Part shown: positions 1 through 64,000 of the stretch, in pieces
How positions within the stretch are numbered: position 1 is the stretch's first letter
Layout: every line of letters starts with the position of its first letter
Virus record (IMG/VR): IMGVR_UViG_3300028048_000076
Direction: 5' to 3' (one strand)
DNA: 64,000 nt
Source of the DNA: a virus
Lineage: Duplodnaviria; Heunggongvirae; Uroviricota; Caudoviricetes
The notes under the pieces: model-generated
Database searches by the model: none
Told to the model about the DNA's origin: nothing
Seen by the model: only the letters and a program-made list of their open reading frames with translations
Made by a program: the position numbers and the translations under genes

Positions 1-381
1 AATACAATTACAAAAATTGTGGAACGTGACCGTCAACCTGAAACTGTAGTTACTTCTACAGGAAAGAATTATGAGAAAGTTGCACAAAAAGAAGCTACAA
101 AGCGAAATGCAGATGCAGTTGTTGTAACTCCTTCACAGGGAGAAACAAAACAAATTGAAGACATAAAAGATAGTGACGTAGTAAATCTTAATCAATATAA
201 CATTCAAGCATATCCAAAACATATTATGAGTGTTGGTGCATATTCGGATGGAGATGTTACTGTTGATTATGAAAACCAAATAAAATTCTTAGGGAAACAC
301 ATGTATGTTGGGCCTAGTGTAAAATACAATAATAAAGACCATGATGTTGCTATGGGTATAAAAGCAACAATACCATTTTAA
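1..381 (+). CDS. 5'-partial protein; C-terminus is an amphipathic beta-strand ending in Phe (possible envelope/lysis accessory protein)
   Basis: Frame is open from base 1; ends VAMGIKATIPF. Confidence 0.5.
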   Translation, partial: NTITKIVERDRQPETVVTSTGKNYEKVAQKEATKRNADAVVVTPSQGETKQIEDIKDSDVVNLNQYNIQAYPKHIMSVGAYSDGDVTVDYENQIKFLGKHMYVGPSVKYNNKDHDVAMGIKATIPF

Positions 382-397
382 GAAAGGAAGCATTTTT

Positions 398-1114
398 GTG
401 GCTATAGTAAAACAATGTAAAGTATGTAAGTCAAAACATAAATCTATTGTTGAAGAACTTGCACAAAAAAAGTTTTCGGCAGAAAAGATTTATGAATATT
501 TACAAGGATTAACAAATCCTCGTGATGTAAAAATTGTTCAAGAAGAACAATTAAAACCATCTTCAATTCGTAGACATTTGCAAAGACATTGGGATGCTAA
601 AACAAATGAATTGGCATCACAAGCGAATGTAAAATCAAAAATTAAAGATTCTCGAAAGAATTATGCAGATGGTGTAAAAATTAATATTGACAAAGCTAAT
701 ACTATTGCACACATGATTGAAATTGCGTTAGCTCGAATGGAAGAAGTTGAAGAGCTTTCTGATGCAAAGAAACACCAATATACGATTGGTTATATGGGAC
801 AAGTAAAAGGACTTGTTGACGAACTTAACAAAGTAAGTTCTGAAATTGCTGACTCAGGTGGAGTAATTGATTCCAATTTCTATTCGAATCAGATGGACAC
901 TTTTGCAAAAATTGTTCTTGCGACAATTCGTGCTTTAGACCAACAATTTAATATGAATTACAATCTTGAAGTGGCTTTTTCTGAAGAGTTTAAAAAGCAG
1001 TATACAGCTTTTAAAGAAAGAGAACGCATGATTTTTCAAGGAGAATTATCACCGAAAGACGGAGAAAAAGAACGCAACGTCAATACATTTAATGATGATT
1101 CTTGCTTAGTATAA
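398..1114 (+). CDS. Hypothetical protein with N-terminal CxxC...HxxxH Zn/HTH-like motif (possibly terminase small subunit-like)
   Basis: CKVC ... SSIRRHLQRH; RBS AAGGAAG upstream. Function is a guess. Confidence 0.4.
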   Translation: MAIVKQCKVCKSKHKSIVEELAQKKFSAEKIYEYLQGLTNPRDVKIVQEEQLKPSSIRRHLQRHWDAKTNELASQANVKSKIKDSRKNYADGVKINIDKANTIAHMIEIALARMEEVEELSDAKKHQYTIGYMGQVKGLVDELNKVSSEIADSGGVIDSNFYSNQMDTFAKIVLATIRALDQQFNMNYNLEVAFSEEFKKQYTAFKERERMIFQGELSPKDGEKERNVNTFNDDSCLV

Positions 1115-1127
1115 AGAAGGTGAAACT

Positions 1128-1592
1128 ATGGGCTACAAAATTTATTTTAATACTTTTTACGAAGTTGGCAATTTTCTTGCTTATGCACAAGATTTATGGG
1201 ATTGGGGTACAAGAGTTTTTCGCCTATCCAATTCCACAGGTGCAGTATTGGACTTAGATACCACAAATTATGCTACTGCCAATAGTAGTGGCTATGTACG
1301 CTTCGGCAATTTGTTAAATTATATTAACAATTACTATGAGCAGAATAACAATCAATCTTTTTCATTAGAAATTAAATTGATTTGTCCTGAATCATTTAGA
1401 GCTTCTGCCGACCCTAATAAATATTATGAGAATTTTTTCATTACATTTTATGCTAATGGTAATAATAATTATATAAACTTGGGATATAGTGAAAACGGCA
1501 ACAATTTACAGACAGCCCCTTATTTAACATTTGTAAGTTATGTTCAAGGATTGTTTGATAAATGGAAAACATATTACACAAATAACAATTAG
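1128..1592 (+). CDS. Hypothetical protein
   Basis: 154-aa ORF, GAAGGTG RBS, operonic. Confidence 0.7.
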   Translation: MGYKIYFNTFYEVGNFLAYAQDLWDWGTRVFRLSNSTGAVLDLDTTNYATANSSGYVRFGNLLNYINNYYEQNNNQSFSLEIKLICPESFRASADPNKYYENFFITFYANGNNNYINLGYSENGNNLQTAPYLTFVSYVQGLFDKWKTYYTNNN

Positions 1593-1603
1593 GAGATATA
1601 ATA

Positions 1604-2272
1604 ATGGATAGATTGATTGCAAATCTAACAGCGTATCATTTGTCTTCCAATTCATTTGACAAATTTGATTTGAGTAAAGCAGAAGAAGAAAGAAAAAGAA
1701 ATGGCGATGTTGAACAATGTATATATGGTTATGATATGTACTTGACTAACACTAAAGATGAAGCTCTTGGATTCAAAAATCAAATCGACAATGCAAAATA
1801 TCTTTATACTGTATCAATCAATGGGTCGTTGAAAGATTTCATTGATTGGTTCGGTGACAACTCACATTTGAAGAAAAAATGTGAGTTATTACTTAAAAAC
1901 AATATTAAAGAGATTGTTATTAATGAATTGGAAAAATGCACATCACGTACAGGACTGAATAACGTCTTGTGTAGATACAATCTTGACAAATATACATTGG
2001 AAGCACACGAGGACGAAGACAAACTATCTTCTGAAGAAAAAGAATCTGTCATTAGTGATGTAAAAAAAGAAACCAAAATTGATTTTGATATTGAGGATAT
2101 AATCAATTTTGATGATGATATATATGAAGAAGTTTATTCATTATTCAATAAAGACCACAAAACTACATCCAAAATGTTTGTTTCTGTTGGAATCATTGGT
2201 GTAAAGGCTAATAATTATTTAGTTGTCTTTGATATGGATAATGTAACAATTGTTAACAAAGAAGAGATTTAG
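1604..2272 (+). CDS. Hypothetical acidic protein (N-terminal RLIA motif)
   Basis: 222-aa ORF, AGGAG RBS. Confidence 0.7.
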   Translation: MDRLIANLTAYHLSSNSFDKFDLSKAEEERKRNGDVEQCIYGYDMYLTNTKDEALGFKNQIDNAKYLYTVSINGSLKDFIDWFGDNSHLKKKCELLLKNNIKEIVINELEKCTSRTGLNNVLCRYNLDKYTLEAHEDEDKLSSEEKESVISDVKKETKIDFDIEDIINFDDDIYEEVYSLFNKDHKTTSKMFVSVGIIGVKANNYLVVFDMDNVTIVNKEEI

Positions 2273-2288
2273 GAAGAAGGATTAATTA

Positions 2289-3593
2289 ATGCAGGAATCA
2301 ATCAAAGCGATATTGACAATTTTTACCAATATGGGTTTTAAAGCTTACTACACAGGTAAAAAATGCCGTAATGATTATTACAGCGTAGTTCACAAAGAAG
2401 CTTTAAACAGAACAATGGATATTCGTATTGTTACCAATGCTAGTCCTGAAAATATTGTAAAAATTTTCCCTCATGCAATTCAGCACGAAGAAAATAAAAT
2501 GATTTTTGATATTGAGTTTGCGAATGCCAAATTCGTATTGGAATCATTTCATAAGCAGACCTATTATTTTGAGAAAAAAGAGAACGGAAAGACAATTGAG
2601 GAATTTTTAAGTATTCCTGTCGTTGAAGCGGTTGATTCTATTGAGGACGATTTCAAAAGAAAGGTTTTCAATATTGAATGCGTTGCCATGAATGAAGATG
2701 GTTTTATTTTTGCTAAGAAAACAGAGGAAGACATTAAATCTAAAACCATCCGTACAATTCAAGGTACAAAAGATGTATTCTATCATTATCCTGTACGTTG
2801 TTTGCAAGCATTCGTATTGATGGCAGAAACAGGATTTGATATTGATAAACAGGTGTTAAAAGATATTAAATCAACTATGCGTTATATGCGTTTTATGCCT
2901 AGCGAACAAATTGGTGTTGAATTGCGTAATGTTATGAGAGGAAAATTTGCACTAAAAGCACTTCGTGCAATGCATAAGATTGGTATTTTGAATTCTCGTT
3001 GTTTGGTGCAAAAAGGAGAAGAACAAGAAAAAGAAAAGATTCTGTTCTCTTTGCATTCTTCGGATATAAGTAAATTTGATATTATTAGCAAATTCCGTGT
3101 TAATAAAGAAGTTGAACTCGAACTTTGGGCTTTACTGTTTGATGATGCGAAAACTGCTATTGAAGAACTTGAAAAGTTCCATTGCTTTTCCGAAGAAGAA
3201 TTCAATACAATTATTTGGTTAATTAACAATAAACACATTGTGAAAAAAGCAGATGATATTCAATTGAGAAATGATATTTATAATTCATTAGACTCTTTTG
3301 AAAAAGTACAGGGCATTCATCATCTAAAGAAATTAATTCTCCATGCAAATCATATTTTTAAAGTAGTGAATGAAAATTACAGTAAGGAAGAAAAAAATGA
3401 AATTGCCAACAAGATGTTATACAACATTTGTTGCAGACCTTATTTTGTAAATCAGCTTACTTGGAAAATTAGTCAGACTGACAAAGAAATGTTAATTGAA
3501 AAGCTTTTAAATGAAAATGTTTATCCATTTGAAGAAAAAGATATTAATGCATTTCTTGATAAATATAATTGCAAGAAATTGGGGGATAAATAA
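2289..3593 (+). CDS. CCA-adding/poly(A) polymerase family nucleotidyltransferase homolog with degenerate catalytic motifs
   Basis: GFKAYYTG, DIRIVTNASPE, DDFKRKVFNIECVAM, EDIKSKTIRTI and PSEQIGVELRNVM align in order with class II CCA-enzyme motifs. GGxVRD, DxD, RRD and EDxxR are altered. Confidence 0.75.
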   Translation: MQESIKAILTIFTNMGFKAYYTGKKCRNDYYSVVHKEALNRTMDIRIVTNASPENIVKIFPHAIQHEENKMIFDIEFANAKFVLESFHKQTYYFEKKENGKTIEEFLSIPVVEAVDSIEDDFKRKVFNIECVAMNEDGFIFAKKTEEDIKSKTIRTIQGTKDVFYHYPVRCLQAFVLMAETGFDIDKQVLKDIKSTMRYMRFMPSEQIGVELRNVMRGKFALKALRAMHKIGILNSRCLVQKGEEQEKEKILFSLHSSDISKFDIISKFRVNKEVELELWALLFDDAKTAIEELEKFHCFSEEEFNTIIWLINNKHIVKKADDIQLRNDIYNSLDSFEKVQGIHHLKKLILHANHIFKVVNENYSKEEKNEIANKMLYNICCRPYFVNQLTWKISQTDKEMLIEKLLNENVYPFEEKDINAFLDKYNCKKLGDK

Positions 3594-3907
3594 TGAAACG
3601 CTTGATTGCTAGTGATGAACTACATAACGCTAGTGCAAAAGCATTAGAAGTACGTAAAAATGCAACAGATTTACTCGACAACTATAAACAGTTGTTTGAA
3701 AATCTAACTATTTTATATAATGAATATCCTATGCTTTATCAGGAGATTCAGCGTGTAGTTAAGTTACCTACTAATGAGGATGCACAGAATGTAGTACGTT
3801 TCTATGAAGATTTACTGCAAGAACTTGAACTCTTAAAAGACTCTGATAAACTTGAAATGGTACTTCGTGGCAATTCATTAGACCAAGGTAATGAAGAAGA
3901 AAACTAA
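3593..3907 (+). CDS. Hypothetical protein (N-terminal KRLIA motif)
   Basis: 104-aa ORF coupled to the previous stop codon. Confidence 0.7.
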   Translation: MKRLIASDELHNASAKALEVRKNATDLLDNYKQLFENLTILYNEYPMLYQEIQRVVKLPTNEDAQNVVRFYEDLLQELELLKDSDKLEMVLRGNSLDQGNEEEN

Positions 3908-3920
3908 GAGTATTAATTTT

Positions 3921-3951
3921 AAAGAGGGGAATATTGATTCCTCTCTTTTTT
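3921..3951 (+). terminator. Intrinsic terminator
   Basis: aagagggga-loop-ttcctctctt followed by a T-run. Confidence 0.7.
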
Positions 3952-3970
3952 AATAAAAGAAGGTGAGAAA

Positions 3971-4666
3971 ATGGCTTTTGGCAAAATTAAAAAAGTAACT
4001 CTTGAAGAATTTAATGATTTGAATAAAACATGGTCGCCAATTTATCCTAAAACTTCAGGTGATATGGTAGTTGGTCGTGTAGAAAATGCTCGTTTGTTTG
4101 ATGGTCGTGAAACAAAAGATTTTATGCCATCTACATTTTCTAGTAATATGCGTGTAATTTCTAATCTTGCAAAAGAAACCCCACAAGGTATGCTTGTTAA
4201 AGGGTTGGTTGTAACAAGCAATTATGATAAAAATGAAGTTGGTATGGCTTACAATTCTATTTGGGTTCAAGGTACAGTAAAGGTAAACAATGGTACACTT
4301 GAAGTAGCTACGCAAAAATATGTAGATGAAATTCATGGTCAGCTTACAACAGGCGATTATACAGTTACTGATAGTCAGTCAGCAGGTGGAAAGAAAAACA
4401 CCACACAGAGTGGTGAAATTTACAACCATTTGGTGTATCGTGCAGAAAAAGCAGATAAATTAACCACCCCTGTACAAATTAACGAAGTATACTTTGATGG
4501 AACTAAAAATATTCAAATTCCATTCTATGAAGTATCTGAAAACGCTCCTGCAAATAAAACAAAGTTATGGATTAAAAAGTCAACCCATACATTATATTAT
4601 TATGATAGTTCAGCAGGGAAATGGATGCCAACAACTTCTGTATGGTATGAGGATAGGAATGGTTAA
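3971..4666 (+). CDS. Putative tail/tail-fibre-associated protein
   Basis: AEKADKLTTPVQINEVYFDGTKNI matches the common tail-fibre motif ADKL..A..INGV.FDG..DI. Confidence 0.55.
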   Translation: MAFGKIKKVTLEEFNDLNKTWSPIYPKTSGDMVVGRVENARLFDGRETKDFMPSTFSSNMRVISNLAKETPQGMLVKGLVVTSNYDKNEVGMAYNSIWVQGTVKVNNGTLEVATQKYVDEIHGQLTTGDYTVTDSQSAGGKKNTTQSGEIYNHLVYRAEKADKLTTPVQINEVYFDGTKNIQIPFYEVSENAPANKTKLWIKKSTHTLYYYDSSAGKWMPTTSVWYEDRNG

Positions 4667-4668
4667 CA

Positions 4669-5316
4669 ATGGCTAATGTATATACAACTCAACAAACACA
4701 AAAAAGTGTGTTGGATAAATTATATAATAGATATGATACCGTTGTAAAAAAAGTAAAATTGGCAGGCGAACCTTTAACTTCTGATAGAGGTGAAAAAACC
4801 ACCCTCCCTAGAAATAATTTCCAAGCTTTGTATCAGCAAAAAGTAGACTATGAAGCAAATAGTAAAATTCCTCGCTTAATTACCGTTAAAGATTTACAAG
4901 AAGCAATTAATTATCTTGAAGGTCGTTTTACGGAAAATTGTGATTGTGCTTCTATTGCAGTAAAATGTCAAACTTGTCAAGCGCAGTGCAGCTACGATAG
5001 CGGTAGTCAGGTCAGTGGGCTAAGTTGTCAGTATACAACCGAACGTGTTGTATGCCAAAGTTACGCTTGTCAAACTCTCAAATGTCAAACTATTAGTTCA
5101 ATTAAAAGTTGTGAAGTTTGTCAGAGTTGTCAGCTTTGTCAAAAAGATGATGACGCAGTTGGTTGTCAGTCATGTCAATTATTCTCCTGTCAGACGTTAA
5201 GATGTGAAACAGCAAAGCCACAATGCGTTTGTCAGACTTGCCAAACAAATTGTTCACAATGTTCCTGTCAATCATTGGGTACATACAAGTCCTGTCAATC
5301 TCAATGTACGGTATAA
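4669..5316 (+). CDS. Protein with Cys/Gln-rich C-terminal low-complexity domain (CQxCQ repeats)
   Basis: C-terminal half is densely packed with CQ/CQTCQ/CQSCQ units. Confidence 0.8.
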   Translation: MANVYTTQQTQKSVLDKLYNRYDTVVKKVKLAGEPLTSDRGEKTTLPRNNFQALYQQKVDYEANSKIPRLITVKDLQEAINYLEGRFTENCDCASIAVKCQTCQAQCSYDSGSQVSGLSCQYTTERVVCQSYACQTLKCQTISSIKSCEVCQSCQLCQKDDDAVGCQSCQLFSCQTLRCETAKPQCVCQTCQTNCSQCSCQSLGTYKSCQSQCTV

Positions 5317-5445
5317 CAAAAAAGAGGTGTGTTACATTTTCGTGGCATACCTCTTTTTTGTTATTTTTTTAAAAAAAAGTGTTGACAAGTGATTTAAGAA
5401 GAGTTATAATAAATACAGAGTTAAGGATTGATTGATAGGAGGAAC
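5314..5445 (+). repeat. Terminator-promoter-RBS cassette, copy 1
   Basis: Hairpin aaaaaagaggt..tacctctttttt, TTGACA 5382, TATAAT 5405, AGGAGG 5437; closely similar to 6959-7090. Confidence 0.9.
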
Positions 5446-5451
5446 ATAAAA

Positions 5452-6534
5452 ATGTTTAAGAATCCGAACTACGCATGGTTGCTTGATTTTGAATTACCTG
5501 AAGACCCCTTCTTTGGTGGTTTCTATTATATGAATCTGTATCACAAACTGTTCAAACAGGGTACTAATGAAGACCGTTATGAACTTGAAAAATTGTATAA
5601 TGAAATGAAAACTGATGCTCCGTTCCCATTTAATCTGTTGGTGGCATTGGTAAACTTTGGTGAAACGTATTATAAAACTGTAGATATGTTCATCTATAAA
5701 CGCAAAAGTGAACACTATGAAGATGAACGTCAGCGCAGATATGAAATTGACCAGGATAATTATCAGAAAAACATTGATGATTTGCGTAAAAAAAATTCAA
5801 TTCTGTCTTATGGTTATGACCGTGCAGAAGCAGAAAAAACTGCATTGGCAGTTGGTGCAGAACTTGAAGCAAATCATACTGAGGAACAGAATACCAAAGA
5901 GCGTGACCCTGAAAACGAAAACAATATCGTTAAATATGAATGCGGTCACTATGTCAAAAACAATGTAAAGTGCTTAAAAAAAGAGGACATTGTTGTTACA
6001 GATGTTTTTACAGGCGAAAAAAGAGTTATTCATGCTGTATTGTTCGATAAATTTAAGGGTTTTTATAACTGTGCCATTTATTGCGAATCAGAAAAACATA
6101 TTTTGACGAATGATGTTGTTATACATCAAGGTTGGTCTGATTCTTATACGGATAAGGTTGCAAAAGGAAATTGGGGAAGTTGCAGATTCCGTGGTATTGA
6201 ATCTATGTATCGTGAGTTCATTGATGATTTTAAAACTATGGCAAAATTCAATAGTTTCGATTATATTTCTGATTACGGTGGAATGACCAATACTCTTGAC
6301 TATCAAGAACAGAAAGATGCATATAACAAGATGGTTAAGAAGGTTAAAGCTGATGAAGAAAAGGCAAAGAAAAAAGCAGAACTTCAGTCTTTGGAAGAAA
6401 AAGTTCGTAAAGATTTAGGTCTTAATCCTGTGCAGAAATCTCAGCCGAAAGCCACTTCCGTTGATATTTCCAAAATTAATAAGGCTTTGGGAATTGAGGA
6501 TGGAGATGATGACCTCAACGGAAATATTTTCTAA
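5452..6534 (+). CDS. Hypothetical early protein
   Basis: Start reassigned to ATG 5452, which follows AGGAGG. Confidence 0.75.
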   Translation: MFKNPNYAWLLDFELPEDPFFGGFYYMNLYHKLFKQGTNEDRYELEKLYNEMKTDAPFPFNLLVALVNFGETYYKTVDMFIYKRKSEHYEDERQRRYEIDQDNYQKNIDDLRKKNSILSYGYDRAEAEKTALAVGAELEANHTEEQNTKERDPENENNIVKYECGHYVKNNVKCLKKEDIVVTDVFTGEKRVIHAVLFDKFKGFYNCAIYCESEKHILTNDVVIHQGWSDSYTDKVAKGNWGSCRFRGIESMYREFIDDFKTMAKFNSFDYISDYGGMTNTLDYQEQKDAYNKMVKKVKADEEKAKKKAELQSLEEKVRKDLGLNPVQKSQPKATSVDISKINKALGIEDGDDDLNGNIF

Positions 6535-6622
6535 AATTAATTTGAGAGTAGGAATTTCCTACTCTCTTTTCTTTGAGATTTTTTTGTCTTAATTTACTAT
6601 ACTATAATTGAGGTGATAAAAA

Positions 6623-6928
6623 ATGGAATTGATTTATGTTATTATGGTTCTTGCAGTTGTACTTTATGGTGGGAATATTTATTTAACCAAACGCAACGAT
6701 AAAAAAGCGTTGGAAAATGAATTACGTATGCAAGCCCTCGAACTTTTCCTTTATGCTGAAAAGCAGAATCTTATCGGTGAAGAAAAAATGAATTTGGTTG
6801 TCGAAAAGATTTTGGAACGTGTAGATGGCACTGTTATTTCTGCTGTTGTTAATGGTACAACTCTTCGCAATTGGTTACAGGCACTTTATGACGAAGTGAA
6901 AGCTAAATTGCAGGAAGAAATCAAATAA
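6623..6928 (+). CDS. Putative holin (LL-H-like)
   Basis: One N-terminal TM helix followed by LFLYAEKQ..GEEKMNLVV. Confidence 0.55.
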   Translation: MELIYVIMVLAVVLYGGNIYLTKRNDKKALENELRMQALELFLYAEKQNLIGEEKMNLVVEKILERVDGTVISAVVNGTTLRNWLQALYDEVKAKLQEEIK

Positions 6929-6958
6929 ATTCCTAAATATTCAAACTATTTAGGAATT

Positions 6959-7090
6959 TAACAAAAAAGAGGTATGTCGTATTTTCGTGGCATACCTCTT
7001 TTTTGTTGTTTTTGTTTTAAAAAAGTGTTGACAAAACATTTTAGAAGAGTTACAATAAATACAGAGTTGAAGATTGATTGGTAGGAGGAA
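6959..7090 (+). repeat. Terminator-promoter-RBS cassette, copy 2
   Basis: Same hairpin, TTGACA 7028, TACAAT 7051, AGGAGG 7083. Confidence 0.9.
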
Positions 7091-7096
7091 TGAGAA

Positions 7097-7351
7097 ATGA
7101 ACAAAATAAAATCTATTGCAGGTTACATTAATGAAAAAGGTCAGCTTGTATACCTTTCGAACGAAGGTATTAGCACTACAGTTGCAGGAGCAAAAAAGTT
7201 TGATGATTGGGGCGATGCTCGAAATGAAATTTTCAACACCAATAATAATGTACACCTTGGGTGGTTTGTGTTCTTGGTAAATGAGGAAACAGGCAATTGT
7301 ACTGTACGAAATCATATTTGCTACGATACAATTGAACTCCCTGATATTTGA
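7097..7351 (+). CDS. Hypothetical protein
   Basis: 84-aa ORF behind the cassette. Confidence 0.7.
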   Translation: MNKIKSIAGYINEKGQLVYLSNEGISTTVAGAKKFDDWGDARNEIFNTNNNVHLGWFVFLVNEETGNCTVRNHICYDTIELPDI

Positions 7352-7390
7352 CAAAGCATTTTAGAAAAGTTATAATAAATGCAGAGGTAG
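7348..7390 (+). promoter_or_regulatory. Sigma70-type promoter of the conserved class
   Basis: TTGACA-17-TATAAT with TTAGAAAAGTTATAATAAATGCAGAG. Confidence 0.8.
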
Positions 7391-7407
7391 ATAGAAGGTG
7401 ATATATT

Positions 7408-7617
7408 ATGGATTGGACATCATTTTTAATAACAGCCGAAGCTATGGTGGTTGTTATTTCAACAATAGTGGCTATTAATGCAATGAACGAAACGAAACAA
7501 ATCTTAAAGCAAATGAGGGAAGAGAACTATTGTAATGTAACCAATAATGGGCAGGTTAATGTTACTAACAGTGGTAATAATTCAGGTGTAATTGATGGTA
7601 CAACTGAAATCCGCTAA
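7408..7617 (+). CDS. Small membrane-anchored protein
   Basis: N-terminal hydrophobic stretch; own promoter. Confidence 0.6.
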   Translation: MDWTSFLITAEAMVVVISTIVAINAMNETKQILKQMREENYCNVTNNGQVNVTNSGNNSGVIDGTTEIR

Positions 7618-7655
7618 TATTGATTAACAATTTCAAAAAAAGTTTTAAAAAAGTG

Positions 7656-7695
7656 TTGACAAATCATTTTAGAAGAGTTATAATAAATACAGAAG
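7656..7695 (+). promoter_or_regulatory. Sigma70-type promoter of the conserved class
   Basis: TTGACA 7656, TATAAT 7679, TTAGAAGAGTTATAATAAATACAGA. Confidence 0.85.
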
Positions 7696-7749
7696 TTGAG
7701 GGAACGCAAAAAGCGTTCAGAGTGAGTTACTAATAGGAGGTAATTAATT

Positions 7750-8709
7750 ATGAGTGCCAATGTTGAGTCTTTATTCTATGTCGATGCTGATGGTCGCCAC
7801 ACTCCGTGGCATGGTATGGGTTATCGTGTTTTCGAAGCTCCCACAAGTGGGGATGCTCTTGTAGCCGCAGGTCTTGATTGGGAAGTTAAACAGACTCCTG
7901 CATTCATCAATGTAGATGGTCAGCAGATTCCCACAGGCGATATGGTCAACTATCGTGATTCCGACAATAAAGTTCTCGGCACTGTAAGTGGTCGTTATCG
8001 CATTGTTCAGAATCGTGAAGCATTTGCCTTTACTGATGAACTGCTTGCTAATGATGAAGTGGAAGTTCATTATGAAACGGCAGGGTCGCTTAATGGTGGT
8101 CGCACGGTATGGATGCTTGCACAGATGCCTGAAATGAGTGTTCTTGGCGATAAAGTGGAATCTTATCTGCTGTTCTCTAACAGTCATGATGGTAGTTCTT
8201 GTGTCCGTTGCAATATCACGAATGTTCGTGTTGTATGTCAGAATACCTTGAATTATGCACTCAGTACGGCTCGTAGGTCTTGGTCTTTTGCTCACAAGGG
8301 CGATATTGAGAGCAAAATTGAGGAAGCTCGGCGTACTCTTGAACTTGCACAGGTTTACAATCAGCAGTTCGAAAAACATGCCGAAACCCTTGCAGTGAAA
8401 AAGATTTCTGCTGAAGATGCCAAGAAGATTCTCGATAAGATGTTCCCCATTGAAGAGGATGGAATCTCTGAAATCAAGCTCAATCATCAGATTCAGCTTC
8501 GAGAAAACTTTTTCAAGTGCTACAATGCTGATGATATTGTAGACTATAAAGGTACTGCATGGGGTATGCTGAATGCATTCTCTGATATGATTTACCACGG
8601 CGGTGCAACCCTCCGCAATACGCAAACTCAGGCAGAACGTCAGTTGCTTTCCGTTATCAACGGCAATAACCTGTTTGACAAAGCACATAGTCTTCTGCTT
8701 GCAGCTTAA
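7750..8709 (+). CDS. DUF932/DUF945 family phage/plasmid protein
   Basis: PWHGMG..APTSGDALVAAGLDWEV, YETAGSLNGGR, NSHDGSS, RVVCQNTL, TAWGMLNA. Confidence 0.85.
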   Translation: MSANVESLFYVDADGRHTPWHGMGYRVFEAPTSGDALVAAGLDWEVKQTPAFINVDGQQIPTGDMVNYRDSDNKVLGTVSGRYRIVQNREAFAFTDELLANDEVEVHYETAGSLNGGRTVWMLAQMPEMSVLGDKVESYLLFSNSHDGSSCVRCNITNVRVVCQNTLNYALSTARRSWSFAHKGDIESKIEEARRTLELAQVYNQQFEKHAETLAVKKISAEDAKKILDKMFPIEEDGISEIKLNHQIQLRENFFKCYNADDIVDYKGTAWGMLNAFSDMIYHGGATLRNTQTQAERQLLSVINGNNLFDKAHSLLLAA

Positions 8710-8712
8710 ACG

Positions 8713-8745
8713 AAAAGACCTCTCAATTGAGAGGTCTTTTTTTTT
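8713..8745. terminator. Bidirectional intrinsic terminator
   Basis: aaaagacctctc-aatt-gagaggtctttt between convergent genes. Confidence 0.85.
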
Positions 8746-8779
8746 GTGAGAAATGTTGTCAGAATATTTAGGAATTTAA

Positions 8780-9499
8780 TTAATCCCATAAATCGAAAAA
8801 ATATTTACAAAATAAATCTTTGGAAGTTGAAAGATAATTATTATACTCTTTCATTTTTTTTATATCTCCTGCGATATGTAATTCATCATGATTTGTCACC
8901 ATTTCATTACAAAACCAAATCATTCGCATGATGATAGACCGCCACTGTTCCATAGTTAAATCTTTTGGAGTTCCGTGGAGTTGGTCAGAATACTCTTGTA
9001 ACAATTTCGGTAGCATAGCTTTGCAAATAGAATGGTTTGGATTCCAAACATCAAGTTTAGAATATCCTTTTTCTTTATATTCTTTATACATATCAATTAA
9101 TTTTTGATATTCAGCTTTATCTACTAAAACTAGAAGTTTGTCTGCACCTGTAGAAATGGAATCAACTTCGAGCATTTCTTTTGTTTGCCCTAAATATAAA
9201 GCTCTATGTTCCATCAAGTCTTTTTTATTGATGCAATAATATGTATTAGGTTTTAATTCAGCTTTGATGCATTTAATAAATCGTTCTGAAACTTTTTTTA
9301 ATTCATCTGAATCAATTTTAGATAAATCTTCATACCAAATATCAGATTCTGATTCTTCTGCATCTAAATAGTGTTCTACACCTGTTTCGTAAATGTGGAA
9401 TAGTCCATTTAACTCTAAAAACGATTTCAATTCTTCATCATTTAAAGAATGAAGCTGTTTTGTTAATTCCAAGACTTTATTCGTTAGATTCTTCTCCAT
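8780..9499 (-). CDS. Hypothetical protein
   Basis: 239-aa ORF in the minus-strand operon. Confidence 0.7.
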   Translation of the reverse strand: MEKNLTNKVLELTKQLHSLNDEELKSFLELNGLFHIYETGVEHYLDAEESESDIWYEDLSKIDSDELKKVSERFIKCIKAELKPNTYYCINKKDLMEHRALYLGQTKEMLEVDSISTGADKLLVLVDKAEYQKLIDMYKEYKEKGYSKLDVWNPNHSICKAMLPKLLQEYSDQLHGTPKDLTMEQWRSIIMRMIWFCNEMVTNHDELHIAGDIKKMKEYNNYLSTSKDLFCKYFFDLWD

Positions 9500-9995
9500 C
9501 TACATCATCTGCTTTCATTTCTTCAATAACAGCATCTAATTTTTCTTTTTTTTCTTTTTTCTTTTTGGAATTGGATTTTTTCTCTTTTAATTCCTCACGA
9601 ATAGATTCAAGAATTTTGCCTGTATGGTTTTTACCTTCGCCATTCATAACGCCCCAAAACGTATCATCCCAAGAAACGTTATTAATGATTTCCCCTTCAG
9701 AATTCAGAAGTAAATCCTTAATTTCTTTATGCGCTTTTACTTTTTCCATGATAATGTCATGCATTAAAGCAAGCTGTTCTTCTTCAGTCATTTTTAATGG
9801 TGCGCTTTTTAACAAAGTCTGTGCTCGGCTAGGAATAGAACCTGCAATAACTCGTTGTTGAGTTTCGTTTTCAAAAAACTGAGCAACAAAAGCATTGATA
9901 ACATTACGATATTTGATACCTTTGAATTCAAATTTTGCTTCAAAATAATTACTTAAAGGTTTGTATTCATTCGTTAAACTTTTAATCATTTTCAA
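9477..9995 (-). CDS. NADAR (YbiA-like) family protein, partly degenerate
   Basis: LSNYF, WDDTFWG and GKNHTGKILESIRE motifs. Confidence 0.75.
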   Translation of the reverse strand: MKMIKSLTNEYKPLSNYFEAKFEFKGIKYRNVINAFVAQFFENETQQRVIAGSIPSRAQTLLKSAPLKMTEEEQLALMHDIIMEKVKAHKEIKDLLLNSEGEIINNVSWDDTFWGVMNGEGKNHTGKILESIREELKEKKSNSKKKKEKKEKLDAVIEEMKADDVDGEESNE

Positions 9996-10026
9996 AACAC
10001 CTCATTAAATATATACAGAGAATACA

Positions 10027-10506
10027 TTAATCTAATTTGATTACATGATATTTGAAATCATCATTCATATAAGATGTGATAACAGTAGATTGTTGTTTTG
10101 TTTGCGAATACGCTCTGATTTCCAATGTTTTTTCTGTGTCAGAATCGTATACAACTGTTGTTGAAACAGGTATATTGAATTTCTTCAAAGTGTCAGAATA
10201 AGTCATTCCACTTTCTAAAGAATCTGCCGTTACAACGTATATAAACAAACGGTCAGATTCTATTTTATCTAAAAACTTCGGTGGCAAGTATGAACCAACA
10301 AAGTTAGCCAAAAATACAGCCAACGCAATCAACCATTTATCTCCACCATCTGAATTTGCCATAATATCTGCTACAAAAATAAAAAGTATAGCTGAAATAC
10401 TATTACATACAGATGATAATAGATATTTTTCTTTAATCAAAAAAACATTTTTTACTGTAGATAAAGCACAGTCCATAAATTTCAACACAAATGTTGTAAA
10501 AATCAA
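10027..10506 (-). CDS. DUF5698/DUF2179-like membrane protein
   Basis: Three TM helices (STVKNVFLIK, ANFVGSYL) plus a soluble C-terminal domain. Confidence 0.6.
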   Translation of the reverse strand: MIFTTFVLKFMDCALSTVKNVFLIKEKYLLSSVCNSISAILFIFVADIMANSDGGDKWLIALAVFLANFVGSYLPPKFLDKIESDRLFIYVVTADSLESGMTYSDTLKKFNIPVSTTVVYDSDTEKTLEIRAYSQTKQQSTVITSYMNDDFKYHVIKLD

Positions 10507-10508
10507 TT

Positions 10509-11003
10509 TTAAATTCCTTCCTTTAATGTAATTTCTCCTGTTTGCAACGTTTTCTTAACATCAATAACACGCTGATTATTTGACCCACGGAAATGCAAAA
10601 ATGTATTGCGTTCTGCTAATTCAAATTTACCATCAACAAGAACATCAATGTGATTAAGCAATTCTCGTTTATCGTCTGTAAAGGATAAAAGCTGTTCAAT
10701 AGTATAGCCTGTATAACACCAAACGTCTTTATTCAAAGCATGAATTTTATCAGCTAACTTGATTAATTCAGTTGCTTGCATGAATGGTTCACCACCTGAA
10801 AAAGTGATGCCCTGACAAAGAAAATCGTCTTTAAGAGTGTCTACAATTGTATCAATTTCAACAAATTTATTATCACGGAATTCCCATGTATCAGGATTAT
10901 GACATCCTTCACAGTGATGTGGACAGCCTTGTACAAAAACAACATATCTTATTCCTTGACCGTCAACGATAGAGTTTTCAATGATACCTGATGTATTCAA
11001 CAT
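10509..11003 (-). CDS. nrdG: Anaerobic ribonucleotide reductase activase (radical SAM)
   Basis: SIVDGQGIRYVVFVQGCPHHCEGCHNP, GITFSGGEP, FRGSNNQRVID. Confidence 0.95.
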   Translation of the reverse strand: MLNTSGIIENSIVDGQGIRYVVFVQGCPHHCEGCHNPDTWEFRDNKFVEIDTIVDTLKDDFLCQGITFSGGEPFMQATELIKLADKIHALNKDVWCYTGYTIEQLLSFTDDKRELLNHIDVLVDGKFELAERNTFLHFRGSNNQRVIDVKKTLQTGEITLKEGI

Positions 11004-11054
11004 AAAAATAATACCTCCATTAACAAAGAGGGGAAAATTTTCCCCTCTACTGTT

Positions 11055-11603
11055 TTATTCTTCTTCTGCTGTTGTGGGTTTTTCTTCTTGTACCAATTCT
11101 TTTTTCTTCTCCTGATATACAGAATCAATATAATTGACAGCTTTGGTTACAGAAGCTACACCATTTAACCGAGTGTATTCCTGTGCACTCTTAAAGAGTT
11201 CATATCCTAAAGCATAAACAGGTCTGTCAATAGGTGTTAATCGAGATTCCTCACTGTCCATAATTGCAGCCAAGTTAAAATAAGCTTTCTGTTTTTCCAT
11301 CTGTTCCCAAACGAGATGACTCATTGTAATGGCAACACTATTGAGGAAATCGTGAACCATATCAATATTTTTATCATCTTCCTCAGTATTGCAAGGGAGA
11401 ACAATTCCACGAATAATGCCGAATTTATTTATATTGGTATTTGTACCTTCATAACAAATTAAATTGATGAATGCATAATTGACTGAATCATCCATAAATG
11501 TTGATGTGTGCTGAATTTCGCACTGCACCTCAAATCCTAACCCAAGTTTGCAATCCACTTCAAACATCTGTTTTTCATTAATGTTGAACATCATCCAATT
11601 CAT
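11055..11603 (-). CDS. Hypothetical protein
   Basis: 182-aa ORF. Confidence 0.65.
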   Translation of the reverse strand: MNWMMFNINEKQMFEVDCKLGLGFEVQCEIQHTSTFMDDSVNYAFINLICYEGTNTNINKFGIIRGIVLPCNTEEDDKNIDMVHDFLNSVAITMSHLVWEQMEKQKAYFNLAAIMDSEESRLTPIDRPVYALGYELFKSAQEYTRLNGVASVTKAVNYIDSVYQEKKKELVQEEKPTTAEEE

Positions 11604-12690
11604 TGCTGAATCCTCCCATAATATTTTTTAATTTCAAAAGTTTCCGCTTACCAATCTTGTTGGCAGACAATTTGAAATTCGTTTTGTCAATTTTTAAAAG
11701 ACCTTTGATAAGTTCTGTTTTGTTGCTACTAATCGCTTTGTTAAGCAATGTTTTCATTCGAGAAACAGAGAATCCTTTCTGAACGTATTCATTCAAAAGA
11801 TTAAAATCTTCTTCTTCACAATTAAAATCATTGCGTTCAATTTTGGCAGGAGCATTCCCCATAATAACAGCCAAACGGCGTTTGCCAATTTGTTTTTCAC
11901 ATTTACTGAATACCTCAGGGAAAGCAAGCGTAAACATTCGAGCTACTTCATATTCTTCATTGTTATAAGCATCAAGAATGAATCCCTTGAGAATCTTTGC
12001 ATTCATATAATCTAAATCGGCAGTAAGGAATGTGAAACGTTCAAAAGATTTCTCGGAAATGTCTTCCAAATTGAAGAATTCTTTAGTAAGTTTACTCTTA
12101 TCAATTTCAACACCTTTTAATCGCTTATCTTTGGTGCAATACTCTACATACTTTTCTTTGTAAATAGTGTTGGATTTTGAAGACATTGGAATAAGAGAAC
12201 CGCCACATGGACAAGAGTAATCGTTAATTTTATTCAAATCCACTTCGTGTTTGGTGTGACAAACATCACAATATGCGTTAGGATGGAATTCATCATCACA
12301 CATGAGATATGTGGTACTGAATGTATCTACATATTGAAACTCACGTTTATTTCCATTAGCCTGTGCAATTTTGCTACCTTCAGCCAATGTTTCACTCCAA
12401 CTCTTAAAACTTCCATCCATATTTAATGAAAGAAAACATCTGATAAATAATTTTTCTACCTTTTTAATAGGGTTATTAAGGTATTTGTTGGAGAACGCCA
12501 TACAGAACTGTTCATATTTGTCATTGTACCAAACACTGACAGGGACTTTGCTATCATTAGTAGCTTCTCCCAAAACCACATCTGTGCAACATTTTACTCC
12601 ATACTTCTGACGAAAATCAATGACTTGCAACCTTGCCCTGACGAAACAATCACTGATTTGTTCTTTCGTTAAAGCTTCTACCTTTGCCAT
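11578..12690 (-). CDS. Hypothetical protein with Zn ribbon
   Basis: YCDVCH...YSCPCGGSL; duplicated IGKR(R/K)L..IMG motif in the C-terminal half. Confidence 0.65.
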   Translation of the reverse strand: MAKVEALTKEQISDCFVRARLQVIDFRQKYGVKCCTDVVLGEATNDSKVPVSVWYNDKYEQFCMAFSNKYLNNPIKKVEKLFIRCFLSLNMDGSFKSWSETLAEGSKIAQANGNKREFQYVDTFSTTYLMCDDEFHPNAYCDVCHTKHEVDLNKINDYSCPCGGSLIPMSSKSNTIYKEKYVEYCTKDKRLKGVEIDKSKLTKEFFNLEDISEKSFERFTFLTADLDYMNAKILKGFILDAYNNEEYEVARMFTLAFPEVFSKCEKQIGKRRLAVIMGNAPAKIERNDFNCEEEDFNLLNEYVQKGFSVSRMKTLLNKAISSNKTELIKGLLKIDKTNFKLSANKIGKRKLLKLKNIMGGFSNELDDVQH

Positions 12691-12844
12691 TTACACATTC
12701 CTTCCTTCTGATATTTTTTACCATTCTATTGTAACTGAAATGTTTTTTGTTGTCAAGGTGAAAAAAAATATTTTTTTTCTATAATAAAAATGAAATGAAA
12801 AAAGTTTCAATTAAATTTGCAACTAAAGAAGGAGAAAAAACTTA

Positions 12845-14413
12845 ATGAAATTAGATTTTGTGCCGACTCATAAGTATGATGAAGGAATCTTTGACAATAC
12901 AGGTAACTACGATTTGTATTTGATGGCTGTTTTCTGCATTAACAATCAAAACATGACCAATAAGGAAATTTGCGATTACCTTTATGATTATGCACAAGCG
13001 CATAATATTAAGGAAAAAACAGGGTTTAATTTTGTTCATGACCGTATTCGTTATTTCCGTAATGCAATTATGGATTGCATTGATGGTTCGGATTATTCTT
13101 GTGAGGTTGTTGATTTCAGACCTCCATATAATTCATTAAAACCAAAAAGCTGTAGTTTCCGTCATTATGATATGGGTGTAAAAGTATTCAGTAAATATTT
13201 TAAGGTTTTTGCTGATGGAATTAAGAAAGAAACAGATAAGAAAATTGTTCCTTCTTCCCTAAGTCGTAATATTGCTACAATTAAACTTTCACAGGCTTGT
13301 ACGACGAATGAAACTCAACAAAAAATCAATATGTTGGAACAAACTTTGAATGACTTCAAAGAAACATATCATAATCAGAAACATTCTTGTAATTGTCAGT
13401 GTAACACTGATAATGCAGAGCCATTTATTGATTATAAAGACCAAATTAAATCTATGGCTCTTGAAATTAAAGAGTTGAAATCTGAAAAAGTGGCTTTGGA
13501 AAAGAAAGCTCTTCGATATGCTCGTCAATATAGAGAAATTGAGAGTTTGGCAAAAGAAGCTACATTTATTAAACCTTATGATGATTCTATAATGAAATCA
13601 GTAAAATATGATAGAACATTAATTGTTACATTAACAGATGTTCATTATGGTATGGTTGCAACAGATAATAATGGTAACGTTTGTTATAGTCCTAAAATTT
13701 GCAACAATCGTCTTATTGAATACGCTCAAAAAATCATTAATATGGCAGACGAAAAAGATGCACAGAAAATTGTAGTCTGCTTGCTTGGTGATATTGTTCA
13801 TGGTGATATTCATGGTGGACAGGTAGGTGAAGTTGAATTCGGTTTCCAATCCCCTACAACGCAGGCATATCATTTTTCAATCAACTTTGCTCGTTTTATG
13901 GAATGTCTTGCTCACAATGTACCTGAGGTTGATTATTATGCAGTTGCAGGTAATCATGACCGTATTCATAGACAGAAAGATGCCAATACGCATGACAACA
14001 ATTATACAAACATTGTAATTGGATATTTAAAAGGATTGCTTACTCCTTTGAATAATGTTAAATTCTGTAATGAAGGTCAGTCCGAAATTAAGTTTGCAGG
14101 AAGTACAGACCATCAGACGTTCTCAGTATATGGTAAGACTTTTGAACTTTGCCACGGTGATGGAGAAGGAAAAAATATGCGTTCTGCTACGAACGCCCAT
14201 GCTCGTAATGGCAAAATCATTGACTTCTCATTAAAAGGACATGTACACAATGGGTCACATGAACAATTCGGACTTAACAATACTATTGTGGCAGGCTCTT
14301 TCTGTAATCCTGATTTATACAGTAAGAAATTTGGCGGTCATAAAGCTTCACAGACTATTATTACTCTTGAAAATGGTAATAAAGGGTTTGAACTTACTGA
14401 AATCGTATTCTAA
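12845..14413 (+). CDS. Calcineurin-like metallophosphoesterase with long N-terminal extension
   Basis: TDVHYG, LGDIVHG, AGNHDR, CHGD, GHVH. Confidence 0.85.
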   Translation: MKLDFVPTHKYDEGIFDNTGNYDLYLMAVFCINNQNMTNKEICDYLYDYAQAHNIKEKTGFNFVHDRIRYFRNAIMDCIDGSDYSCEVVDFRPPYNSLKPKSCSFRHYDMGVKVFSKYFKVFADGIKKETDKKIVPSSLSRNIATIKLSQACTTNETQQKINMLEQTLNDFKETYHNQKHSCNCQCNTDNAEPFIDYKDQIKSMALEIKELKSEKVALEKKALRYARQYREIESLAKEATFIKPYDDSIMKSVKYDRTLIVTLTDVHYGMVATDNNGNVCYSPKICNNRLIEYAQKIINMADEKDAQKIVVCLLGDIVHGDIHGGQVGEVEFGFQSPTTQAYHFSINFARFMECLAHNVPEVDYYAVAGNHDRIHRQKDANTHDNNYTNIVIGYLKGLLTPLNNVKFCNEGQSEIKFAGSTDHQTFSVYGKTFELCHGDGEGKNMRSATNAHARNGKIIDFSLKGHVHNGSHEQFGLNNTIVAGSFCNPDLYSKKFGGHKASQTIITLENGNKGFELTEIVF

Positions 14414-14662
14414 TATACAAAAAATGCTTACCTTGACGGTAGGCATTTTTTTTGTGTGTATAAAAATTGCTATTTCTAATATAATATAAATGAAGGTTGT
14501 TTAGTTAGGAGGTTTTATAGTGAATAACAAGGTTATTGAATTGGTTTTCCACGCTCCATCCCAACGGAATCTCAATATGGGAATTATTAAAGCCCATACA
14601 AAACATTTAACAATTGTAAAAATTAAAGATAAGATATATGCATTTAAAAAGGAAGATTAAAC

Positions 14663-14833
14663 ATGTCTGAATTTAAGGTTACAGTTACTAAAACTGAAAT
14701 TAGCACTGTTATTATTAAAGCAGAAGATGTTGACGAAGCCCAAGAGATTATTAATACTGCTATAAAAGAAGAAGCTATTGGTTTTGGGAATACTCCAAAA
14801 TATACAACATCTATAAAAGAATTAGGACAATAA
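14663..14833 (+). CDS. Small hypothetical protein
   Basis: 56-aa ORF with AAGGAAG RBS; below the ORF-track cutoff. Confidence 0.5.
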   Translation: MSEFKVTVTKTEISTVIIKAEDVDEAQEIINTAIKEEAIGFGNTPKYTTSIKELGQ

Positions 14834-14979
14834 GGAGCACTTTTTTGCGCTCTTTATTTTTTTTATTGTTTTGAATCAATTAACCATTTTTTAGATTAAT
14901 TCAAAATATTTTTTGAAAAACTATTGCCAAAATGAGCAAAAGATGATATAATTAAGACACAAAAGGAAAGGGATTTACA

Positions 14980-15654
14980 ATGATTTTCGTAACAGGAGAC
15001 ACACATGGACATTTAGATGTAGGCAAATTAGGTCTAATTAATGCAAAAAAAGGAGATTATGTTATAATTCTTGGAGATTTTGGAGCGATTTGGAACTATG
15101 AGCCAAATTTTCAAGAGAAGAATTTGTTAAGCATGTATAACAAATTGCCATATACTACATTATTTATAGATGGCAATCATGAAAACTTTGATAGATTAAA
15201 TGCAATGCCTGTTGAAGAATGGAATGGTGGTAAAATTCATAGAATTACAAATAAAGTGTTCCATTTAATGAGAGGTCAAGTTTTTAATATTGAAGGATTG
15301 AAGTTCTTTACTTTTGGTGGTGCTTATTCTATTGATAAACACCTTCGTGTAGAAGGAATGAGTTGGTGGTCACAGGAGATTCCAAGCCATGCAGAGGTTG
15401 AAGAGGGCTTGACAAATTTAGAAAAAGTAGAGTATAATGTTGATTATGTACTAACGCATACATGTCCATCACATTTGATTAATGAATTGGTCGAAGGTGC
15501 AGAACCTGAACCAACAAACAAGATTTTAGATGGGTTTAATGATTTGATGCAATATCAGAATTGGTTTTTTGGACATTGGCATTTTGACCATTATTTCAAA
15601 AATCCAAATAGCAAATTTAAATGTTTATATAACGATGTGATTGCATTGAACTAG
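14980..15654 (+). CDS. Calcineurin-like metallophosphoesterase
   Basis: GDTHG, LGDFG, DGNHE, THTCP, FGHWH. Confidence 0.9.
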   Translation: MIFVTGDTHGHLDVGKLGLINAKKGDYVIILGDFGAIWNYEPNFQEKNLLSMYNKLPYTTLFIDGNHENFDRLNAMPVEEWNGGKIHRITNKVFHLMRGQVFNIEGLKFFTFGGAYSIDKHLRVEGMSWWSQEIPSHAEVEEGLTNLEKVEYNVDYVLTHTCPSHLINELVEGAEPEPTNKILDGFNDLMQYQNWFFGHWHFDHYFKNPNSKFKCLYNDVIALN

Positions 15655-15683
15655 AAGAAATGTATATAGAAAGGTAGATTAAA

Positions 15684-16007
15684 ATGAAATTTAATGGTAA
15701 AGAAATGAATGAAATTATTCCTATGCAGAAAGAAAAACTTAACATGCATATGGATATTTTCAATCAGAATTTGAAAAAAATTGGATTACGAGCACAGCAG
15801 GACAAAGAACGTTATGGAATTGCTTATACTGAAATTGCGGCAGTAGCAGGAGTAAGTGCTGATGCAGTAAGTGATTTCTTGCGTGGAAAAACAGCACCAC
15901 ATCCTGTAACGGTATCTGCGATTTGTGGTGCAATTCGTATGCTTAAACCTCAGTATGCAATTAAAACAGCAAAAACCATTCACACTACTGCAAAAAGAAA
16001 GGGATAA
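15684..16007 (+). CDS. XRE-type HTH DNA-binding protein
   Basis: YTEIAAVAGVSADAVSDFLRGKTAP. Confidence 0.75.
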   Translation: MKFNGKEMNEIIPMQKEKLNMHMDIFNQNLKKIGLRAQQDKERYGIAYTEIAAVAGVSADAVSDFLRGKTAPHPVTVSAICGAIRMLKPQYAIKTAKTIHTTAKRKG

Positions 16008-16009
16008 AT

Positions 16010-16321
16010 ATGTTTTATTTAAAATTGCCGAATGCAATCATTCCATCTGATAACATTGATACGGTAGAAGTAACAGATTATGATAAGGTTTCTATTTTTT
16101 CTAAGAAGGGTAGAGAATATTCCATTCAAACGAAAAATCCTCAAAATCTTCTCAACGCAATTGTTTCAAGGATGGGGTATTGTATGGCAAGCAAGTATAT
16201 TGTACATGCAAACGAACCCAAATCTGTACCTTATGGTTCGTGGGGACGTATGGAAACCACATTTACATTGAAAAATACAGATTTTATTGTGGATGTAGAA
16301 ATTTTAAATGAAAATCTTTAA
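16010..16321 (+). CDS. Hypothetical protein
   Basis: 103-aa operonic ORF. Confidence 0.65.
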   Translation: MFYLKLPNAIIPSDNIDTVEVTDYDKVSIFSKKGREYSIQTKNPQNLLNAIVSRMGYCMASKYIVHANEPKSVPYGSWGRMETTFTLKNTDFIVDVEILNENL

Positions 16322-16362
16322 AGTGCGGATTTATTTCCGCACTTTTATTTTTTTAAAAAGTG

Positions 16363-16402
16363 TTGACAAACTGTTTTCGATAAGTTATAATAAATACAGA
16401 GT
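16363..16402 (+). promoter_or_regulatory. Sigma70-type promoter of the conserved class
   Basis: TTGACA 16363, TATAAT 16386, then AAATACAGAGTT. Confidence 0.8.
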
Positions 16403-16535
16403 TAAGGATTACTTAACAAAAAGAAAAAAGTCAAGAGTATTTTTAAAAAATATTTTAAAAAAGTGTTGACAAAATCATTAAATAATGATACAATAATATC
16501 AAATGAAAAACCAAAATAGAAGGGGATGTATAAAA

Positions 16536-16706
16536 ATGAAAACAACAAACATTGAGATTAATAACGCTATTAAAGAAGTTGAAGTAGCACAGAACAATCT
16601 TGATATGGCAGATAGTGCTTTTGTAGAGAGTGCAATTTTGCGTTACTCGGCTGCTATGGCTCGTCTGAATGCATTAATTCAGATTGCAAAACATCAGAAA
16701 GCGTAA
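16536..16706 (+). CDS. DUF2508/YaaL-like small protein
   Basis: EVAQNNLDMADSAFVESAILRYSAAMARLNALI pattern. Confidence 0.55.
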   Translation: MKTTNIEINNAIKEVEVAQNNLDMADSAFVESAILRYSAAMARLNALIQIAKHQKA

Positions 16707-16779
16707 AAAAACTATTGACAAGTAGAACACAAAAGATTATAATAACATTCGTGAGTTAAGTTTAGGAGGAATTTTTAAA

Positions 16780-17943
16780 ATGGCAAAAGCAACTACGACT
16801 AATAATTATCTTCAGATTGTACCGAATGATTTCGTGAAATTGTTCGTTGATTTGTATTCTAAACAGAAGGAGTTCAACAAACTCCCTGCAATTATGCTTT
16901 GGGGACAGCCTGGTGTTGGCAAATCTCAGGCAGTTCACGAAGCAGGTCGCCGTCTTGGTGAAATGCTTGGCAAAAAGGTTAATACAACGGTAGCTTCTCT
17001 TCTGATGATGTCTCCAATTGACCTTCGTGGTATTCCCGCAAAGGCTACCAACGATAAAGGCGAGGATATTGCTCGTTGGCTTGAACCTGAAATTTTCCAT
17101 ATGGACGATTCAGATGATGTTATCAATATTCTGTTCCTTGATGAAATTTCTGCCGCACCGCCATCTGTACAGGCTTCTGCATATCAGATTTGTCTTGACC
17201 GCCGTGTTGGTGAGCATCACTTCCCTAAGAACTGCATTGTAATTGCCGCAGGTAACAGAACTACGGATAAAGCTGTGGCATACAAAATGCCGAAACCGCT
17301 TGGCAACCGTATGACTCACTTTGAAATGGTTCCGAGCGTTGAGGATTGGAAGAAGTGGGCATATAACAATAACATTGATTCTCGAATCATTGCATTCATC
17401 AACTACGACAATCGTTATCTGTGCCGTTTCGACCCACAGAATGATGAAGTGGCATTTGCTACCCCTCGTTCTTGGGAACTCGTAAACAGTTACCTTCAGT
17501 TGGATAAGGAACATGCTTTTGAAAAGTATTTCTCTTGCGTGGCAGGTACAGTAGGTCTTGGCGTAGCACAGGAATTCCGTGCTTATGTTAATGTGTATGA
17601 GAAGTTGCCTGACTTCAAATCTATTGCCACAGGTGCTCGTAAGGAATGTCAGAAGAACATTCAGAACAAGCCTGATGTAATGTTTGCACTTGCAACTATG
17701 ATTTCTTCTCGTTGCGTTTCTCTTGCCAATAAGGTGGACATTACCAACAAAGAATCTGTTGCAAAATTGGACACTGTTATCACTAATTGTGTTCGTTTTG
17801 TCAATACAATTGAGAAAAAAGAATATGTCACTTTGTTTGCAAAGGATATGTTTGGTTCTCTGAGCGATAGCACTCGTGGACTGTTCGTAAACAACAGTGA
17901 GTGTTCTGACCTTATCATGGAAATTGGCGAGAATTTCCTGTAA
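16780..17943 (+). CDS. MoxR-like AAA+ ATPase
   Basis: GQPGVGKS Walker A, ILFLDEI Walker B, AAGNR, LGNRMTH. Confidence 0.9.
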   Translation: MAKATTTNNYLQIVPNDFVKLFVDLYSKQKEFNKLPAIMLWGQPGVGKSQAVHEAGRRLGEMLGKKVNTTVASLLMMSPIDLRGIPAKATNDKGEDIARWLEPEIFHMDDSDDVINILFLDEISAAPPSVQASAYQICLDRRVGEHHFPKNCIVIAAGNRTTDKAVAYKMPKPLGNRMTHFEMVPSVEDWKKWAYNNNIDSRIIAFINYDNRYLCRFDPQNDEVAFATPRSWELVNSYLQLDKEHAFEKYFSCVAGTVGLGVAQEFRAYVNVYEKLPDFKSIATGARKECQKNIQNKPDVMFALATMISSRCVSLANKVDITNKESVAKLDTVITNCVRFVNTIEKKEYVTLFAKDMFGSLSDSTRGLFVNNSECSDLIMEIGENFL

Positions 17944-18060
17944 GAATATAAAAAAAGGCATACAAAATGTATGCCTTTTTTTATACGAATTTATTTAAAA
18001 AACTATTGACAAAACATTATAAATGTAGTAGAATTAAAACAAATGAAGGAGGTTGCTAAA

Positions 18061-19479
18061 ATGGCAAATATGGAAGTAGAAAAGATGGTAAAGAAAGCAT
18101 TGAATAATATGATTATTGATTATCCTTTCTTTGCAACTCTTGCGTTACAGTTACCTTTGGTAGAAAAGCCTGACAATTATCCGTGTCCCACAGCTTGTAC
18201 TGATGGTAATCGAATTGTTTATAATCCTGAGTTTTTTAAAAATTTGGATATTGGAACAAGTTTGGCGATTCTTATTCACGAGGTTCTGCATTGTGCTCTC
18301 GGACATTTGTGGCGTAGGGGAACTCGTGATGTTGAGTTGTGGAACTGTGCTACAGACTTTGCAATCAATTCTATCATTAAAGATACAATTGATTCTATGA
18401 GTAAAGAAAATAGAAATTCTATGGTTAAACCGCTTGTTTTGCCAAGGAACTGCTTGTATGATGAAAAATTTCGGAATATGAATGCTGACGAAATTTATAC
18501 TATTTTGCTTAAAAATGCAAAAAAGAATAAAAAGTCAGGTACAGGCTCTGGACAGGGTGGACAAAACCACGATAATCAGAGTGGTAATGGTAATGGCGGT
18601 AACAACAATAATAATAGCAATAGTGGCTCTTCTAATTCTGATAACAATCAGAATGGTAACGGCAAAAACAAGCAGAATGGTGGTCAGGGGCAGGGCAGTA
18701 ACTCAAAAATTACTGTAAACGGCAAAACTTACAATATGCCTAACAACCATGATTCTTGGGAAAAAGCCGACAAAATGACGGATGCTCAGAAAAACGAGCA
18801 AAAAGTTAAATGGGATGCAGCTATGTTGTCTGCGGCTGAAGCTGCAAAGGCGGCAGGAAATCTCCCAGCAGGTATGCAACGTGGCATTAGCGACATTAAG
18901 AATCCTCAGAAAGATTGGAGAATGCTTTTGCAGGAGTTCATTCAAGAAGAATATAATGATTATTCTCTTATGCCACCTGACAAACGTTATCAAGGAGACT
19001 TCTTCATGTTCGACTTCAATGATACTATTGAAGTAGTAAATGATATTCTCTTTTTCATTGATACGTCAGGTTCTATGGGTGAAAAAGCTATCAATATGTG
19101 TTTCTCTGAAATTCAAGGTGCTATTAATCAGTTTGAAAAGAATTTGCATGGTAAACTCTTCTTCTTTGATTATGACGTAGCAAAAGAACACTATGATTTC
19201 GATGATGTAAACGGCAATGTATCAGACCTTGCAGTATTTGGCGGTGGTGGTACTTCTTTCAAATGTGTATTTGATTATATTCGCAATCACCGTGAAGAAT
19301 TCAACAACATCAATGGCGTTATCATTCTTACGGATGGCTATTGCGATTATCCGAATGAGGAAGATACGGATGGAATTCCTACTCTGTGGATTTACACTAC
19401 GCCTGAGGTAGAACGTGGTAGTTCTGCTCCATTTGGCAGAACTGCTGTGCTTGACGAAAGTCAGTTTGATGAAGAGTAA
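18061..19479 (+). CDS. DUF2201-type metallopeptidase plus VWA domain protein
   Basis: TACTDG, HEVLH, WNCATDFAIN, DTSGSM, GGGGTSF, LTDG; Asn/Gly-rich linker. Confidence 0.9.
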   Translation: MANMEVEKMVKKALNNMIIDYPFFATLALQLPLVEKPDNYPCPTACTDGNRIVYNPEFFKNLDIGTSLAILIHEVLHCALGHLWRRGTRDVELWNCATDFAINSIIKDTIDSMSKENRNSMVKPLVLPRNCLYDEKFRNMNADEIYTILLKNAKKNKKSGTGSGQGGQNHDNQSGNGNGGNNNNNSNSGSSNSDNNQNGNGKNKQNGGQGQGSNSKITVNGKTYNMPNNHDSWEKADKMTDAQKNEQKVKWDAAMLSAAEAAKAAGNLPAGMQRGISDIKNPQKDWRMLLQEFIQEEYNDYSLMPPDKRYQGDFFMFDFNDTIEVVNDILFFIDTSGSMGEKAINMCFSEIQGAINQFEKNLHGKLFFFDYDVAKEHYDFDDVNGNVSDLAVFGGGGTSFKCVFDYIRNHREEFNNINGVIILTDGYCDYPNEEDTDGIPTLWIYTTPEVERGSSAPFGRTAVLDESQFDEE

Positions 19480-19534
19480 TGTAAATGTCCCCCTGTAATA
19501 GGGGGATAAAATAAAAGAAAAGGATGATGTAATA

Positions 19535-19831
19535 ATGATTCGCAGAAGAAAAAAAGTTTTGAGAAATGCCTTTGAATTTTTCAATTGCGACAAAGATAAA
19601 AGTGCAGTTTCCATGAATCCTCTTTATGAAAACTGTATGTATCGAGATACCGTTCAGAGTCGCAGACGACTTTGGACTAGAATTAAAGATGAAATTGAAC
19701 GGAAAAATATCGAAATTGATTCTACTGACATGACAACAGTTCGTAAGGCAATCCTATTTGGCAATCCGTCCGAAGCAAGCGATTTTATGAAATATGGGGT
19801 TATCCTTACCAAGAAAATGGAAGACTATTAA
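19535..19831 (+). CDS. Hypothetical protein
   Basis: 98-aa ORF with RBS. Confidence 0.6.
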   Translation: MIRRRKKVLRNAFEFFNCDKDKSAVSMNPLYENCMYRDTVQSRRRLWTRIKDEIERKNIEIDSTDMTTVRKAILFGNPSEASDFMKYGVILTKKMEDY

Positions 19832-19848
19832 GGTAAGGTGAGAAAATA

Positions 19849-20193
19849 ATGGAAGCTATCGACAAAAAACAGCACATCATCAATACAATTAAAAAATACG
19901 TTGACAAAGACAATGCGGTAGATTTGAAGTTGTTTCGAGAAGAATGTAAATCGGAATATTTTTTAGTTAATCATTACTTTGGTTCTATTGATAATCTATT
20001 GACTCAGATAAATGCGAAAAGAAGCGTTTCAAGTTATGGGGGAGCTTCTTTGCGAAATAAATTAGCACTTGCATTTATTGAAGATTGTCGCAAAAAAGGT
20101 AAAACCTATGACGAGATTGGAAAAACTTTCAATGTTTCGAGGGCGGCAGTAAGTGCATTGCATAAAAAACTGACACAGTATCTACCAAAATAA
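19849..20193 (+). CDS. HTH DNA-binding protein
   Basis: KTYDEIGKTFNVSRAAVSAL. Confidence 0.65.
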   Translation: MEAIDKKQHIINTIKKYVDKDNAVDLKLFREECKSEYFLVNHYFGSIDNLLTQINAKRSVSSYGGASLRNKLALAFIEDCRKKGKTYDEIGKTFNVSRAAVSALHKKLTQYLPK

Positions 20194-20321
20194 TGATAAA
20201 CAACGTCACGTTAAATGTGGCGTTGTTTTTTTTTGTAAAATTTTTGACGCAAGAAATTACAAAATAATTACTTATGCAATATAATATGTTCGTAAAAATT
20301 TAGTCAAAGGAGACATGCAAA

Positions 20322-20786
20322 ATGGCAAAAAAAGTTATTTTGGGGAACGTTGATTTGAGCGAAGTATCACAAACGCCGTGTTGGTATACGCTTGTTACTC
20401 AATTCAATTATGAGGAAAAAGCTGTAAACAATATTTGTGATGCAATTGACGGTACTGATTTTGCAGATAAAGTAGAAGACTTCTATATTCCTATCAAATA
20501 TAGTAAAGAAGTCGTTCATCTCGCAGACGGTTCGACCAAAAACAAAATCCACAAGGTTAAAGGTGCTTTATCTAATTACATTTTTATCAAATGTGTATTG
20601 GATGAAGGTCTTTGGAATTTGCTACGTACTACAACAGGTGTAGCAGTTATTCCGACAACAGGTGGTTTCCCTGTGGCTATTTCTGAACAGGAAATTAAAA
20701 AGATGAAAGAAAAACAAGCCCCTGAGGGATTTACCCCTGATGAATTAAAAGCCTTGCAAAATAAATTAAAATATAGTCTAGTTTGA
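20322..20786 (+). CDS. NusG N-terminal (NGN) domain protein without KOW domain
   Basis: WYTLVTQFNYEEKAV, FYIP, SNYIFIKC, LWNLLRTTTGV, PVAISEQEI. Confidence 0.85.
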   Translation: MAKKVILGNVDLSEVSQTPCWYTLVTQFNYEEKAVNNICDAIDGTDFADKVEDFYIPIKYSKEVVHLADGSTKNKIHKVKGALSNYIFIKCVLDEGLWNLLRTTTGVAVIPTTGGFPVAISEQEIKKMKEKQAPEGFTPDELKALQNKLKYSLV

Positions 20787-20801
20787 AAGAGGGATTAATT
20801 A

Positions 20802-21398
20802 ATGTACAGATTAAAAATGGACATTACACAGAATGATTTTCAGCGTTATATGACACATTCAAAATTTTATGATTTTGCTCAGTTGAATGTAGTAATTGCA
20901 ATTATGAAGGAAAGCTTCAAACAGTATCTTGATGTTTTGAATGGTATTGACGAGAAGATTCTTGTTCGTGTTCTTACTAACGAAGATTATGATGTATATG
21001 TAACGTTTGACTTCGTAGGTAAAGATGTTTATTTCACAACTGAATATCATGGTGCTAATGACGAGCATTTTACATCTAATATTTGTGAGGGTGCTGACAT
21101 TCAGAATTCTGTTAGTCTGAAACAGATTAATCAGACCTATTTTTGCGAATGTGTAGAAAAGCCAACAAAGGTACTTATTGCTATGTATTATAAGGATATT
21201 GTCACGTTCCTTAAAGAGGAAATTGACCGTCTTACAGGAACATCTACAATGGTAGAAAATGTTTTCAATGATTATATGAAACAGCAGAATTCTGAACAGG
21301 AACAGGAAACTACACAGGCTGATAAAGGTGTTGAAATTGTCGATAAGACAAATGAAACACGTCCTGAACCAAAAGATATTCTCCCTGAAGAGTGCTAA
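20802..21398 (+). CDS. Hypothetical protein
   Basis: 198-aa ORF. Confidence 0.7.
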   Translation: MYRLKMDITQNDFQRYMTHSKFYDFAQLNVVIAIMKESFKQYLDVLNGIDEKILVRVLTNEDYDVYVTFDFVGKDVYFTTEYHGANDEHFTSNICEGADIQNSVSLKQINQTYFCECVEKPTKVLIAMYYKDIVTFLKEEIDRLTGTSTMVENVFNDYMKQQNSEQEQETTQADKGVEIVDKTNETRPEPKDILPEEC

Positions 21399-21468
21399 AA
21401 ATAGTTGACAAATAGCCATCAAAATGCTATAATGAGTAAGCATTTTAAAACAAAGGAGATAAAAACCA

Positions 21469-21936
21469 ATGACTATTGAAGATAAGAAAGAAATTAGAGC
21501 AATTGTTAATGATTATATGAAAGAAATTATGGACAATTGCGAAGCAACTCTTAAAAGTGTAGATGAATACCTTGACAGTGTTGATGTTAAAGAAAAAGAA
21601 GAGAAAACGGCAGAAAAGGTTGTCATTCCTAATGATAAAATTATTTTGTCTGCTGATGTATTTGCAAAAATTATCAATAACCTTTCTTTCGCACAGAGTG
21701 AGGGAGTTATTGAAGATGGTAGCCTTGATATGATTTTCAAGGATGTGCAGAAAAATCGTCAGACATTTGAAATGAAAAGTGCAACCGTTGAAGATGCGAA
21801 ACCTAAAAAGAAGACTGAAAAACCACAGATTAAGGTAAATACTTTCCCTATTAACGATTTTTTCAGCAACAAAGGTCGAAATCCTGAATTAGACGATTTT
21901 ATTGATAAGGTTATTCGTGGTTACTATGGAGCATAA
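21469..21936 (+). CDS. Hypothetical protein
   Basis: 155-aa ORF with own promoter and AAGGAG RBS. Confidence 0.7.
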   Translation: MTIEDKKEIRAIVNDYMKEIMDNCEATLKSVDEYLDSVDVKEKEEKTAEKVVIPNDKIILSADVFAKIINNLSFAQSEGVIEDGSLDMIFKDVQKNRQTFEMKSATVEDAKPKKKTEKPQIKVNTFPINDFFSNKGRNPELDDFIDKVIRGYYGA

Positions 21937-22142
21937 AAATAATTTTATATATTTTTCAGCTTTGAAAAATAGAAAAAAAGTTGTAAACAAATTGTTGGCT
22001 CTCGATTTTGAAAACACTTCTACGGAAGAATTAAGTGCCTTGTTGTCAAATTATCAAACAATAATGCGTGATTTAAAAACAAGTAGATGATGTTTATAGT
22101 AGGGAGGGATGTAATTCCCTCCTTTTTAAATAGAAAGGAAAA

Positions 22143-22739
22143 GTGAATATGGAATATCAGTATAATGTTCAGCAAATGACTGAAGCTGCAAACGCATTGC
22201 AAAGTTTTTATGATGCTTATAATGAGCAGAATGAAAATAGTGATGCAGGAATGAGCTTTTTTATTTGGCTTTATGATTATCTTTTCACTAACAAGAAAAG
22301 TATGTATCTTGAACGTGTTCATATCGACAATTTTACAATGACGAAAGATAAAGACGAACAGAATCAAAATTACATTCGTTATTCTTTCCTTATGAATGTT
22401 TGCACTGAAAAAAACATTCTTCTTGAAAATTTAGAAGTTAGCCTATCGTTTGAAAATGAATGGAATAAAACTCATAGCGAGGAACTTCTAAAAGAAACTA
22501 TTCAGGCTACCATTCAGACCGCACTTAATGGTTATCTGACATCGCCTGATGAAAAAGAAAATCTGTTCCGTTTGTTTGCCATTTTAACAGATAGCGAAAT
22601 GAAAGAATTCCATTATTCTTGTGATGAATGCAATGAGGAATTTTCTAAGGCAGAATATCTCCTTACACATCTAAAAGAAACAGGACATAAAGATTCTATT
22701 TGGAAACAGTATGGTTGGTTTGAACCAAAATACCGCTAA
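22143..22739 (+). CDS. Hypothetical protein with C-terminal C2H2-type zinc finger
   Basis: YSCDECNEEFSKAEYLLTHLKETGH. Confidence 0.7.
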   Translation: MNMEYQYNVQQMTEAANALQSFYDAYNEQNENSDAGMSFFIWLYDYLFTNKKSMYLERVHIDNFTMTKDKDEQNQNYIRYSFLMNVCTEKNILLENLEVSLSFENEWNKTHSEELLKETIQATIQTALNGYLTSPDEKENLFRLFAILTDSEMKEFHYSCDECNEEFSKAEYLLTHLKETGHKDSIWKQYGWFEPKYR

Positions 22740-22747
22740 GAGGTAAT

Positions 22748-23272
22748 GTGTATATGGATTTCGTAGACTCAAAAGATTTCTATTTGATTTTTATGTTTGT
22801 TTTGTTTTGGTTTTTTTCTTCATTTGTGGGAGCATGGAATGTTTTCAGAAATAAAATTGAAAAACCAAATCCTAATGCTGTATATGCCCTTGACACTGAA
22901 CTTAAAGGAGCAAAAGGACTATTAAAAGTTTTATATGTCGTTGCTTCTGTGTTAATTATTTCATGGATAATGTTAAAAGGATTAATCGTACTGTTAGCAA
23001 TATTTTGTTTTGGAATGGCACATACACAACAAGGATATGTGTTGATTGTATGGTTAACATATTTTGTTTCATTCCTAATTACATTTTCTTACAATTGTAT
23101 AAAAGAGTTTCAAATTATCAAAAATTATAATTTTGAAAGTGAAAATTTTTTCGAGCAATTGTATAAGATAAAAAAGCCCATTATAATTAAAACACTTTCA
23201 GTGATTGAAAGTTATATTAATTTCGGATTGGCAACATTTGTACTTGCCGTGTTCTGTAGCAAATGGATTTAA
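22748..23272 (+). CDS. Multi-pass membrane protein
   Basis: About four hydrophobic segments. Confidence 0.65.
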   Translation: MYMDFVDSKDFYLIFMFVLFWFFSSFVGAWNVFRNKIEKPNPNAVYALDTELKGAKGLLKVLYVVASVLIISWIMLKGLIVLLAIFCFGMAHTQQGYVLIVWLTYFVSFLITFSYNCIKEFQIIKNYNFESENFFEQLYKIKKPIIIKTLSVIESYINFGLATFVLAVFCSKWI

Positions 23273-23644
23273 GAGAATTTCTCAATGCCATCAAATTAAA
23301 TCAATAGATAATATAACTGATTCGTAAAAAAAATAAGACAAAAAGGAAGGATAAAAAATGAAATGTGAAGATTGTACTGAGTGGGAATATTTTGATGGGT
23401 ACGGTTATGGTTGTTTTTGCATGAAAACAATGACACCCATTGATGCCAATAAGTGCGAATTTTTCGCAGAGAAAAGACCTGATATACCGCATTCATGGAA
23501 GCCATCAAAAACAGATAAGAAGAAATGAAAAAACCACTTCGGAATTTCCTTTTACGGAATCCGAAGTGGTTTTTTTTGTTATATATTTTTTTAAAAATAA
23601 TCAAAAACGCAAATATTCTAGTTACAGTTGCGTATTTTTTTAGT

Positions 23645-23829
23645 GGAAGGTCGAGAAAATTTAATTACGCTAAGACGCATACAGCTATCGTCATATGAAA
23701 TTCCTCCTAAGATTTTGTGTTTATCAATGCGTCTAGTTTTATAATAAAGACTTATGACAGTCTTGGTTTTATATATATCTCCTTTTTCTGAGAAATATAC
23801 CTTCGATTCGACACACTCCTTGACCTTCC
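23645..23829 (+). ncRNA. Candidate Y-RNA-like structured RNA
   Basis: 5' GGAAGGTCGAG pairs with 3' CTTGACCTTCC; internal helices AGACGCAT/ATGCGTCT and AAGACT/AGTCTT; lies upstream of a DUF2828 gene. Confidence 0.45.
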
Positions 23830-23909
23830 GAACATATTAATCCTTCTTTAGTGAATGAGTGATGGCAAAACAGTTATCACTCATTTTTAGTTTACAGAAA
23901 GGCATGGAA

Positions 23910-24737
23910 ATGAATAAGACATTATCATTGTTATTAAACGAAACAAACAACATTATTGTTAATGCACAGCATAACAAACATTATGACAATTACTGTATAT
24001 TCCGTCTAGCGTACCATTCAGACCCCCAAACGGCATTGAGATGGTTATTATACCTTCGAGATATTAAAAGCGGTCTAGGGCAACGTGAAGCGTTTAGAGG
24101 GCTATTAGTGGAAATAGCTAATCATGATATAGAATTAGCTATTAAACTATTACGATTGGATTTGGCTCAATATGGTAGATTTGATGATGAAATTTCCATC
24201 TATGATAAAGTGAATTCAGGTTGTAAAGCTGCTATTATTGATAAAATTAGACATTTACTAAAAGAAGATTTACAATTGGAATCTGAAGGTAAAGATATTT
24301 CTCTATTAGCAAAATGGATGCCATCAATTAATACAAGCAGCCCCCACACGAGAAAATTAGCAAATATGATTAGAAAAGATTTGTTATTATCACCAAGACA
24401 GTATAGAAAAATTCTTTCACGTTTAAGGAAACATTTAAATATTTTAGAAAGAAATTTATCAAAAAAAGACTACAAAAACATAAATTATGAAGAAATTTCT
24501 GCAAAAAATAACCAAAAATATGCAAAACTTTTTGAAAAAAATGATTCAGAACGCAGAATGGAATATTTGAAAAATAAAGAGCAAAAGGATAAGATGTATC
24601 GCATTTTAAATGAATATAATAAAACTATGGACAAGCAAGAAAAAACTGTAGAACAAATTATTTTCAGCGAAAGATACGATATAATCAACGAAATCTTTAC
24701 TCAAAAAAATGATGAAAAATTTGAAATAAATGCCTAA
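23910..24737 (+). CDS. DUF2828-like protein, lacking the usual C-terminal vWA part
   Basis: LLYLRDIKSGLGQREAF, YGRFDD, LLAKWMPSINTSS, YRKILSRLR. Confidence 0.7.
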   Translation: MNKTLSLLLNETNNIIVNAQHNKHYDNYCIFRLAYHSDPQTALRWLLYLRDIKSGLGQREAFRGLLVEIANHDIELAIKLLRLDLAQYGRFDDEISIYDKVNSGCKAAIIDKIRHLLKEDLQLESEGKDISLLAKWMPSINTSSPHTRKLANMIRKDLLLSPRQYRKILSRLRKHLNILERNLSKKDYKNINYEEISAKNNQKYAKLFEKNDSERRMEYLKNKEQKDKMYRILNEYNKTMDKQEKTVEQIIFSERYDIINEIFTQKNDEKFEINA

Positions 24738-24810
24738 ATTTTATAAAATTTTATAAAAAAATCCAAAACTTTTTGAAAAATTTCAAAAAGTTTTGGATTT
24801 TTTTATTTTT

Positions 24811-25014
24811 TTACATTTTTTTTATTTCTTTGAAGAACTCCATTTCTTGTTCTGTTACTATAACTGCAATATATGATGATTTATCTCTAATATCCATCAG
24901 AAGATTTCCCTCGCCTGCTCTTAGATATTTGAGAGTAGCGATTATTCGCTCGTCAGGTATGTATTCTATACCTTCACAACAATCATCATATATGTACCAA
25001 TTTCTCATTACCAC
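24811..25014 (-). CDS. Small hypothetical protein
   Basis: 67-aa ORF with GGAG RBS. Confidence 0.55.
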   Translation of the reverse strand: MVMRNWYIYDDCCEGIEYIPDERIIATLKYLRAGEGNLLMDIRDKSSYIAVIVTEQEMEFFKEIKKM

Positions 25015-25110
25015 GTTTAGTTCTCCAATTTATTAGACTACTTATTACAAACAAAAATTGTATATATTATACAATGTCATATACATATACAATATCGTTA
25101 CAACAAAAAG

Positions 25111-25353
25111 TCATACACATAACACACGCATCAAATTTACATCAACAAATTTCAGATATTTAGAATCCCACCAATCCCTGCTAAATGTATGTACGGAGTA
25201 ACGTCCATTAAACGATTTATCTGCAAATTTTACATCTACCGTCTGTACTCCACTAAGATTGCGATAATACTTTACTTCTATATTGGGAAAAACCGCTTTA
25301 ATTACATCGCCATTAGTTAATATTTTTTCCTTTTTTGCATCAAAATCAGCCAT
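25111..25353 (-). CDS. Small hypothetical protein
   Basis: 80-aa ORF with AAGGGGG RBS. Confidence 0.6.
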   Translation of the reverse strand: MADFDAKKEKILTNGDVIKAVFPNIEVKYYRNLSGVQTVDVKFADKSFNGRYSVHTFSRDWWDSKYLKFVDVNLMRVLCV

Positions 25354-25774
25354 TGAAATGCCCCCTTAGTAAATTAACATTTGTGTTATTCTAAAATTAT
25401 ATCCCTATTCCATGTGCATGTCAAATCAAAAAGGAAGCTTTTCATTTCATAGGCTTGATAATATACTGCATACATACAAAAATATAAAACAACAATACCA
25501 TTAATCAGTAGTAATGTCAATCCACGACAGTATACTAATTAGGTTGTAGACCTGCGTTTGTAGCGAAATCAGCAGGAGGATTTTTAATTTTAACGCCTTT
25601 CACATCACATCCTTTAAATAATTATTGTTTTAAAGTCGAAGTCTACTTATTTAATAGTGATTTGTATTACAAATAATAAGATGCAGGAATGGTAAGGGAT
25701 TAGGATTTTTTAAAAAAGTATTGACAAAAATATTTTTATATGATATAGTAAATGAAAAAGGAGGAATGATTAAA

Positions 25775-26386
25775 ATGGCAAAAAAAGCAAACGAGAAGGA
25801 AGAGATGCGGTATGAAACGGTAGAACAATTTTGTGCAGATTATGCAGATGCAAGCAATCATTTTCAGCATAATCTATCCGATTTCGTTAAATCATTTACT
25901 GATTACGTATGGAAGAAGACTGACATTACGGAAGAGATTAAGAAATTAGATGAAACGCCGTTAACGAGGAAAGAATATGAAGAAAAAGTAGCTGAACTCA
26001 AGAAATCAGTAAGCGTTTTTACTTACACAAAAGAAATGAATGAAAATGATTTATACAAAATGCTTATCATTCCTTGGATGAAGGAATACGCATGTGTTGA
26101 ATACGGATTAGATGCAAAGCTTGCGGAAGCTGTAGCCAAGTATATATGGAAAGAATATGATATATGCGGATTGCTTTTGCATTTTGATGAACCGAACTAT
26201 TATGAAGCAAATTATCGTCATTATAGCGAATCGGAAAGCTCTGAATATAATTTGTATAACAGAAATAAATATTATACGTATCAAAATCATTTATATGCAG
26301 AAACCATTATCAAGAATATAATGGGATTAATTGTAAGCAATAAGGATTTGACGAATTCGCTTTATTTGGAAGCATTAGATGACTAA
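25775..26386 (+). CDS. Hypothetical protein
   Basis: Start set at the ATG after GGAGG. Confidence 0.7.
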   Translation: MAKKANEKEEMRYETVEQFCADYADASNHFQHNLSDFVKSFTDYVWKKTDITEEIKKLDETPLTRKEYEEKVAELKKSVSVFTYTKEMNENDLYKMLIIPWMKEYACVEYGLDAKLAEAVAKYIWKEYDICGLLLHFDEPNYYEANYRHYSESESSEYNLYNRNKYYTYQNHLYAETIIKNIMGLIVSNKDLTNSLYLEALDD

Positions 26387-26410
26387 AAAACAGAAATATA
26401 GTAATAGAAG

Positions 26411-26623
26411 GTGAAAAAGATGGATATGCAGACGGTATCGCAGTTCTTTAGTGATGGAGTAGATTTTATTGCAATGATTGTATCTATGGTTGACAAATTG
26501 ATTCCCATTGTGATAAAATATCCTGAAGCTAGTTTAATTGTGGTAATCATTGGATATTTAAAACGCAATTGGATTAAGCGAAAAGTCAGACAATTGTTGA
26601 GATATGTAATGATAGGAGTATGA
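26411..26623 (+). CDS. Small membrane protein
   Basis: Hydrophobic segment; GAAGGTG RBS. Confidence 0.55.
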   Translation: MKKMDMQTVSQFFSDGVDFIAMIVSMVDKLIPIVIKYPEASLIVVIIGYLKRNWIKRKVRQLLRYVMIGV

Positions 26624-26627
26624 TATA

Positions 26628-26813
26628 ATGAGACATGTGATTGCATTAGTTTTTGATTGTTTTGCCATTTGGCTACTTTCCCAAGTATATGAGATTTTCA
26701 GTATTGGATTCAATATCAATCCGACATTTGCTTTTTTGTTTGGTGTATGTTTTGTAATTTGTTTCCATATGAGAACGGTAAATTACCTGTATTGGTGGGG
26801 CAAGCATCAGTAA
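26628..26813 (+). CDS. Small membrane protein
   Basis: Two hydrophobic segments. Confidence 0.55.
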   Translation: MRHVIALVFDCFAIWLLSQVYEIFSIGFNINPTFAFLFGVCFVICFHMRTVNYLYWWGKHQ

Positions 26814-26829
26814 GGATGGAGGTATTCTT

Positions 26830-27096
26830 ATGGGAATACGTATTATGAGCAAAGAAAAAGAAGATAATCTCATAGAAATTAATGTACTTGAAGAAGGGAA
26901 TTTCGAAGGTTTTTTCGAATGCGAGGGGCGTTTTGATACGTCCCATGTTTTCGTTACTTGTGATTTTGTACCTGATGATGGTTGGTATCGAATAGCGACA
27001 TATACGAAATCAGATTTGAGGAAATTTAAAAAGAGAGGAATTCCTGTAACGTATCATTTTAAAGAATGGGAAGAGTTGAACGAAGATGGGGACTAA
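26830..27096 (+). CDS. Hypothetical protein
   Basis: 88-aa ORF. Confidence 0.6.
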   Translation: MGIRIMSKEKEDNLIEINVLEEGNFEGFFECEGRFDTSHVFVTCDFVPDDGWYRIATYTKSDLRKFKKRGIPVTYHFKEWEELNEDGD

Positions 27097-27538
27097 TTTT
27101 TATTGGATAAAAAAGCAGGAGTGGATGAATGAGTATGAATCCTGCAAAGAATTACCAAGAGTATTTGATTTAGACAATGACGAATTAGATAATTACAATC
27201 CATTTATTCATATAGGCAAGCGTAGTAGTGCAGGACATTATTGTACGAAATGTGGCATCACTTATTGTCAAGGTGGGGAGCGAGAAGTACATATGGGTAA
27301 ATGGATGTGGCATGATGTATGTCCTGCTTGTGGTAATAATGACCACAAAATATTTGTTTGCTCGTTCACATGGACAATGCGTAGGCATGAATGGGAAATT
27401 AGGAAATTAATTGCGAATGGATGTGAAGAAAAAGTCATTCAGGATGAATATGAGGAGCAATTCACGGCAGAAGAATTTTTGTGTGACGCATTGGAAAATG
27501 CAATTGTAACGAATCAGCATTTTGCTGAATTCAGTTAA
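27086..27538 (+). CDS. Phage Zn-finger hypothetical protein
   Basis: MGTNFY, HIGKRSSAG, CTKCG, CPACG. Confidence 0.65.
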   Translation: MGTNFYWIKKQEWMNEYESCKELPRVFDLDNDELDNYNPFIHIGKRSSAGHYCTKCGITYCQGGEREVHMGKWMWHDVCPACGNNDHKIFVCSFTWTMRRHEWEIRKLIANGCEEKVIQDEYEEQFTAEEFLCDALENAIVTNQHFAEFS

Positions 27539-27600
27539 AAAAACTATTGACAAAAATAAAATTCTTTGCTATGATTATAGTAAAGAAAGGAATGAGCGAT

Positions 27601-28989
27601 ATGAATTGTTATTATGGTACTCCGAAGCGTGGTTTTGAAATTGAAGTGCTTGTAGGATTACCTGCTAGTGGCAAAAGCACATATGCAAAGGCGAAGGAAA
27701 GCGAAGGGTATGTTGTTATTAGCAAAGATGATATTCGTCTAAAATGTGCTCGTAAGATGAATGATTTGGCATATGATGCGCCTGAAGGTTATTTTAAACC
27801 GTCCGAATTGCATCATTTCAGCAAAGTATGCAATGTAATCATTAATGATATTTGTGATAGTATTGTAAAATGGATAGCAAATAAATCGTTTTATGAAAAC
27901 GATTTAAATCGTAAGAGTCTGCACGAGTATACAGACGAAGAATATGAAGCCATACAAAAAGTATATTCGGAATACCTTAATCAGGTGTATAAAGCAAAGC
28001 ATGGTGTAATTTTTGATGCTACGTATTATACAAAGAAATCTCGTGTAATGTTTCCTGCGAAATTCAAGGATTGTGGTGTAAAACTCATTGCTCGTTATTT
28101 TGATTGCACTTTGGAAGAAGCTATCAAAGGTAATGAAGAGCGAAAGCAGTATAAAACGCTTTACAATGGCAAAGAATATGATGGTAGGCGAGTACCTGAT
28201 GATACATTGAGAAACATGTATAACAACCTCACTTTGCCAAGTGTAGAAGAAGGTTTTCATGTAGTCGTTGAAAACAAGCCGTGTTGTACAAAAATCAATG
28301 GTGATAAGTTGGTTCAGATGTATTATAACTTTGATAATTATTCTGAAGATGAAATTGCAGATATTTTTCCGAATGACTATTTCAAACAGTGCATCAATTT
28401 TAACCAATGTAATAGCCATCATACGCTTACCTTATCACAGCACATGTACCATTCTGCAAAATATGTTAAAGAGCATGGTGGTAATTTGACTACATTTATT
28501 GCGGCATTATTGCATGATGTAGGTAAGGCTGATACGAAAGGTTTATATGGTCGGTTAAATCGTGAATTCAACGGTTATAAGAATAATAAGGAATTGGAGA
28601 TTGTTGGTGAAGACGAAGTTTTTCATTGCGTAGACCCTTTTTCTAAGCATAAAATTGATGTACCGATGGATTATCTTGATGTAGATAGGGATTGTCACTA
28701 TTATAATCATCATGTAGTTTCAGCATTAAAGGCATGGCAAATGTTGAAAGGAATGTGTGATGAAAGAATGGCAAAAGATGTGTATAATCTCATTTATCAT
28801 CATATGGCAATACCTTTCAAATCAGATGATATTTCAACGAAAGCCTTGAATAAGATTAAGAAGTATTTAGGGGTTGAAGGGTTACATAATTTGGCATTGA
28901 TTAGGGAAGCTGATTTGTATGCAAAAGATTTGACCCCTCCAAATATCCCTGAATTAGTTACCTCAATTAAAAATTATCAATACATTTAA
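27601..28989 (+). CDS. Polynucleotide kinase (P-loop) fused to an HD phosphohydrolase
   Basis: VGLPASGKSTYAK, VIFDAT, RRVPDD; SHHTLTLSQHM, ALLHDVGK, YYNHHVVSA, EADL. Confidence 0.85.
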   Translation: MNCYYGTPKRGFEIEVLVGLPASGKSTYAKAKESEGYVVISKDDIRLKCARKMNDLAYDAPEGYFKPSELHHFSKVCNVIINDICDSIVKWIANKSFYENDLNRKSLHEYTDEEYEAIQKVYSEYLNQVYKAKHGVIFDATYYTKKSRVMFPAKFKDCGVKLIARYFDCTLEEAIKGNEERKQYKTLYNGKEYDGRRVPDDTLRNMYNNLTLPSVEEGFHVVVENKPCCTKINGDKLVQMYYNFDNYSEDEIADIFPNDYFKQCINFNQCNSHHTLTLSQHMYHSAKYVKEHGGNLTTFIAALLHDVGKADTKGLYGRLNREFNGYKNNKELEIVGEDEVFHCVDPFSKHKIDVPMDYLDVDRDCHYYNHHVVSALKAWQMLKGMCDERMAKDVYNLIYHHMAIPFKSDDISTKALNKIKKYLGVEGLHNLALIREADLYAKDLTPPNIPELVTSIKNYQYI

Positions 28990-28990
28990 C

Positions 28991-29025
28991 AAAAAAAAGG
29001 ACTGAGTAAAATCAGTCCTTTTTTT
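28991..29025. terminator. Bidirectional intrinsic terminator
   Basis: aaaaaaggactga..tcagtcctttttt. Confidence 0.8.
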
Positions 29026-29338
29026 AAATTGTAAAAAATTTTATATATAAAATTTTAAATACGTCTATATTTTCAATAAATGGTTGTAATACATTGTAAT
29101 ATCTATTGGCGTATATTTGTTTTGTTAAATAAGGTGTTCTGCTTGGATAACGAGAACAAGCGTTAAGAATTTCCTTTTCTGTTAAATTTTCTGACAAATT
29201 AAATTCATAAAGATTTTCAATAGTCAGCAAATATTGTTGTTGCAAGGAAAATTCTATTCCTTTAAATTGACCTGTTACGCAGTGTTTTATACGATTGTAA
29301 GAATAATTTAGCAATGGAATTTCTAATTTTTCGAACAT
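29024..29338 (-). CDS. Hypothetical protein
   Basis: 104-aa ORF. Confidence 0.55.
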   Translation of the reverse strand: MFEKLEIPLLNYSYNRIKHCVTGQFKGIEFSLQQQYLLTIENLYEFNLSENLTEKEILNACSRYPSRTPYLTKQIYANRYYNVLQPFIENIDVFKILYIKFFTI

Positions 29339-29341
29339 TTT

Positions 29342-29668
29342 TTATACCCCCATTTCTCTAGCTAGATAATTTTTGAAACATTTGATAGCGTATTTCATCT
29401 CTGCTTGAAATTCTTGATAAGCAGATACAATATTAAATGTATAATATTCATGTAAGAAAAATGATGGCAAGATTTTTGTGTCATAATGACCGAAGAAATG
29501 ATAATCTCTAAAAAGCTTGTCATAATCAACTGAAAAAATAAGATTTGCTTTATTTGAAAGAACTTTAACATCAAAACCTTCGAGAGATTTTGTTGATGAT
29601 ATAACAACGGTACAATTATCTGTTTCATATCCATAAGTAATTAAATTTTTATTCTCTCTTCTATACAT
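29342..29668 (-). CDS. Hypothetical protein
   Basis: 108-aa ORF. Confidence 0.55.
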   Translation of the reverse strand: MYRRENKNLITYGYETDNCTVVISSTKSLEGFDVKVLSNKANLIFSVDYDKLFRDYHFFGHYDTKILPSFFLHEYYTFNIVSAYQEFQAEMKYAIKCFKNYLAREMGV

Positions 29669-29701
29669 TTTTTTGTGCCTTTCCTATAATAAATATATCG
29701 A

Positions 29702-31246
29702 ATGGTTGAAAACCTTCATAGAAATTATACCATAATTATTGAAGGAAATCAATCAATATATAATGGAAAGGATATTTGGTACATGATAAAGGTAGATTCC
29801 AAAGCAGTATTTGGAGCTTTCAGTAATGAAGACTTTCGTAAATTCAGAAGGGATAATGAAAAACTGTCAAAACTTATGCATGAGATTGACGAGGAAATTG
29901 TAAATGCTCGTACTCCCAAATTCATATCACGTTTTGACGATTGCGGTAATGTAGGCAAGATTGACGTAATTAATAACAAGAAAATGCGTTTCAGTGCTAA
30001 CCGCTGTGGAAATCCCTTTTGTGCTGTATGTGGACGAGTAAAACAGCAGAAAGAATATGAGCGTATTTTATATGCCATGAATGATTATATTTTTCATAAC
30101 CCTGCAAATTACAATATTCACTTTGTCACTGTATCATTTAAAAACATTCCTGTTGAAGAATATACCGATACTGTAATATCTACACGAAAGGCATTGAGAG
30201 CATTATACAATGCTGCAGGTGTATATACACGTAAAGGTATTGTTGGTCATTCTCTTAGTGGACAGATTGGAAATAAAACTGTTGGTAGTTATTGGAGGTT
30301 TGAATCCACCTATAATTATAAGACAAATGAAATGCATCCTCATTACCACGCAATTGTTGTTATGAAGGAAGGGCAGACTATTTTGCCTGAAGTATGGCGT
30401 GAAGGTTTAATGAAGCAGTTTGATTTGAATTATGAACCGCAGATTTATATTGAACCTGTTCACTTTGAAGAAGAAGATGATATTATTGAAAATGTAGCAA
30501 GAATTTGTCGCTACATGAATAAGGGACAGGATTTCGAGTGGGATAGAATTCCGCACGAAAAGGCTATTTCTTTGGTTCGTCAGATGGTTGTCGATTTGAA
30601 AAAAGTACAGTATTATGTAGCAGCAGGATTCTTTGTTGATAGCAAATATACAAAGACACGCATGAGCAAATGCAAATCAGAACCCATCTTAGATGAAATT
30701 GGTGAACGTACCGAAGGTATGACTGATGAAGAAATTGACAACGTAACAATTGTTAACCCTGAAACAAAAATTGTATATACTCACGAAGAGAAAAAAGTGG
30801 CACAAATGGCTCTATGGAATATGAGCAACACAGCCCTAGCTTGCATGACGAGTGAAGAAGGATTAAAAGGAGCTTTGTCATCAGCGATTTTAAGAATTAA
30901 AAAGAAATGTGCTATGTTTTATGAACAGAAGCAAAATGAATTTAGCAATATATCCATAACAACCTTGGCTACGATTCTCAATCGAGAAAGAGATAGAAGA
31001 GAACGTAGATTGTTCAAAGAACGATTAAAAGAAGAACAAGCGAGGGAAACTTATAAGGTTGTATATAATCGAGTATTAGGACATTATATGGTAACGAGTC
31101 ATACTTATATGGATTCTTTTGGAAATAGAGTATCTGTAGGTTATCAGAGTTATTGTGCTTATGATGAATTCGAAGATAAATTGAATTCTGAAGAAATTAT
31201 CCCCATTGCTGAAAACGTATATGTTTTTAGAGGTGGCGGTGATTAA
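29702..31246 (+). CDS. Rolling-circle Rep (HUH endonuclease, Rep_1-like)
   Basis: RCGNPFCAVC, HFVTVSF (motif I), EMHPHYHAI (motif II), ICRYMNKG (motif III). Confidence 0.75.
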   Translation: MVENLHRNYTIIIEGNQSIYNGKDIWYMIKVDSKAVFGAFSNEDFRKFRRDNEKLSKLMHEIDEEIVNARTPKFISRFDDCGNVGKIDVINNKKMRFSANRCGNPFCAVCGRVKQQKEYERILYAMNDYIFHNPANYNIHFVTVSFKNIPVEEYTDTVISTRKALRALYNAAGVYTRKGIVGHSLSGQIGNKTVGSYWRFESTYNYKTNEMHPHYHAIVVMKEGQTILPEVWREGLMKQFDLNYEPQIYIEPVHFEEEDDIIENVARICRYMNKGQDFEWDRIPHEKAISLVRQMVVDLKKVQYYVAAGFFVDSKYTKTRMSKCKSEPILDEIGERTEGMTDEEIDNVTIVNPETKIVYTHEEKKVAQMALWNMSNTALACMTSEEGLKGALSSAILRIKKKCAMFYEQKQNEFSNISITTLATILNRERDRRERRLFKERLKEEQARETYKVVYNRVLGHYMVTSHTYMDSFGNRVSVGYQSYCAYDEFEDKLNSEEIIPIAENVYVFRGGGD

Positions 31247-31283
31247 AGGACACCGATTTAATATTTGTTAATTGGTGATAGTA

Positions 31284-32231
31284 ATGGAAAAAAGACGAGA
31301 TATGAAATCATACATTTGTGCAAAGCCAAGAAGGATTGCGGAAATTGAGATATTTAATGGGTGTAATGCAAAATGTGTGGTTTGTCCAAGAGGTTTAGGG
31401 TTAATGTCTAACCCTTGTACCACTATGGATTTTGAATTATATAAAAAGATTGTTGATAAATGCGCTGATTTAAAAGTGGAAGGTGTTTCTTTGTTTAGTT
31501 GGGGCGACCCCTTATTGAACAAAGATTTACCTAAATACTGTGAATATGCGCACAACAAAATGGAAGTGTATTTATCTTCCAATTTGAATATGAACGCTGA
31601 TTTTGAAAAATTCTTACCTCATATAAATAGTATGAGTATTTCAGTAAGTGGATTTAAACAGGAAACTTATGAAATCAACCATAGAGGATTGAATATTGAG
31701 AAGGTAAAAAAGAATTTAAGAATCATTGAAAGTGTTTTAGCCAAAATGGAAAAAGCCGATAGACCATATATAGAATTGAAATGGTTTGACTACGACTACA
31801 ATAAAGGCGAATTAGACATGTGGCGTGAATTTTTGGATTTAAGTTTAATCAACATTTATATCATTAAAGGTAATTATAATCCAATCGAAAATCGAGAAAA
31901 GATTGCAAAAGGTCATACATTTACGAATGATGATGAATTTATGGGGCGAGTTTGGATGTCAGGTTATCGTGATATGAATAAGATTGATTTGCGATATTGC
32001 AACTATATTCATAAATTTGCTATTGATGTTCAAGGGCGATTGTTATTGTGTTGTGAACCTATGTATGATGAACGTATGGTAATTGGAGATTTCTTAAAAG
32101 ATGACATTTATGAAATGCAATTAAAAAAACTACATCATAAACAATGTTTGTGCTGTGAGGTTTGGAATGAACAGGTTAATCTTTTAAGAAAACATGAAAT
32201 TGAAGCTATTAAAAATAAGACATTTCTGTAA
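31284..32231 (+). CDS. Radical SAM protein with SPASM/twitch-like C-terminus
   Basis: CNAKCVVC, SWGDPLL, CNY...AIDVQGRLLLCC, CLCC. Confidence 0.85.
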   Translation: MEKRRDMKSYICAKPRRIAEIEIFNGCNAKCVVCPRGLGLMSNPCTTMDFELYKKIVDKCADLKVEGVSLFSWGDPLLNKDLPKYCEYAHNKMEVYLSSNLNMNADFEKFLPHINSMSISVSGFKQETYEINHRGLNIEKVKKNLRIIESVLAKMEKADRPYIELKWFDYDYNKGELDMWREFLDLSLINIYIIKGNYNPIENREKIAKGHTFTNDDEFMGRVWMSGYRDMNKIDLRYCNYIHKFAIDVQGRLLLCCEPMYDERMVIGDFLKDDIYEMQLKKLHHKQCLCCEVWNEQVNLLRKHEIEAIKNKTFL

Positions 32232-32345
32232 GTTAATCGCCTATCAATAATAGGCGATTAAACTTTTTTTCAAAAATGTATTGACATTGGTCAAATATTC
32301 ATATATAATATAATCATTCAGAAGGAAATGAAAGGAATGATATTA

Positions 32346-34322
32346 ATGACAAAATATTCGCAGTTAGAGTTTGCAACTGCAATGTTGGGCTTGTTTAAGG
32401 CACTTCCTTGTGTAGATGAAATGTCTGAGCCTGTAAATCTTAATGATTCTGTAAAGATGGATTTTGTTCGCAAAGGTCTTATTTTATCTGATAAAGTCAT
32501 GCACCTTAAAATGCTGAAAAGCAGAGATATTCACTATGCAATTATCAGTAAAATGGGTCAATCGGCTGCGAAATTCAACAATACATTTTTTGAAAATATT
32601 GATAAGATTAGTTCTATGAAAGATGAAGAATATTATTTTCATCAGATTTTGAACTATCTCAGTTTCAATTTGGCAGATATGGGTCTTATTGATAATAGTG
32701 AGATTTATGTGCCGAACGAGAAAATTGGTATTTCTGAGGATATTCCTCCGTATCATTTGACTGTTGTGCAGGCAATGACCAAAGAGGAAACTAAAGAACG
32801 TATTGAAAAACTTTTGTATACAGGTGTAGCTTTGAAAGAAGAAACTGTATCGAAGATTTTCACTGTTAGTGATTGCTTCGGCTTTACTGATGAACTCGAT
32901 GCTGACAAGGTAAAGAATAAGGAAGCACAGCTTACCCTTTATAAACGTACAAATACAGTACCAAAGAATCCTGACTTCTTTGTACGCTATCTGTACTACC
33001 TTGCAACAGGTTCTACTATGCTTGTAAAGAGCAAACGTACTTATAAAATGTTGAACGATACATTGTGCTATAGCTCGTTAGTATCAAATGATATTGCAGG
33101 TGCATTGCGTAAGTATGTTAGCGATTATGGTTGCGAAACTCTTGCAAAAGCGTTTTATCGCAATAAGAAATTGCTTCTTCTCTTTAAAACTAAAGAAACT
33201 GCATACATTATCAATCGTACTCGCCGTTTGGCAGATAAGTACAAGAAAGCTCCGAAAGTCGGTGTTCTTGATAGATTGTCCGAACTCACTATGAAAGATT
33301 GGGATGATTTTGTTGCTGAAGTGGCTAAACTTAATGTATTTAAGAAAGTTGCTTTGATTAACTACATCATGAATCAGCATAGTGGCAATACAGATAGCTT
33401 GTATTTCATTCGTAATGGTAGAGTATTCTTCCGTGAGAATTACAGCGGTGGCAAGCCTAATATGCGATTCTTACAGCATCTCATTGAGAGTGTTGTGGAA
33501 GAAATGTCTCCTATTGTTGCAGGTAAGAAATTCTATATCCCACAGGGTATTGAATATGCTTTCCCTGTTTCTGAGAAGAAGTTCATTGGTGGCATTCCAT
33601 TCAATTCGAAGTTTACTTTGGAACGTAAGGGTGATGTACTCTTCGGTATTCATTGGTACAACTACGATAATGGTACGAAACACGGTAAAAGAACTGACCT
33701 TGACCTCCATATTACATCTGTATATGGTGAACGTATGGGTTGGAATAGCTATTATCGAGACAGTCAGCGTAGCACCTATTTTACAGGTGATATGACAGAT
33801 GCTCCTCGCAATGAAGGTGGTGCTTCTGAGTTGATGTATTTCACAAAGAATGCAAAACCGAATATGTATTCTGTAGCGATAAACAACTTTACCAACAATA
33901 ATTATCCGTTCCCATTCTCGTTGATTGTAAGCAATGCTGTCAATTATGAGGATGATGATAAGAGTGCTGTGGAAATTTGCAAAGATGCGTTTGTTAACAA
34001 CACTTGCAATTACATGACAGTGAATAATTATCTGAAGTCTGCAAACAATACTATGGGTTATTTCATTTTGAATGAAGATACCGCAGAGTTTGTATTTACA
34101 GATATGCAGGTTGGTAAATGTGTTGTACCGAATTCCATCGACTTCGATACCAAGATGATGAAATATATTTCTACTTATAGCGATACCGTTGTAAAACTGA
34201 AAGATGTTTTGGAATGGTGCAAGGCAGAAATTGTAGATGAACCTGTTGAAGGTTGCGTAAATCTTGATTATCGTGAGCTTGGCGAAACCACAATTCTTGA
34301 TGCTTTCTGCAAAAAGGATTGA
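32346..34322 (+). CDS. Large phage protein with TerD-like C-terminal beta domain
   Basis: FGIHW..RTDLDLH..GWNS..FTGDMTDAP..GASE. Confidence 0.55.
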   Translation: MTKYSQLEFATAMLGLFKALPCVDEMSEPVNLNDSVKMDFVRKGLILSDKVMHLKMLKSRDIHYAIISKMGQSAAKFNNTFFENIDKISSMKDEEYYFHQILNYLSFNLADMGLIDNSEIYVPNEKIGISEDIPPYHLTVVQAMTKEETKERIEKLLYTGVALKEETVSKIFTVSDCFGFTDELDADKVKNKEAQLTLYKRTNTVPKNPDFFVRYLYYLATGSTMLVKSKRTYKMLNDTLCYSSLVSNDIAGALRKYVSDYGCETLAKAFYRNKKLLLLFKTKETAYIINRTRRLADKYKKAPKVGVLDRLSELTMKDWDDFVAEVAKLNVFKKVALINYIMNQHSGNTDSLYFIRNGRVFFRENYSGGKPNMRFLQHLIESVVEEMSPIVAGKKFYIPQGIEYAFPVSEKKFIGGIPFNSKFTLERKGDVLFGIHWYNYDNGTKHGKRTDLDLHITSVYGERMGWNSYYRDSQRSTYFTGDMTDAPRNEGGASELMYFTKNAKPNMYSVAINNFTNNNYPFPFSLIVSNAVNYEDDDKSAVEICKDAFVNNTCNYMTVNNYLKSANNTMGYFILNEDTAEFVFTDMQVGKCVVPNSIDFDTKMMKYISTYSDTVVKLKDVLEWCKAEIVDEPVEGCVNLDYRELGETTILDAFCKKD

Positions 34323-34410
34323 TTTGATAGACCGCTTCGGCGGTCTATTTTTTTACAAAATTATTGACAAAATATACGAAATAAATTATAATAAACATGA
34401 GGTGATTAGA

Positions 34411-35361
34411 ATGGAGCAGAATGTAAAAGATGAATTTTATAAGCATTATAGCGAAAAAGTGCCTAACATTTGCTATTTAACGTTGGCAGGTAGTAAATCA
34501 TATGGTACAAATAATGAAAACTCTGATACAGATATTCGAGGGTTTTACCTTGAAACAAAAGAACAGTTGTTTGGACTAACTAAATATTCTACAGAATATA
34601 CGGATAGTGAAAATGATACTGTATTGTATTCATTTAAGAAGTTCTTGCATTTGTTGAGTAATTGTAATCCTAATGTAATTGAATTGCTTGGTACGAGAAA
34701 CGAAGATGTATTGTATATGACAGCATTATCTAGGGAAATGCGAATGAATGCTGAAATGTTTTTATCCAAACGAGCATATGTAACGTTTGGCGGTTATGCA
34801 GTGCAGCAGTTGCGTAGATTGCAGAACGCTTTGAGTCGCACTGACAATAAATTGAAGGAAGAACAGCTTTTAAAAACATTAAATCAGCAGATTGTTGAAA
34901 ATGTAGATGAATTATCAGCTTTGGGAAAATACGAATTACATATTGATGAAGAATTGAAAATTTCTGCAAATGTAAAAGATATATCTCTTAGAGATTTTTT
35001 GAATTCAAATGCTATTTTGAATAATACTATGCGTAATTTTGATAAAATTGGGCATAGGAATAACAAAAAAGACGAAAATCATTTGAATAAACATGCCATG
35101 CATTTGATTAGATTATATTATATGGGTATTGATATTCTTAAAAATGGTGTTATTAACACTTATCGTGAAAAAGAACACGATTTATTGATGACAATTCGTA
35201 ATGGCGAAATGTCATTTGATAAAGTTTTTGAAATGAGAGATAAACTTGAAGTAGAACTCCAAAAAGCATATGAAGAAAGTAAATTGCCTGAAACTGCTGA
35301 TATGAATAAAATTAATAAGTTCTGCATTGATGTATTAAATACGAATTTGAGGTGGGAATGA
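34411..35361 (+). CDS. DNA polymerase beta-superfamily nucleotidyltransferase (Nuc-transf/RlaP-like)
   Basis: LAGSKSYGTNNENSDTDIRG, NPNVIELL, KHAMHLIRL. Confidence 0.85.
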   Translation: MEQNVKDEFYKHYSEKVPNICYLTLAGSKSYGTNNENSDTDIRGFYLETKEQLFGLTKYSTEYTDSENDTVLYSFKKFLHLLSNCNPNVIELLGTRNEDVLYMTALSREMRMNAEMFLSKRAYVTFGGYAVQQLRRLQNALSRTDNKLKEEQLLKTLNQQIVENVDELSALGKYELHIDEELKISANVKDISLRDFLNSNAILNNTMRNFDKIGHRNNKKDENHLNKHAMHLIRLYYMGIDILKNGVINTYREKEHDLLMTIRNGEMSFDKVFEMRDKLEVELQKAYEESKLPETADMNKINKFCIDVLNTNLRWE

Positions 35362-35741
35362 TGGCTAAAATTGTTGTTGCAGGTGGGAGAACATATACAA
35401 ATACAGGCATGGTTTTTATTTGTTTGGAAGATATTGTTCAAAAAGATGATGTAATTATTTCAGGTCATGCTAAAGGCGTAGATATGATGGGAGAATTTTA
35501 TGCCCAAAAGAACAATTTAGTTTGTGAAATCTATCCTGCGGAATGGGACAAATATGGAAGAAGTGCAGGCCCTAGACGTAATGAGAAAATGGCACAGATT
35601 GCAGATAAGGTAGTTGTATTTTGGGACTTCAAATCTCGTGGTACAAAAAACATGATTGATATGGCTAAAAAATATAAGAAAGAGTTGTTCATCTTTGATT
35701 ATTTTGGCAATTTAAAACAACATTTTTTATTCAATGATTAA
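35358..35741 (+). CDS. SLOG-family (DUF2493) protein
   Basis: VAGGR, ISGHAKGVD, AEWDKYGRSAGPRRN, SRGTKNMI. Confidence 0.85.
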   Translation: MMAKIVVAGGRTYTNTGMVFICLEDIVQKDDVIISGHAKGVDMMGEFYAQKNNLVCEIYPAEWDKYGRSAGPRRNEKMAQIADKVVVFWDFKSRGTKNMIDMAKKYKKELFIFDYFGNLKQHFLFND

Positions 35742-35795
35742 TATAATCAAAAAACCTGTTCTATATAGAACAGGTTTTTTGATATTGGAATATAT

Positions 35796-36587
35796 TTATT
35801 TTTGCTTAAAGTAGATTTCAAGCATTTTATCTAAGAGATTGCCTGAAAGGAGGTAAGGGTAACGACCAAAGAATGAATCACCGATGAAATTATTAGAAGC
35901 AAGAGATTCATCGCATTCTTCGGTGTTGCATTCCCAATATTTAAGCTCGTCCATATGAATCATAACAGATAAGAAATCACAATCATGGATGATAAAATAT
36001 ACTGCTTTTTCTGCAACTGAATCGTCCTTTTTGAACATTTTTGCTTTATGGCAGACAAAAGCCTTAATAGCCTTTTCAATGAACCAAGGATTAACGGCAT
36101 TAATATTAATAGTTTCTTTTTCCTTAGTGAGTTTATCATATGCTTCGAGGTAATCTTTACGTACCATAGGGGTATTTTCAAGTTCTGCAAATTTTTCGTC
36201 ATAAATTTTTCTGTTTTCTGCCATCAAATCAGAATTTTTCTCACTAATTTCCTCAAAAAAGTGAGAAAAAGAATCATCAGCGTAACCATTATTAGCGCAG
36301 TAATCAATGAGTTCGAGATAATTCGAATATTTTCTAGCAGGTTTAGATTTAGATTTGGATTTTTTAGGCATAGTAATCACTCCTTTTCGTTTTTTTATAG
36401 CATTAACGATATTTTTCACGCCGTGTTCAGACAATCTATCACCGTTATCGAAATGAACGGTAAAGAATTGAACTGTACGGTTATTAACGAAATCAATATC
36501 AACGAAAGTATCAGTAATGTCATGCTGATATTTTTTTGGAATATATTTTGCTAAGTCTGCATTATCTTTCATGTTTAAAACCTCCAT
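35796..36587 (-). CDS. Hypothetical protein
   Basis: 263-aa ORF. Confidence 0.65.
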   Translation of the reverse strand: MEVLNMKDNADLAKYIPKKYQHDITDTFVDIDFVNNRTVQFFTVHFDNGDRLSEHGVKNIVNAIKKRKGVITMPKKSKSKSKPARKYSNYLELIDYCANNGYADDSFSHFFEEISEKNSDLMAENRKIYDEKFAELENTPMVRKDYLEAYDKLTKEKETININAVNPWFIEKAIKAFVCHKAKMFKKDDSVAEKAVYFIIHDCDFLSVMIHMDELKYWECNTEECDESLASNNFIGDSFFGRYPYLLSGNLLDKMLEIYFKQK

Positions 36588-36718
36588 TCGTTTTATGGTT
36601 ATATTATAACATTCAACTGATATTTTGTCAACACTTTTTTTAAAACAACAAATGTACAGAAGTTTACAAAATAATTACTTATCTTCTATAATATTAACAA
36701 AAAAAGGAGGTTTGAGGA

Positions 36719-37063
36719 ATGACTATGAAAGATTTTTTCAAAAAGATGTTTGATGAAGCTGATGATAGAAATAAGGCACAGATTGCGTATATTATATCTC
36801 ATTTTGTTAATAAAGATGTAACTATGATTTTAACAGATGAAGATAGTTTGACAAAATTCATTGATGCACATGATTCAATGCATAATAAAAAAATTGGGTT
36901 TTATGATGATGATGAATTTGTAGAAGTATTTGTCTGCGAACCTTATAAGTACGGAAGCGGAATGTTATTAACACCTACTGAAAAATTGAAAGAGTTTTTA
37001 GATACAATTGAATGTAAAAAACTTGTAACAGAATTTAGCTTTGCTTTGCTAAAAGAACATTAA
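36719..37063 (+). CDS. Hypothetical protein
   Basis: 114-aa ORF, AGGAGG RBS. Confidence 0.7.
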   Translation: MTMKDFFKKMFDEADDRNKAQIAYIISHFVNKDVTMILTDEDSLTKFIDAHDSMHNKKIGFYDDDEFVEVFVCEPYKYGSGMLLTPTEKLKEFLDTIECKKLVTEFSFALLKEH

Positions 37064-37076
37064 GAGGTGATAGATT

Positions 37077-37781
37077 GTGAAAAATAGAGTTCCTGTTAAT
37101 TTGAATATTATGGCAATAGATATAGGACTAAATTATCTTGGAGCTTGTACAACTACAACACATGACCACTTTTTGTTGGATGGACATTTGTTAAAATCCT
37201 GGTCATTTTTCTATTTGAAAAAAGTGCATGAATTAGAAAAGATTAATCCACAATCCAAAAGAATTTATAAATATAAACAAAAAAACCTTGCCTATATCAA
37301 TCAGTATATTTTCAAAGTAAACTCTTATCTGAAAAGATATTGTAAAAAAAACAAAATCCATACGATAATTATCGGTAAAATTCCGACAAAGAAGATTAAG
37401 AAAAATAATTTGTTCTTTAACATGGATTATGATTATCAAAATGTCAATTCGTATATAATGTCTTGTATGTACTATGAGACAATTGATATGGCGAAGCAGA
37501 ACAATATATCTGTTGTATTTATTGATGAAGCACATACATCCAATTGTAGTTTTTATGATAATGAATGGCTTATTTACAAACATCGTAAAGGGAGAGTTTG
37601 TAGAGGAAGATTTAAAACGTTTGATGGGCATAATGTCCATGCAGATATAAATGCTAGTTTAAATTTCTTTAGGAAAAATGAAAAATGTGAACGGTTATTG
37701 GATTTTGAAAAAGCAAAGGAAAGAATGCTTTTACATCCACGAAAAGTATTCTTTCCTGACAACAATCAAAAAAAATTATAA
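37077..37781 (+). CDS. Truncated TnpB (IS200/IS605 OrfB)-like RuvC-domain protein
   Basis: AIDIGLNYL, IDEAHTSNCSFYD, GRFKT, HADINASLN; N-terminal region missing and no tnpA nearby. Confidence 0.75.
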   Translation: MKNRVPVNLNIMAIDIGLNYLGACTTTTHDHFLLDGHLLKSWSFFYLKKVHELEKINPQSKRIYKYKQKNLAYINQYIFKVNSYLKRYCKKNKIHTIIIGKIPTKKIKKNNLFFNMDYDYQNVNSYIMSCMYYETIDMAKQNNISVVFIDEAHTSNCSFYDNEWLIYKHRKGRVCRGRFKTFDGHNVHADINASLNFFRKNEKCERLLDFEKAKERMLLHPRKVFFPDNNQKKL

Positions 37782-37796
37782 AAATATATTTTTGTG

Positions 37797-37830
37797 TTGA
37801 CAAATATATATGAAAAGTATATAATAAGAA
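37797..37830 (+). promoter_or_regulatory. Promoter of a small RNA
   Basis: TTGACA followed by TATAAT; no RBS or ORF downstream. Confidence 0.7.
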
Positions 37831-37914
37831 TGTAATCGCTGATGCGATTATACAGTTTGTTTTTCATTTTAACAATCTCCGACTTCTCACTTTGTTCGGT
37901 TGAAGTGGGGAGTT
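37831..37914 (+). ncRNA. Candidate ~85-nt small RNA
   Basis: 5' hairpin TAATCGC/GCGATTA, U-rich linker, 3' hairpin; bounded by a promoter and an HDV-like ribozyme. Confidence 0.5.
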
Positions 37915-37980
37915 GGCACTATGATACAGCCTTTCCGTGGCAGTGCTATAAGTAGTTCGCAAGAACGAAACCAATGTATC
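37915..37980 (+). ncRNA. HDV-like ribozyme 1
   Basis: P1 GGCACT/AGTGCT, P2 GATACA/TGTATC, P3 GCC/GGC, L3 TTTCCGT, P4 GTTC/GAAC, J4/2 GAAACCAA. Confidence 0.85.
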
Positions 37981-38068
37981 AATCCTTTCAATATATAAAT
38001 ATTGGAAAAATCTCCCACGCCTTTTCTACCTTTATCAACGTGGGAGATTTTTTTGTGAGGGACATGTA

Positions 38069-38404
38069 ATGATATATACAACATATTTTGCGAAAACAAA
38101 ATTAATTAAGGAAAAAGATAAACTTGTTTCAATAACAAGATTTCCTCCTAAAAATATTAGCATGAAATCATTTCAGAAATTAGCACCATCAAAAGAATTG
38201 TTAAATAAGTATAAAACAGATGGTGATAAAGAATATTTCATTAACGAATTCAATAAGTATTTAGATTCATTAGATGCAAAAGCATTTGCTGAATTTTTAG
38301 ATGGATATATTCTTTGTTGCTATGAAAAATCAACGGATTTTTGTCATAGACATTTAGTTGCAGAATGGTTTAGAAGAAATGGCTATGGTTGTGAGGAGTT
38401 ATAA
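38069..38404 (+). CDS. DUF488 family protein
   Basis: IYTTYF, LAPSKELL, LCCYEK..FCHRHLVAEW. Confidence 0.8.
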   Translation: MIYTTYFAKTKLIKEKDKLVSITRFPPKNISMKSFQKLAPSKELLNKYKTDGDKEYFINEFNKYLDSLDAKAFAEFLDGYILCCYEKSTDFCHRHLVAEWFRRNGYGCEEL

Positions 38405-38599
38405 TGAACGTTACATTGGTATATGGTGGCAAACGTATTAACGTGGAATCTGTGGATGCAATAATAAAACGTGAGCGTGGAGAAGAAGTATTCATTAACT
38501 TGCTGTCACATGATTCTCTTGACGTTGATAATTACATTAGTAAATTAAAAAGTTTAGACGGAACAAAATATAAAATGTGAAAATATTTTTGTAAAACGC

Positions 38600-38911
38600 T
38601 TGACAAATATGTACAAAGATTGTATAATAAGAATGTAGTTGAGAGATAAACAAATGACTTGAATGTTTCATTAATTCTTTCAATAAATTCTAAAAAAGTG
38701 CTTGACAAGATAAAGACATTTTGATATAATAATAAATGTCAAAAGCGAGAAATTAAATTGACTTGATTGTAACAATTAATTCTCGAAAATCTTAAAAAAA
38801 AGTGCTTGACAATAACATTGAAAAATGTTATAATAAAGAAGTCGATTGAGATTGAAATAAATCAAAATCACAAAAAAAGATGTTGACAAATTATCACAAA
38901 AGTGATATAAT
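38600..38911 (+). promoter_or_regulatory. Four tandem consensus sigma70 promoters driving the RNA cluster
   Basis: TTGACA at 38600, 38702, 38806 and 38883, each with TATAAT at 17 bp and an A-rich upstream tract. Confidence 0.85.
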
Positions 38912-38917
38912 AAAGAA

Positions 38918-39188
38918 GTCAGTTAAGGCGACCTACTCTCAACGGAGTAAAACAACAAGTAGTTGAGAGAATAAAAGTAAAGGATAGTACCACTTCTTAT
39001 ATTCATGCTATACATGATTTAGAAATAAGAGCCTGACTGATGGCGAAAGAGAATTCTTAGGAGTTATGACCCCTGTAGGACAAGGCATAACATTATCATC
39101 CGAATAAGGTTGCAGTCTTATGAAGGTGCTTAAAAAAAATTCGTTAGGTCTTTGAAGGTTATTTTTCCATTCTCTACCTTCAGAGATA
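38918..39188 (+). ncRNA. Unidentified ~270-nt structured RNA A
   Basis: No ORF; hairpins CTCTCAAC/GTTGAGAG, TTATG/CATAA, TCTTTGAAGGT/ACCTTCAGAGA; ends at a ribozyme cleavage site. Confidence 0.5.
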
Positions 39189-39260
39189 GCAATTCAATAA
39201 CACATACCGTCACGAGGTGAATTGTGTAATTAGTCAGAAATGATGAAACTAAATTGTGTG
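39189..39260 (+). ncRNA. HDV-like ribozyme 2
   Basis: P1 GCAATTC/GAATTGT, P2 ACACA/TGTGT, P3 ACC/GGT, L3 GTCACGA, P4 GTCA/TGAT, J4/2 GAAACTAA. Confidence 0.8.
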
Positions 39261-39271
39261 AAATTTAATAC

Positions 39272-39346
39272 TGCCCAATCGTCTAACGGTTAGGATGACA
39301 GACTTTGAATCTGTAGGTGTTGTTTCGACTACAACTTGGGCTGCCA
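39272..39346 (+). tRNA. tRNA-Gln(TTG)
   Basis: Cloverleaf, CT-TTG-AA loop, encoded CCA. Confidence 0.9.
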
Positions 39347-39419
39347 ATGATTTTTAAAACTTCAGACTTGATGTGAAAATATCGTTTCTTCCTGTTTTCT
39401 GAAGTTTTGAAATAAATTT

Positions 39420-39681
39420 GAATAATCTGCCTAACAATGGATTGATAATTGTCTTTTTAAGACATGGGCAGAAAAACGTTGCAAAAGCAATATAAATCCT
39501 AAGTCTTACAGAATCATGTGATGGCCTCCGAAAATCAATGATTTGTGTTTGAACTTCTACTAAAATTAGTAAGATAGGGACGAATTGCACTGCGAAAGCT
39601 GTATATCCCTGAATGTAACGCGCTGTATGTATCACATAACAGATGAAGTTGGGAGTACCCTATAGGAAACTATGGGGATAT
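39420..39681 (+). ncRNA. Unidentified ~260-nt structured RNA B
   Basis: Helices TCTGCCT/GGGCAGA, TGTCTT/AAGACA, AACTTC/GAAGTT, GGGA/TCCC, CCCTATAG/CTATGGGG; ends at a ribozyme cleavage site. The 5' end is approximate. Confidence 0.5.
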
Positions 39682-39758
39682 GACAATCAATTTTGCAAAC
39701 CTTCTCGTGGTGATTGTCGTAAGTATACATTTTTTGAAATGTAGAAACAAATTGCAAA
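39682..39758 (+). ncRNA. HDV-like ribozyme 3
   Basis: P1 GACAATC/GATTGTC, P2 TTTGCAA/TTGCAAA, P3 ACC/GGT, L3 TTCTCGT, P4 TACATTT/AAATGTA, J4/2 GAAACAAA. Confidence 0.85.
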
Positions 39759-39803
39759 TAAAACTGTAAACTATATGTATTTAATAGTTACCAAACAAAA
39801 ATG

Positions 39804-39942
39804 TTTTTGCATAAACAACTTCCTTTCAGTCTTGCAAAACTATTTTAGTTGTCGCAAAAATAAATATAAAAATTTAATAACGGCATAAATAGCTTCCTTT
39901 TGAAAAATTATTTATGGGAAAGTAATTTAGTTATCGCCGTTA
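39804..39942 (+). repeat. Anti-SD hairpin motif, copies a (39804-39860) and b (39878-39942)
   Basis: stem-ATAA-6bp-TCCTTT...TT-6bp-C-stem. Confidence 0.75.
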
Positions 39943-39948
39943 ATATAT

Positions 39949-40022
39949 GCACTTCTAGTTTAATGGTAAAACTTCGGTTTTGTAAACCGACAATATCAGT
40001 TCAATTCTGATGGGGTGCTCCA
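39949..40022 (+). tRNA. tRNA-Thr(TGT)
   Basis: Cloverleaf, TT-TGT-AA loop, CCA. Confidence 0.9.
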
Positions 40023-40027
40023 ATAAT

Positions 40028-40100
40028 GGCTCGTTGGTCTAGTGGTCTAGGACATTACTCTTTCAAGGTAGTAACAGCAGTTCAAATCTGCTACGAGTCA
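40028..40100 (+). tRNA. tRNA-Glu(TTC), no encoded CCA
   Basis: Cloverleaf, CT-TTC-AA loop; a ribozyme starts right after the discriminator. Confidence 0.9.
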
Positions 40101-40167
40101 GTCACTCAAAGCATTAGCCTTTACGTTGGCGAGTGACATAAGTAGGTTAACCGAAACTAATAATGCT
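40101..40167 (+). ncRNA. HDV-like (theta) ribozyme 4
   Basis: P1 GTCACTC/GAGTGAC, P2 AGCATTA/TAATGCT, P3 GCC/GGC, J4/2 GAAACTAA. Confidence 0.85.
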
Positions 40168-40170
40168 AAA

Positions 40171-40298
40171 AGTCTTGTGACGAAATAGGTAAACGTTATG
40201 TGTAACTTGACACAAACCTTGGCAGTGTGGTTCGATTCCACGATACAAGAATGGAGAAAGCAAGGGATAATGTAAGGTGCAAATCCTTACCAAGACTT
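40171..40298 (+). ncRNA. tRNA-like RNA with two T-arms
   Basis: Acceptor AGTCTTG/CAAGACT, D-arm, internal GTGGTTCGATTCCAC and terminal GTAAGGTGCAAATCCTTAC; no canonical 7-nt anticodon loop. Confidence 0.65.
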
Positions 40299-40390
40299 TT
40301 GTAATTAAAGATATTAAGCTAACATCTTCCCCACTTGTGAACCTGAGATGTAAAGATTGTACAGATATAGGATATAATCAGCTTCATAAT

Positions 40391-40465
40391 ACCTTGGGTG
40401 CGTGTAATGGTAACACGGCTAGACTGTGAATCTAGTAATATGGGTTCGAATCCCATCCCTCGGAC
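40391..40465 (+). tRNA. tRNA-His(GTG), mismatched acceptor stem, no CCA
   Basis: CT-GTG-AA loop, intact T-arm; acceptor CCTTGGG/CCCTCGG has two mismatches. Confidence 0.7.
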
Positions 40466-40537
40466 GGTTTTCTTAAACATCAACCTTCTCGTGGTGAAAA
40501 CTGTAAGTAATCATTTATGATAAAACTAATAGATGTT
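40466..40537 (+). ncRNA. HDV-like (theta) ribozyme 5
   Basis: P1 GGTTTTC/GAAAACT, P3 ACC/GGT, L3 TTCTCGT, P4 ATCAT/ATGAT, P2 AACATC/GATGTT. Confidence 0.85.
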
Positions 40538-40540
40538 AAA

Positions 40541-40608
40541 AAAAGACAAAAAGCACTTCCTTTTGCTAATGCGCCGATTTGTTAAATCGTTTTTAGTGCT
40601 CGTCTTTT
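40541..40608 (+). repeat. Anti-SD hairpin motif, copy c
   Basis: AAAGAC-AAAA-AGCACT-TCCTTT...AGTGCT-C-GTCTTT. Confidence 0.75.
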
Positions 40609-40613
40609 AAAAA

Positions 40614-40690
40614 GGCCCTATAGTTTAGTTGGTCAAAACATCGCCCTGTCACGGCGAAGACCATCGGTTCAAGTCCGATTAGGGTCGCCA
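40614..40690 (+). tRNA. tRNA-Asp(GTC)
   Basis: Cloverleaf, CT-GTC-AC loop, CCA. Confidence 0.92.
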
Positions 40691-40695
40691 AATAT

Positions 40696-40772
40696 GTGTC
40701 AGTAGCTCAGTTGGTAGTAGCAACAGACTTTTAATCTGTAGGTCGTGGATTCAAGTTCCACCTGACACACCA
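40696..40772 (+). tRNA. tRNA-Lys(TTT)
   Basis: Cloverleaf, CT-TTT-AA loop, CCA. Confidence 0.92.
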
Positions 40773-40778
40773 TATTAT

Positions 40779-40859
40779 TCCGCAGTGATGAAATGGTAGA
40801 CATGCTTGACTGTTAATCAAGTGCCGAAAGGCGTGTAGGTTCGAGTCCTACTTGCGGAG
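40779..40859 (+). tRNA. tRNA-Asn(GTT) with long variable arm, no CCA
   Basis: CT-GTT-AA loop, variable arm GCC-GAAA-GGC, G discriminator. Confidence 0.85.
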
Positions 40860-40931
40860 GTTATTCGATAACATCAACCTTTACGTGGTGAATAACATAA
40901 GTAATCATTTATGATGAAACTAATAGATGTT
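40860..40931 (+). ncRNA. HDV-like (theta) ribozyme 6
   Basis: P1 GTTATTC/GAATAAC, P3 ACC/GGT, L3 TTTACGT, P4 ATCAT/ATGAT, J4/2 GAAACTAA. Confidence 0.88.
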
Positions 40932-40935
40932 AAAA

Positions 40936-40990
40936 TAAAGACATAAAACACTTCCTTTTACAACAGGTGTTTGGTTAGTGTTCGTCTTTA
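40936..40990 (+). repeat. Anti-SD hairpin motif, copy d
   Basis: AAAGAC-ATAA-AACACT-TCCTTT...AGTGTT-C-GTCTTT. Confidence 0.75.
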
Positions 40991-40996
40991 AAAAAA

Positions 40997-41083
40997 GCGA
41001 GGATGGCGAAATCAGGCATACGCACAGAGTTTAAGCCTCTGCGGTTTTATACCATGTGGGTTCGACCCCCACTCTTCGCACCA
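40997..41083 (+). tRNA. tRNA-Leu(TAA)
   Basis: Class II cloverleaf, TT-TAA-GC loop, CCA. Confidence 0.9.
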
Positions 41084-41084
41084 T

Positions 41085-41168
41085 GCCCTTGTGCTGAAAT
41101 TGGCAGACAGGGTGCGCTCAAAACGCACTGATGGTAACATCGTACAGGTTCAAATCCTGTCAGGGGCA
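41085..41168 (+). tRNA. tRNA-Leu(CAA), no CCA
   Basis: Class II cloverleaf, CT-CAA-AA loop, A discriminator followed by a ribozyme. Confidence 0.9.
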
Positions 41169-41239
41169 GTTATCCAATAACATCAACCTTTACGTGGTGG
41201 ATAATATAAGTAATTCATAAGAATGAAACTAATGATGTT
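41169..41239 (+). ncRNA. HDV-like (theta) ribozyme 7
   Basis: P1 GTTATCC/GGATAAT, P2 AACATCA/TGATGTT, P3 ACC/GGT, P4 ATTC/GAAT. Confidence 0.88.
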
Positions 41240-41244
41240 AAATG

Positions 41245-41705
41245 CTTTGTGGAAATGGCAACTGATTTCAACGAAACAAACGTATTGTACCTTCGATTGA
41301 GATTACAGTTGAGAGTATTAAATCAAAGTAATCATGCTAGTACCCCATTTTGGACACACTAGGAATTTTGCTTAATGACTGTGGAGATTGATTATCGTAG
41401 AAGCAGTAAAACACCACACAAATTATGGGCTTTATTAAGGTTAGCGTCTTATGAAGTCGAATCGAATCCGAACTAAATCGTATAATCGCCCACACATAAC
41501 GCTAATGTGATGGAGAAATACGATGGAAGGCCCTTTTGGCACGAGGGTACGGATATGGTATGCAGAGAACTACAACCTGTCAGTGAGTTATCAGCTGCGA
41601 ATGTAGCCGTAGAATACCGCGAGAGCGTATCGAGGGAGAAGGCGAACTCTCGACGTTAGGTGTAAAATACGCAAGAGGTTATGATGCCACATAACTTCGT
41701 CTTTA
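41245..41705 (+). ncRNA. Candidate large ornate RNA (ROOL/GOLLD class)
   Basis: ~460 nt with no ORF, more GC-rich than its flanks, many helices (GGGC/GCCC, TTAGCGT/ACGCTAA, TCGAG/CTCGA, AGTTATG-type), inside the tRNA array. Confidence 0.45.
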
Positions 41706-41706
41706 T

Positions 41707-41797
41707 GGAGCAGTACCCAAGTGGTTATAAGGGAACAGTCTTGAAAACTGTGAGGTCGCAGTGATGCGGTGCGTGAGTTCGAATCTCACCTGCTCTT
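41707..41797 (+). tRNA. tRNA-Ser(TGA), no CCA
   Basis: Class II cloverleaf, CT-TGA-AA loop. Confidence 0.88.
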
Positions 41798-41798
41798 C

Positions 41799-41867
41799 GT
41801 TGTTCATTGTATCAGCCTTTTCGTGGCGAACAACATAAGTAATCAAAATGATGAAACCAATGATACT
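41799..41867 (+). ncRNA. HDV-like (theta) ribozyme 8
   Basis: P1 GTTGTTC/GAACAAC, P2 GTATCA/TGATAC, P3 GCC/GGC, L3 TTTTCGT, J4/2 GAAACCAA. Confidence 0.85.
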
Positions 41868-41883
41868 ATTAAATATAATTAAT

Positions 41884-41958
41884 GCGAATATAATTTAATG
41901 GTTAGAATCTCAGTCTTCCAAACTGATTGTGTCGGTTCGATTCCGACTATTCGCTCCA
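41884..41958 (+). tRNA. tRNA-Gly(TCC)
   Basis: CT-TCC-AA loop, U discriminator, CCA. Confidence 0.9.
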
Positions 41959-41962
41959 TAAT

Positions 41963-42049
41963 GGGTAGGTGTGATAAGCGGCGAAATCAGCGGACTGTAA
42001 ATCCGTGACACTAGAAACATCGAAGGTTCGAGTCCTTCCCTGCCCACCA
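41963..42049 (+). tRNA. tRNA-Tyr(GTA)
   Basis: CT-GTA-AA loop, long variable arm, CCA. Confidence 0.9.
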
Positions 42050-42128
42050 CGTTACCGAAGAGAAATTACTTTAACGTAGTGGTAACGTTAAGTATGTATT
42101 TTAACAATACAGAAACTAAAAATTTCTC
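42050..42128 (+). ncRNA. HDV-like (theta) ribozyme 9
   Basis: P1 CGTTACC/GGTAACG, P2 GAGAAATT/AATTTCTC, P3 ACT/AGT, L3 TTAACGT, P4 TGTATT/AATACA; starts right after CCA. Confidence 0.8.
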
Positions 42129-42282
42129 ATATAAATATTTTTTTGGCTGACGAAGCCACTCTAAAAATATTTTGGAGTGTAGCACATTAATGTGCTACTA
42201 TTTAATTTGCTTAATTAAGAAATGGTAAACGGACTTCAATTATCTGAATGCTCCCAAAAAACCTTTCTTTAAAAAAAATATA

Positions 42283-42417
42283 TTTTGGCATAAATAACTT
42301 CCTTTTTTTTACAGCTAAATGAAAAACACTTGTTTAGTTATCGCCAAAACAAGATTTCAAGTATGGCAAAAAATAGTTCCTTTTCTTATTTATCAGATAC
42401 TATAGAAATGCCGTTAT
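42283..42417 (+). repeat. Anti-SD hairpin motif, copies e (42283-42349) and f (42362-42417, degenerate)
   Basis: TTTTGGC-ATAA-ATAACT-TCCTTT...AGTTAT-C-GCCAAAA. Confidence 0.7.
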
Positions 42418-42958
42418 AACGGCATTTCACCATTACTATTCGCCATGCAAAAATAACGGGTCGTTGAAAAATTGCGAAAAAGCACAGCAATCTTCATTTT
42501 GTGATACCTCCCTTTCATAAGATATAAATACGGCATATATAGACTGTGTTAAGTAACAATGAAGTAAACTGCTAATAAGTGGAATGAACTGTGAGAAATC
42601 CTTAATGAATTAAATCCCTCTTACAATTACAATGTTGAATATCCCATAGAATGTGAATGTGGGTTTAAAATATTCGTTCAATTTTTAACTAAGGATTATA
42701 ATTGAAAAATAGTGAATGATGGATAAAGTTCATGTTGTTGTGAGTCTACACAAAATGGCAGTTTTGTGTAGTTAAATGTGTATTTGGGAATTTCGTTTAA
42801 ACACTTCTCGATAAGTCAAAGTTGTTTTTGATATTTTCAACTTTAAAATAAAAAAAATACATTTTCACAAAAAGGTTCGTGGTGTGTACCAACAAACCCT
42901 TTCTTTTAAAAAGAGTATTAGATAATCTAATACTCTTTTTTGATTATTACAATTATAG

Positions 42959-43480
42959 GTGATTAATGTGAATTTTATAATAAGGAAACAATTAAAAGAT
43001 TTGTTGGATAAAGCGAAAACTATTACAGAAAGAATTTCAAATACTTACATAAATAATGTTATTACTACAGAATACCATCAATCTATGGATTCAGGTGGGG
43101 CAATAGAAAAATGTATAATGGATAGAACGGCAACAAATTTACCTCCAAAAATAGGTACAGATATTAATACTACAAAAATTAGTTATAGTAGGAGTAGTAG
43201 TTCGCCATTTAGTTTGATTATTCAACCTCAATATGTTTTTATTGGTGGTTATGGGTCAAAGATGGGTAGAGCAACTTTGACTTTCGTAGATAATGTAACA
43301 ATATATGTTTATTTGTCAAGAGATAAAGATAAATATGGCGTTATTAATATTGAACAATATGACCGTTTGTTAGGTGGGGATGATAGAGATATTCATTTTT
43401 CTCGCGTGTTAGTTATGCGTGTTCAAACTAATTTGAATGGTATCACAGATGTTCATTGTTATGATGTAGGCAATTATTAA
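42959..43480 (+). CDS. Short paralog of the two downstream putative receptor-binding proteins
   Basis: Shares NLPPKIG and (F/L)(I/L)GGY...IY(V/L)YL motifs. Confidence 0.7.
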   Translation: MINVNFIIRKQLKDLLDKAKTITERISNTYINNVITTEYHQSMDSGGAIEKCIMDRTATNLPPKIGTDINTTKISYSRSSSSPFSLIIQPQYVFIGGYGSKMGRATLTFVDNVTIYVYLSRDKDKYGVINIEQYDRLLGGDDRDIHFSRVLVMRVQTNLNGITDVHCYDVGNY

Positions 43481-43497
43481 AAAAGATGTGAAAAATA

Positions 43498-45999
43498 ATG
43501 GGAAATACAATAAATAAAAGATTAAAAGAAATAAAAACAAATATTGAAAGTGCTTTTACTACAGTTACAAACAATACATTTATAAATGAAATAAAGAATC
43601 AAATCAATACATTAACAACCAATACCACAAATAGCAATGCGAATATCACAAAAATGATTGTGGAAGCATCCTTTAGCAATTTGCCACCGAAAATTGGCTA
43701 TTTAGATGAAACAACTGTACCAATCAATGCTAATTTTAATATGTCGTATAATGAAGTATCAGGTCTTGCTTGGTGGGCTATTGGCGACTTGGAAGGTCGA
43801 GAAAATTTATATTTCCGTGGTTCTCCTTCAGGTGGTCAAGGACGAGCAATATATAGATGTAGTCGAAGTTCTCTTAGTGCAGGCAGTGTTTTTACATTTG
43901 AGAACGAGCCAATTACAGTTCCATCAGCAGGTATTACATTAGATAACATTTATGGATTGGATAATTATTATATGTTTGCACATGCTCAAAATGGCAAATA
44001 TTATCGAGTGGCAATAAATAACACTTCTAATACAAAAAAATGGAGTGCTGTTGAGATTACAACGTTGGTAAATAATTGTAGTGGGTTTTGCAATTGTTTG
44101 TATTTTCCTACTGTTGATAAGTATCTTGTTTTGTGTAATCGTAGCAATCAAATATATTTGACTGTATGTAATGGAAATCAAAGTGTTGAATGGGAAGATA
44201 TGATTGTTAATATCAATGGTATGAAATATAGTGACCCTGCTCAGAAGGATTACACAACATCAAACGGTGTATATGATACAGGAATGTGTTATATTGAAGA
44301 TAAAAATATACTTTTGGTTTGCATTCATGCACAATTATATGTGTGGAATGCAGAAAGAGTACAAGTTCAACACAATGTGCAAGGTGGATATACAGATTGG
44401 TTGAATTTTTATCCTAAGAGCTTATTAACGAAGAATTATTTTACAAGAACGAAATGGAATATGGGGGCAGCTTTTTACAATGATTTAAATAATTCTAACG
44501 GATATTGTGGAACAGGCAAATATGCATTGACAAGAAATTGGAGCAATCATACCGTTACTTATGATACAGTTAATCATAAATTGTATTATCAATGGGTTGG
44601 TCGTGATGAAACCGTAAATCGTATTTATCGTGTATCAGAAGATAAATTAGACATGGTTTGTAAAGGAGCAGGAATTTTAACAAACAATTGTGAAATGGCA
44701 CAAGAAATTATGTCACCTGATACTTCGCCTTGGTCGAAGCGCAATTATTGTCCATCAGTTATTTATGACAATGTATATTTATATGCAGAATCAAAAAGTT
44801 ATGGATTTAGAGAAACAGCAATTATTCCTGAAGCTTCAAGTACGTCAGGTATTTATAATGTAACAGCAGGTAGTTGGACAATCAATAATTCAGATGTTAA
44901 TTGGAATTTGCCAAATGGTCAATATTGTTGTGTTCGTGAGGATTTTAATTCTGTTGATGGTTGTAGCGTTTATGCTCTTAGAAGTGACGGAACAAATTTA
45001 ATCGTTTCGAGAATAGCACATCAAGAAATTAAAGATAAAAAAGGCGTTAATCGAGATTATGCTTTATACAATAGTGGTGTTGTTAAAACATTTAAAGTGC
45101 CAAATACATTAACAGATATGTGGAATTTTCCACGTTGTGTAGGTTGGTCTTATCATTCTAATAGTTTTGATGGGAAATCAAGATTGATTGTATTTGGTAA
45201 TAGCCATGCAGATAGAATTATTAATAAGGTAAGTGGTGGTTGGGCAATTAAAAATACAAAACAAATGCTTACAGGTTATGTGATTAATGAAGATGGTAGT
45301 TATATGACTGTTAGTTTGCCACAAGCCATCCAAAACATGTTTAAACAACACGCAAATGATATTTATCCTTGGATTGATTTGTGTGATTTGAGTCGAAATT
45401 CATTTTTGGATAATGATGGTCGTTCTTTCTATTTGTCATTTCATAGATGTTGGCAAGAAGGTGGTTACGATTATCGCGCATATAGATTTAGGTTTAATAC
45501 AACTTTTACTGCTATTGAAGATTGGGAAGAATTGGCAGGTTCAGTTGGTGGATGGAATGGATATGAAACGTTAAGTTGGAGCAAAAAATATGGATATGTT
45601 AGAACTTATGCTGACCGAATTAATGCCTGTGTAAGATATGCTCCAACAATGAAAGACGCTATTCAGGGAACAAATAGTACAACAATGACTTTTCCTAATG
45701 GTGGTTCTGTTGGTTTAATTACATACGTTCAAAGTTTCCCTATATTTTTAGGTGGGTATTTTTCCATTGTACCTGAACAAGAAATTTATTTATATGCAAA
45801 TAAAACAAATTATATTTATCTTGCACGAGATTTAAATGATTATCGAAAAGTAAATGTAGAAGTATATGATAAATTATTGGGTACTGAAAATAAATCTAAT
45901 GGTATAAATTTCCAACGAATATTAGTTACTAAAATTGTTTGTGATGACAAAGGCCCTATTAGTCAGGAATATTATCACATTCAATATTATGGTCAATAA
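43498..45999 (+). CDS. Putative virion receptor-binding/fibre protein
   Basis: 833 aa, Asn/Tyr/Gly/Trp-rich beta-type composition, conserved termini shared with paralogs. Confidence 0.55.
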   Translation: MGNTINKRLKEIKTNIESAFTTVTNNTFINEIKNQINTLTTNTTNSNANITKMIVEASFSNLPPKIGYLDETTVPINANFNMSYNEVSGLAWWAIGDLEGRENLYFRGSPSGGQGRAIYRCSRSSLSAGSVFTFENEPITVPSAGITLDNIYGLDNYYMFAHAQNGKYYRVAINNTSNTKKWSAVEITTLVNNCSGFCNCLYFPTVDKYLVLCNRSNQIYLTVCNGNQSVEWEDMIVNINGMKYSDPAQKDYTTSNGVYDTGMCYIEDKNILLVCIHAQLYVWNAERVQVQHNVQGGYTDWLNFYPKSLLTKNYFTRTKWNMGAAFYNDLNNSNGYCGTGKYALTRNWSNHTVTYDTVNHKLYYQWVGRDETVNRIYRVSEDKLDMVCKGAGILTNNCEMAQEIMSPDTSPWSKRNYCPSVIYDNVYLYAESKSYGFRETAIIPEASSTSGIYNVTAGSWTINNSDVNWNLPNGQYCCVREDFNSVDGCSVYALRSDGTNLIVSRIAHQEIKDKKGVNRDYALYNSGVVKTFKVPNTLTDMWNFPRCVGWSYHSNSFDGKSRLIVFGNSHADRIINKVSGGWAIKNTKQMLTGYVINEDGSYMTVSLPQAIQNMFKQHANDIYPWIDLCDLSRNSFLDNDGRSFYLSFHRCWQEGGYDYRAYRFRFNTTFTAIEDWEELAGSVGGWNGYETLSWSKKYGYVRTYADRINACVRYAPTMKDAIQGTNSTTMTFPNGGSVGLITYVQSFPIFLGGYFSIVPEQEIYLYANKTNYIYLARDLNDYRKVNVEVYDKLLGTENKSNGINFQRILVTKIVCDDKGPISQEYYHIQYYGQ

Positions 46000-46011
46000 G
46001 GAGGTGACAGA

Positions 46012-48375
46012 ATGATTAGTTTGACTGAATGTTTAAAAAGTTTGAAAAACATTCATACTAAATTTTTAACTTTTATAAATAACAATACAATAACAAATTA
46101 TACGAAAAACATTATAACGAGTGATATGAATTCGCCCACAGGAGTTTTGTATAACAAAATAAAAAAGGCGGCTTTTAAAAACCTCCCCCCAAAAATAGGT
46201 TATTTTAATGAAACAACTGTTCCTATTTTTGCACAATTTAACATGAATATTCCTTCAGGTAAAATGTGGTGCGTAAGTGATTATCAAAGCGTACAGAATC
46301 TATATTTTATGGCTTATCCTTCACAAACTCAAACCGATAAAACATATATGTTTCGTGCTTATCGAACAAATACTTCACAACCATTTTCCTATGAAAACGA
46401 AAAAATGGTGACACCTGTTGACGTAAAAACCATTAATTCAGTTGGTGCAACACATATTATTGTTAATGACAATATCTTATATGATACTCATTATTCGTCA
46501 AGTCCTAAGGATTGGGAATTAATTACTGATAAATTAGATTTAGCAAACAAAGGATATATATTTTATTACAATATTTTATATTTTCCTGAGTATCGTACTG
46601 TTTATTTAGTTGGCGAAAGAAATAGAGGTATATTGTCAGTATCTTTATATTATATTCATGATAATGGAACTCTTGGTGAAGAGTTTAGTCGTGATTTGTT
46701 TAATTATCAAGCGGCTTACTTGGCTAATAATCCTGACCATATTTCGTGGAATTATCCTGATTCTTCAGCATATGCTTATTATAATTCTGAAACTGAAGAA
46801 TTGGTTTGTTGTTGTAATCATTATTGTGTACATACTAATCCTAGCGGCGGTTCTGCAGGGGAATATCATAAATTTATAATGGCATTTCGTGTTCCACAAA
46901 GATATTTTGCCCATCAATGGGCTGGTTGGGAACTAAATAAATTTAAAGGTGATGATTATAAACGTGGAGGGAGAGCTTGTATAATGCATCAAGACGCAGG
47001 TAGTAATACCTGTGTATATGATGAAATTTCTCATACGATAAATGTTGTTCATTGCGCTCAAGGCGTGTTAAATTATACTTTGTATATTACAGACGAAAAA
47101 AATACCATAGAGAATGCAGTTTCTAATTTTGGTAATTTACTAAACCAAACAAATCACGTTGAACCTGATGATACTGCACCTTGGTCAAAATTAATGAGAG
47201 CACCACAGGTTTACAATGAAGATATTTTTATTAATGGATATTCCAAAAGATATAATTACTCAACTTGTCGTGTTGGTTATACAATTAATAATAATATGGC
47301 TGAATGGAAATCTTCTGAGTGGTGGTTAGAAGGGCAACATTCAGACAGAGCACCGAGCAACGTTTCTGTTCTTAAACAAGGTAATTCATATCAAACGTTT
47401 GCGTATATGGATGGAGAACCAAAATTGTTAGTTACTACCGATGTAACAGAAGATGGAAAAACATATCATGGTGTAAGACATTATAATGGCGGTTATCCAA
47501 AACCTCCATCTTCAGTAAATGTGTCAGGATTTTCTATTAGACAAGGCCCATTTTATTTTCCTGATTTATTTTTATGGTTTGGACATTATCATAACAATGC
47601 TGTTGGTTATAAAGCTCCTGCTATGGTTGGGTACACAATTTCAACAGGAAAATGGACATTATATAATAATATAACTCAATCTATGATAGACCAATCTATT
47701 GCAAGTATAAAAGCAATAGGTAGTGATTTTATTGGTGGCAATTATTTGTTAACAAATTTGTTTAAAGAAGGTAATTCGATTTGGTTTGATATGGGATTTC
47801 AATATGTCGGAGGTCATGGTTCAAATACAATTGAAGAATTAAATCTCTCGACAGGCGTATGGACTTCTCATTCAAAACCTGTAATGAGTGGTCATTATAT
47901 GGGAATGGATTATTTTATTGGATGGAATAACAAATTTCATTATTATGCAACTCAATCAAGAGGTGATGGTACTACACAAGCGTGGATTCATTCAAGTAAA
48001 AATTCAGCAACAGGTGCAGATTATGGTGGAACATTTCAATCATTTATTGAACAAGGAACATCACACCATACTTTAACGTTTAATGCTAGTGGTGCAATTG
48101 GATTGACAGCTTATTTACAAGCCACACCTATATTTTTAGGAGGATATTTTACATTATTGCCTATGTCAGAAATTTCATTATATGCCAATGCTACAAACTA
48201 TATTTATTTGCAAAGAAATTCTTCAGATTATAAAAAGATAGATATAATTGTAAGAACTTCTGCAATGTCAGTAGATAATTTTAATACGATACATGTGGCA
48301 ACAATTAAAACAAACGCAGATGCCCCTATTACAACAACATACAATCACATAAACTATTATAGTAATAGAACTTAA
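46012..48375 (+). CDS. Putative virion receptor-binding/fibre protein, paralog
   Basis: 787 aa; NLPPKIGYFNETTVPI and PIFLGGYF..LYAN.TNYIYL shared with 43498. Confidence 0.55.
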   Translation: MISLTECLKSLKNIHTKFLTFINNNTITNYTKNIITSDMNSPTGVLYNKIKKAAFKNLPPKIGYFNETTVPIFAQFNMNIPSGKMWCVSDYQSVQNLYFMAYPSQTQTDKTYMFRAYRTNTSQPFSYENEKMVTPVDVKTINSVGATHIIVNDNILYDTHYSSSPKDWELITDKLDLANKGYIFYYNILYFPEYRTVYLVGERNRGILSVSLYYIHDNGTLGEEFSRDLFNYQAAYLANNPDHISWNYPDSSAYAYYNSETEELVCCCNHYCVHTNPSGGSAGEYHKFIMAFRVPQRYFAHQWAGWELNKFKGDDYKRGGRACIMHQDAGSNTCVYDEISHTINVVHCAQGVLNYTLYITDEKNTIENAVSNFGNLLNQTNHVEPDDTAPWSKLMRAPQVYNEDIFINGYSKRYNYSTCRVGYTINNNMAEWKSSEWWLEGQHSDRAPSNVSVLKQGNSYQTFAYMDGEPKLLVTTDVTEDGKTYHGVRHYNGGYPKPPSSVNVSGFSIRQGPFYFPDLFLWFGHYHNNAVGYKAPAMVGYTISTGKWTLYNNITQSMIDQSIASIKAIGSDFIGGNYLLTNLFKEGNSIWFDMGFQYVGGHGSNTIEELNLSTGVWTSHSKPVMSGHYMGMDYFIGWNNKFHYYATQSRGDGTTQAWIHSSKNSATGADYGGTFQSFIEQGTSHHTLTFNASGAIGLTAYLQATPIFLGGYFTLLPMSEISLYANATNYIYLQRNSSDYKKIDIIVRTSAMSVDNFNTIHVATIKTNADAPITTTYNHINYYSNRT

Positions 48376-48428
48376 ATGGGTGGATAAACCCACCTTTTTC
48401 CCTATAATATATAGGGAGTGATTTTTAT

Positions 48429-48905
48429 ATGAGACAAGACAAAATTAATTATTATCTTGATGTAGCTGATTCCATTGCAAATCGTGGAACGTGTTTAAGA
48501 AGAAACTATGGTGCGGTTATTGTAAACAATGATGAAATTGTATCGACAGGATATAATGGTGCACCACGAGGAACGACCAATTGCTGTGATACAGGCAAAT
48601 GTTATCGTAAAGAGCATAATATTCCTCATGGTACACAATATGAGAAGTGTAAATCAGTACACGCAGAGGGCAATGCAATCATTTCTGCTTCTCGCAAAGA
48701 AATGATTGGTGCAGACTTATATCTTGTTGGCTTTGATGTAGAAACCAACGATTACGTTAAAAACGCAAATTGTTGTACATTATGTAAGCGTATGATTATC
48801 AATGCAGGAATTAAACGAGTATATGTTCGTATTGAATCTCCTGAATATAAAGTATATCAGGTAGCAGATTGGATTCGTGACGATAAATACATGGATATTA
48901 ACTAA
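48429..48905 (+). CDS. dCMP deaminase (ComEB-like)
   Basis: TGYNGAPRG, SVHAEGNAI, CCTLCKRMIINAGI. Confidence 0.92.
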   Translation: MRQDKINYYLDVADSIANRGTCLRRNYGAVIVNNDEIVSTGYNGAPRGTTNCCDTGKCYRKEHNIPHGTQYEKCKSVHAEGNAIISASRKEMIGADLYLVGFDVETNDYVKNANCCTLCKRMIINAGIKRVYVRIESPEYKVYQVADWIRDDKYMDIN

Positions 48906-48968
48906 AAAAAAGAGAACCTTAATTGGTTCTCTTTTTTAAATTCTTAAATTTTCAAACGATTTAGGAAT

Positions 48969-49469
48969 TTAAAAGTTTTCATTACAAATCATTTCACAAC
49001 AAATATCATCCATTTCTAACAATGCTGTATTTGTGATTTCATTTAATTCGTAATTTAATATATTTGCAATACATTGTGCGACTTCTTCAAAAATTTCTTT
49101 AGTAAAGAAGTTTTCGTTATGAATCATTTCAAATAAAATGGTATGGATAGAGTCGTACAAAGGTTCATCTAAATTGTTTTCATAAAATGACCCCCCTGCA
49201 TTATGATTACATAATGGATAGTTCTTGCCATAGATATATGTAATTAACTCTTCCATTTTCATAGCTTGTGCGGTAGTACATTCTTTTTCCAAAATTAATT
49301 CAATTCTTAAATTATTTTCACCTTTAGAAACGAATTGATTATATACTTGCGATTTAACGTCATGATTGTGTTGCCATAATCTTCTATTTAATTGTTGAGA
49401 AGTACATCCTATATAAATTGGTTTTTCATTATTTTGATTAACTATTTTGTATATTTTGTAATTTTTCAT
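48969..49469 (-). CDS. Free-standing GIY-YIG nuclease
   Basis: KIYKIVN..IYIGCT..LNRRLWQH. Confidence 0.8.
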   Translation of the reverse strand: MKNYKIYKIVNQNNEKPIYIGCTSQQLNRRLWQHNHDVKSQVYNQFVSKGENNLRIELILEKECTTAQAMKMEELITYIYGKNYPLCNHNAGGSFYENNLDEPLYDSIHTILFEMIHNENFFTKEIFEEVAQCIANILNYELNEITNTALLEMDDICCEMICNENF

Positions 49470-49513
49470 GTATTTTCTCCTTTTTTATTTATTATAGTTC
49501 GAGGTGTTGTAAA

Positions 49514-49855
49514 ATGGCAATTCGTTATGAAGAACCAAAGAAAGTAATTGAACCTATGTTCTTTGTTAATCCTCATACACTTGTGGATGCTGAAGTAGAA
49601 ATGGCATTTCATGAAACTTTGGAAGAAGTTGCAAAGGGCGAAATGAATAAAGCAGAAATTGCAGTAGCTTTGAAAGCTGTTGTAGATATGGTTTCTGAAA
49701 AGTTTGCAAAAGAAAAAACTGTTGAAACAGGAAAAAACCCATATGACCCTACTAATCAGCAAAAAGAATGGCAGATGTGGGAAAATGAACATCATCCAAA
49801 AGTTATGCCACCTGAAGATGAAGGGTCAAAAGATGACACTTATGTAAAACCATAA
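49514..49855 (+). CDS. Hypothetical protein
   Basis: 113-aa ORF, GAGGTG RBS. Confidence 0.7.
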   Translation: MAIRYEEPKKVIEPMFFVNPHTLVDAEVEMAFHETLEEVAKGEMNKAEIAVALKAVVDMVSEKFAKEKTVETGKNPYDPTNQQKEWQMWENEHHPKVMPPEDEGSKDDTYVKP

Positions 49856-49916
49856 TCTAATTTTTATAATGTTTTTTTAAAAATAGGTTGGTTTTAATTA
49901 TTTGAGGTGAATATTT

Positions 49917-50474
49917 ATGGCTCTTAAAGTATTTTTGAATCCTGGACACGATAGGGAGTACGATTCAGGTGCTTGTCATTGGTCAGGTACTCGTGAAGCT
50001 GATATTGCATGGCAGATTGGTTGTAAAGTACAGGAATATCTCGAAGCCGCAGGTGTAGAAACAAATATCATGCAGAGCGATAATCTTTGTGGTTGGGACT
50101 GTGATAGAGCTGACCGTCCAACTGCTGTTTGTCCTACAAGTGATGCTTGGGGAGCAGACGTATTTGTTTCTATTCACTGTAATGCATTTAATCAGCAGGC
50201 AAAAGGCACTGAAGTAGAATATATTTCTTCTGAAGGTGCTAATGTGGCACAGTGCATTCAGAGTCAGATTGTAGATGCACTCGGTACTGTTGACCGTGGT
50301 ATTAAATATCGCCGTGATTTGATGGTACTTAAAAATACTGAAGCTGTAGCTGTTTTGGTTGAATGTGCATTTATTGACAACGATGAAGACCATGATAAAT
50401 TGGTAAATCGTACAGATGAATTCGCTGCCGCTATTGCTCGTGGTATCACAGATTACGAACTTATGCGTGGTTAA
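49917..50474 (+). CDS. N-acetylmuramoyl-L-alanine amidase (Amidase_3), probable endolysin
   Basis: VFLNPGH, READI, FVSIHCNA, AVLVECAFIDN. Confidence 0.93.
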   Translation: MALKVFLNPGHDREYDSGACHWSGTREADIAWQIGCKVQEYLEAAGVETNIMQSDNLCGWDCDRADRPTAVCPTSDAWGADVFVSIHCNAFNQQAKGTEVEYISSEGANVAQCIQSQIVDALGTVDRGIKYRRDLMVLKNTEAVAVLVECAFIDNDEDHDKLVNRTDEFAAAIARGITDYELMRG

Positions 50475-50581
50475 TTAACAATAACAAGAGAAGTAGAGAG
50501 AAAAAAAATCTCTACTTTTTTTGTTGACATGAATATGAGAATATGATAATATTATGTTTGTGATTAAAACAGAAAGGAAAG

Positions 50582-51259
50582 ATGTTTGTGAAAAATAAAG
50601 AATTGGTAGAAAAAGAAACCAAAGGGAAATGGAAGACTATTACAATAAAAGGAAAGATGTTTGAAAAAAACAAAGAATGGGTAGATAAAAAAACAAGAAG
50701 AGAATCGAGGATTGTTATGATAATTGCATTTGTGTTTGCTATAATCCTCATTATGTTCGCAAAATTTGTACTACCCAATGTTGATGCTAAAAATTTATAT
50801 GAACGCTATACTGTTAGCCATGAATTAAAAACTGAGGTAAAAAATCAGTTAAATGATTTGGAATCAGCAGAAAAAAGCTATTGTGATTCGCTTCTAGTAA
50901 TCAAAAATGATGTAGAAGTTAAGAATATTTCGCTTGATAAAGTTCAGGCTGATATTCAGAATTCAAAAGAAAAGGCAAATGAATTGAGAGAAAAAGTTCT
51001 TCTGAATGAAAAATTGGTGCACCGAATGACACCAAATCAAGCAAAAGAACTTGATAATTTATCTCTTTGCTATATGAATGAAATTGATAAATTTGACAAA
51101 GCTTTGATTGATTTGAATGAGGGCATTGAGTTGTTGAAACAAGGTGGTTCTTGCAGTGATGAATTTTATAAAAACGTTACCGCTACATTGAATCAGGGTA
51201 TTTCTTATCAGTTCAATGTTAAGCATCAGACATATCGTTTGAGAGAATATTATAAATAA
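50582..51259 (+). CDS. Membrane-anchored coiled-coil protein
   Basis: One TM helix followed by a heptad-rich region; adjacent to the amidase. Confidence 0.6.
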   Translation: MFVKNKELVEKETKGKWKTITIKGKMFEKNKEWVDKKTRRESRIVMIIAFVFAIILIMFAKFVLPNVDAKNLYERYTVSHELKTEVKNQLNDLESAEKSYCDSLLVIKNDVEVKNISLDKVQADIQNSKEKANELREKVLLNEKLVHRMTPNQAKELDNLSLCYMNEIDKFDKALIDLNEGIELLKQGGSCSDEFYKNVTATLNQGISYQFNVKHQTYRLREYYK

Positions 51260-51297
51260 GAAAAGCAGTGCAACTTTGCACTGCTTTTTTAAAAATG

Positions 51298-51335
51298 TTG
51301 ACAAAACGTTTTAGAAGAGTTATAATAAATACAGA
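51298..51335 (+). promoter_or_regulatory. Sigma70-type promoter of the conserved class
   Basis: TTGACA 51298, TTAGAAGAGTTATAATAAATACAGA. Confidence 0.85.
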
Positions 51336-51353
51336 ATTGAAAGGGGGATAAAA

Positions 51354-51758
51354 ATGTTTGAACTAAAAGGAAATCAAGAATTGTCTCAGCATGAAAAAAA
51401 TTATTGTCATAATCGTATGAATAAGATTTTAAAAAGCGTGTTCAATGAAAATGTAAATTATAATGTCATCTGTAATGATGAAATGTTGGCAAGCAAGATT
51501 GGGTTTGATTGGCATATTCAAACTTCTCCTTACGGAACTTGTTTGCAGGCAGATTGTAAAAATGTTATTCTGTTTTGCTTTCTTACAAAAGATGATAACA
51601 TTACAATTAAATTTGAAAAAGAAGCTCGTGTGCCTGAACAAATGGGAGGACAGACTTGTTGCTTGATAGAAATCAACGTTCCTTATTACAAATTTGATGA
51701 TTTTTCTAATGAAATGTGCTATTGCACTTCGGAGTTTTGGCGATACAAATCGTATTAA
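51354..51758 (+). CDS. Hypothetical protein
   Basis: 134-aa ORF. Confidence 0.7.
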   Translation: MFELKGNQELSQHEKNYCHNRMNKILKSVFNENVNYNVICNDEMLASKIGFDWHIQTSPYGTCLQADCKNVILFCFLTKDDNITIKFEKEARVPEQMGGQTCCLIEINVPYYKFDDFSNEMCYCTSEFWRYKSY

Positions 51759-51866
51759 GCAATTACAAAATTGAATATTTTTTTTAAAAAACCTCACTGT
51801 TTTTTGTGAGGTTTTTAACTTTTCCCTCCTATAATATAAAAGTAAGATTTTTAGGAGGGATTTTTT

Positions 51867-53099
51867 ATGAACAAACGCATTCTTGCAAAGTTTCGTAGAA
51901 ACAAATGGCTGATTGCTTTGGCGGCTTCAGGTATACACATTTCCATTGGCAGTGTATATGCTTGGTCTGTTTTAGCTTTGCCTATTATGGAGACTACAGG
52001 GTGGTCGTTATCAAGTGTTACTTTTACATTTTCTTTGGCAATTCTGTTTCTTGGATTGTCAGCAGGTTTTTTTGGTAATATTGTAGAAAAATATGGAGCA
52101 ACGAAAACAGGCTTGCTTTCAACAGCCTTTTTCTGTGTAGGTTTGATTGGTACTGCATTGGCTTTATCTATTCAAAACATCTATCTACTATATTTGTTCT
52201 ATGGTGTAATCGGAGGTATTGGTCTTGGGCTAGGTTATGTAACGCCTGTATCGACTTTGGTTAAATATTTCCCTGAAAATAAAGGGTTTGCTACAGGTCT
52301 TGCCATCATGTCATTTGGGTTCGCTTCTCTTATTGCAGCACCACTCATGCAATATCTTGTAGAAATTTATGATTTAACTGCAAACTTCTTAATCCTTGGA
52401 TTTAGCTATGCAATTATAATGACAATTTCTTCATTATATTTATCACCTCCCAAGAAACGCCGTATTAGTATGAGTGATTACCAACCAAGCCTTGAACCTG
52501 AAGATGTATATCCTACATGGCAATTTAAGTCACTTTGGATTATTTTCTTCATTAATATAACGTGTGGTATTGCTTTACTGTCTATTATTTCACCAATGGC
52601 ACAGGAAGTAGTCGGAATGTCTGCTGAACAGGCGGCAGGTTTGGTAGGACTTGTCGGCATGGTTAATGGATTTGGACGAATTTTTTGGTCTACACTATCA
52701 GATTATGTAGGACGAGGATATACATATATCGTATTCTTCTTGATGGAAATGTTCTTGTTCTTTATTTTGGCAGGAACAACACATCAGTTCATTTTTACTA
52801 TGTCAGTTATGATTATTATATCTTGCTATGGCGGTGGATTTAGTTGTATGCCTGCATATTTAAGTGATTTGTTTGGTAATGCACATCTTTCTACAATTCA
52901 CGGTAGAATCCTTACAGCTTGGGGATTTGCAGGTTTGGCAGGGCCTTTGGCAATTGCGGCAGGCAAACAGTTCCTTGGTAGTTATTCGCTGATTCTTTAT
53001 TGTTTTATTGCATTGTTTGTTTTGAATTTGATTATTGCTACTGTATTGGCACATCAAAACTTTCTTGAAACTGATAATAAGGAGCTTGATGAAGAATGA
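51867..53099 (+). CDS. OFA-family (oxalate/formate antiporter-like) MFS transporter
   Basis: IHISIGSVYAWS, GGIGLGLGYVTPVSTLVKYFP..KGFATGLAIM, NGFGRIFW..SDYVGR, CYGGGFSCMPAYLSDLFG. Confidence 0.92.
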   Translation: MNKRILAKFRRNKWLIALAASGIHISIGSVYAWSVLALPIMETTGWSLSSVTFTFSLAILFLGLSAGFFGNIVEKYGATKTGLLSTAFFCVGLIGTALALSIQNIYLLYLFYGVIGGIGLGLGYVTPVSTLVKYFPENKGFATGLAIMSFGFASLIAAPLMQYLVEIYDLTANFLILGFSYAIIMTISSLYLSPPKKRRISMSDYQPSLEPEDVYPTWQFKSLWIIFFINITCGIALLSIISPMAQEVVGMSAEQAAGLVGLVGMVNGFGRIFWSTLSDYVGRGYTYIVFFLMEMFLFFILAGTTHQFIFTMSVMIIISCYGGGFSCMPAYLSDLFGNAHLSTIHGRILTAWGFAGLAGPLAIAAGKQFLGSYSLILYCFIALFVLNLIIATVLAHQNFLETDNKELDEE

Positions 53100-53575
53100 A
53101 GAAAACAAAAACTATGACCGCAGAAGAATTCACTAAAGCAGTTAATTCTCAATTCCCCTTCCATGAAGTAGATGGTAAATTTGAACACACGGTTAGTGCG
53201 CCGTTGTATTATATCCCCCTACTTAAAGGCGAAGAAGAAAATGAAAAAGTCTACAGTTATTTAAAAAATAATTTGAAATTGATGATTACAGTTCAGGCGC
53301 AAGATGTTGAACCACCTAAGGGTACAGAATATAGAGTAGCTATTTGTTATACGGCGTTGTATCGGAATAAAGTTATCGGTTCTCACTTTAAACAGATTGA
53401 TACAGCAATAGATGTAGAATTTATTAATGTCTTCCTTCAAAATGCATATCATTGTCCAACAGCAATTGATAAAGCGGTAGCCGAACACCTTATTGATAAT
53501 TGCATCATTAGCAAAACAGCATATGATGAACTTTCTGATTTGTGGGCGTTTTTAACTATGGAGGAAATTAAATGA
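53096..53575 (+). CDS. Hypothetical protein
   Basis: 159-aa operonic ORF. Confidence 0.65.
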   Translation: MKKTKTMTAEEFTKAVNSQFPFHEVDGKFEHTVSAPLYYIPLLKGEEENEKVYSYLKNNLKLMITVQAQDVEPPKGTEYRVAICYTALYRNKVIGSHFKQIDTAIDVEFINVFLQNAYHCPTAIDKAVAEHLIDNCIISKTAYDELSDLWAFLTMEEIK

Positions 53576-53814
53576 TTACTTGTAGTGAAATCAAAAACGC
53601 TTTTTTGAAGAAGAATATGGCAAATGAAGAATTTGCCAAAGATATTGAGGATATTACAGAACGGTTATACGAAACAGTAATGACTAAAGCTGAATATACC
53701 CTCCATGTGAGATATGAAGTGGAAAAGGCGAAGAAAATTGCTTATGCATTGAAGATTCTTGGCTTTTCTGTGGAAGAATATCGGCATGGAAAACTGCATA
53801 TTAAGGCGGTATGA
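53572..53814 (+). CDS. Hypothetical protein
   Basis: 80-aa ORF with overlapping stop/start. Confidence 0.65.
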   Translation: MITCSEIKNAFLKKNMANEEFAKDIEDITERLYETVMTKAEYTLHVRYEVEKAKKIAYALKILGFSVEEYRHGKLHIKAV

Positions 53815-54118
53815 TATATGGTTAATCACGATTTAGATAAAGCGATTGAAGAATTCATGACAAAATATCATGAAGGTCAGTATGGAGCAGATGAAACCCA
53901 TCAAGCATTGCAATTTGCAAATTGGCTAAAAGAATTAAAACAATATCGTTTAGATTGGAAAAATTTCTTTAAAAAAATTGAAAAAAAATAAAAAAACCGC
54001 TTGACAACTTTTAATTAATGGTCTATAATTTGAATTAACAAAAACAAAAATGCGCAAATTAAGTTTTTGGATGATAAGAGGAATGGAAAAAATTAAAAGT
54101 TGTTAGGAGGAAAAGACA

Positions 54119-54319
54119 ATGGCTAGAAAAGCAAATTATGATGTGAAGATTGAAGCACTTCAGGCAAAAATCGAGAAAAAGCAGAATGAAATCAAGGCTT
54201 TGAAAGAAGAGCTGATGATTGCAAAAACCAAGAAGTCGCAGGGTTCTTACAAAGAATTGATTGCGTACATGGAAGAAAAGAATATGAGTGCTGAAGATGT
54301 TTTGGCAATGATTCAGTGA
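54119..54319 (+). CDS. Small coiled-coil protein
   Basis: 66 aa, AGGAGG RBS, own promoter and terminator. Confidence 0.7.
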   Translation: MARKANYDVKIEALQAKIEKKQNEIKALKEELMIAKTKKSQGSYKELIAYMEEKNMSAEDVLAMIQ

Positions 54320-55010
54320 GCACAAACAATGGAGAGGTGAAATTCCTCTCCTTTTAATTTTGAATAATTTTAAAAAGGTGTTGACAAATAGAACAAATTC
54401 ATGTATTACCATTGACTATTGACAAATCACCTATTGTGTGCTAACCTATATTTAGGTTAAACAAACCAACCATATCAAAGGAGGAATTTTCAATGAGTCA
54501 GTATGATGAAATTTCTTGTAGGGATTGTGCATGTTATTCTTGTACACAACGAGATAATTGCGCAATGAATGGTTGCGAGGGCGGTGGTTGTACAGAGGAT
54601 TTGGAACATTTCAAATCAGACTGTGACGATTATGAACTACAATAAACGATAAATCAAAAACTTTAAAAATATCCTGTCAATATTTTTGACAGGATATTTT
54701 CTTTGTGTTATAATGTAAATGTATGACATAAAGGGAGTGAGTATTTTTGAAAGTAAAAGATTTGATTGAAGAGTTGATGAAGATGGATTCTGAACAGACT
54801 ATCTACATTGAACTGAAAAATGAAAACAAATTCAAAGAAGTAACTACTATTTCTAATAGCAATGGTTGTGTGATAATTCGTGAGGAAGAACAATGATTGA
54901 CATCCTCCCCCACCTCTACAGGTGGGGGAGGATGTCAAATCTGAAGAAATCAAATATACAAGATGTAAATTGTGAAGAATTTGCATATTAATATTTAGAA
55001 GGTGGTTAAA

Positions 55011-55811
55011 ATGGCAAGAAAGGCAGAACCGAATGCAACTGCACAGATGATTGAAGATTTGTGGGATAAACTAAATGAGAAGTATGATGATGATTATTTT
55101 GAAATTATCGCAGAAAAGGATATGAAGGTAATTTTCAACACCGAAAACATGTCAATGCCTTGGATGTGTGATTTTGGTGATGGCATTGGTTTTTATGAAA
55201 TCAATGGGACAACAATTGCACTTTGTTGTGCAGGTGGTGATTGGGAAACTCCTGTATACTTTGCTTTGTATGTTGAAAAGGGCGGTAAGAAGCTGAGAAT
55301 GTACATTCCCACCATTGGTAATGTATTCGATGGCTATTGTAAAACGGCTTTTGGTAGCGCAGGAGAATATGGCGATAAAATGCCTGAGGATTGTTGGCCT
55401 GAAGATTTTCTTGATGAAGATGAAGATTGTGGCAATAATAAATATGAGGCTTATACGGAGTATATTCAGGCTCATTTCAGTGTAGATGATATGCTGAAAG
55501 ATATTGGTGCTCGTGTTGAAGGGGCAACGCCTTGTGTTCCTTTCAAAAAGAAACCTTTGAAATGGGACAAGACCGCAAAAGAATGGGCAAAGGAACACAT
55601 TGGTGATTCCGATTGTGGAGAAAAAGAATCTGCAACGGAAACTTCCAATAAAAGAAATGAAGTTCCAAAAATTATGAACTTTCGAGACTTAGAACTTGTA
55701 TTGTACCACCACGCTCCTGTATTCGATGTAGAAAATCCGAACGAAAAAATTGTAGTCGAAATGACTGTAGGAGATGTGATGAAATTACAAAAACTTGTAC
55801 AGAAAGATTAA
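55011..55811 (+). CDS. Hypothetical acidic protein
   Basis: GAAGGTGG RBS; terminator at 55813-55842. Confidence 0.7.
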   Translation: MARKAEPNATAQMIEDLWDKLNEKYDDDYFEIIAEKDMKVIFNTENMSMPWMCDFGDGIGFYEINGTTIALCCAGGDWETPVYFALYVEKGGKKLRMYIPTIGNVFDGYCKTAFGSAGEYGDKMPEDCWPEDFLDEDEDCGNNKYEAYTEYIQAHFSVDDMLKDIGARVEGATPCVPFKKKPLKWDKTAKEWAKEHIGDSDCGEKESATETSNKRNEVPKIMNFRDLELVLYHHAPVFDVENPNEKIVVEMTVGDVMKLQKLVQKD

Positions 55812-56042
55812 CAAAAAGACCTGCTTAATTGCAGGTCTTTTTTATTTCAAAAATAAAAAATCAGAAAATTTTGAATATTTGATGTAAAACGTTGATATAT
55901 CAATATGAAATTTTTGTGTCACCTAACCCTATATTTTATATACCTAAACGATACATGAAATGAATTTTTGATATGTTTTTTAGGTATATAAAATGAATTT
56001 TTGGTATATAATAATTACATAACATTTAAAGGAGGTTTCCCA

Positions 56043-59000
56043 ATGGAAAAAGTAAGGAAACGAAATGGTAAATTAGTGGATTATGATTCACAGAAGATTT
56101 TTGATGCTATCAAGAAAGCAAATGCTGATTCTAAAGATAAGCGTATGAATAAAACAGCATTGTATCTTCTTGTGTCACAGGTAGAAGATGCATTTGAGGA
56201 TGTAAAAGCACCATCAGTAGAAAGTATTCAGGATTGCATTGAGAATTTGCTTATGAAATCTAATTGGGTTCATACAGCTAAATCTTACATTGTATATCGT
56301 AACGAACATGCAAAGATTCGTGATACTCATGCTGATTTGCTCAAACAGTTAAATGAAGTCCTTTTCAGTAAAGGCGAAGATTCTGATTTGAAGCGTAGCA
56401 ATGCAAATATCAAATCTGATTCAACAATGGGTGCAATGTTGCAGGTTGGAACGACTACAACAAATTATTTAAATGATAATTTTATCATTCCTAAAAGATA
56501 TATTGATGCCCATAGAGCAGGTTACATCCATATCCATAAGTAATATTGTGGCTTTACATGGTGACATGTACTGAAAAACTAGGTGAACCTACAAATGTAG
56601 GGTGTATGAATGACGATTAGTAATTGTAGGAAATGACAATTAACATTCATGCTAACAGGGAAAGTGCGATTTCACCAATCCTGTGGGAAGTATCTTTACT
56701 AATGAAGATAAACCTCCATCGACTATCGAACACATAGCACAAAAGAAAAATTTGTGTAAAGAAGTAAGTAGAGTACATTGTGAGTGAAATTCTCATAGTG
56801 GAAGTGCCTAGTACCTAATATTTGGTAATAGAATATTAGGTGATGATATAGTCAGCACATACTTTGAAATAAGTATGTGTGGATAAAGATTTTTCAAATT
56901 TGACATTTAACTGTCTCCAGGTGGACTTGCAGAAAACTTTTAAGGATGGATTTAAGATTGGGAGTTCGTTTATTCGTGAACCACAGTCAATCCGTTCTGC
57001 CGCTGCTTTAGCTTGCATAATTTTGCAATCTTCACAAAATGACATGTTTAAGTAAAAATTGAACACTTATAAGGTGACTTATAAGAACAAACTCCACGTA
57101 GACCTATCTATTATAGGGTGTCATATTAACGAATAGGAATTGCAGGAAATGGCAATTAGTAATATGGCTAACAGGGAATGTTAACAAGAATTAAAAATGT
57201 CCAACTTGTTAAAGAATCCTGTGCTACAATTTTTATTACACTTTAAATCTTTATAAAAACTGAAGATAAAAAGTGTAATAAAAATTAAGTCAACAGAGTA
57301 TCGAAAAGATAGTGACCGCAAAAGGGTTTCAGAGTTGTCAACTGATTAATCACGAATAACTGAGTAGAGTAAGATAACTATTAATACGTTATTTGAAAAT
57401 GTGGGTACTTATAATTGAAAATATAAGTATGAGATGTATTCGGTGTCATATTACAAAAGTATGACATGGGTGGACAAAGTATTCAGGACTTCGATAGAGC
57501 AATGGCTATTGGTGTTCGTAGAACATTTAAAAAAGAACTCTGCACTGCATTACAGGAAGTTCTTGATTACAATGATATTGAAAATGTTGATGAAGTTGTA
57601 TTGAATATTCCTGAAAATATTCTTTTGACATATAAAAATGTTGATAAGATGGAAGAATTGACTTTATATTTAACAAGCGTAATTAAAGACAGTGCAATTG
57701 CAGAAAAATGTGTTTCAAAAGCATATAAAATTGCTTGTAAACGCACAGAAAAAGAAACCCATCAAGCTATGGAAGCTGTAATTTTCAATTTAAACAGTAT
57801 GCATAGCCGTGCAGGTCAAATGAGGGCCTGAATCTATAGAAATATAGATGTAGAATAAAGACAAATCGGTGAAGGCTAAAATATAAATTTTATTTATATT
57901 ATGCTAATACCGAGCTAACCGAAATCAACGGTAGTGTAACGCATAGGAATTGAGCGATATGATAGCAACAATATTCCCACGAGGTCTTTACCCCTAACAC
58001 GTAAAGGTGAGGGTGAAAATATATGCTGAACAAGATGTGAATTGACACATAGTATTTAGTCATATAAAAGGGTGGCTAAAGATGAAGGAAACTTCTTGAA
58101 GTGAATGATAAAAAACTTTCACGATAACAAATTGTCGCAGGTAGAATGAGTGCCTGTTAATTGTAGAAATATAATTATAAGTACGGAGCAAAATCGGTAG
58201 AGACTAAAGATAAAACTAATTTGTTTTAAAAAAAAGTTTCGTTTATGTTAATACCGAGGTAAGTAAATCGTTAAAAAGGTTTGCCACCGTAGAGCATAGA
58301 GGTTGAACCTGTAAATAGCAGAATATAATACCTCCAAGAGTGTTCCGCACATTAAGTTATAGACTTAATCTTTATATTAGCAAATATAAAGCCTAACGTT
58401 AAACGAGGGTGAAAATATATGCCAAGCTGAGTTGGAATTGACCAACTGATGAAAATAGGGGAAACCCTCAGAGGTGTAGATAAAAAGCTACACGATAATA
58501 ACAATCTGACCTTTTAGTAGTTTAAATTTCGGTCTTGATACTTCTCCTGAGGGAAGATTAGCAATGGAAAAACTTCTTCTTGCACAGGAAGCAGGTTTAG
58601 GACATGGAGAAATTTCAATCTTTCCAATTACGATTTTCCGTTTGAAGGAAGGAATTTCTTACAATCCTGAAGACCCAAATTATGATTTATTTAAACTCGC
58701 AATGCGTGTTAGTGCGAAACGTTTGTTCCCTAATTTTGAGAACCAGGATGCTCCATATAATATGAAGTATTATGACCCAAATGATTATCGCACAGAAATT
58801 GCAACTATGGGTAAGTGTAAATGTAGCCCATGTAAAACCGTTTGAACCCTGCCAAGGGGTGTGAGAATTTATATTCTTGCTAACGGATAGGACTTCATAG
58901 AAGTTGAGTCCGTGCTAAGTAGCAGAAATGCTTAAATGTGTATCGACCATCCGTGATGAATGTAGCGGAGTAGGGATAGAGATAGGCACTATCCCCAAGA

Positions 59001-59958
59001 GGACGGCTATCAAAAATGATAGATGATATGGTCAGTGCTAATGGTGACATTGGATAAAACGTGCAGAACAAAAACACAAATGAATCGTAATGGTGAACCT
59101 ATTACATCAAGCCGTGGTAATTTTGCTTTTAATACAATCAATCTTCCTTTGATTGCTATTGAAGCAAACCGTGATATTAAAAAATTCTATAAGGAATTAG
59201 ATAAATACATGAAACTTTGTAGAGATAATCTTCTTTGGAGATTTCAGCAAATCAGCAAACGCCATGTTTATAATTACCCATTCCTTATGGGCGAACATCT
59301 TTGGTATAAGAGTGAAACTTTGAAACCTGAAGATGAAATTGGTGAAGTTTTGAAGCAGGCAAGTATTTCAATCGGTTTCTGTGGGTTGGCAGAAGCACTC
59401 GTTGCTTTGATTGGTTCTCACCACGGCGAAACCGAAGAAGCAAGGAAACTTGGCTATGAAATCATTTCTCATATGCGTGAAATGACTGATAAATTCGCAG
59501 ATGAAACAGATTTGAACTTTAGTTTATTCTGTACTCCTGCCGAAAGTACAGCAGGACGCTTCGTTCGTTGTATTCAGAAAAAATATGGCAAAATTAAAGG
59601 TGTATCTGACAGAGAGTATTTAACAAACTCAATGCATGTGCCTGTTTATTATCCAATTAAGGCGGCAGAAAAAATTAAAATTGAAGCTCCTTATCATGAA
59701 TTGGCAAATGCAGGTGTAATTAGTTATTTGGAATTTGATGGCGACCCATCCAAAAACCTTGTTGCTTTTGAAAGTGCAATCCGTGCAATGCATGACAACA
59801 ACATGAATTATTTTGCTATCAACTCACCAAAAGATAGATGTCCTTCCTGTGGACACACTACAATTATTGATGGTGATACTTGTCCAATTTGCGGTTATAA
59901 GGAAACTTATGGCAAGCAGGAAGAAAAAGTCTCTATTAAAGATATTGTGAAAAAGTAA
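56043..59958 (+). CDS. nrdD: Class III anaerobic ribonucleotide reductase, 6 exons (56043-56537, 56882-57049, 57469-57816, 58135-58142, 58509-58812, 59062-59958), 739 aa, ATP cone, no Gly-radical tail
   Basis: Splicing restores HIH|DKDF, NDMF|GGQS, SRAG|SQ(V)|PFSS and ATMG|CRT in frame; exons total 2220 nt. Confidence 0.92.
56538..56881 (+). mobile_element. Group I intron 1 of nrdD (344 nt, no ORF)
   Basis: Exon ends in U, P1 CCAT/GTGG, P7 GACTA/TAGTC, terminal G. Confidence 0.9.
57050..57468 (+). mobile_element. Group I intron 2 of nrdD (419 nt, no ORF)
   Basis: P1 TGTTT/GAACA, P7-like GAGTA/TATTC, terminal G. Confidence 0.88.
57817..58134 (+). mobile_element. Group I intron 3 of nrdD (318 nt)
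   Basis: P1 CAGGT/GCCTG, GCATA/TATGC, terminal G. Confidence 0.88.
58143..58508 (+). mobile_element. Group I intron 4 of nrdD (366 nt), related to intron 3
   Basis: P1 CAGGT/GCCTG; shares AAATCGGT, AATACCGAG and GAGGGTGAAAATATATGC with intron 3. Confidence 0.88.
58813..59061 (+). mobile_element. Group I intron 5 of nrdD (249 nt)
   Basis: P1 ATGGGT/GCCCAT, P7 GACCA/TGGTC, terminal G; inserted just before the conserved Cys codon. Confidence 0.9.
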
Positions 59959-60040
59959 ATATTTTCTCCTAAATAGATGGTTTTGTTTTTTCTCAAAACC
60001 ATCTATAATATGGGGGAAAGGAAAGGTGATAATTTTGAGA

Positions 60041-60637
60041 ATGTTACCTGATAATGTTGTTTTTATTTCAGGTGTTCATGGAACAGGAAAAACAACATTG
60101 AAAAGTGAATTGTGTAAACTCCCTTATGTCATTGGATATGAAAAATGTGAGATGACACAGTTTGACCAAATTTTTGAGCGTCAAATTCGTAGGATTGCGA
60201 AATATCGTATTGACTATGAACGCATTTGTGATTTAGCAGAATCTAATCCTGATAAAATTATTCTTGCAGACAGATGTGTATATGATGCTTATGCGTACTT
60301 AGATACGTTTTTGGAATTGGGTTGGCTAAAACCTGAAGATTTTTATGATTGCTTGTCTATGACAAGAGCATTATTCCCAACCTCAGAAATGTCTCCAAGA
60401 TACGTACTTCAATTAACACCACCCCTTAGTACCGTTAAAGAATGGTTAAAAAAGCGTCAAGCAGAAGTAGGAGCGAAGTGGTGTGAAAAAGACGAGAATT
60501 ATCTTGAAACGCTTTATAAGCGGTATGAAAGTTCTCACTTGTCAGGCATTACCAAAATTGCAGAAACCAATCCTAAAAAACGATTTGAAATTTGCAAAAA
60601 ATATTTACATAAATTGCACAATGAGGTATGCAAATGA
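60041..60637 (+). CDS. P-loop nucleoside/nucleotide kinase-like protein
   Basis: ISGVHGTGKTT, LADRCVYD. Confidence 0.75.
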   Translation: MLPDNVVFISGVHGTGKTTLKSELCKLPYVIGYEKCEMTQFDQIFERQIRRIAKYRIDYERICDLAESNPDKIILADRCVYDAYAYLDTFLELGWLKPEDFYDCLSMTRALFPTSEMSPRYVLQLTPPLSTVKEWLKKRQAEVGAKWCEKDENYLETLYKRYESSHLSGITKIAETNPKKRFEICKKYLHKLHNEVCK

Positions 60638-60818
60638 TTGAAATGGTCAATTCTATACTTCTGCTTGCAATATGCATTTTCATTATTTTGATGTTATTCA
60701 TTGGGCAGACAGCCCAAAACATAAAAGAATGTAAACAAGAAATTGTCATATTGGTATGGGCAATTGTTGCCTGTATAATAATGTATTTGATTAATAATTT
60801 GTAAAAAGGTGATAAAAA

Positions 60819-61118
60819 ATGGAATTTACAATTGATGGTGTAAAAGTAACTTTTGTTAATGGCGAAAATATTACTGAAGATATGGCTAAGAATTATCTTG
60901 CTTATGCAGAAGAACATAAATTGTATAAAGATGCTAAAGTAGCTTCTCTTACTGTAAAACTTGATGGGGAAGAAGCAGATATGGAATATGAGTATGTTCA
61001 GAATAAGCCAAAGATTGAACGTATTCGTAGAATCACTGGGTATTTGTCAGGCACAACCGATACCTGGAATAATGCAAAACGAGCAGAAGAGCGAGATAGA
61101 ATTAAACATTTTGGTTAA
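60819..61118 (+). CDS. Stand-alone NrdD C-terminal glycyl-radical domain protein
   Basis: IERIRRITGYLSGT..WNNAKRAEERDRIKH. Confidence 0.88.
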   Translation: MEFTIDGVKVTFVNGENITEDMAKNYLAYAEEHKLYKDAKVASLTVKLDGEEADMEYEYVQNKPKIERIRRITGYLSGTTDTWNNAKRAEERDRIKHFG

Positions 61119-61216
61119 TTTTTCATTAAAAAACTTCAAGGAAGGTTATAAAAACCTTCCTTTTTTATATATAATAAGACTGTGAGGATAATATGTTTAA
61201 AAGGAGAGTATTCTTA

Positions 61217-61507
61217 ATGGAAATTTATACCATTACAATGTTTGAGAACTTTGATATTACAAACAACTATACTAGGTGTGTAGGATTTTTTCTTGACCTA
61301 GAAGATGCAAAAAAAGCAGTAAAAAACAATCAGGGCGATATAAATGAATGTTGTTATAATTATGCTGTGATTGAAAAGATTGGTGAAGGGATTTATAGTC
61401 CAAATTACGAACGTTGGTTTTACGAATATGATTTATCCAATAACCAATATGTAGAGATGGAAGAGCCTGAACCATTTAAAGGTATTTATAATTTTTCTAT
61501 AGGCTAA
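61217..61507 (+). CDS. Hypothetical protein
   Basis: AAGGAG RBS; RCVGFF..A..AVKNN.GDINECCYNYAVIE. Confidence 0.7.
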   Translation: MEIYTITMFENFDITNNYTRCVGFFLDLEDAKKAVKNNQGDINECCYNYAVIEKIGEGIYSPNYERWFYEYDLSNNQYVEMEEPEPFKGIYNFSIG

Positions 61508-61531
61508 AAGAAATGAGGTTTTCTGTATAAA

Positions 61532-62281
61532 ATGATTACACTTGAAAGTATTGTTCCTGATGATGAATACACCCAAATTGTTTATAAGAATTATGATGTT
61601 CCAAAAGAAGAAGGTAATGTTGTAAAAATCAATGATAATATTGAGTTGCCTGATGAATGGAATATTGGCGTAATTTATGGACAAAGTGGGGCAGGGAAAA
61701 GTTCTGTTTGTAAGAGTTTTTTCGGTGCTAAATTAGGTACATACGATTGGTGTGGTCATAAAAACGGAAAACCTCTTCATTATGATAAAACGATAGCTAC
61801 TATCAGTCAGTTTGGTTTACATAAACAGGCTACCCCTGAACAAGCAGCACAATTATTAACGGCTGTTGGTTTTAACACAATGAAGTCTTGGATTCGTCCG
61901 TATTCGGCACTATCCACAGGTGAAAAAGCACGAGCAGATTTAGCTATGAGTTTAGCTAAAGGTTTAAAAAATCCAAACAAAATTATATGCATTGATGAAT
62001 ATACAAGTGTTGTCGATAGGAATACTGCCCTTTCTATGAGTAATGCAGTACAAAAATATATTCGTAGAAATAATTTGAAAGTGGTATTTGTATCTTGTCA
62101 TGAAGATATTTTGTCACCATTGAACCCTGATTGGATTTTTAATCCTAAAATTGGAGAAACACTTTACAATGAAAAGTTGAATCCTGAATTGTATTCTAAA
62201 TATTCTATGTCTGAAATGCGTAAAGGGTCAATCGTATCAGATATTGTTATCAAATACAATTTTAAAAATGAGGTTAAATAA
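61532..62281 (+). CDS. Soluble ABC-type ATPase
   Basis: GQSGAGKSS, LSTGEKARA, ICIDEYTSVVDR, SCHED. Confidence 0.88.
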   Translation: MITLESIVPDDEYTQIVYKNYDVPKEEGNVVKINDNIELPDEWNIGVIYGQSGAGKSSVCKSFFGAKLGTYDWCGHKNGKPLHYDKTIATISQFGLHKQATPEQAAQLLTAVGFNTMKSWIRPYSALSTGEKARADLAMSLAKGLKNPNKIICIDEYTSVVDRNTALSMSNAVQKYIRRNNLKVVFVSCHEDILSPLNPDWIFNPKIGETLYNEKLNPELYSKYSMSEMRKGSIVSDIVIKYNFKNEVK

Positions 62282-62827
62282 GTGAACTTTGTAAATAAAA
62301 AAGGACAGGTAAAAAAAACTGTCAAAGATTTTGAGATTAAATTAAAATTCTGCCGTGTTAAGTATGATATGTGGAACTTATTCAAAGAATATCATTATCT
62401 TAGCAGGGATTTAAATAAAGCGTGTAAATGTTTTTGTGCTTTTTTAGATGGAAAACCTGTGGGATTTATAGCTGTTATTGTTCAACCACATCCTAGTTTT
62501 AAAAACGGATGGCGTATTTCAAGAACTGTGGTTTTACCTGATTATCAGGGGTGTGGCATTGGTATTGCAATGCGTAATTATATTGGTAAATTGGTTACAA
62601 GTAGAAATAATGCTAGATTGTATTCTAGTTCTGCCCATCCTGCGCTTGGGTTGTATGGAGAAAAACATCCTGACATTTGGCAACCCACTTCGCATAATAA
62701 ACGAAAACAGGATAAATGTTCAGGTTTTGATAGTTACCGAACTGATGATAGAGTTTGTTATCGTACTAGATATGTTGGTGAATCTGCTACTTATGAGGAA
62801 GGTGAGTTGTTTTATGAAAAGTGTTGA
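62282..62827 (+). CDS. GNAT-fold acetyltransferase
   Basis: FKEYHYLS, WRISRTVVLPDYQGCGIG, SAHPALG. Confidence 0.85.
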   Translation: MNFVNKKGQVKKTVKDFEIKLKFCRVKYDMWNLFKEYHYLSRDLNKACKCFCAFLDGKPVGFIAVIVQPHPSFKNGWRISRTVVLPDYQGCGIGIAMRNYIGKLVTSRNNARLYSSSAHPALGLYGEKHPDIWQPTSHNKRKQDKCSGFDSYRTDDRVCYRTRYVGESATYEEGELFYEKC

Positions 62828-63122
62828 GGAAGTAGTAGCTTGGTCAGACTTAGATATTTCAAGACAATCTATTCTTGGACTGTGGGAAGGAAAACATATT
62901 TTAGCAACCACCCCCTTTCATGAAGCAATATTCTTAGGTTTTGGACATGATAAATACGAATCTAAAGTTGTATTTATTTTACAGCAGACAGGTGAAACAT
63001 GGTTTAGAATTTGTGACAACGATTATTCAGCTAAAGAATTAGCTACAAAAGTTGCATACGATTTAATGAAAGCACCTAGTTTGAAAGTAATGGATTTTTA
63101 TTTATTTGAGAAGGTAGGATAA
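62814..63122 (+). CDS. Hypothetical protein
   Basis: ATG after GAAGGTGAG; overlaps the GNAT stop. Confidence 0.6.
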   Translation: MKSVEEVVAWSDLDISRQSILGLWEGKHILATTPFHEAIFLGFGHDKYESKVVFILQQTGETWFRICDNDYSAKELATKVAYDLMKAPSLKVMDFYLFEKVG

Positions 63123-63316
63123 CATGAAAGAAAATAAAATTGAATTGACAGATGATATTACTGTTGTAAATGCAAAATTGAAAACTGACGAATATAAAGA
63201 CCTTGACAATGCAGGTATCGCACATCTTTTGCAGGATATGGGTTATGATATTGATTTTGCAATTTTTATGATTGAGGGTCGTCAGATTGTAAGACGTTAA
63301 TGAAAGGCTGATATAA

Positions 63317-63664
63317 ATGAAACGATTGGTTGCAGAAGTATCAGATGATTTGATGGATTTATTCAAACAAGCTGTATCTGTACAAGATATTACAGATGAA
63401 ATTTCTAAGGCATATACAGCTTTTAAGGAAGCTCAAACGAATGAACAGCAGTTGGATAATGAAGATTATAAAGATTTGGATGCTTGGTTTGATGAATATT
63501 ATTCTAGCGTAGTACCTGATTGTATCGAAAAAGCAAAGGATAATTATGACTTTAATCAAAAATATTCTATGGCTGAAATGTCTGATATTGAAGATTTAAA
63601 AAATAAAGTGGCTGAATACATCTTAAACAATAAGGTGGGAATTTTCAGTCAAATTCAAGAATAA
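63317..63664 (+). CDS. Hypothetical acidic protein (N-terminal KRLVA motif)
   Basis: 115-aa ORF. Confidence 0.7.
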   Translation: MKRLVAEVSDDLMDLFKQAVSVQDITDEISKAYTAFKEAQTNEQQLDNEDYKDLDAWFDEYYSSVVPDCIEKAKDNYDFNQKYSMAEMSDIEDLKNKVAEYILNNKVGIFSQIQE

Positions 63665-63770
63665 TTAACAGAGGATTGATTTCCTCTGTTTTTTTTGCAA
63701 AAAATGTTGACAAAATAATACGTTTGTGATATAGTATGGTTAATAAATCTTTTGACAAGGAGGTGGCAAT

Positions 63771-64000
63771 AATGAAATTCAGTACAAATGATATGAATGA
63801 AAAGGATAAAAAAATAGCGGAACTTGAAAGACAAAATGCTATCCTAAAAGAACGTTTATTTATGGCAAAACGTGATACAAAAATTCGCAATAGGCGTTGG
63901 GATAATTTAATTGCAAAAATCTTTCATGATTCCTCTCTTACAATTAAAGAAAAGAAAATAAGAAGCAAACATGATTTACTGTGGGACGCAGATAAGATAT
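63771..64000 (+). CDS. 3'-partial hypothetical protein
   Basis: Promoter, AGGAGG RBS and ATG; runs off the window. Confidence 0.65.

Follow-up and report, generated by a model that had tools for sequence, protein, structure and literature searches.

Predicted HDV-like ribozymes at tRNA 3′ ends beside a generic RNA-repair toolkit in a jumbo phage

The window (the whole 64-kb stretch of DNA that was analysed) belongs to a jumbo phage of the gut or rumen and was found to contain a tRNA array with predicted HDV-like ribozymes, together with scattered genes for RNA repair. The arrangement probably represents ribozyme-made RNA 3′ ends beside a generic phage RNA-repair toolkit, in which healing of the cyclic phosphate left by the ribozymes is plausible, neither demonstrable nor exclusive.

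Ribozymes and tRNAs of the array

The array was found to contain 12 tRNAs at 39272-42049 and, in a covariance model search, nine HDV-like ribozymes at 37915-42129. The ribozymes and their linked tRNAs are as follows.

37915..37983, + strand: HDV-like ribozyme behind a non-tRNA RNA; model R1 47.4 bits, untrained copy; TnpB-like ORF 134 nt upstream
39189..39263, + strand: HDV-like ribozyme behind a non-tRNA RNA; R1 49.2 bits, untrained copy; tRNA-Gln just downstream
39682..39759, + strand: HDV-like ribozyme behind a non-tRNA RNA; R1 69.1 bits, RF02682 23 bits
40027..40170, + strand: tRNA-Glu (no CCA) and ribozyme; predicted cut after 40100
40392..40540, + strand: tRNA-His (no CCA) and ribozyme; predicted cut after C73 (40465)
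40779..40934, + strand: tRNA-Asn (no CCA) and ribozyme; predicted cut after 40859
41085..41242, + strand: tRNA-Leu(CAA) (no CCA) and ribozyme with a G1-U wobble; predicted cut after 41168
41707..41870, + strand: tRNA-Ser (no CCA) and ribozyme; predicted cut after 41798, read as one C beyond the discriminator
41963..42129, + strand: tRNA-Tyr (CCA encoded) and ribozyme; predicted cut at 42049, straight behind the CCA

Model R1 was built from seven copies, and the two copies outside the training set (39189 and 37915) were recovered de novo with 47-49 bits. Standard pairs occupied 97.7% of the modelled pair cells across the copies and double-sided changes were found in 12 of the 15 modelled pairs; the observed pairing values were matched by none of 500 shuffles, and slid controls were only 26-63% paired. 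The architecture was HDV-like, with P1, P3 and P4 nested and P2 crossing P1, and the complementarity of P2 was read directly in every copy. The conserved J4/2 cytosine (C-N-A-A) was present in an AAAC.AA block that was invariant in all copies, and catalysis itself is predicted.

By their sequence, the nine ribozymes are assigned to a P4-bearing variant of the theta ribozymes (PMC10879173). The two share the order P1, P2, P3, L3, P1′, junction, J4/2 C-N-A-A and P2′, a cut exactly at the tRNA 3′ end, mostly CCA-less tRNAs and an occurrence in large gut phages. The window copies differ in a covarying P4 of 4-5 bp between invariant AAGUA and GAAA where the canonical form contains a 6-nt L4, in a P1.1 of U.U plus one covarying pair instead of CC/GG, and in their presence also behind a CCA-bearing tRNA and three non-tRNA RNAs (three of the nine). 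Accordingly, the window ribozymes do not fit the descriptor published for theta ribozymes (CC/GG P1.1, short L4), from which they differ in P1.1 and L4/P4; they scored 18-26 bits with RF02682 against its gathering score of 44 and only 16-23 bits with the canonical theta model R3. A pattern for the P4-bearing variant found no matches in IMG/VR.

The tRNAs without encoded CCA were Glu, His, Asn, Leu-CAA and Ser, and each was found to adjoin a ribozyme at a distance of -1 to 0 nt, which bears out the original observation. The predicted cut lay at the discriminator base or 1 nt beyond it in 5/5 of these tRNAs, and tRNA-Tyr also carried a ribozyme despite its encoded CCA. No suppressor tRNA or recoding was evident in the window.

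HDV-type cleavage leaves a 2′,3′-cyclic phosphate on the upstream RNA and a 5′-OH on the ribozyme. The premise that this cyclic phosphate blocks the use of the tRNA is sound: healing is needed for HDV-released tRNA, since in a cell-free system such tRNA was functional only with added T4 PNK (PMC12381190).

A relative (G136; 281 kb, 98% complete) was found to contain the same ribozyme type, the kinase-HD protein and a T4 Rnl1-type ligase (PF09511, 81 bits). Its ribozymes follow tRNA-Gly, -Glu and -His, and the link between ribozymes and CCA-less tRNAs is not conserved, because the ribozyme-linked tRNAs of the relative mostly encode CCA or CC.

Candidate repair and CCA-addition genes

The window genes that bear on RNA ends are as follows.

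2289..3593, + strand: class II tRNA-nucleotidyltransferase (CCA-enzyme) homolog, predicted inactive; NF009814 E=2e-23, 1MIV E=1e-9
12845..14413, + strand: metallophosphoesterase of a phage exonuclease family; phrog_284 'exonuclease' E=3e-50, phrog_704 'DNA repair exonuclease', Pfam Metallophos E=1e-5
14980..15654, + strand: small metallophosphoesterase, 224 aa, alternative candidate healing enzyme; phrog_1649 E=5e-33
23859..24737, + strand: DUF2828 protein (PHROG 'RNA-binding protein'), apparently partial; PF11443 E=2e-17, phrog_850 E=1.5e-33
27571..28989, + strand: putative Pnk-HD, polynucleotide 5′-kinase plus HD phosphoesterase; AAA_33 E=2e-15 plus HD; start at 27571 or 27601
34411..35361, + strand: RlaP-family Pol-beta nucleotidyltransferase; PF10127 E=1e-21, phrog_388 E=2e-59, GS...DTD intact
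35352..35741, + strand: YAcAr/YspA SLOG-domain protein; PF10686 E=1e-12, phrog_289; start overlaps the RlaP stop

The kinase-HD fusion proposed at 27601 was confirmed with its catalytic residues intact. The kinase residues GLPASGKST, D61, R64, D157, R166 and R199 and the HD metal ligands H292, H299, H323-D324, H388, H419 and D456 were all invariant in 31 homologs. The kinase profile matched C. thermocellum Pnk (2e-24) and T4 Pnk (2e-16), and the AF2 model (pLDDT 87) showed a fold matching PNKP, CthPnk and T4 Pnkp; sequence and model thus place the kinase closest to the RNA-repair kinases. The HD profile matched the HD region of the bacterial class II nucleotidyltransferases 3WFO-3WFS (E=1e-12), with the H, HD, H and HH positions aligned motif for motif, and these chains were the nearest solved relatives of the domain, which is read as the type seen in bacterial CCA enzymes. 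The window HD domain differs in being attached to a kinase, and the phage nucleotidyltransferase homolog is without both HD and catalytic carboxylates. In E. coli, the HD domain of the CCA enzyme has 2′,3′-cyclic phosphodiesterase and phosphatase activity.

The kinase/HD-phosphatase of phage RM378 and the HD-Pnk of Runella are bifunctional polynucleotide kinases with an HD phosphoesterase, and in RM378 the kinase is N-terminal and the HD domain C-terminal. The window protein resembles both, as generally described, in its two predicted activities and RM378 also in domain order, whereas it is longer (470-480 aa against a family core of about 300 aa) and each of its domains contains large inserts. 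It also shares with T4 Pnkp the fusion of a 5′-kinase to a 3′-phosphoesterase, with a T4 Rnl1-type ligase present in the close relative, although T4 Pnkp uses a HAD phosphatase instead of an HD domain. One homolog (P0089) was found to carry a T4 Rnl1-like ligase domain as a fusion partner. The protein is a credible RNA end-healing enzyme of putative activity, and its gene lies about 10 kb from the tRNA array in the window and in the relative alike.

The gene at 34411 was also predicted correctly as a Pol-beta nucleotidyltransferase and belongs to the RlaP family (PF10127, 77.9 bits where the cut-off is 23); the GS...DxD motif was present in GSKSYGTNNENSDTDI. RlaP adds 1-2 NMP onto RNA 3′-OH ends (PMC12776372). 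The phrog_850 match of the DUF2828 protein covered profile positions 45-241 of 476, and the protein was 39% identical to a theta-phage DUF2828 protein; it is taken to be the TROVE-type component of the review of Iyer et al. (PMC7824862). The RNA-repair toolkit described for jumbo phages (Iyer et al. 2021, PMC7824862) is shared in RlaP, the SLOG protein, the DUF2828 protein and a CCA-like gene, and it differs, like that of T4, in that the window genes are spread over 35 kb with no cassette and no ligase. Pfam/PHROG scans and tblastn found no RNA ligase in the 64-kb window; the phage's own T4 Rnl1-type ligase probably sits outside it, because the near-complete relative carries one.

Both calcineurin-like proteins, proposed earlier as healing enzymes, were found to be phosphoesterases. 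The healing role was not borne out for 12845, where the phrog_284 exonuclease and Metallophos matches point to a product acting on DNA ends rather than tRNA. The protein at 14980 gave no Pfam match; it belongs to the phrog_1649 metallophosphoesterases and resembled Dbr1 only weakly, at the GNHE motif (E=0.04), with no informative solved relative.

The protein at 2289 is a homolog of CCA enzymes as had been predicted, but not, it appears, an adding enzyme. Its NF009814 match spans residues 6-365 (head, neck and body homology) and falls far below the cut-off, and the HD region is absent. In 12/12 family members motif A was changed from GG to G[EK] and from DxD to DIR or NTT, whereas three canonical CCA enzymes in the same alignment (A6) retain GG and DxD; RRD of motif B was found as RKV (R-R-C in two members) and EDxxR of motif D as (E/H)YxxR. 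The protein is predicted to be catalytically dead, although a divergent nucleotidyltransferase might in principle use unconventional residues. The sole PolyA_pol match of the relative was its own homolog of this type. With the catalytic residues lost, CCA would therefore probably be supplied by the host enzyme, with RlaP as a speculative alternative.

Co-occurrence across phages and rival explanations

The expected co-occurrence of theta ribozymes with Pnk-HD genes was checked and gave no specific signal. Just 1/35 kinase-bearing phage records contained a theta ribozyme. Such kinases were present in 62% of theta records versus 43% of size-matched theta-free tRNA phages (p=0.20), and the full kinase-HD in 10% versus 13%, both against control sets that are small and not phylogenetically independent. 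Among 50 canonical theta-phage records, 27 contained the kinase and a DraRnl-like ligase, four the kinase only, three the ligase only and 16 neither (p=7e-7); the spacing of kinase and ligase was usually 1-12 kb, and one cassette had the order ligase, RlaP, Pnk-HD, Thg1 and metallophosphoesterase. The kinase-HD is not tied to ribozymes, and the kinase in theta phages is the partner of an RNA ligase. Both kinase and ligase were missing in 8/32 near-complete theta genomes.

These results bear on the claim of one dedicated and complete phage pathway, running from ribozyme cleavage through healing by the kinase-HD or a calcineurin-like enzyme to CCA addition by either the phage CCA enzyme or the Pol-beta nucleotidyltransferase. 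The ribozymes on all five CCA-less tRNAs, the nearby putative healing-competent HD enzyme and the 250-fold enrichment that Kienbeck et al. (2024, PMC10879173) report for tRNA adenylyltransferase in theta phages speak for it. It is nevertheless very unlikely, given the motif losses in every aligned member of the CCA-homolog family, the unconserved association in the relative, the missing enrichment against size-matched phages, the theta genomes with neither kinase nor ligase and the exonuclease family of 12845. What survives of that claim is a credible healing enzyme; the CCA step and the dedicated link are not supported, given the homolog predicted to be dead, the co-occurrence result and the ligase partnership. 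It is hardly to be expected at all that another phage enzyme heals (14980 or an unrecognised protein) while the kinase-HD acts elsewhere. In C. thermocellum Pnkp, RNA ends are healed by a calcineurin-type phosphoesterase, a metallophosphoesterase lies within the theta-phage repair cassette and 14980 is itself a member of a phage metallophosphoesterase family; however, tblastn found no resemblance of 14980 to the cassette enzyme, and besides its uninformative structural matches it has no genomic link to the tRNA array.

Pure counter-defence, in which the kinase-HD, RlaP, the SLOG and DUF2828 proteins and a ligase beyond the window serve solely to mend tRNAs cleaved by host anticodon nucleases and host enzymes clear the ribozyme cyclic phosphates, was judged rather unlikely. 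The tight kinase-ligase linkage and the cassettes, the kinase-HD-ligase fusion, the lack of ribozymes in most kinase-HD phages, the existence of kinase-free theta phages and the jumbo-phage toolkit of the literature (PMC7824862) all argue for it. On the other side, an end-healing phosphoesterase in the same cell is expected to hit abundant tRNA cyclic-phosphate ends, as T4 Pnkp does in vitro (PMC12381190), and no host enzyme for cyclic-phosphate removal is known for the predicted hosts.

Proposed route of 3′-end maturation

Under the preferred reading, ribozyme-made 3′ ends beside a generic toolkit, the promoter-rich array would give 12 tRNAs and several non-tRNA RNAs, and the nine ribozymes would sever themselves and thereby set the RNA 3′ ends exactly. 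The freed RNAs would bear a 2′,3′-cyclic phosphate and the ribozyme fragments a 5′-OH. The scattered toolkit typical of large phages (kinase-HD, RlaP with its SLOG partner, DUF2828 RNA-binding protein and a probable off-window T4 Rnl1-type ligase) would, judged by its distribution, serve primarily to heal and seal tRNAs that host nucleases have broken. The kinase-HD is the best phage-encoded candidate to open and remove the cyclic phosphate on ribozyme-released tRNAs, and that it does so in vivo, as a side function of a general enzyme, stands only a little short of probable. CCA would then be added as considered above. The wider proposal, that toolkit healing enzymes clear the ribozyme-made cyclic phosphate before CCA addition or charging and that the dead CCA homolog is a tRNA 3′-end binding factor, is offered tentatively, as possible with appreciable doubt.

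If it is true, the kinase-HD here and the T4-like kinase-HAD in other theta phages would fill a step that the published model of theta-ribozyme tRNA maturation leaves unaddressed; healed CCA-less tRNAs could gain CCA, and the CCA-encoding ones would be chargeable directly. The 5′-OH ribozyme fragment might in addition be a substrate of the kinase half, with phosphorylation marking it for decay, and the conserved dead CCA-enzyme homolog of this jumbo-phage lineage would bind tRNA 3′ ends in a non-enzymatic role.

Ribozymes of the tRNA array

The window was found to contain 12 tRNAs at 39272-42049 on the + strand, on which ARAGORN and Rfam were concordant. The Rfam HDV-F-prausnitzii model gave only sub-threshold matches: they scored 18-26 bits, below the gathering score of 44, and for several tRNA calls the match started at the end of the call or one base ahead of it. 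A covariance model was built from an alignment of seven candidates picked by eye; P1, P3 and P4 were modelled and P2 was left out, as it crosses P1 and cannot be modelled. The unfiltered search of the whole window regained the seven model copies at 63-90 bits and added two that had not gone into the alignment, one of 49 bits at 39189 and one of 47 bits at 37915. Across the nine copies, standard pairs made up 97.7% of the modelled cells and double-sided changes were found in 12 of the 15 modelled pairs. None of 500 shuffles matched the observed pairing and covariation values, and pairing fell to 26-63% when the partners were slid. P2 complementarity was present in every copy, and one P1.1 pair was found to covary (U-A, C-G, A-U). 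Because of the covariation, the shuffle and slide controls and the P2 complementarity, the nine ribozymes are considered genuine in sequence and structure, with cleavage itself predicted.

The published theta ribozyme was described with the layout P1, J, P2, ACC, U, CC, ACGU, GGU, P1', GG, a 6-nt L4, CUAA and P2' (PMC10879173). Unlike it, the window copies have an A/U-rich P1.1 and a genuine P4 stem with invariant AAGUA/GAAA on its flanks. A theta model trained on 45 canonical copies from IMG/VR gave them only 16-23 bits, and the window-type pattern found no match in IMG/VR. They represent a variant within the known theta kind. This P4-bearing variant, used also at the ends of non-tRNA RNAs and of a CCA-bearing tRNA, is a smaller new observation.

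The first base of P1 was found directly after the discriminator in tRNA-Glu, -His, -Asn and -Leu(CAA), and, by our own reading of the sequence, one C past the discriminator in tRNA-Ser. These five ribozyme-joined tRNAs are exactly the five without an encoded CCA, as the original prediction had stated. It had overlooked tRNA-Tyr, which contains an encoded CCA and also has a ribozyme immediately 3'. Three more ribozymes were found after non-tRNA RNAs.

Four tandem near-consensus sigma-70 promoters (TTGACA-N17-TATAAT) were present at 38.6-38.9 kb. Several non-coding stretches of 220-460 nt without an Rfam family were found at 38580-39188, 39347-39681, 40171-40391 and 41243-41706; one of them contained a tRNA-like T-arm (GGTTCGATTCC, about 40230), and two of these non-coding RNAs terminate at ribozymes. 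Alternative genetic codes gave no gain in the open frames of the window. A short TnpB-like ORF (234 aa; OrfB_IS605 and TNB domains) was followed, 134 nt downstream, by the HDV-like ribozyme at 37915 (window 37077-37983), which might define the 3' end of the guide RNA of the TnpB-like element.

Candidate end-processing proteins

The original prediction had proposed a complete phage pathway of tRNA 3' maturation, in which the ribozyme cut was followed by healing of the 3' end (removal of the 2',3'-cyclic phosphate) and CCA addition by proteins of the window. The following genes were examined.

2289: homolog of class II CCA enzymes along the whole length
12845: phage exonuclease family phrog_284 (3e-50)
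14980: metallophosphoesterase, no substrate assigned
27547/27571/27601-28989: kinase-HD, N-terminal P-loop kinase and C-terminal HD domain
34411-35361: RlaP, PF10127 (1e-21), intact GS...DTD motif

The kinase-HD fusion was correctly described. All catalytic residues of both halves were common to thirty homologs, most of about 300 aa, and the family profile matched the C. thermocellum Pnkp kinase (2e-24) and T4 Pnk (2e-16), and also Pnkp1 and mammalian PNKP. The fold search with the AlphaFold model (pLDDT 87) agreed with the profile assignment. The matches of the whole protein were dominated by the kinase half and the HD fold was not visible among them, so the HD domain was placed by sequence profile. 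The HD-only profile reached 1e-12 against the HD region of solved chains of bacterial class II nucleotidyltransferases (3WFO-3WFS, named 'Poly A polymerase' in their deposits), and every metal-ligand motif was in register. A function as a 2',3'-phosphoesterase is credible for this protein. One database homolog was a kinase-HD-Rnl1 fusion. A single-sequence query of IMG/VR found no close relative of the kinase-HD, and megablast of 27547-42128 against GenBank phages gave no match. The kinase-HD adjoins a homolog of the rolling-circle replication protein Rep_1 (29702-31246), and this neighbour recurs in a gut metagenome contig of 98% identity (L172).

The Pol-beta nucleotidyltransferase at 34411 was confirmed as a member of the RlaP family, whose enzymes extend the 3'-OH ends of damaged RNA by one or two nucleotides (PMC12776372); a YAcAr SLOG gene begins before the RlaP gene has ended, its start overlapping the RlaP stop. 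The calcineurin-like enzyme at 12845, proposed as a healer, is a poor tRNA candidate by its exonuclease family match. No RNA ligase was found inside the 64-kb window. The possibility that a hidden RNA ligase is encoded by the 664-aa ORF immediately upstream of RlaP (32328-34322) was rejected: searches of Pfam, PHROG, NCBIfam and PDB gave no match for it, and no KxDG motif was seen. The match of the DUF2828 gene (window 23859-25036) to its PHROG profile was confined to the profile's first half, and a separate 87-aa ORF comes after the gene, which may be split or truncated. An MFS transporter gene (51867-53099; PF07690, E=8e-33) was present amid otherwise phage DNA.

For the gene at 2289 the proposed homology was upheld and the catalytic motifs were found to be lost. 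Aligned to 1MIV, the protein contained D-I-R in place of DxD, R-K-V in place of RRD and H-Y-x-x-R in place of EDxxR. Eleven family members (45-93% identity) showed the same losses, mostly with N-T-T replacing DxD, whereas three canonical enzymes in the same alignment retained GG, DxD, RRD and ED. An HD remnant in the C-terminal half was ruled out by profile-profile comparison. The family is predicted to be a conserved pseudo-enzyme, or at least no conventional polymerase, and this predicted-dead CCA-enzyme family is a second smaller new observation. Its homologs were located in contigs that are syntenic and reach 386 kb, and in a near-complete relative the homolog was the only PolyA_pol-type gene.

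Distribution of healing enzymes and ribozymes

The window-type ribozyme was absent from all 35 IMG/VR records in which a kinase or kinase-HD relative occurs. Since the window-type model misses canonical theta ribozymes, the canonical model was built and the scan repeated; one of the 35 records was positive and three positive controls were detected. From the theta side, canonical loci were fetched by pattern (103 with a valid P1) and 50 whole records, all of at least 100 kb, were searched. A kinase-profile match was found in 31 of them; five were full kinase-HD and, among the other matches checked, two were T4-like kinase-HAD Pnkp. Against tRNA-bearing phage records of any size (kinase in 16/94) the theta set appeared enriched (p=8e-8), whereas against theta-free controls of at least 100 kb the kinase was present in 10/23 (43%) versus 62% of theta records (p=0.20), which is no enrichment. 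Full kinase-HD was found in 10% of theta records and 13% of controls. The co-occurrence check suggested in the original prediction thus showed no specific signal.

Within the theta set the kinase was closely associated with a DraRnl-like RNA ligase; 27 theta records contained both, 4 the kinase only, 3 the ligase only and 16 neither (p=7e-7), with the two genes usually 1-12 kb apart. The canonical theta phage L299 (G063:26000-32500) contained a compact cassette of RNA ligase, RlaP, Pnk-HD, Thg1-like tRNA-His guanylyltransferase and metallophosphoesterase. Neither kinase nor ligase was found in 8 of 32 near-complete theta genomes. From these counts and genomes, ribozyme use does not require phage healing enzymes, nor are these enzymes specific to it; their behaviour is that of components of the heal-and-seal toolkit described for large phages (PMC7824862). 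Among the entries listed in the supplementary annotations by Kienbeck et al., neither 'polynucleotide kinase' nor 'HD domain' occurred, which is uninformative.

In ribozyme-free phages (IMG/VR L004, L007-L009, L012, L021) the kinase-HD was often found 1-2 kb upstream of a tRNA-Gln-led tRNA array, and tRNAs were present within 10 kb of the kinase at 12 of the 35 loci. The proximity fits a tRNA-directed, ribozyme-independent role of the kinase-HD.

Proposed maturation of the 3' ends

Maturation of phage tRNA 3' ends by theta ribozymes has been proposed in a 2024 paper silent on the resulting cyclic phosphate, the word 'cyclic' occurring 0 times (PMC10879173). In a cell-free system, released RNA with a 2',3'-cyclic phosphate was not chargeable and the tRNA was useless until a phage kinase-phosphatase acted (PMC12381190). 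A dedicated, complete phage pathway is very improbable here, as its CCA step fails with the lost motifs of the 2289 protein and the healing enzymes are not ribozyme-specific. We favour, as probable, a picture in which the ribozymes would set the RNA 3' ends, with intact kinase-HD, RlaP and accessory repair genes alongside. By established chemistry the released RNA would carry a 2',3'-cyclic phosphate, blocking charging until removed; this removal may fall to the HD domain, as a secondary job for a repair enzyme, the host CCA enzyme would complete the five truncated tRNAs, and the kinase may act on the ribozyme fragments by phosphorylating their 5'-OH ends. That the kinase-HD acts on ribozyme products in vivo has slightly less than an even chance. 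As some theta phages do not contain the kinase-HD kit, host enzymes or other factors must often suffice.

The components are of known kinds; new is a testable candidate for the cyclic-phosphate step left unaddressed in the theta paper (PMC10879173). The in vivo healing enzyme, once identified, would complete the theta maturation model and is relevant to engineered tRNA arrays. The window offers a concrete candidate together with a caution, the candidate being a general repair-kit member whose distribution does not track ribozymes.

In a 281-kb IMG/VR relative (G136, 98% complete), tRNA-Gly, -Glu and -His were each followed directly by a ribozyme of the window type, three in all; a 486-aa kinase-HD lay about 10 kb from the ribozymes, and a T4 Rnl1-type ligase (81 bits) was present. 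By synteny, the ligase of the window phage would be expected beyond the window end. The ribozyme-linked tRNAs of this relative end in CC, CCA or CCA+A, so the pairing of ribozymes with CCA-less tRNAs does not hold throughout the lineage; for CCA-bearing tRNAs the phosphoesterase alone would be required. The predicted cut of tRNA-Gly falls after CC, with no terminal A, and that of tRNA-His one base after CCA (L354 7989-8061, 9268-9343), so these ends would need A addition or trimming plus dephosphorylation. In the relatives L314/L315 (3808-6372), the PhoH gene was found to hold an intein with a LAGLIDADG endonuclease.

Follow-up and report, generated by a model that had tools for sequence, protein, structure and literature searches.

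Species 1 and 2 RNAs of phage T4 are stable non-tRNA molecules co-transcribed within the tRNA cluster of the phage. GOLLD and ROOL are structured RNAs that are likewise interspersed with phage tRNA genes, with which they probably share a transcript (Weinberg et al. 2017, PMC5737381). Host RNases are believed to generate the ends of these RNAs; at the locus described here, which also has structured RNAs in a phage tRNA cluster, a ribozyme sits at the 3' boundary instead. The ribozymes have the fold of the theta class of HDV-like ribozymes, whose members self-cleave in vitro (PMC10879173) and for which the removal of tRNA 3' trailers is the sole function so far proposed. More than 40% of the published theta occurrences have no adjacent tRNA and are unexplained; Kienbeck et al. 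(2024, Nat Commun, PMC10879173) reported theta ribozymes not associated with tRNAs, 526 in annotated databases and 7704 in metagenomes, but assigned them no function, and the main text of that paper makes no mention of upstream hairpins or of 5'-UTR positions. Since such elements had already been counted there, the view of the initial annotation that they constitute an undescribed system could not be upheld. The ribozymes analyzed here resemble that isolated subset in their double pseudoknot, in the catalytic C at the first position of J4/2, and in a short P4, as well as in coming from animal-gut phages (gut Caudoviricetes) and lying in non-coding regions in sense orientation. What sets this locus apart is that the upstream products can be delimited, are not tRNA-like, and in one case occur in RNA libraries, together with a terminal-hairpin rule and an apparent swapping of cargo between relatives.

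The window analyzed, that is, the whole stretch of DNA under study, covers 64 kb of a large cattle-rumen phage (a jumbo phage) and encodes, among other proteins, a kinase-HD fusion, an RlaP nucleotidyltransferase, YAcAr, and DUF488. Using a structural descriptor with the order P1, J1/2, P2, P3, L3 with CG, P1.1, J1/4 NNAANTA, P4, AAAC-N-AA, and P2', nine matches were found in the whole window, all on the plus strand, with none on the minus strand and none in 200 shuffles. Six lie directly 3' of tRNA-Glu, His, Asn, Leu, Ser, and Tyr. The remaining three, all on the plus strand, are ribozyme 1 (37915 to 37981; G1 at 37915, predicted cut 37914/37915), ribozyme 2 (39189 to 39259; predicted cut 39188/39189), and ribozyme 3 (39682 to 39758; predicted cut 39681/39682). 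Their predicted cuts at 37914, 39188, and 39681 lie farther from a tRNA 3' end than the 5 nt that delimit the tRNA-associated class in PMC10879173; the six other copies lie within that distance. The descriptor parsed ribozyme 1 as P1 GGCACT/AGTGCT, P2 TGATACA/TGTATCA, and P3 GCC/GGC; ribozyme 2 as P1 GCAATTC/GAATTGT with a G1-U wobble, P2 ACACA/TGTGT, and P3 ACC/GGT; and ribozyme 3 as P1 GACAATC/GATTGTC and P2 TTTGCAA/TTGCAAA. The catalytic C occupies the first position of J4/2 and is followed by N-A-A, giving AAAC-C-AA, AAAC-T-AA, and AAAC-A-AA in ribozymes 1 to 3, and the +1 base is G in all three: G37915 (G-U), G39189 (G-U), and G39682 (G-C).

The nine copies also covary. Every position of P1 (6 to 7 bp), P2 (5 to 8 bp), P3 (3 bp), and the P1.1 pair is canonical in all nine, two to five pair types occur at most helix positions, and P1.1 alternates between T-A (five copies), C-G (three), and A-T (one). 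As MAFFT mis-registered P1 in two copies, a sequence-only model was used alongside the explicit descriptor instead of a structured covariance model. This profile, R1, built from the six tRNA-linked copies alone, matched ribozymes 1, 2, and 3 in the 64 kb (E = 1.5e-7, 1e-6, and 2.1e-7, respectively) and nothing else up to E = 10. The descriptor, the pair covariation, and the profile thus confirm the claim of the initial annotation that the elements at 37915, 39189, and 39682 have the same fold as the tRNA-linked copies. In all three, P1, P2, P3, and P1.1 are followed by a P4 of short length, as expected for HDV, and form a nested double pseudoknot; this nested P1/P2/P3/P1.1/P4 topology is also that of HDV-F-prausnitzii (RF02682) and other drz families. 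RF02682 was the best Rfam match of five of the nine copies, all below its gathering score of 44: the ribozyme at 39682 scored 23.2 bits and four tRNA-linked copies 17.9 to 25.8 bits, and there was no match to those at 37915 and 39189. Judged by their predicted structure, the three elements are genuine theta-type (minimal HDV-like) ribozymes, for which self-cleavage itself is a prediction.

Each ribozyme follows a segment that ends in a hairpin. RNA-1 (37832 to 37914, plus strand, approximately 83 nt from its predicted start) has a hairpin on either side, of 8 bp at the 5' end and of 14 bp at the 3' end, the latter flush with the cut; RNA-2 (38918 to 39188, plus strand, approximately 271 nt when counted from the last promoter) closes with a 12-bp hairpin followed by 1 to 2 nt; and RNA-3 (39347 to 39681, plus strand), which lies between tRNA-Gln and ribozyme 3, measures up to 335 nt and ends in an 8-bp GAAA-capped hairpin plus AUAU. 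The distance from helix end to cut is therefore 0, 1 to 2, and 4 nt, respectively. The hairpin-terminated non-coding segments of about 85, 270, and 260 nt described previously were recovered with their hairpins and, for the first two, their lengths; the third proved longer. No credible open reading frame was found in the upstream segments, and RNA-2 has none of 30 aa or more on the plus strand. Rfam searches of 7 kb, 351 nt, and 606 nt returned no credible family for them up to E = 10, and the covariance models of ROOL, GOLLD, YrlA, HEARO, tmRNA, RNase P, and 6S gave no match at that limit, so that, unlike in their genomic setting, these RNAs resemble ROOL and GOLLD neither in sequence nor in structure.

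The short tail behind a terminal helix (mode of 1 nt in other phages) resembles an acceptor stem with its discriminator base, and a tRNA-like degenerate element, recognized by eye, lies elsewhere in the array at approximately 40174 to 40251; the upstream segments could accordingly be degenerate tRNAs or tRNA-like mimics, and the ribozymes ordinary tRNA-trailer ribozymes whose tRNA has decayed. However, ARAGORN detected no tRNA in the three segments, the Rfam tRNA model (RF00005) gave no match up to E = 10 even in the small search spaces, the lengths of 83, 271, and 335 nt do not suit a tRNA, and no T-loop or anticodon-arm pattern was seen. As far as sequence models tell, this explanation is refuted, and we regard it as extremely unlikely. 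The statement of the initial annotation that the upstream RNAs are unidentified and not tRNAs is in line with these results, and the Rfam search it proposed matched neither a known family nor a degenerate tRNA.

Searches for homologs of RNA-1, RNA-2, and RNA-3 in INPHARED and IMG/VR found none beyond near-identical strains, and for this reason RNA-2 and RNA-3 have no covariation support. Megablast and blastn of positions 37700 to 42200 against INPHARED phages returned tRNA matches only. Close relatives were not found in IMG/VR through the TnpB-like, 833-aa, and RlaP proteins, a metagenome scan with the TnpB-like alignment gave just two short contigs of 95 to 96% identity, and nhmmer searches with the three RNAs and the corresponding RNA of a related phage (L012) returned nothing from 115 theta-containing IMG/VR loci plus L008.

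RNA-1 has a promoter of its own, a sigma-70-type element at 37797 to 37825 on the plus strand (TTGACA, 17 nt, TATAAT; 12 of 12 consensus positions), whose hexamers are kept in two close relatives (L006 and L007) with a variable spacer. The RNA folds well (MFE of -27.3 kcal/mol, z = -4.29). In L006, L007, and run X3, the paired changes C37839T and G37844A are compensatory and preserve its 5' hairpin, and a G-to-A change in its 3' hairpin turns a G-U into an A-U pair. RNA-1 was not among the RNA-library contigs listed, for which it is too short to be informative. Ribozyme 1 ends 88 nt before the start of DUF488, and neither a scan nor inspection by eye found a promoter in between. A terminator-like hairpin read from the sequence (CTCCCACG...CGTGGGAG plus a T-run; 38012 to 38054, plus strand) stands 14 nt ahead of the start codon of DUF488 (38069); it carries a compensatory change in L007 (CCCCCACG...CGTGGGGG), and an analogous hairpin occupies its position in L012. 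RNA-1 may be a small RNA in its own right or simply a leader on the DUF488 transcript.

TnpB/omega-RNA systems and nuclease-dead TnpB-like repressors exist, and HDV ribozymes are used by engineers on guide RNAs. Directly 5' of the RNA-1 unit lies a gene for a RuvC-only TnpB-like protein of 234 aa (37077 to 37781, plus strand) that corresponds to the C-terminal half of a TnpB: its profile aligns to approximately residues 185 to 410 of TnpBs 400 to 430 aa long, and its Pfam matches, OrfB_IS605 (1.2e-5) and Cas12f1-like_TNB (5e-5), both fall slightly short of the cut-off. A PDB sequence search with the profile gave nothing significant. RNA-1, and perhaps RNA-2, could then be a partner or guide RNA, descended from an omega RNA, with its 3' end set by the ribozyme. 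In keeping with this idea, a RuvC protein of TnpB ancestry adjoins a dedicated small-RNA gene, and its D-E-D triad is kept in three lineages (225 to 234 aa), with D15, E151, and D190 retained in the relatives of 225 to 229 aa. In addition, a consensus promoter and then a structured RNA come immediately after the gene in all four lineages examined (the window, L003, L004, and L131), and the RNA after the L003 gene has a 24-nt motif in common with RNA-2. Nevertheless, the protein is without the N-terminal 135 to 190 residues of full-length relatives, and it is this WED/REC part of TnpB that binds the guide RNA; conservation of the zinc-finger cysteines is likewise missing. RNA-1 departs from an omega RNA in having its own promoter and a 3' end buried in the 14-bp hairpin, where a free guide-like 3' segment would be expected. 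Because the protein matches the C-terminal half of TnpB only and the RNA-1 3' end is paired, RNA-1 does not qualify as an omega RNA. Moreover, the RNAs of the relatives differ in sequence, that of L003 and L012 is without a ribozyme, and none of the three RNAs had a guide-like match elsewhere in the window, where no plausible target matched over 14 nt or more. A guide-RNA function is, in our judgment, very unlikely.

RNA-2 is preceded by four perfect sigma-70-type promoters at 38600, 38702, 38806, and 38883 (38600 to 38911, plus strand; the last at 38883 to 38911), each matching 12 of 12 positions, which stand before RNA-2 and the tRNA array. Its overall fold is no better than that of shuffles (z = -1.3). 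Positions 39098 to 39131 repeat the two-tier hairpin with which RNA-4b, a conserved family of RNAs in the tRNA array, begins at its 5' side, and RNA-2 has motifs in common with positions 41241 to 41706; RNA-2 is a partial paralog of that conserved RNA. An apparent likeness of UAAGGUUGCAGUCUUAUGAAG to a Cas9/IscB nexus was dropped, the motif being the 5' hairpin of this family and HEARO giving no match. DNA patterns derived from RNA-2 had no match in IMG/VR, or one chance match in a coding region.

RNA-3 is the one of the three that was seen in RNA libraries. Between 0.5 and 0.93 of its sampled words are present in rumen metatranscriptome runs of at least six studies, whereas the same RNA runs (X21, X22, and X24) contain only 0.06 to 0.13 of the 4.3-kb locus. 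An RNA-library contig spans positions 39374 to 39652 with zero to one differences; in the two runs of a single sample it falls 29 nt short of the 3' end predicted for the RNA. The depth of the RNA-3 contig was 894 and 336, against 2 to 24 for most others, which as a poor measure of expression is a hint only; the library evidence consists of assembled contigs, which cannot show ends, strand, or level. Among the matches listed, we noted uncovered stretches and no RNA contigs over the three cut sites, and contig starts 12 to 39 nt past several cut sites. These were rejected as evidence of cleavage because runs X5 and X7 come from the same sample, RNA ends do not show in contigs, and not all pieces were listed. 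A 93-aa minus-strand open reading frame over RNA-3 (39354 to 39635) had no Pfam match and was treated as spurious, the contigs giving no strand. The fold of RNA-3 has an MFE z of -3.14. The library results suggest that RNA-3 persists in stable form, and it probably represents a functional phage ncRNA whose family is absent from the catalogues. Of the three probable new ncRNAs claimed by the initial annotation, this one is supported by libraries of several studies; the functionality of all three is less certain, as L012 loses or replaces them and RNA-1 is maybe a leader.

To place the locus among other phages, 48 unique non-tRNA theta ribozymes from IMG/VR were compared with 600 controls. A helix of at least 5 bp ending no more than 4 nt before the cut was present in 36 of the 48 (75%) versus 138 of the controls (23%), and the last 40 nt before the cut had a median MFE of -11.2 kcal/mol versus -3.9 kcal/mol. 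The unpaired tail between helix and cut was most often 1 nt. The arrangement of a hairpin followed by a ribozyme is therefore general across phages. None of the 48 ribozymes lies within an open reading frame on the same strand; the previous stop is a median of 363 nt away and the next same-strand start a median of 40 nt, many at 23 to 37 nt. Half of the ribozymes have an open reading frame 24 to 60 nt downstream, a placement that suggests a function in the mRNA that follows.

On the whole, we consider it fairly probable that ribozymes 1 to 3 are genuine members of the theta class acting as portable junctions, in the order terminal hairpin, cut, and ribozyme, with swappable upstream RNAs. Very strong promoters, a single perfect one for RNA-1 and a tandem set of four for RNA-2 with the tRNA array, would produce non-coding transcripts, in which each ribozyme would fold and cut at its own 5' edge. 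The upstream piece would be freed with a 2',3'-cyclic phosphate just past a stable hairpin, and the ribozyme would remain attached to the downstream piece, giving it a structured cap with a 5'-OH; that piece is the DUF488 mRNA leader, the tRNA-Gln precursor, or a spacer with the tRNA-Thr precursor. The upstream pieces would then be non-tRNA structured RNAs that vary between related phages, that is, swappable cargo.

The same cuts could instead serve mainly the downstream RNA, stripping long leaders or spacers and leaving a 5'-OH, ribozyme-capped end that protects or uncouples the next mRNA or tRNA precursor. The beneficiaries would be the DUF488 mRNA, tRNA-Gln, and tRNA-Thr after ribozymes 1, 2, and 3, with the upstream RNAs as by-products and RNA-3 merely stable. 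The spacing in the survey, the promoterless 88 nt between ribozyme 1 and DUF488, and the 13 nt from the end of ribozyme 2 to the start of tRNA-Gln all suit this explanation, as does a related phage that conserves ribozyme 3 but none of the upstream segments. The R2 and L1Tc retrotransposon RNAs, which carry HDV-like ribozymes at their 5' ends (cited in PMC10879173), offer a parallel, since these ribozymes cut at their own 5' edge, shed the upstream RNA, and stay on the downstream RNA; those cited cases, however, are eukaryotic mobile elements with the useful product downstream, whereas in the phage locus a terminal hairpin lies upstream and at least one upstream piece accumulates. The enriched hairpin, sitting on the upstream piece, is easier to understand if the 3' end of that piece is important; insulation of ribozyme folding is another possible reason for it. 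The occurrence of RNA-3 in libraries of several studies with little neighboring sequence and the compensatory change in RNA-1 likewise count against downstream service. Furthermore, the 5' ends of tRNAs are made by RNase P without a ribozyme. We give this alternative a real but limited chance. The general 3'-end-forming module envisaged earlier thus stands as an architecture; as a function it is less secure, as the cut could equally serve the downstream RNA.

A broader version of the junction reading is speculative and, with its parts taken jointly, unlikely. It proposes that a cassette of terminal hairpin, approximately 1 nt, and theta ribozyme plugs arbitrary structured RNAs into highly transcribed tRNA operons, and that the hairpin imitates the acceptor helix and discriminator base of a tRNA, which would let the same phage enzymes for healing and tailing work on tRNAs and on these RNAs alike. 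The kinase-HD fusion, RlaP, YAcAr, and DUF488 could be those enzymes, and RNA-3 would found a new family of ncRNAs, being abundant, functional, and matured at its 3' end by RNA catalysis. The motif itself looks like a general RNA-trimming junction rather than a tool for tRNAs only. The locus and the 48 surveyed examples yield a testable rule, according to which the cut directly follows a stable hairpin and the next RNA is capped by the ribozyme, and RNA-3 is a concrete, apparently abundant product available for study. If true, bacterial viruses would use RNA catalysis generally, in place of terminators and RNases, to define RNA ends, which would help to annotate many "empty" non-coding stretches of phage genomes and would provide natural, compact, insulated ribozyme cassettes for RNA engineering.

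The apparent swapping of cargo was seen in L012, the closest diverged relative, whose DUF488 gene is 79.5% identical at the nucleotide level (protein, 80%). L012 retains the four tandem promoters, tRNA-Gln, and ribozyme 3 (L012 positions 1228 to 1354), the last with an identical P1 and an enlarged P4. RNA-2 and ribozyme 2 are absent, a different small RNA without a ribozyme stands at the position of RNA-1 (as also in L003), and ribozyme 3 is preceded by an unrelated, highly structured RNA of 313 nt (z = -4.56) with no similarity to RNA-3 (z = 0.3). A conserved ribozyme 3 behind a changed upstream RNA suggests that the junction is conserved and its cargo swappable, although loss or replacement of RNA-1, RNA-2, and RNA-3 fits dispensable spacers equally well. 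The contigs of more distant DUF488 relatives (L010, L011, and L128 to L130) are not syntenic. In strain contigs, joints between different array modules fall inside ribozyme sequences, which fits a modular use of the junctions. These joints and the differing module content of related phages would also suit an alternative in which the three copies are inactive relics or recombination scars of tRNA-linked ribozymes, left by module shuffling and without a role in processing. We find this highly improbable, since all three copies have helices with every position paired and retain both the catalytic C and the conserved junctions. In addition, ribozyme 1 is kept in L007 with neutral differences confined to J1/2, L4, and position 2 of J4/2, and ribozyme 3 is conserved in L012 although its upstream neighbor has changed wholly.

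The window forms part of a phage contig of about 206 kb from cattle rumen; a stretch identical to the window lies on a 206,324-bp ENA contig, and its sequence is present in bovine and pig gut runs. No close relative was found in INPHARED or IMG/VR. Between 37.8 and 42.1 kb, the + strand is almost non-coding, except for two short ORFs at 38069 to 38580. This region harbors a perfect sigma-70-type promoter at 37797 (+ strand), four perfect sigma-70-type promoters in tandem at 38600 to 38911, and 12 tRNA genes at 39272 to 42049 (+ strand). Since no terminator was found between the four tandem promoters, all of them should feed one ncRNA/tRNA transcript. A short related unit (G-T/A-G-GTTGAGAGATAAA... 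hairpin) lies 3' of each promoter and is kept in the related phage contig L012.

A descriptor of the theta (HDV-like) fold gave exactly nine matches, all on the + strand, and had no match in 200 shuffles. Six of the nine ribozymes directly adjoin the 3' ends of tRNA-Glu, His, Asn, Leu, Ser, and Tyr, and the other three (ribozymes 1, 2, and 3) begin at 37915, 39189, and 39682. In P1, P2, and P3, a standard pair is kept at every position in the nine copies, with two to five pair types at most positions. The P1.1 pair, formed by base 3 of L3 and the base immediately 3' of P1, covaries (T-A in five copies, C-G in three, A-T in one), and the catalytic C of AAAC-N-AA is found in all nine. A sequence-only profile of the six tRNA-linked copies recovered the three others at E values of 1.5e-7, 2.1e-7, and 1e-6, with no further match in the 64 kb up to E = 10. 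The nearest Rfam model, RF02682, gave only sub-threshold scores; since this included the tRNA-linked copies, the model is too narrow, and its scores are no evidence against the copies. Ribozyme 1 is kept in a contig with a 95% identical TnpB-like protein, the differences being confined to junction or loop positions, and in the ribozyme 3 ortholog of a more distant relative, P1 is unchanged and P4 is much larger. Members of the theta class self-cleave in vitro (PMC10879173). Judged by sequence, the elements at 37915, 39189, and 39682 are genuine theta-type ribozymes whose cleavage here is predicted; that the three copies are inactive relics seems to us very improbable. As a separate observation, the tRNA-Tyr ribozyme (42050 to 42128) lies 3' of an encoded CCA, and its parsed P1 opens with C, not G (CGTTACC/GGTAACG); its predicted cut may fall one base later, leaving CCA-C.

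The initial annotation proposed that theta ribozymes form the 3' ends of three new ncRNAs, as a general 3'-end module. Its observation of same-fold ribozymes 3' of hairpin-terminated non-tRNA segments was confirmed by the descriptor, the profile, the folds, and the ARAGORN and Rfam negatives. RNA-1 (37832 to 37914, + strand; 83 nt from the predicted start) folds far more stably than shuffles (z = -4.3); it forms a 5' hairpin and, at its 3' side, a hairpin of 14 bp reaching the cut. Close relatives have T-A in place of one C-G pair of the 5' hairpin and A-U in place of one G-U pair of the 3' hairpin, and the promoter spacer before RNA-1 varies freely. RNA-2 (38918 to 39188, + strand) ends in a 12-bp hairpin plus 1 to 2 nt, and its overall fold is unexceptional (z = -1.3). 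RNA-3 (39347 to 39681, + strand) is well structured (z = -3.1); its 3' terminus is formed by an 8-bp hairpin with a GAAA cap, followed by AUAU. None of the three contains a + strand ORF of at least 30 aa. ARAGORN found no tRNA in them, and a search against 4227 Rfam families up to E = 10, small search spaces included, gave no match to a tRNA or any other family. Known families or degenerate tRNAs, the outcome that the annotation had named as counting against it, were thus absent from the upstream segments, and we consider it extremely unlikely that these are decayed tRNAs.

The 466-nt gap at 41241 to 41706 harbors, in its last ~280 nt, a conserved structured RNA family, here termed RNA-4b (window, 41425 to 41706; contig L008, 1984 to 2280, minus strand; contig L131, 751 to 1050). 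Its members lie in the tRNA arrays of three large phages (that of the window and two others), always directly 5' of a tRNA. RNAalifold predicted 58 pairs, 15 of which show changes on both sides with pairing kept, and no Rfam match was obtained. The window member, which has ~180 extra nt and the tRNA-Leu ribozyme on its 5' side, is covered by RNA-library contigs (41181 to 41644). A two-tier hairpin in RNA-2 (39098 to 39131) is a copy of the 5' element of RNA-4b, seen at 41432 to 41465 (UAAGGUUNNNGUCUUA within the outer stem), and AGTTGAGAG is common to both RNAs at a similar offset. Given these common elements, RNA-2 may be a truncated RNA-4b paralog with a hairpin and a ribozyme as its cap.

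A core pattern retrieved 115 IMG/VR loci (L013 to L127), in which the descriptor identified 73 ribozymes, 63 of them not adjoining a tRNA and 48 of those unique. For 36 of the 48, the 40 nt preceding the cut fold into a helix of ≥5 bp that ends within 4 nt of it, versus 138 of 600 random 40-mers from the same loci, and the median energy of the 40 nt was -11.2 versus -3.9 kcal/mol. Therefore, a hairpin-terminated segment followed by a ribozyme, as described in the annotation, is a rule of the class and not a peculiarity of one phage. The commonest unpaired tail of the non-tRNA ribozymes is one base, like the discriminator of a tRNA. An upstream hairpin, AAAGGCACAGCGGTGCCTTT plus A, recurs in many IMG/VR contigs.

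None of the 48 lies within a same-strand ORF; the median distances are 363 nt from the previous ORF stop and 40 nt to the next ORF start, and about half lie 23 to 60 nt 5' of an ORF start. Given this position, it may often be the downstream RNA that benefits. Ribozyme 1 itself lies 88 nt 5' of the DUF488 gene, for which no nearer promoter was found. The main rival explanation holds that only the downstream RNA matters and that the upstream pieces are by-products; with the abutting helices on one side and these ORF distances on the other, we regard it as rather unlikely. Among 10 downstream ORFs scanned, one encodes a single-strand DNA-binding protein and the rest are without known function.

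The expression data are assembled contigs of public runs, which show neither ends, strand, nor levels; among them, a near-identical contig over 39374 to 39652 (RNA-3) occurred in two RNA libraries from a single sample. With RNA-3 alone as the query, RNA libraries of at least six studies contained 0.5 to 0.93 of the sampled words, versus only 0.06 to 0.13 for the 4.3-kb locus as a whole in three of those runs. This preferential presence of RNA-3 in RNA libraries is what a stable RNA would show. In both runs, its contig stops 29 nt before the predicted 3' end, suggesting that the mature end may differ from the prediction. Overall, we think it probable that the ribozymes are processing junctions at which non-coding RNA, very strongly transcribed, is cut into pieces. 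On the upstream side, the product would retain a terminal hairpin as protection and a cyclic-phosphate end; on the downstream side, it would retain the folded ribozyme as a 5'-OH cap. RNA-3 at least would be a stable, probably functional product.

Two overlapping contigs of one sample (L003 and L012) represent one related phage, whose TnpB-like and DUF488 proteins are 63% and 80% identical to those of the window. This phage retains four perfect tandem promoters (L012, 483 to 815), the fourth leading directly into tRNA-Gln, and lacks RNA-2 and ribozyme 2. The tRNA-Gln is followed by a highly structured 313-nt RNA (z = -4.6) without detectable similarity to RNA-3 (z = 0.3), whose long terminal hairpin ends 2 nt 5' of the predicted cut of the ribozyme 3 ortholog. 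Between these relatives, as far as their sequences tell, the junction is conserved and the cargo swappable. In strain contigs from DNA runs X2 and X3, array modules are joined within ribozyme sequences: at one joint, 39126 to 39245 is exchanged for 192 other letters, and at another (40687/39225), tRNA-Asp is followed by a different ribozyme 5' half and then the 3' half of ribozyme 2. These breakpoints suggest that the repeated ribozyme cores are recombination points shuffling tRNA and ncRNA cassettes.

The 234-aa ORF at 37077 to 37781 corresponds to the RuvC-containing C-terminal half of a TnpB and retains the D-E-D triad. This RuvC-only family comprises three lineages of 225 to 234 aa, in which the zinc-finger cysteines are not conserved; the nearest longer relatives have 353 to 362 aa. 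TnpB-like genes were also located at 988 to 1677 in L003, 136 to 813 in L004, and 2758 to 3846 in L131. A consensus promoter and then a structured RNA lie 3' of the gene in all lineages examined, the RNA sequence varying from lineage to lineage; in the L003/L012 phage, the RNA is a different small one of ~150 nt, with a terminator hairpin after it and no ribozyme. That RNA-1 serves as a guide RNA for the TnpB-like protein is, in our estimate, highly improbable.

A cluster of RNA-repair-type genes lies 5' of the array: DUF2828 (23859 to 24737), an AAA_33 kinase-HD fusion (27547 to 28989), an RlaP nucleotidyltransferase (34264 to 35361), YAcAr SLOG (35352 to 35741), and DUF488 (38069 to 38404). 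The scanned window ORFs included no RtcB, RNA ligase, or classical CCA-adding enzyme. From the gene content, these proteins may be able to heal or tail ends that carry a cyclic phosphate. A NusG-like protein is encoded at 20322 to 20786 (Pfam NusG, 4.8e-12).

Theta ribozymes were defined by Kienbeck et al. in 2024, who proposed a role in tRNA 3'-trailer removal (PMC10879173). In that study, 42% of occurrences (526 of 1281 hits), along with 7704 metagenomic sequences, were not next to a tRNA; these were mostly sense-oriented elements of non-coding regions, located >200 nt from an ORF, and "likely serve unknown biological functions" (PMC10879173). Therefore, the existence of such ribozymes was already known. 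The interpretation in the initial annotation stands in part, for the non-tRNA products, the hairpin rule, and RNA-3 in RNA libraries. Upstream hairpins and UTRs are absent from the main text of PMC10879173, and our literature search found no later paper on the role of non-tRNA theta ribozymes. New here are the delimited upstream products, the terminal-hairpin rule, the cargo swapping between relatives, and a probably abundant product present in RNA libraries (RNA-3).

Two minor features of the array were also observed. A degenerate tRNA-like element at ~40174 to 40251, between the tRNA-Glu ribozyme and tRNA-His, has a T-arm (GTGGTTCGATTCCAC), a 5-bp acceptor-like stem, and an odd anticodon loop; ARAGORN and Rfam made no call for it. 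A recurrent hairpin with GGCATAAA-N-ACTTCCTTTT, which is complementary to a ribosome-binding site and start codon, occupies spacers 3' of ribozymes and 5' of tRNAs (39804 to 39826, 39878 to 39901, 40541 to 40564, 40936 to 40959, 42283 to 42306, and 42362 to 42384) and is kept in L012 (1395 to 1420 and 1458 to 1480).

Follow-up and report, generated by a model that had tools for sequence, protein, structure and literature searches.

Nine HDV-like elements in a phage tRNA region

The window, by which we mean the whole 64-kb stretch of phage DNA that was analysed, carries nine HDV-like elements of 67-79 nt each on its + strand, all within positions 37915-42128. The preliminary description had reported nine copies over this span; every one is present and could be parsed, and a covariance model built from them (R1), run over the window with filters off, recovers exactly nine, with scores of 54-88 bits and a next best match of 14 bits. 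A search with the partial pattern TAAGTA..RAAACNAA returned nine matches against 0.55 expected, of which eight are the ribozyme copies with TAAGTA and the ninth, at 58178, is unrelated. The best DNA match and the RNA matches of the window come from bovine and pig gut metagenomes and the gene context is phage-like; the carrier is a large cattle-gut (rumen) phage. The features are as follows.

About 37834-37914, promoter-driven small RNA of ~80 nt upstream of ribozyme A
37915..37981, +, ribozyme A (57.7 bits with R1; P1 of 6 bp; P1.1 pair U-A), with a terminator-like hairpin 3' of it
39189..39260, +, ribozyme B, degenerate (70.3 bits with R1)
39347-39681, structured, highly abundant RNA of ~335 nt, 3' of tRNA-Gln and closed by ribozyme C
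39682..39758, +, ribozyme C (R1 match; P1.1 pair C-G)
39949..42049, +, tRNA runs ending in ribozymes: [Thr-Glu]-D, [His]-E, [Asp-Lys-Asn]-F, [Leu UAA-Leu CAA]-G, [Ser]-H, [Gly-Tyr]-I
40101..40167, +, ribozyme D, +1 directly after discriminator A40100 of a CCA-less tRNA-Glu; L3 of 8 nt
40466..40537, +, ribozyme E, after a CCA-less tRNA-His, one C (40465) behind the discriminator
40860..40931, +, ribozyme F, +1 directly after the discriminator of a CCA-less tRNA-Asn
41169..41239, +, ribozyme G (87.8 bits), +1 directly after the discriminator of a CCA-less tRNA-Leu(CAA)
41799..41867, +, ribozyme H, after a CCA-less tRNA-Ser(UGA), one C (41798) behind the discriminator
42050..42128, +, ribozyme I, +1 = C, directly after the encoded CCA of tRNA-Tyr; P1.1 pair A-U

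All nine copies follow one parse, P1(6-7 bp)-J1/2-P2-P3(3 bp)-L3-P3'-P1'-N-UAA(G/U)UA-P4-(G/A)AAA-CNAA-P2', which has the helix order of the HDV nested double pseudoknot, P1-P2-P3-P3'-P1'-P4-P2', with P1 and P3 fully paired throughout. P1.1 can be placed in each by pairing L3 with the nucleotides that follow P1', and 21-30 nt, including a P4 hairpin of 3-7 bp, separate it from the predicted catalytic C. The shared layout that had been described earlier stands, with qualifications: L3 has 8 nt in D, P2 of B is just 5 bp in a shifted register, and E and F have 2 additional nt separating CUAA from P2'. E also carries AAAA in place of GAAA. B departs further, with UAAUUA (TAATTA in the DNA) and an L3 of GUCACGA that begins with G; being off consensus at several core positions, it may be dead, and the other eight copies are apparently intact. 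Apart from E, F, and G, the copies show compensatory sequence differences in P1, P2, and P4, which already suggests purifying selection on structure within this phage lineage.

Covariation in the wider family

More than 100 relatives were found in IMG/VR and few in bacterial genomes. Nearly all of the 112 IMG/VR loci fetched by pattern give model matches, at 34-76 bits. The UAAGUA...GAAA-CNAA module recurs in >100 IMG/VR loci, which bears out the earlier suggestion of a subtype with an A-rich J1.1/4 and an extended J4/2, although UAAGUA and GAAAC were both part of the patterns used for retrieval, so that their conservation among these loci is in part circular.

Across 74 distinct family sequences, 92.3% of cells are paired; shuffling lowers this to 58.8%, with none of 500 shuffles attaining the real value, and sliding the partners against each other gives 36-50%. 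Changes on both sides occur at every P1 and P4 pair. In the register-fitted parse, where the P1 and P2 registers were selected for best pairing, P2 is paired at 94-100%.

The pairing of the third L3 position with the base that follows P1' had been listed as U-A five times, C-G three times, and A-U once in the nine copies, and we count the same. Its assignment to the HDV P1.1 pair gains from the family: the pair is Watson-Crick in 74 of 74 sequences (UA 51, CG 20, GC 2, AU 1), covarying through four types without exception. One Watson-Crick P1.1 pair plus U.U is found in 9/9 copies and in 69 of 70 unique family sequences. L3 reads UUNNCGU, with CG in 70/70 and the first U in 65/70 (equivalents of U20 and C24-G25). 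Four core residues do not vary among the 70 unique sequences: C5 and G6 of L3, the J4/2 C, and the A that ends CNAA. The predicted catalytic C stands at the J4/2 start in all 70, followed to give CNAA or CNGA in all, a conservation of J4/2 C and NAA that is at the sequence level and partly imposed by the retrieval pattern. The helix order, L3 CG, and J4/2 C of the HDV-like fold claimed at the outset are present in the nine copies and in 61 further unique relatives. In structure, the copies are a subtype, marked by a single freely covarying P1.1 pair on U.U and a full P4 with UAAGUA/GAAA joints, and the family is conserved across many unrelated phage contigs. Family members have G, C, or A at +1.

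Placement at tRNA 3' ends

Within the runs, tRNAs encode CCA and are spaced 1-6 nt apart; the final tRNA of each run lacks CCA, Tyr excepted. Six of the nine copies had been described as starting at tRNA 3' ends, and this held, with predicted cut sites 0-1 nt from the tRNA ends (the theta ribozyme definition, below, allows ±5 nt). The register is exact: the predicted cut falls right after the discriminator for Glu, Asn, and Leu-CAA, one C later for His and Ser, and after CCA for Tyr. A ribozyme lies 3' of 5/5 CCA-less tRNAs versus 1/7 CCA-encoding tRNAs (hypergeometric p = 7/924 = 0.008, calculated by hand). The twelve tRNAs of the 64-kb window include no suppressor tRNA, in agreement with the preliminary description.

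The remaining three copies (A, B, and C) end non-tRNA RNAs. B closes an RNA of ~265 nt and itself ends 11 nt upstream of tRNA-Gln; the RNA upstream of C has a folding z of -3.1.

Metatranscriptome contigs near the predicted cut sites

Seven of 19 fully placed rumen metatranscriptome contigs start 12-21 nt after predicted cut sites, where ~0.4 would be expected at random; we note that this +12 to +21 window was set after the data were seen and that contigs prove neither RNA ends nor strand. The starts lie past six of the nine sites: at 37936 for A (21 nt), 39208 for B (19 nt), 40480 for E (14 nt), 40873 and 40879 for F, 41181 for G, and 42065 for I (15 nt). The contig 3' of cut site G (41181-41644) has a depth of 101, and binned depth rises >60-fold at this site (from 1.9/0.74 to 129.5/83.7); the abundant downstream RNA keeps ribozyme G at its 5' end. 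The RNA upstream of C is covered at contig depths of 894 and 336. Its contigs end at 39651-39653, ~30 nt short of the predicted cut; either a terminal hairpin could have curtailed coverage for technical reasons, or the RNA could truly end elsewhere than predicted. One low-depth contig (39903-40146, depth 2.4) spans cut site D, so either some transcripts escape cleavage there or the library contains DNA.

Proposed mechanism

From the fold, the covariation, the placement, and the contig boundaries near the cut sites, we conclude that the nine elements are very probably HDV-like self-cleaving ribozymes in the tRNA/ncRNA transcription units of a large rumen phage. For cleavage, the ends that it would leave, and their healing, we propose the following steps. 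Each copy would fold cotranscriptionally into the nested double pseudoknot, stacking P1+P1.1+P4 and P2+P3, and the conserved J4/2 cytosine together with a metal ion near the L3 U...CG would cut the chain just 5' of P1. The upstream RNA, whether the tRNA that closes a tightly packed run or one of the three non-tRNA RNAs, would be freed with a 2',3'-cyclic phosphate. The ribozyme would stay attached to the RNA downstream, at its 5'-hydroxyl end, and where a tRNA follows, RNase P would then remove it. The CCA-less tRNAs would next need end healing and CCA addition, by host enzymes or by two phage-encoded candidates, a polynucleotide-kinase-like/HD protein and an RlaP nucleotidyltransferase.

AGUA/GAA is the consensus of the sarcin-ricin/bulged-G RNA motif. 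From sequence identity to this consensus, we propose that the AGUA/GAA part of the copies may be such a sarcin-ricin-like module, extending the P4 stack to the catalytic C. A bolder and clearly tentative extension, which we hold to be somewhat doubtful, is that UAAGUA-P4-GAAA-C defines an undescribed, widespread HDV-like class in which the bulged-G module replaces the P1.1-P4 junction and positions the catalytic C, possibly serving also as a dock for a phage or host protein that times cleavage; the class would be a general maker of RNA ends, of tRNAs and of several very abundant RNAs, feeding a phage-encoded healing/CCA pathway.

Alternative readings

The main role might instead be operon punctuation, with tRNA adjacency as one use among several: the 5'-hydroxyl and the compact 5' fold would insulate or stabilise downstream RNAs, and cleavage would define where abundant non-tRNA transcripts end at their 3' side. 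In the metatranscriptomes, ribozymes C and G border the region's two most abundant RNAs, neither of which is a tRNA, and G is kept at the 5' end of one of them. No recognisable tRNA stands beside three of the nine window copies or beside 46 of the 63 other unique members of the family, although the calls at these other loci were made with ARAGORN, which may miss unusual tRNAs. We consider it possible but on balance unlikely that this is the main role, since the exact register with discriminators or CCA, and a ribozyme behind every CCA-less tRNA, argue that tRNA 3'-end formation is selected here; punctuation is, moreover, compatible with a role in tRNA maturation.

Two further readings would deny the copies self-cleavage or a function in the phage. 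As conserved structured RNAs that do not cleave, they could be protein-binding, RNase-entry, or transcription pause/termination signals that resemble the HDV fold; the failure of any Rfam family to reach its threshold, the contig crossing site D, a +1 nucleotide that is not always G among the nine copies, and a G.U wobble at the P1 base in only 4/9 of them could be read in this way. The invariant HDV-like core positions, the covariation of five helices, and in vitro cleavage by close functional analogues (PMC10879173, PMC13635239) speak against it, and a precise double pseudoknot with a correctly placed C is hard to explain otherwise, so that we regard this reading as improbable. Still less credible, to the point of being very improbable, is that the copies are selfish or recently duplicated repeats that travel with tRNA genes and have no selected function in the phage. 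E, F, and G are indeed nearly identical in P2 and P4, which points to recent duplication of tRNA-ribozyme modules, but the other copies show compensatory changes in all three helices, P1 is adapted at each site, and the elements are conserved across many unrelated phage contigs. Self-cleaving ribozymes that form tRNA 3' ends and the ends of other RNAs remain our preferred reading.

Comparison with known ribozymes

In a search against HDV-like models, which the preliminary description had proposed, the best match, RF02682, is full length but stays below its gathering score (17.9-25.8 bits versus 44; 25.7 for copy F), and RF01787 gives 19.4 bits against a cut-off of 37, so that none of the nine copies reaches an Rfam gathering score. 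These two Rfam HDV models represent other subtypes. The match to RF02682, the Faecalibacterium prausnitzii HDV ribozyme (drz-Fpra-1), spans model positions 1-74 in the same helix order, and the two share an L3 of UCUaCGU type, a real P4, and CUAA in J4/2; they differ in the junction after P1.1, which is GGCAA/G there and UAAGUA/GAAA in the nine copies.

HDV-like ribozymes that mature phage tRNA 3' ends have already been published as theta ribozymes (Kienbeck et al. 2024, PMC10879173), a minimal, tRNA-associated form from gut Caudoviricetes. The nine copies resemble them in the HDV-like double pseudoknot, in cut sites that abut the 3' ends of phage tRNAs of many isotypes, in associated tRNAs that mostly lack CCA (only 4.5% of theta-associated tRNAs encode it; PMC10879173), in their occurrence in animal-gut phages whose genomes are enriched in nucleotidyltransferase and RNA-repair genes, and in the presence of copies not associated with tRNA. 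They differ in structure. In the parts of the published sequence lists that were searched, from which, rather than from the descriptor figure, we took the theta motif, L3 is U-CC-NCGY and P1.1 has 2 bp (CC/GG, UC/GA, or GC/GC), whereas P1.1 of the nine copies is one variable Watson-Crick pair plus U.U. The listed theta ribozymes have 4-8 nt instead of P4, then CUAA, and +1 = G; the nine copies carry AAGUA, a real P4 hairpin, and GAAA, and thus are not of the minimal form. Because their full P4 is flanked by UAAGUA and GAAA, they fall outside the theta motif, and the UAAGUA...GAAA-CNAA module is absent from the searched parts of the theta lists. The phage of the window also differs in showing no suppressor tRNA.

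Ribozyme-made phage tRNA 3' ends were reported only in 2024, via a deliberately narrow motif (PMC10879173), and our results suggest that the phenomenon is structurally broader, taking in a subtype that has a full P4, a conserved junction of its own, and +1 nucleotides other than G. This subtype was missed by both the theta motif and the Rfam thresholds, though it occurs in >100 IMG/VR loci. The window adds scale, with one RNA operon punctuated by nine copies, and targets past tRNAs, in the form of three non-tRNA RNAs, two of which reach very high abundance in rumen metatranscriptomes. A covariance model for the subtype would raise phage ribozyme counts and better annotate phage RNA operons, and the single P1.1 pair with its four Watson-Crick types offers a natural test set for the P1.1 stability that the HDV fold needs.

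A crystal structure published in 2026 of an 'Ackermannviridae' phage HDV ribozyme shows a P1.1 of U:A over a cis Watson-Crick U:U; this ribozyme cleaves fast and its C-to-U mutant is inactive (PMC13635239). Compared by the description of P1.1, it has the U:A-over-U:U arrangement predicted for the nine copies. The paper gives neither genomic context nor function for it (PMC13635239), and the reference Ackermannviridae genomes CBA120 and Vi01 give no match to the subtype model or to the Rfam HDV models. In their predicted function the nine copies agree with theta ribozymes, and in their predicted structure they are a separate, widespread variant.

Nine HDV-like elements within the tRNA region

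The stretch at 37915-42128 (+) holds 12 tRNA genes and nine elements of 67-79 nt, referred to here as copies A to I, whose span and coordinates are as the preliminary description placed them. Every copy runs through P1 (6-7 bp), J1/2 (1-5 nt), P2 (5-8 bp), P3 (3 bp), L3, P3′, and P1′, followed in the 3′ half by a variable base N, UAAGUA, a P4 hairpin of 8-18 nt, GAAA, CNAA, and P2′. L3 is 7 nt long (8 nt in copy D), and the exceptions in the junction words are UAAUUA for UAAGUA in copy B and AAAA for GAAA in copy E. P1 and P3 pair fully in all nine copies despite differing sequences. Copies E, F, and G have P2 and P4 sequences in common and look like recent duplicates, while compensating changes distinguish the remaining copies. 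The helices follow the order of the HDV fold, and the core features are HDV-like as well: an L3 of 7 nt that begins with U and contains an invariant CG, and an invariant C that opens J4/2 and is trailed by two purines. The tally first given for P1.1, the pair between L3 position 3 and N, is exact, with U-A five times, C-G three times, and A-U once.

A partial pattern matches the window nine times against 0.55 expected; eight matches are the TAAGTA-bearing copies and the ninth, at 58178, is unrelated (copy B reads TAATTA). When R1, a covariance model trained on the nine copies, was run over both strands of the 64-kb window with filters off, it returned exactly these copies at 54-88 bits, with the next best match at 14 bits; the fit to its own training copies is by construction, and the real test is in sequences outside the window. 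The observation of nine elements is confirmed.

Covariation and assignment to the HDV class

The model-based alignment of 92 matches contains 74 distinct sequences, in which 92.3% of cells are paired versus 58.8% in shuffled controls (none of 500 shuffles reached the observed value) and 36-50% when the partners are slid. Two-sided changes are found in every P1 and P4 pair, and P3 is 100% paired. The alignment is model-fitted for P1, P3, and P4, but the P1.1 pair lies outside the model and so is not fitted; it is U-A in 51 of the 74, C-G in 20, G-C in 2, and A-U in 1, and is never unpaired. P2 is 68% paired in this count, which is an alignment artefact. A MAFFT alignment of the nine copies places P1 out of register where J1/2 lengths differ, and the model-based alignment still leaves copies A and I out of register; because of this misregistration, we used a dedicated parser beside the alignment count. 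Applied to 70 unique sequences, the parser gave the same picture, with P2 94-100% paired in a register selected for best pairing, and the second P1.1 position was U opposite U in 69 of the 70.

Five copies align over the full length of the F. prausnitzii HDV family, scoring 18-26 bits where the cut-off is 44, and none reaches an Rfam gathering score; at gathering thresholds, Rfam finds only tRNAs in the window. The F. prausnitzii model differs from the window copies in the junction after P1.1. In a crystal structure from 2026, an "Ackermannviridae" phage HDV ribozyme, which cleaves fast and is dead as a C-to-U mutant, has a P1.1 of U:A on a cis Watson-Crick U:U (PMC13635239). In its described pairing, this is the arrangement predicted for the window copies. 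A search of the Ackermannviridae genomes CBA120 and Vi01 with R1, RF02682, and RF00094 gave no match. The interpretation of the elements as HDV-like ribozymes is supported.

Members outside the window

In IMG/VR, a pattern scan retrieved 112 stretches, nearly all scoring 34-76 bits with R1, whereas the same pattern in 596 Gb of bacterial and archaeal genomes gave 63 stretches, of which R1 confirms only 9. Because the IMG/VR count stands against so few model-confirmed bacterial and archaeal matches, we take the family to be phage-borne, with well over 100 members. The contigs with the nine confirmed matches belong to gut Bacteroidota, Bacillota, Cloacimonadota, and unclassified bins, and may themselves be phage DNA. 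A looser IMG/VR pattern without UAAGUA, strictly filtered, gave 38 unique sequences among the matches listed, and 37 of these carry the UAAGUA/(G/A)AAA module after seven parse-shift corrections; this pattern still demanded AAAC, which leaves part of the retrieval circularity in place. The module varies as AAAA for GAAA in four unique sequences, UGAGUA for UAAGUA in three, and CAAGUA in one. These variants would fit a module in which change is tolerated but constrained, an argument limited by the retrieval of most family sequences with patterns containing the UAAGUA/GAAA words. Among 70 family sequences, the +1 base, immediately 3′ of the predicted cut, is G 37 times, C 25 times, A 7 times, and U once, and 17 of 63 other unique members adjoin a tRNA recognized by ARAGORN. 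A blastn search of the RNA-cluster region and one ribozyme against named phages gave tRNA matches and noise only, and the window's intergenic RNAs had no match in any fetched locus.

A large subgroup of the same subtype occurs on IMG/VR contigs L004, L010, L011, L022, L029, and L034 of metagenome 3300045988, where P1 begins CUCUCAA or CUCCUAA and +1 is C. Suppressor tRNAs (anticodon CUA or UUA) precede the ribozyme by 160-280 nt, with an RNA of no recognized type in between. Because of these suppressor tRNAs, some carriers of the subtype are probably recoded phages.

Placement at RNA 3′ ends

Ribozymes D to I follow tRNAs, and A, B, and C follow other RNAs.

Predicted cuts in the window and, where present, contig starts relative to them
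A: RNA of ~80 nt, promoter-driven; start +21
B: RNA of ~265 nt; start +19
C: RNA of ~335 nt after tRNA-Gln, structured (fold z = -3.1)
D: tRNA-Glu, cut straight after discriminator
E: tRNA-His, cut one C past discriminator; start +14
F: tRNA-Asn, cut straight after discriminator; starts +13 and +19
G: tRNA-Leu(CAA), cut straight after discriminator; start +12
H: tRNA-Ser, cut one C past discriminator
I: tRNA-Tyr, cut straight after encoded CCA, +1 = C; start +15

The tRNAs form runs with a spacing of 1-6 nt ([Thr-Glu], [His], [Asp-Lys-Asn], [Leu-Leu], [Ser], [Gly-Tyr]); every run ends in a ribozyme, and the inner tRNAs encode CCA. A ribozyme follows 5/5 CCA-less tRNAs versus 1/7 CCA-encoding ones (p ~0.008). 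An RNA-repair-type gene cluster lies near the tRNA region, and its kinase/HD protein and RlaP nucleotidyltransferase would be candidates for healing the 2′,3′-cyclic phosphate and completing CCA.

Neighboring features
27547-28989 (+): polynucleotide-kinase-like (AAA_33) and HD domain protein
31272-32231: radical SAM enzyme
34264-35361 (+): RlaP "RNA repair pathway" nucleotidyltransferase
35352-35741 (+): SLOG (YspA-like) protein
36719-37781 (+): probably a broken TnpB element
38560-38925 (+), 37799-37827: five TTGACA-17-TATAAT consensus promoters, tandem and close, before the RNA cluster
39347-39681, 41240-41706 (+): two ribozyme-bounded non-coding RNAs
39354-39635 (-): 93-aa ORF overlapping the abundant RNA
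40168-40300 (+): RNA domain between ribozyme D and tRNA-His
40392-40465 (+): tRNA-His
39808-39856, 39882-39938, 40545-40604, 40940-40986, 42287-42345, 42365-42444 (+): second repeated structured element
L237:6362-6487, L242:3758-3891, L254:1501-1603 (-): second element in other IMG/VR loci

The TnpB element consists of a 234-aa ORF with C-terminal RuvC and zinc-finger parts only, which matches OrfB_IS605 and Cas12f-like TNB weakly (both under curated Pfam cut-offs), and a 114-aa ORF upstream in another frame; its end is 18 nt upstream of the promoter that serves the small RNA terminated by ribozyme A. Several tandem promoters share an identical initial transcribed sequence, with short transcripts between promoters. 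The two non-coding RNAs have no Rfam match at E <= 10, and a tRNA with a group I intron was rejected for 39347-39681, as a T-arm-like 3′ exon is absent. As drawn by ARAGORN, tRNA-His has adjacent U.C and U.U mismatches halfway along its acceptor stem and lacks an obvious G-1:C73 pair. The two ends of the 40168-40300 domain form a closing 11-bp stem around four hairpins, two of them T-arm-like with 7-nt loops (UUCGAUU and UGCAAAU); the domain is recognized by neither ARAGORN nor Rfam and may represent a module resembling a tRNA or a Y RNA.

The second repeated element nests a 5-bp stem within a 3-bp stem, the two being separated by A(U/A)AA on the first strand and by C on the return strand; the inner stem encloses UUCCUUU(U), a variable insert, and UUA, in that order. 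Both stems show covariation, and Rfam gives no match. Three of its six window copies lie just upstream of tRNAs, and two other IMG/VR contigs carry tandem pairs with no tRNA or ribozyme nearby. Its orientation is that of neighboring genes, and its complement resembles a ribosome-binding site plus ATG.

Metatranscriptome contigs

The window DNA is matched in bovine and pig gut metagenomes and in bovine gut metatranscriptomes. The expression data are contigs, which cannot prove ends or strand, and stretches without contig cover were not counted as evidence. Among 19 full-length-mapped contigs, 7 start 12-21 nt past a predicted cut versus ~0.4 expected at random; this interval was picked after seeing the data, and an interval of 0 to +30 takes in 8 of 19, which again greatly exceeds chance. 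At site G, binned depth rises >60-fold (1.9/0.74 to 129.5/83.7), and the abundant contig 41181-41644 includes ribozyme G. Cut site D is spanned by one low-depth contig.

The region's most abundant RNA is that before ribozyme C: bovine rumen contig depth is 894 and 336 over 39347-39681, versus 100-180 over 41240-41706 and 2-20 in the surroundings. In three studies its contigs end at 39651-39653, ~30 nt before the predicted cut. A technical shortfall is plausible, because the same contigs leave a similar gap of 20-33 nt to the tRNA-Gln end at their start, and the last 23 nt of the RNA form a GNRA-capped 8-bp hairpin.

Comparison with theta ribozymes

Entries in the published lists of theta ribozymes, the HDV-like ribozymes of phage tRNAs, follow, in the portions searched, the layout P1, J, P2, P3, U, CC, NCGY, P3′, P1′, GG, 4-8 nt, CUAA, P2′ (PMC10879173). 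The window copies instead have UU, UC, or UA opposite AU, GU, or UU in the CC/GG slots, and 21-30 nt in place of the 4-8-nt loop. Those same portions of the lists contain no AAGUA-type entries, and literature text searches found no paper on the UAAGUA/GAAA subtype. P4 has a conserved AGUA beside its 5′ strand and GAA beside its 3′ strand, which agree in sequence and orientation with the bulged-G (sarcin-ricin/loop E) consensus. If real, this module would prolong the P4 stack to P1.1 by four non-canonical layers and place the catalytic C.

CCA is encoded by 4.5% of the tRNAs associated with theta ribozymes, with enrichment of nucleotidyltransferase and RNA-ligase genes also reported (PMC10879173). 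The tRNA placement and CCA-less bias in the window are the behavior reported for theta. The predicted function is therefore a familiar one, the processing of phage RNA 3′ ends by theta-type ribozymes. The structure is a distinct and widespread variant that is apparently undescribed so far.
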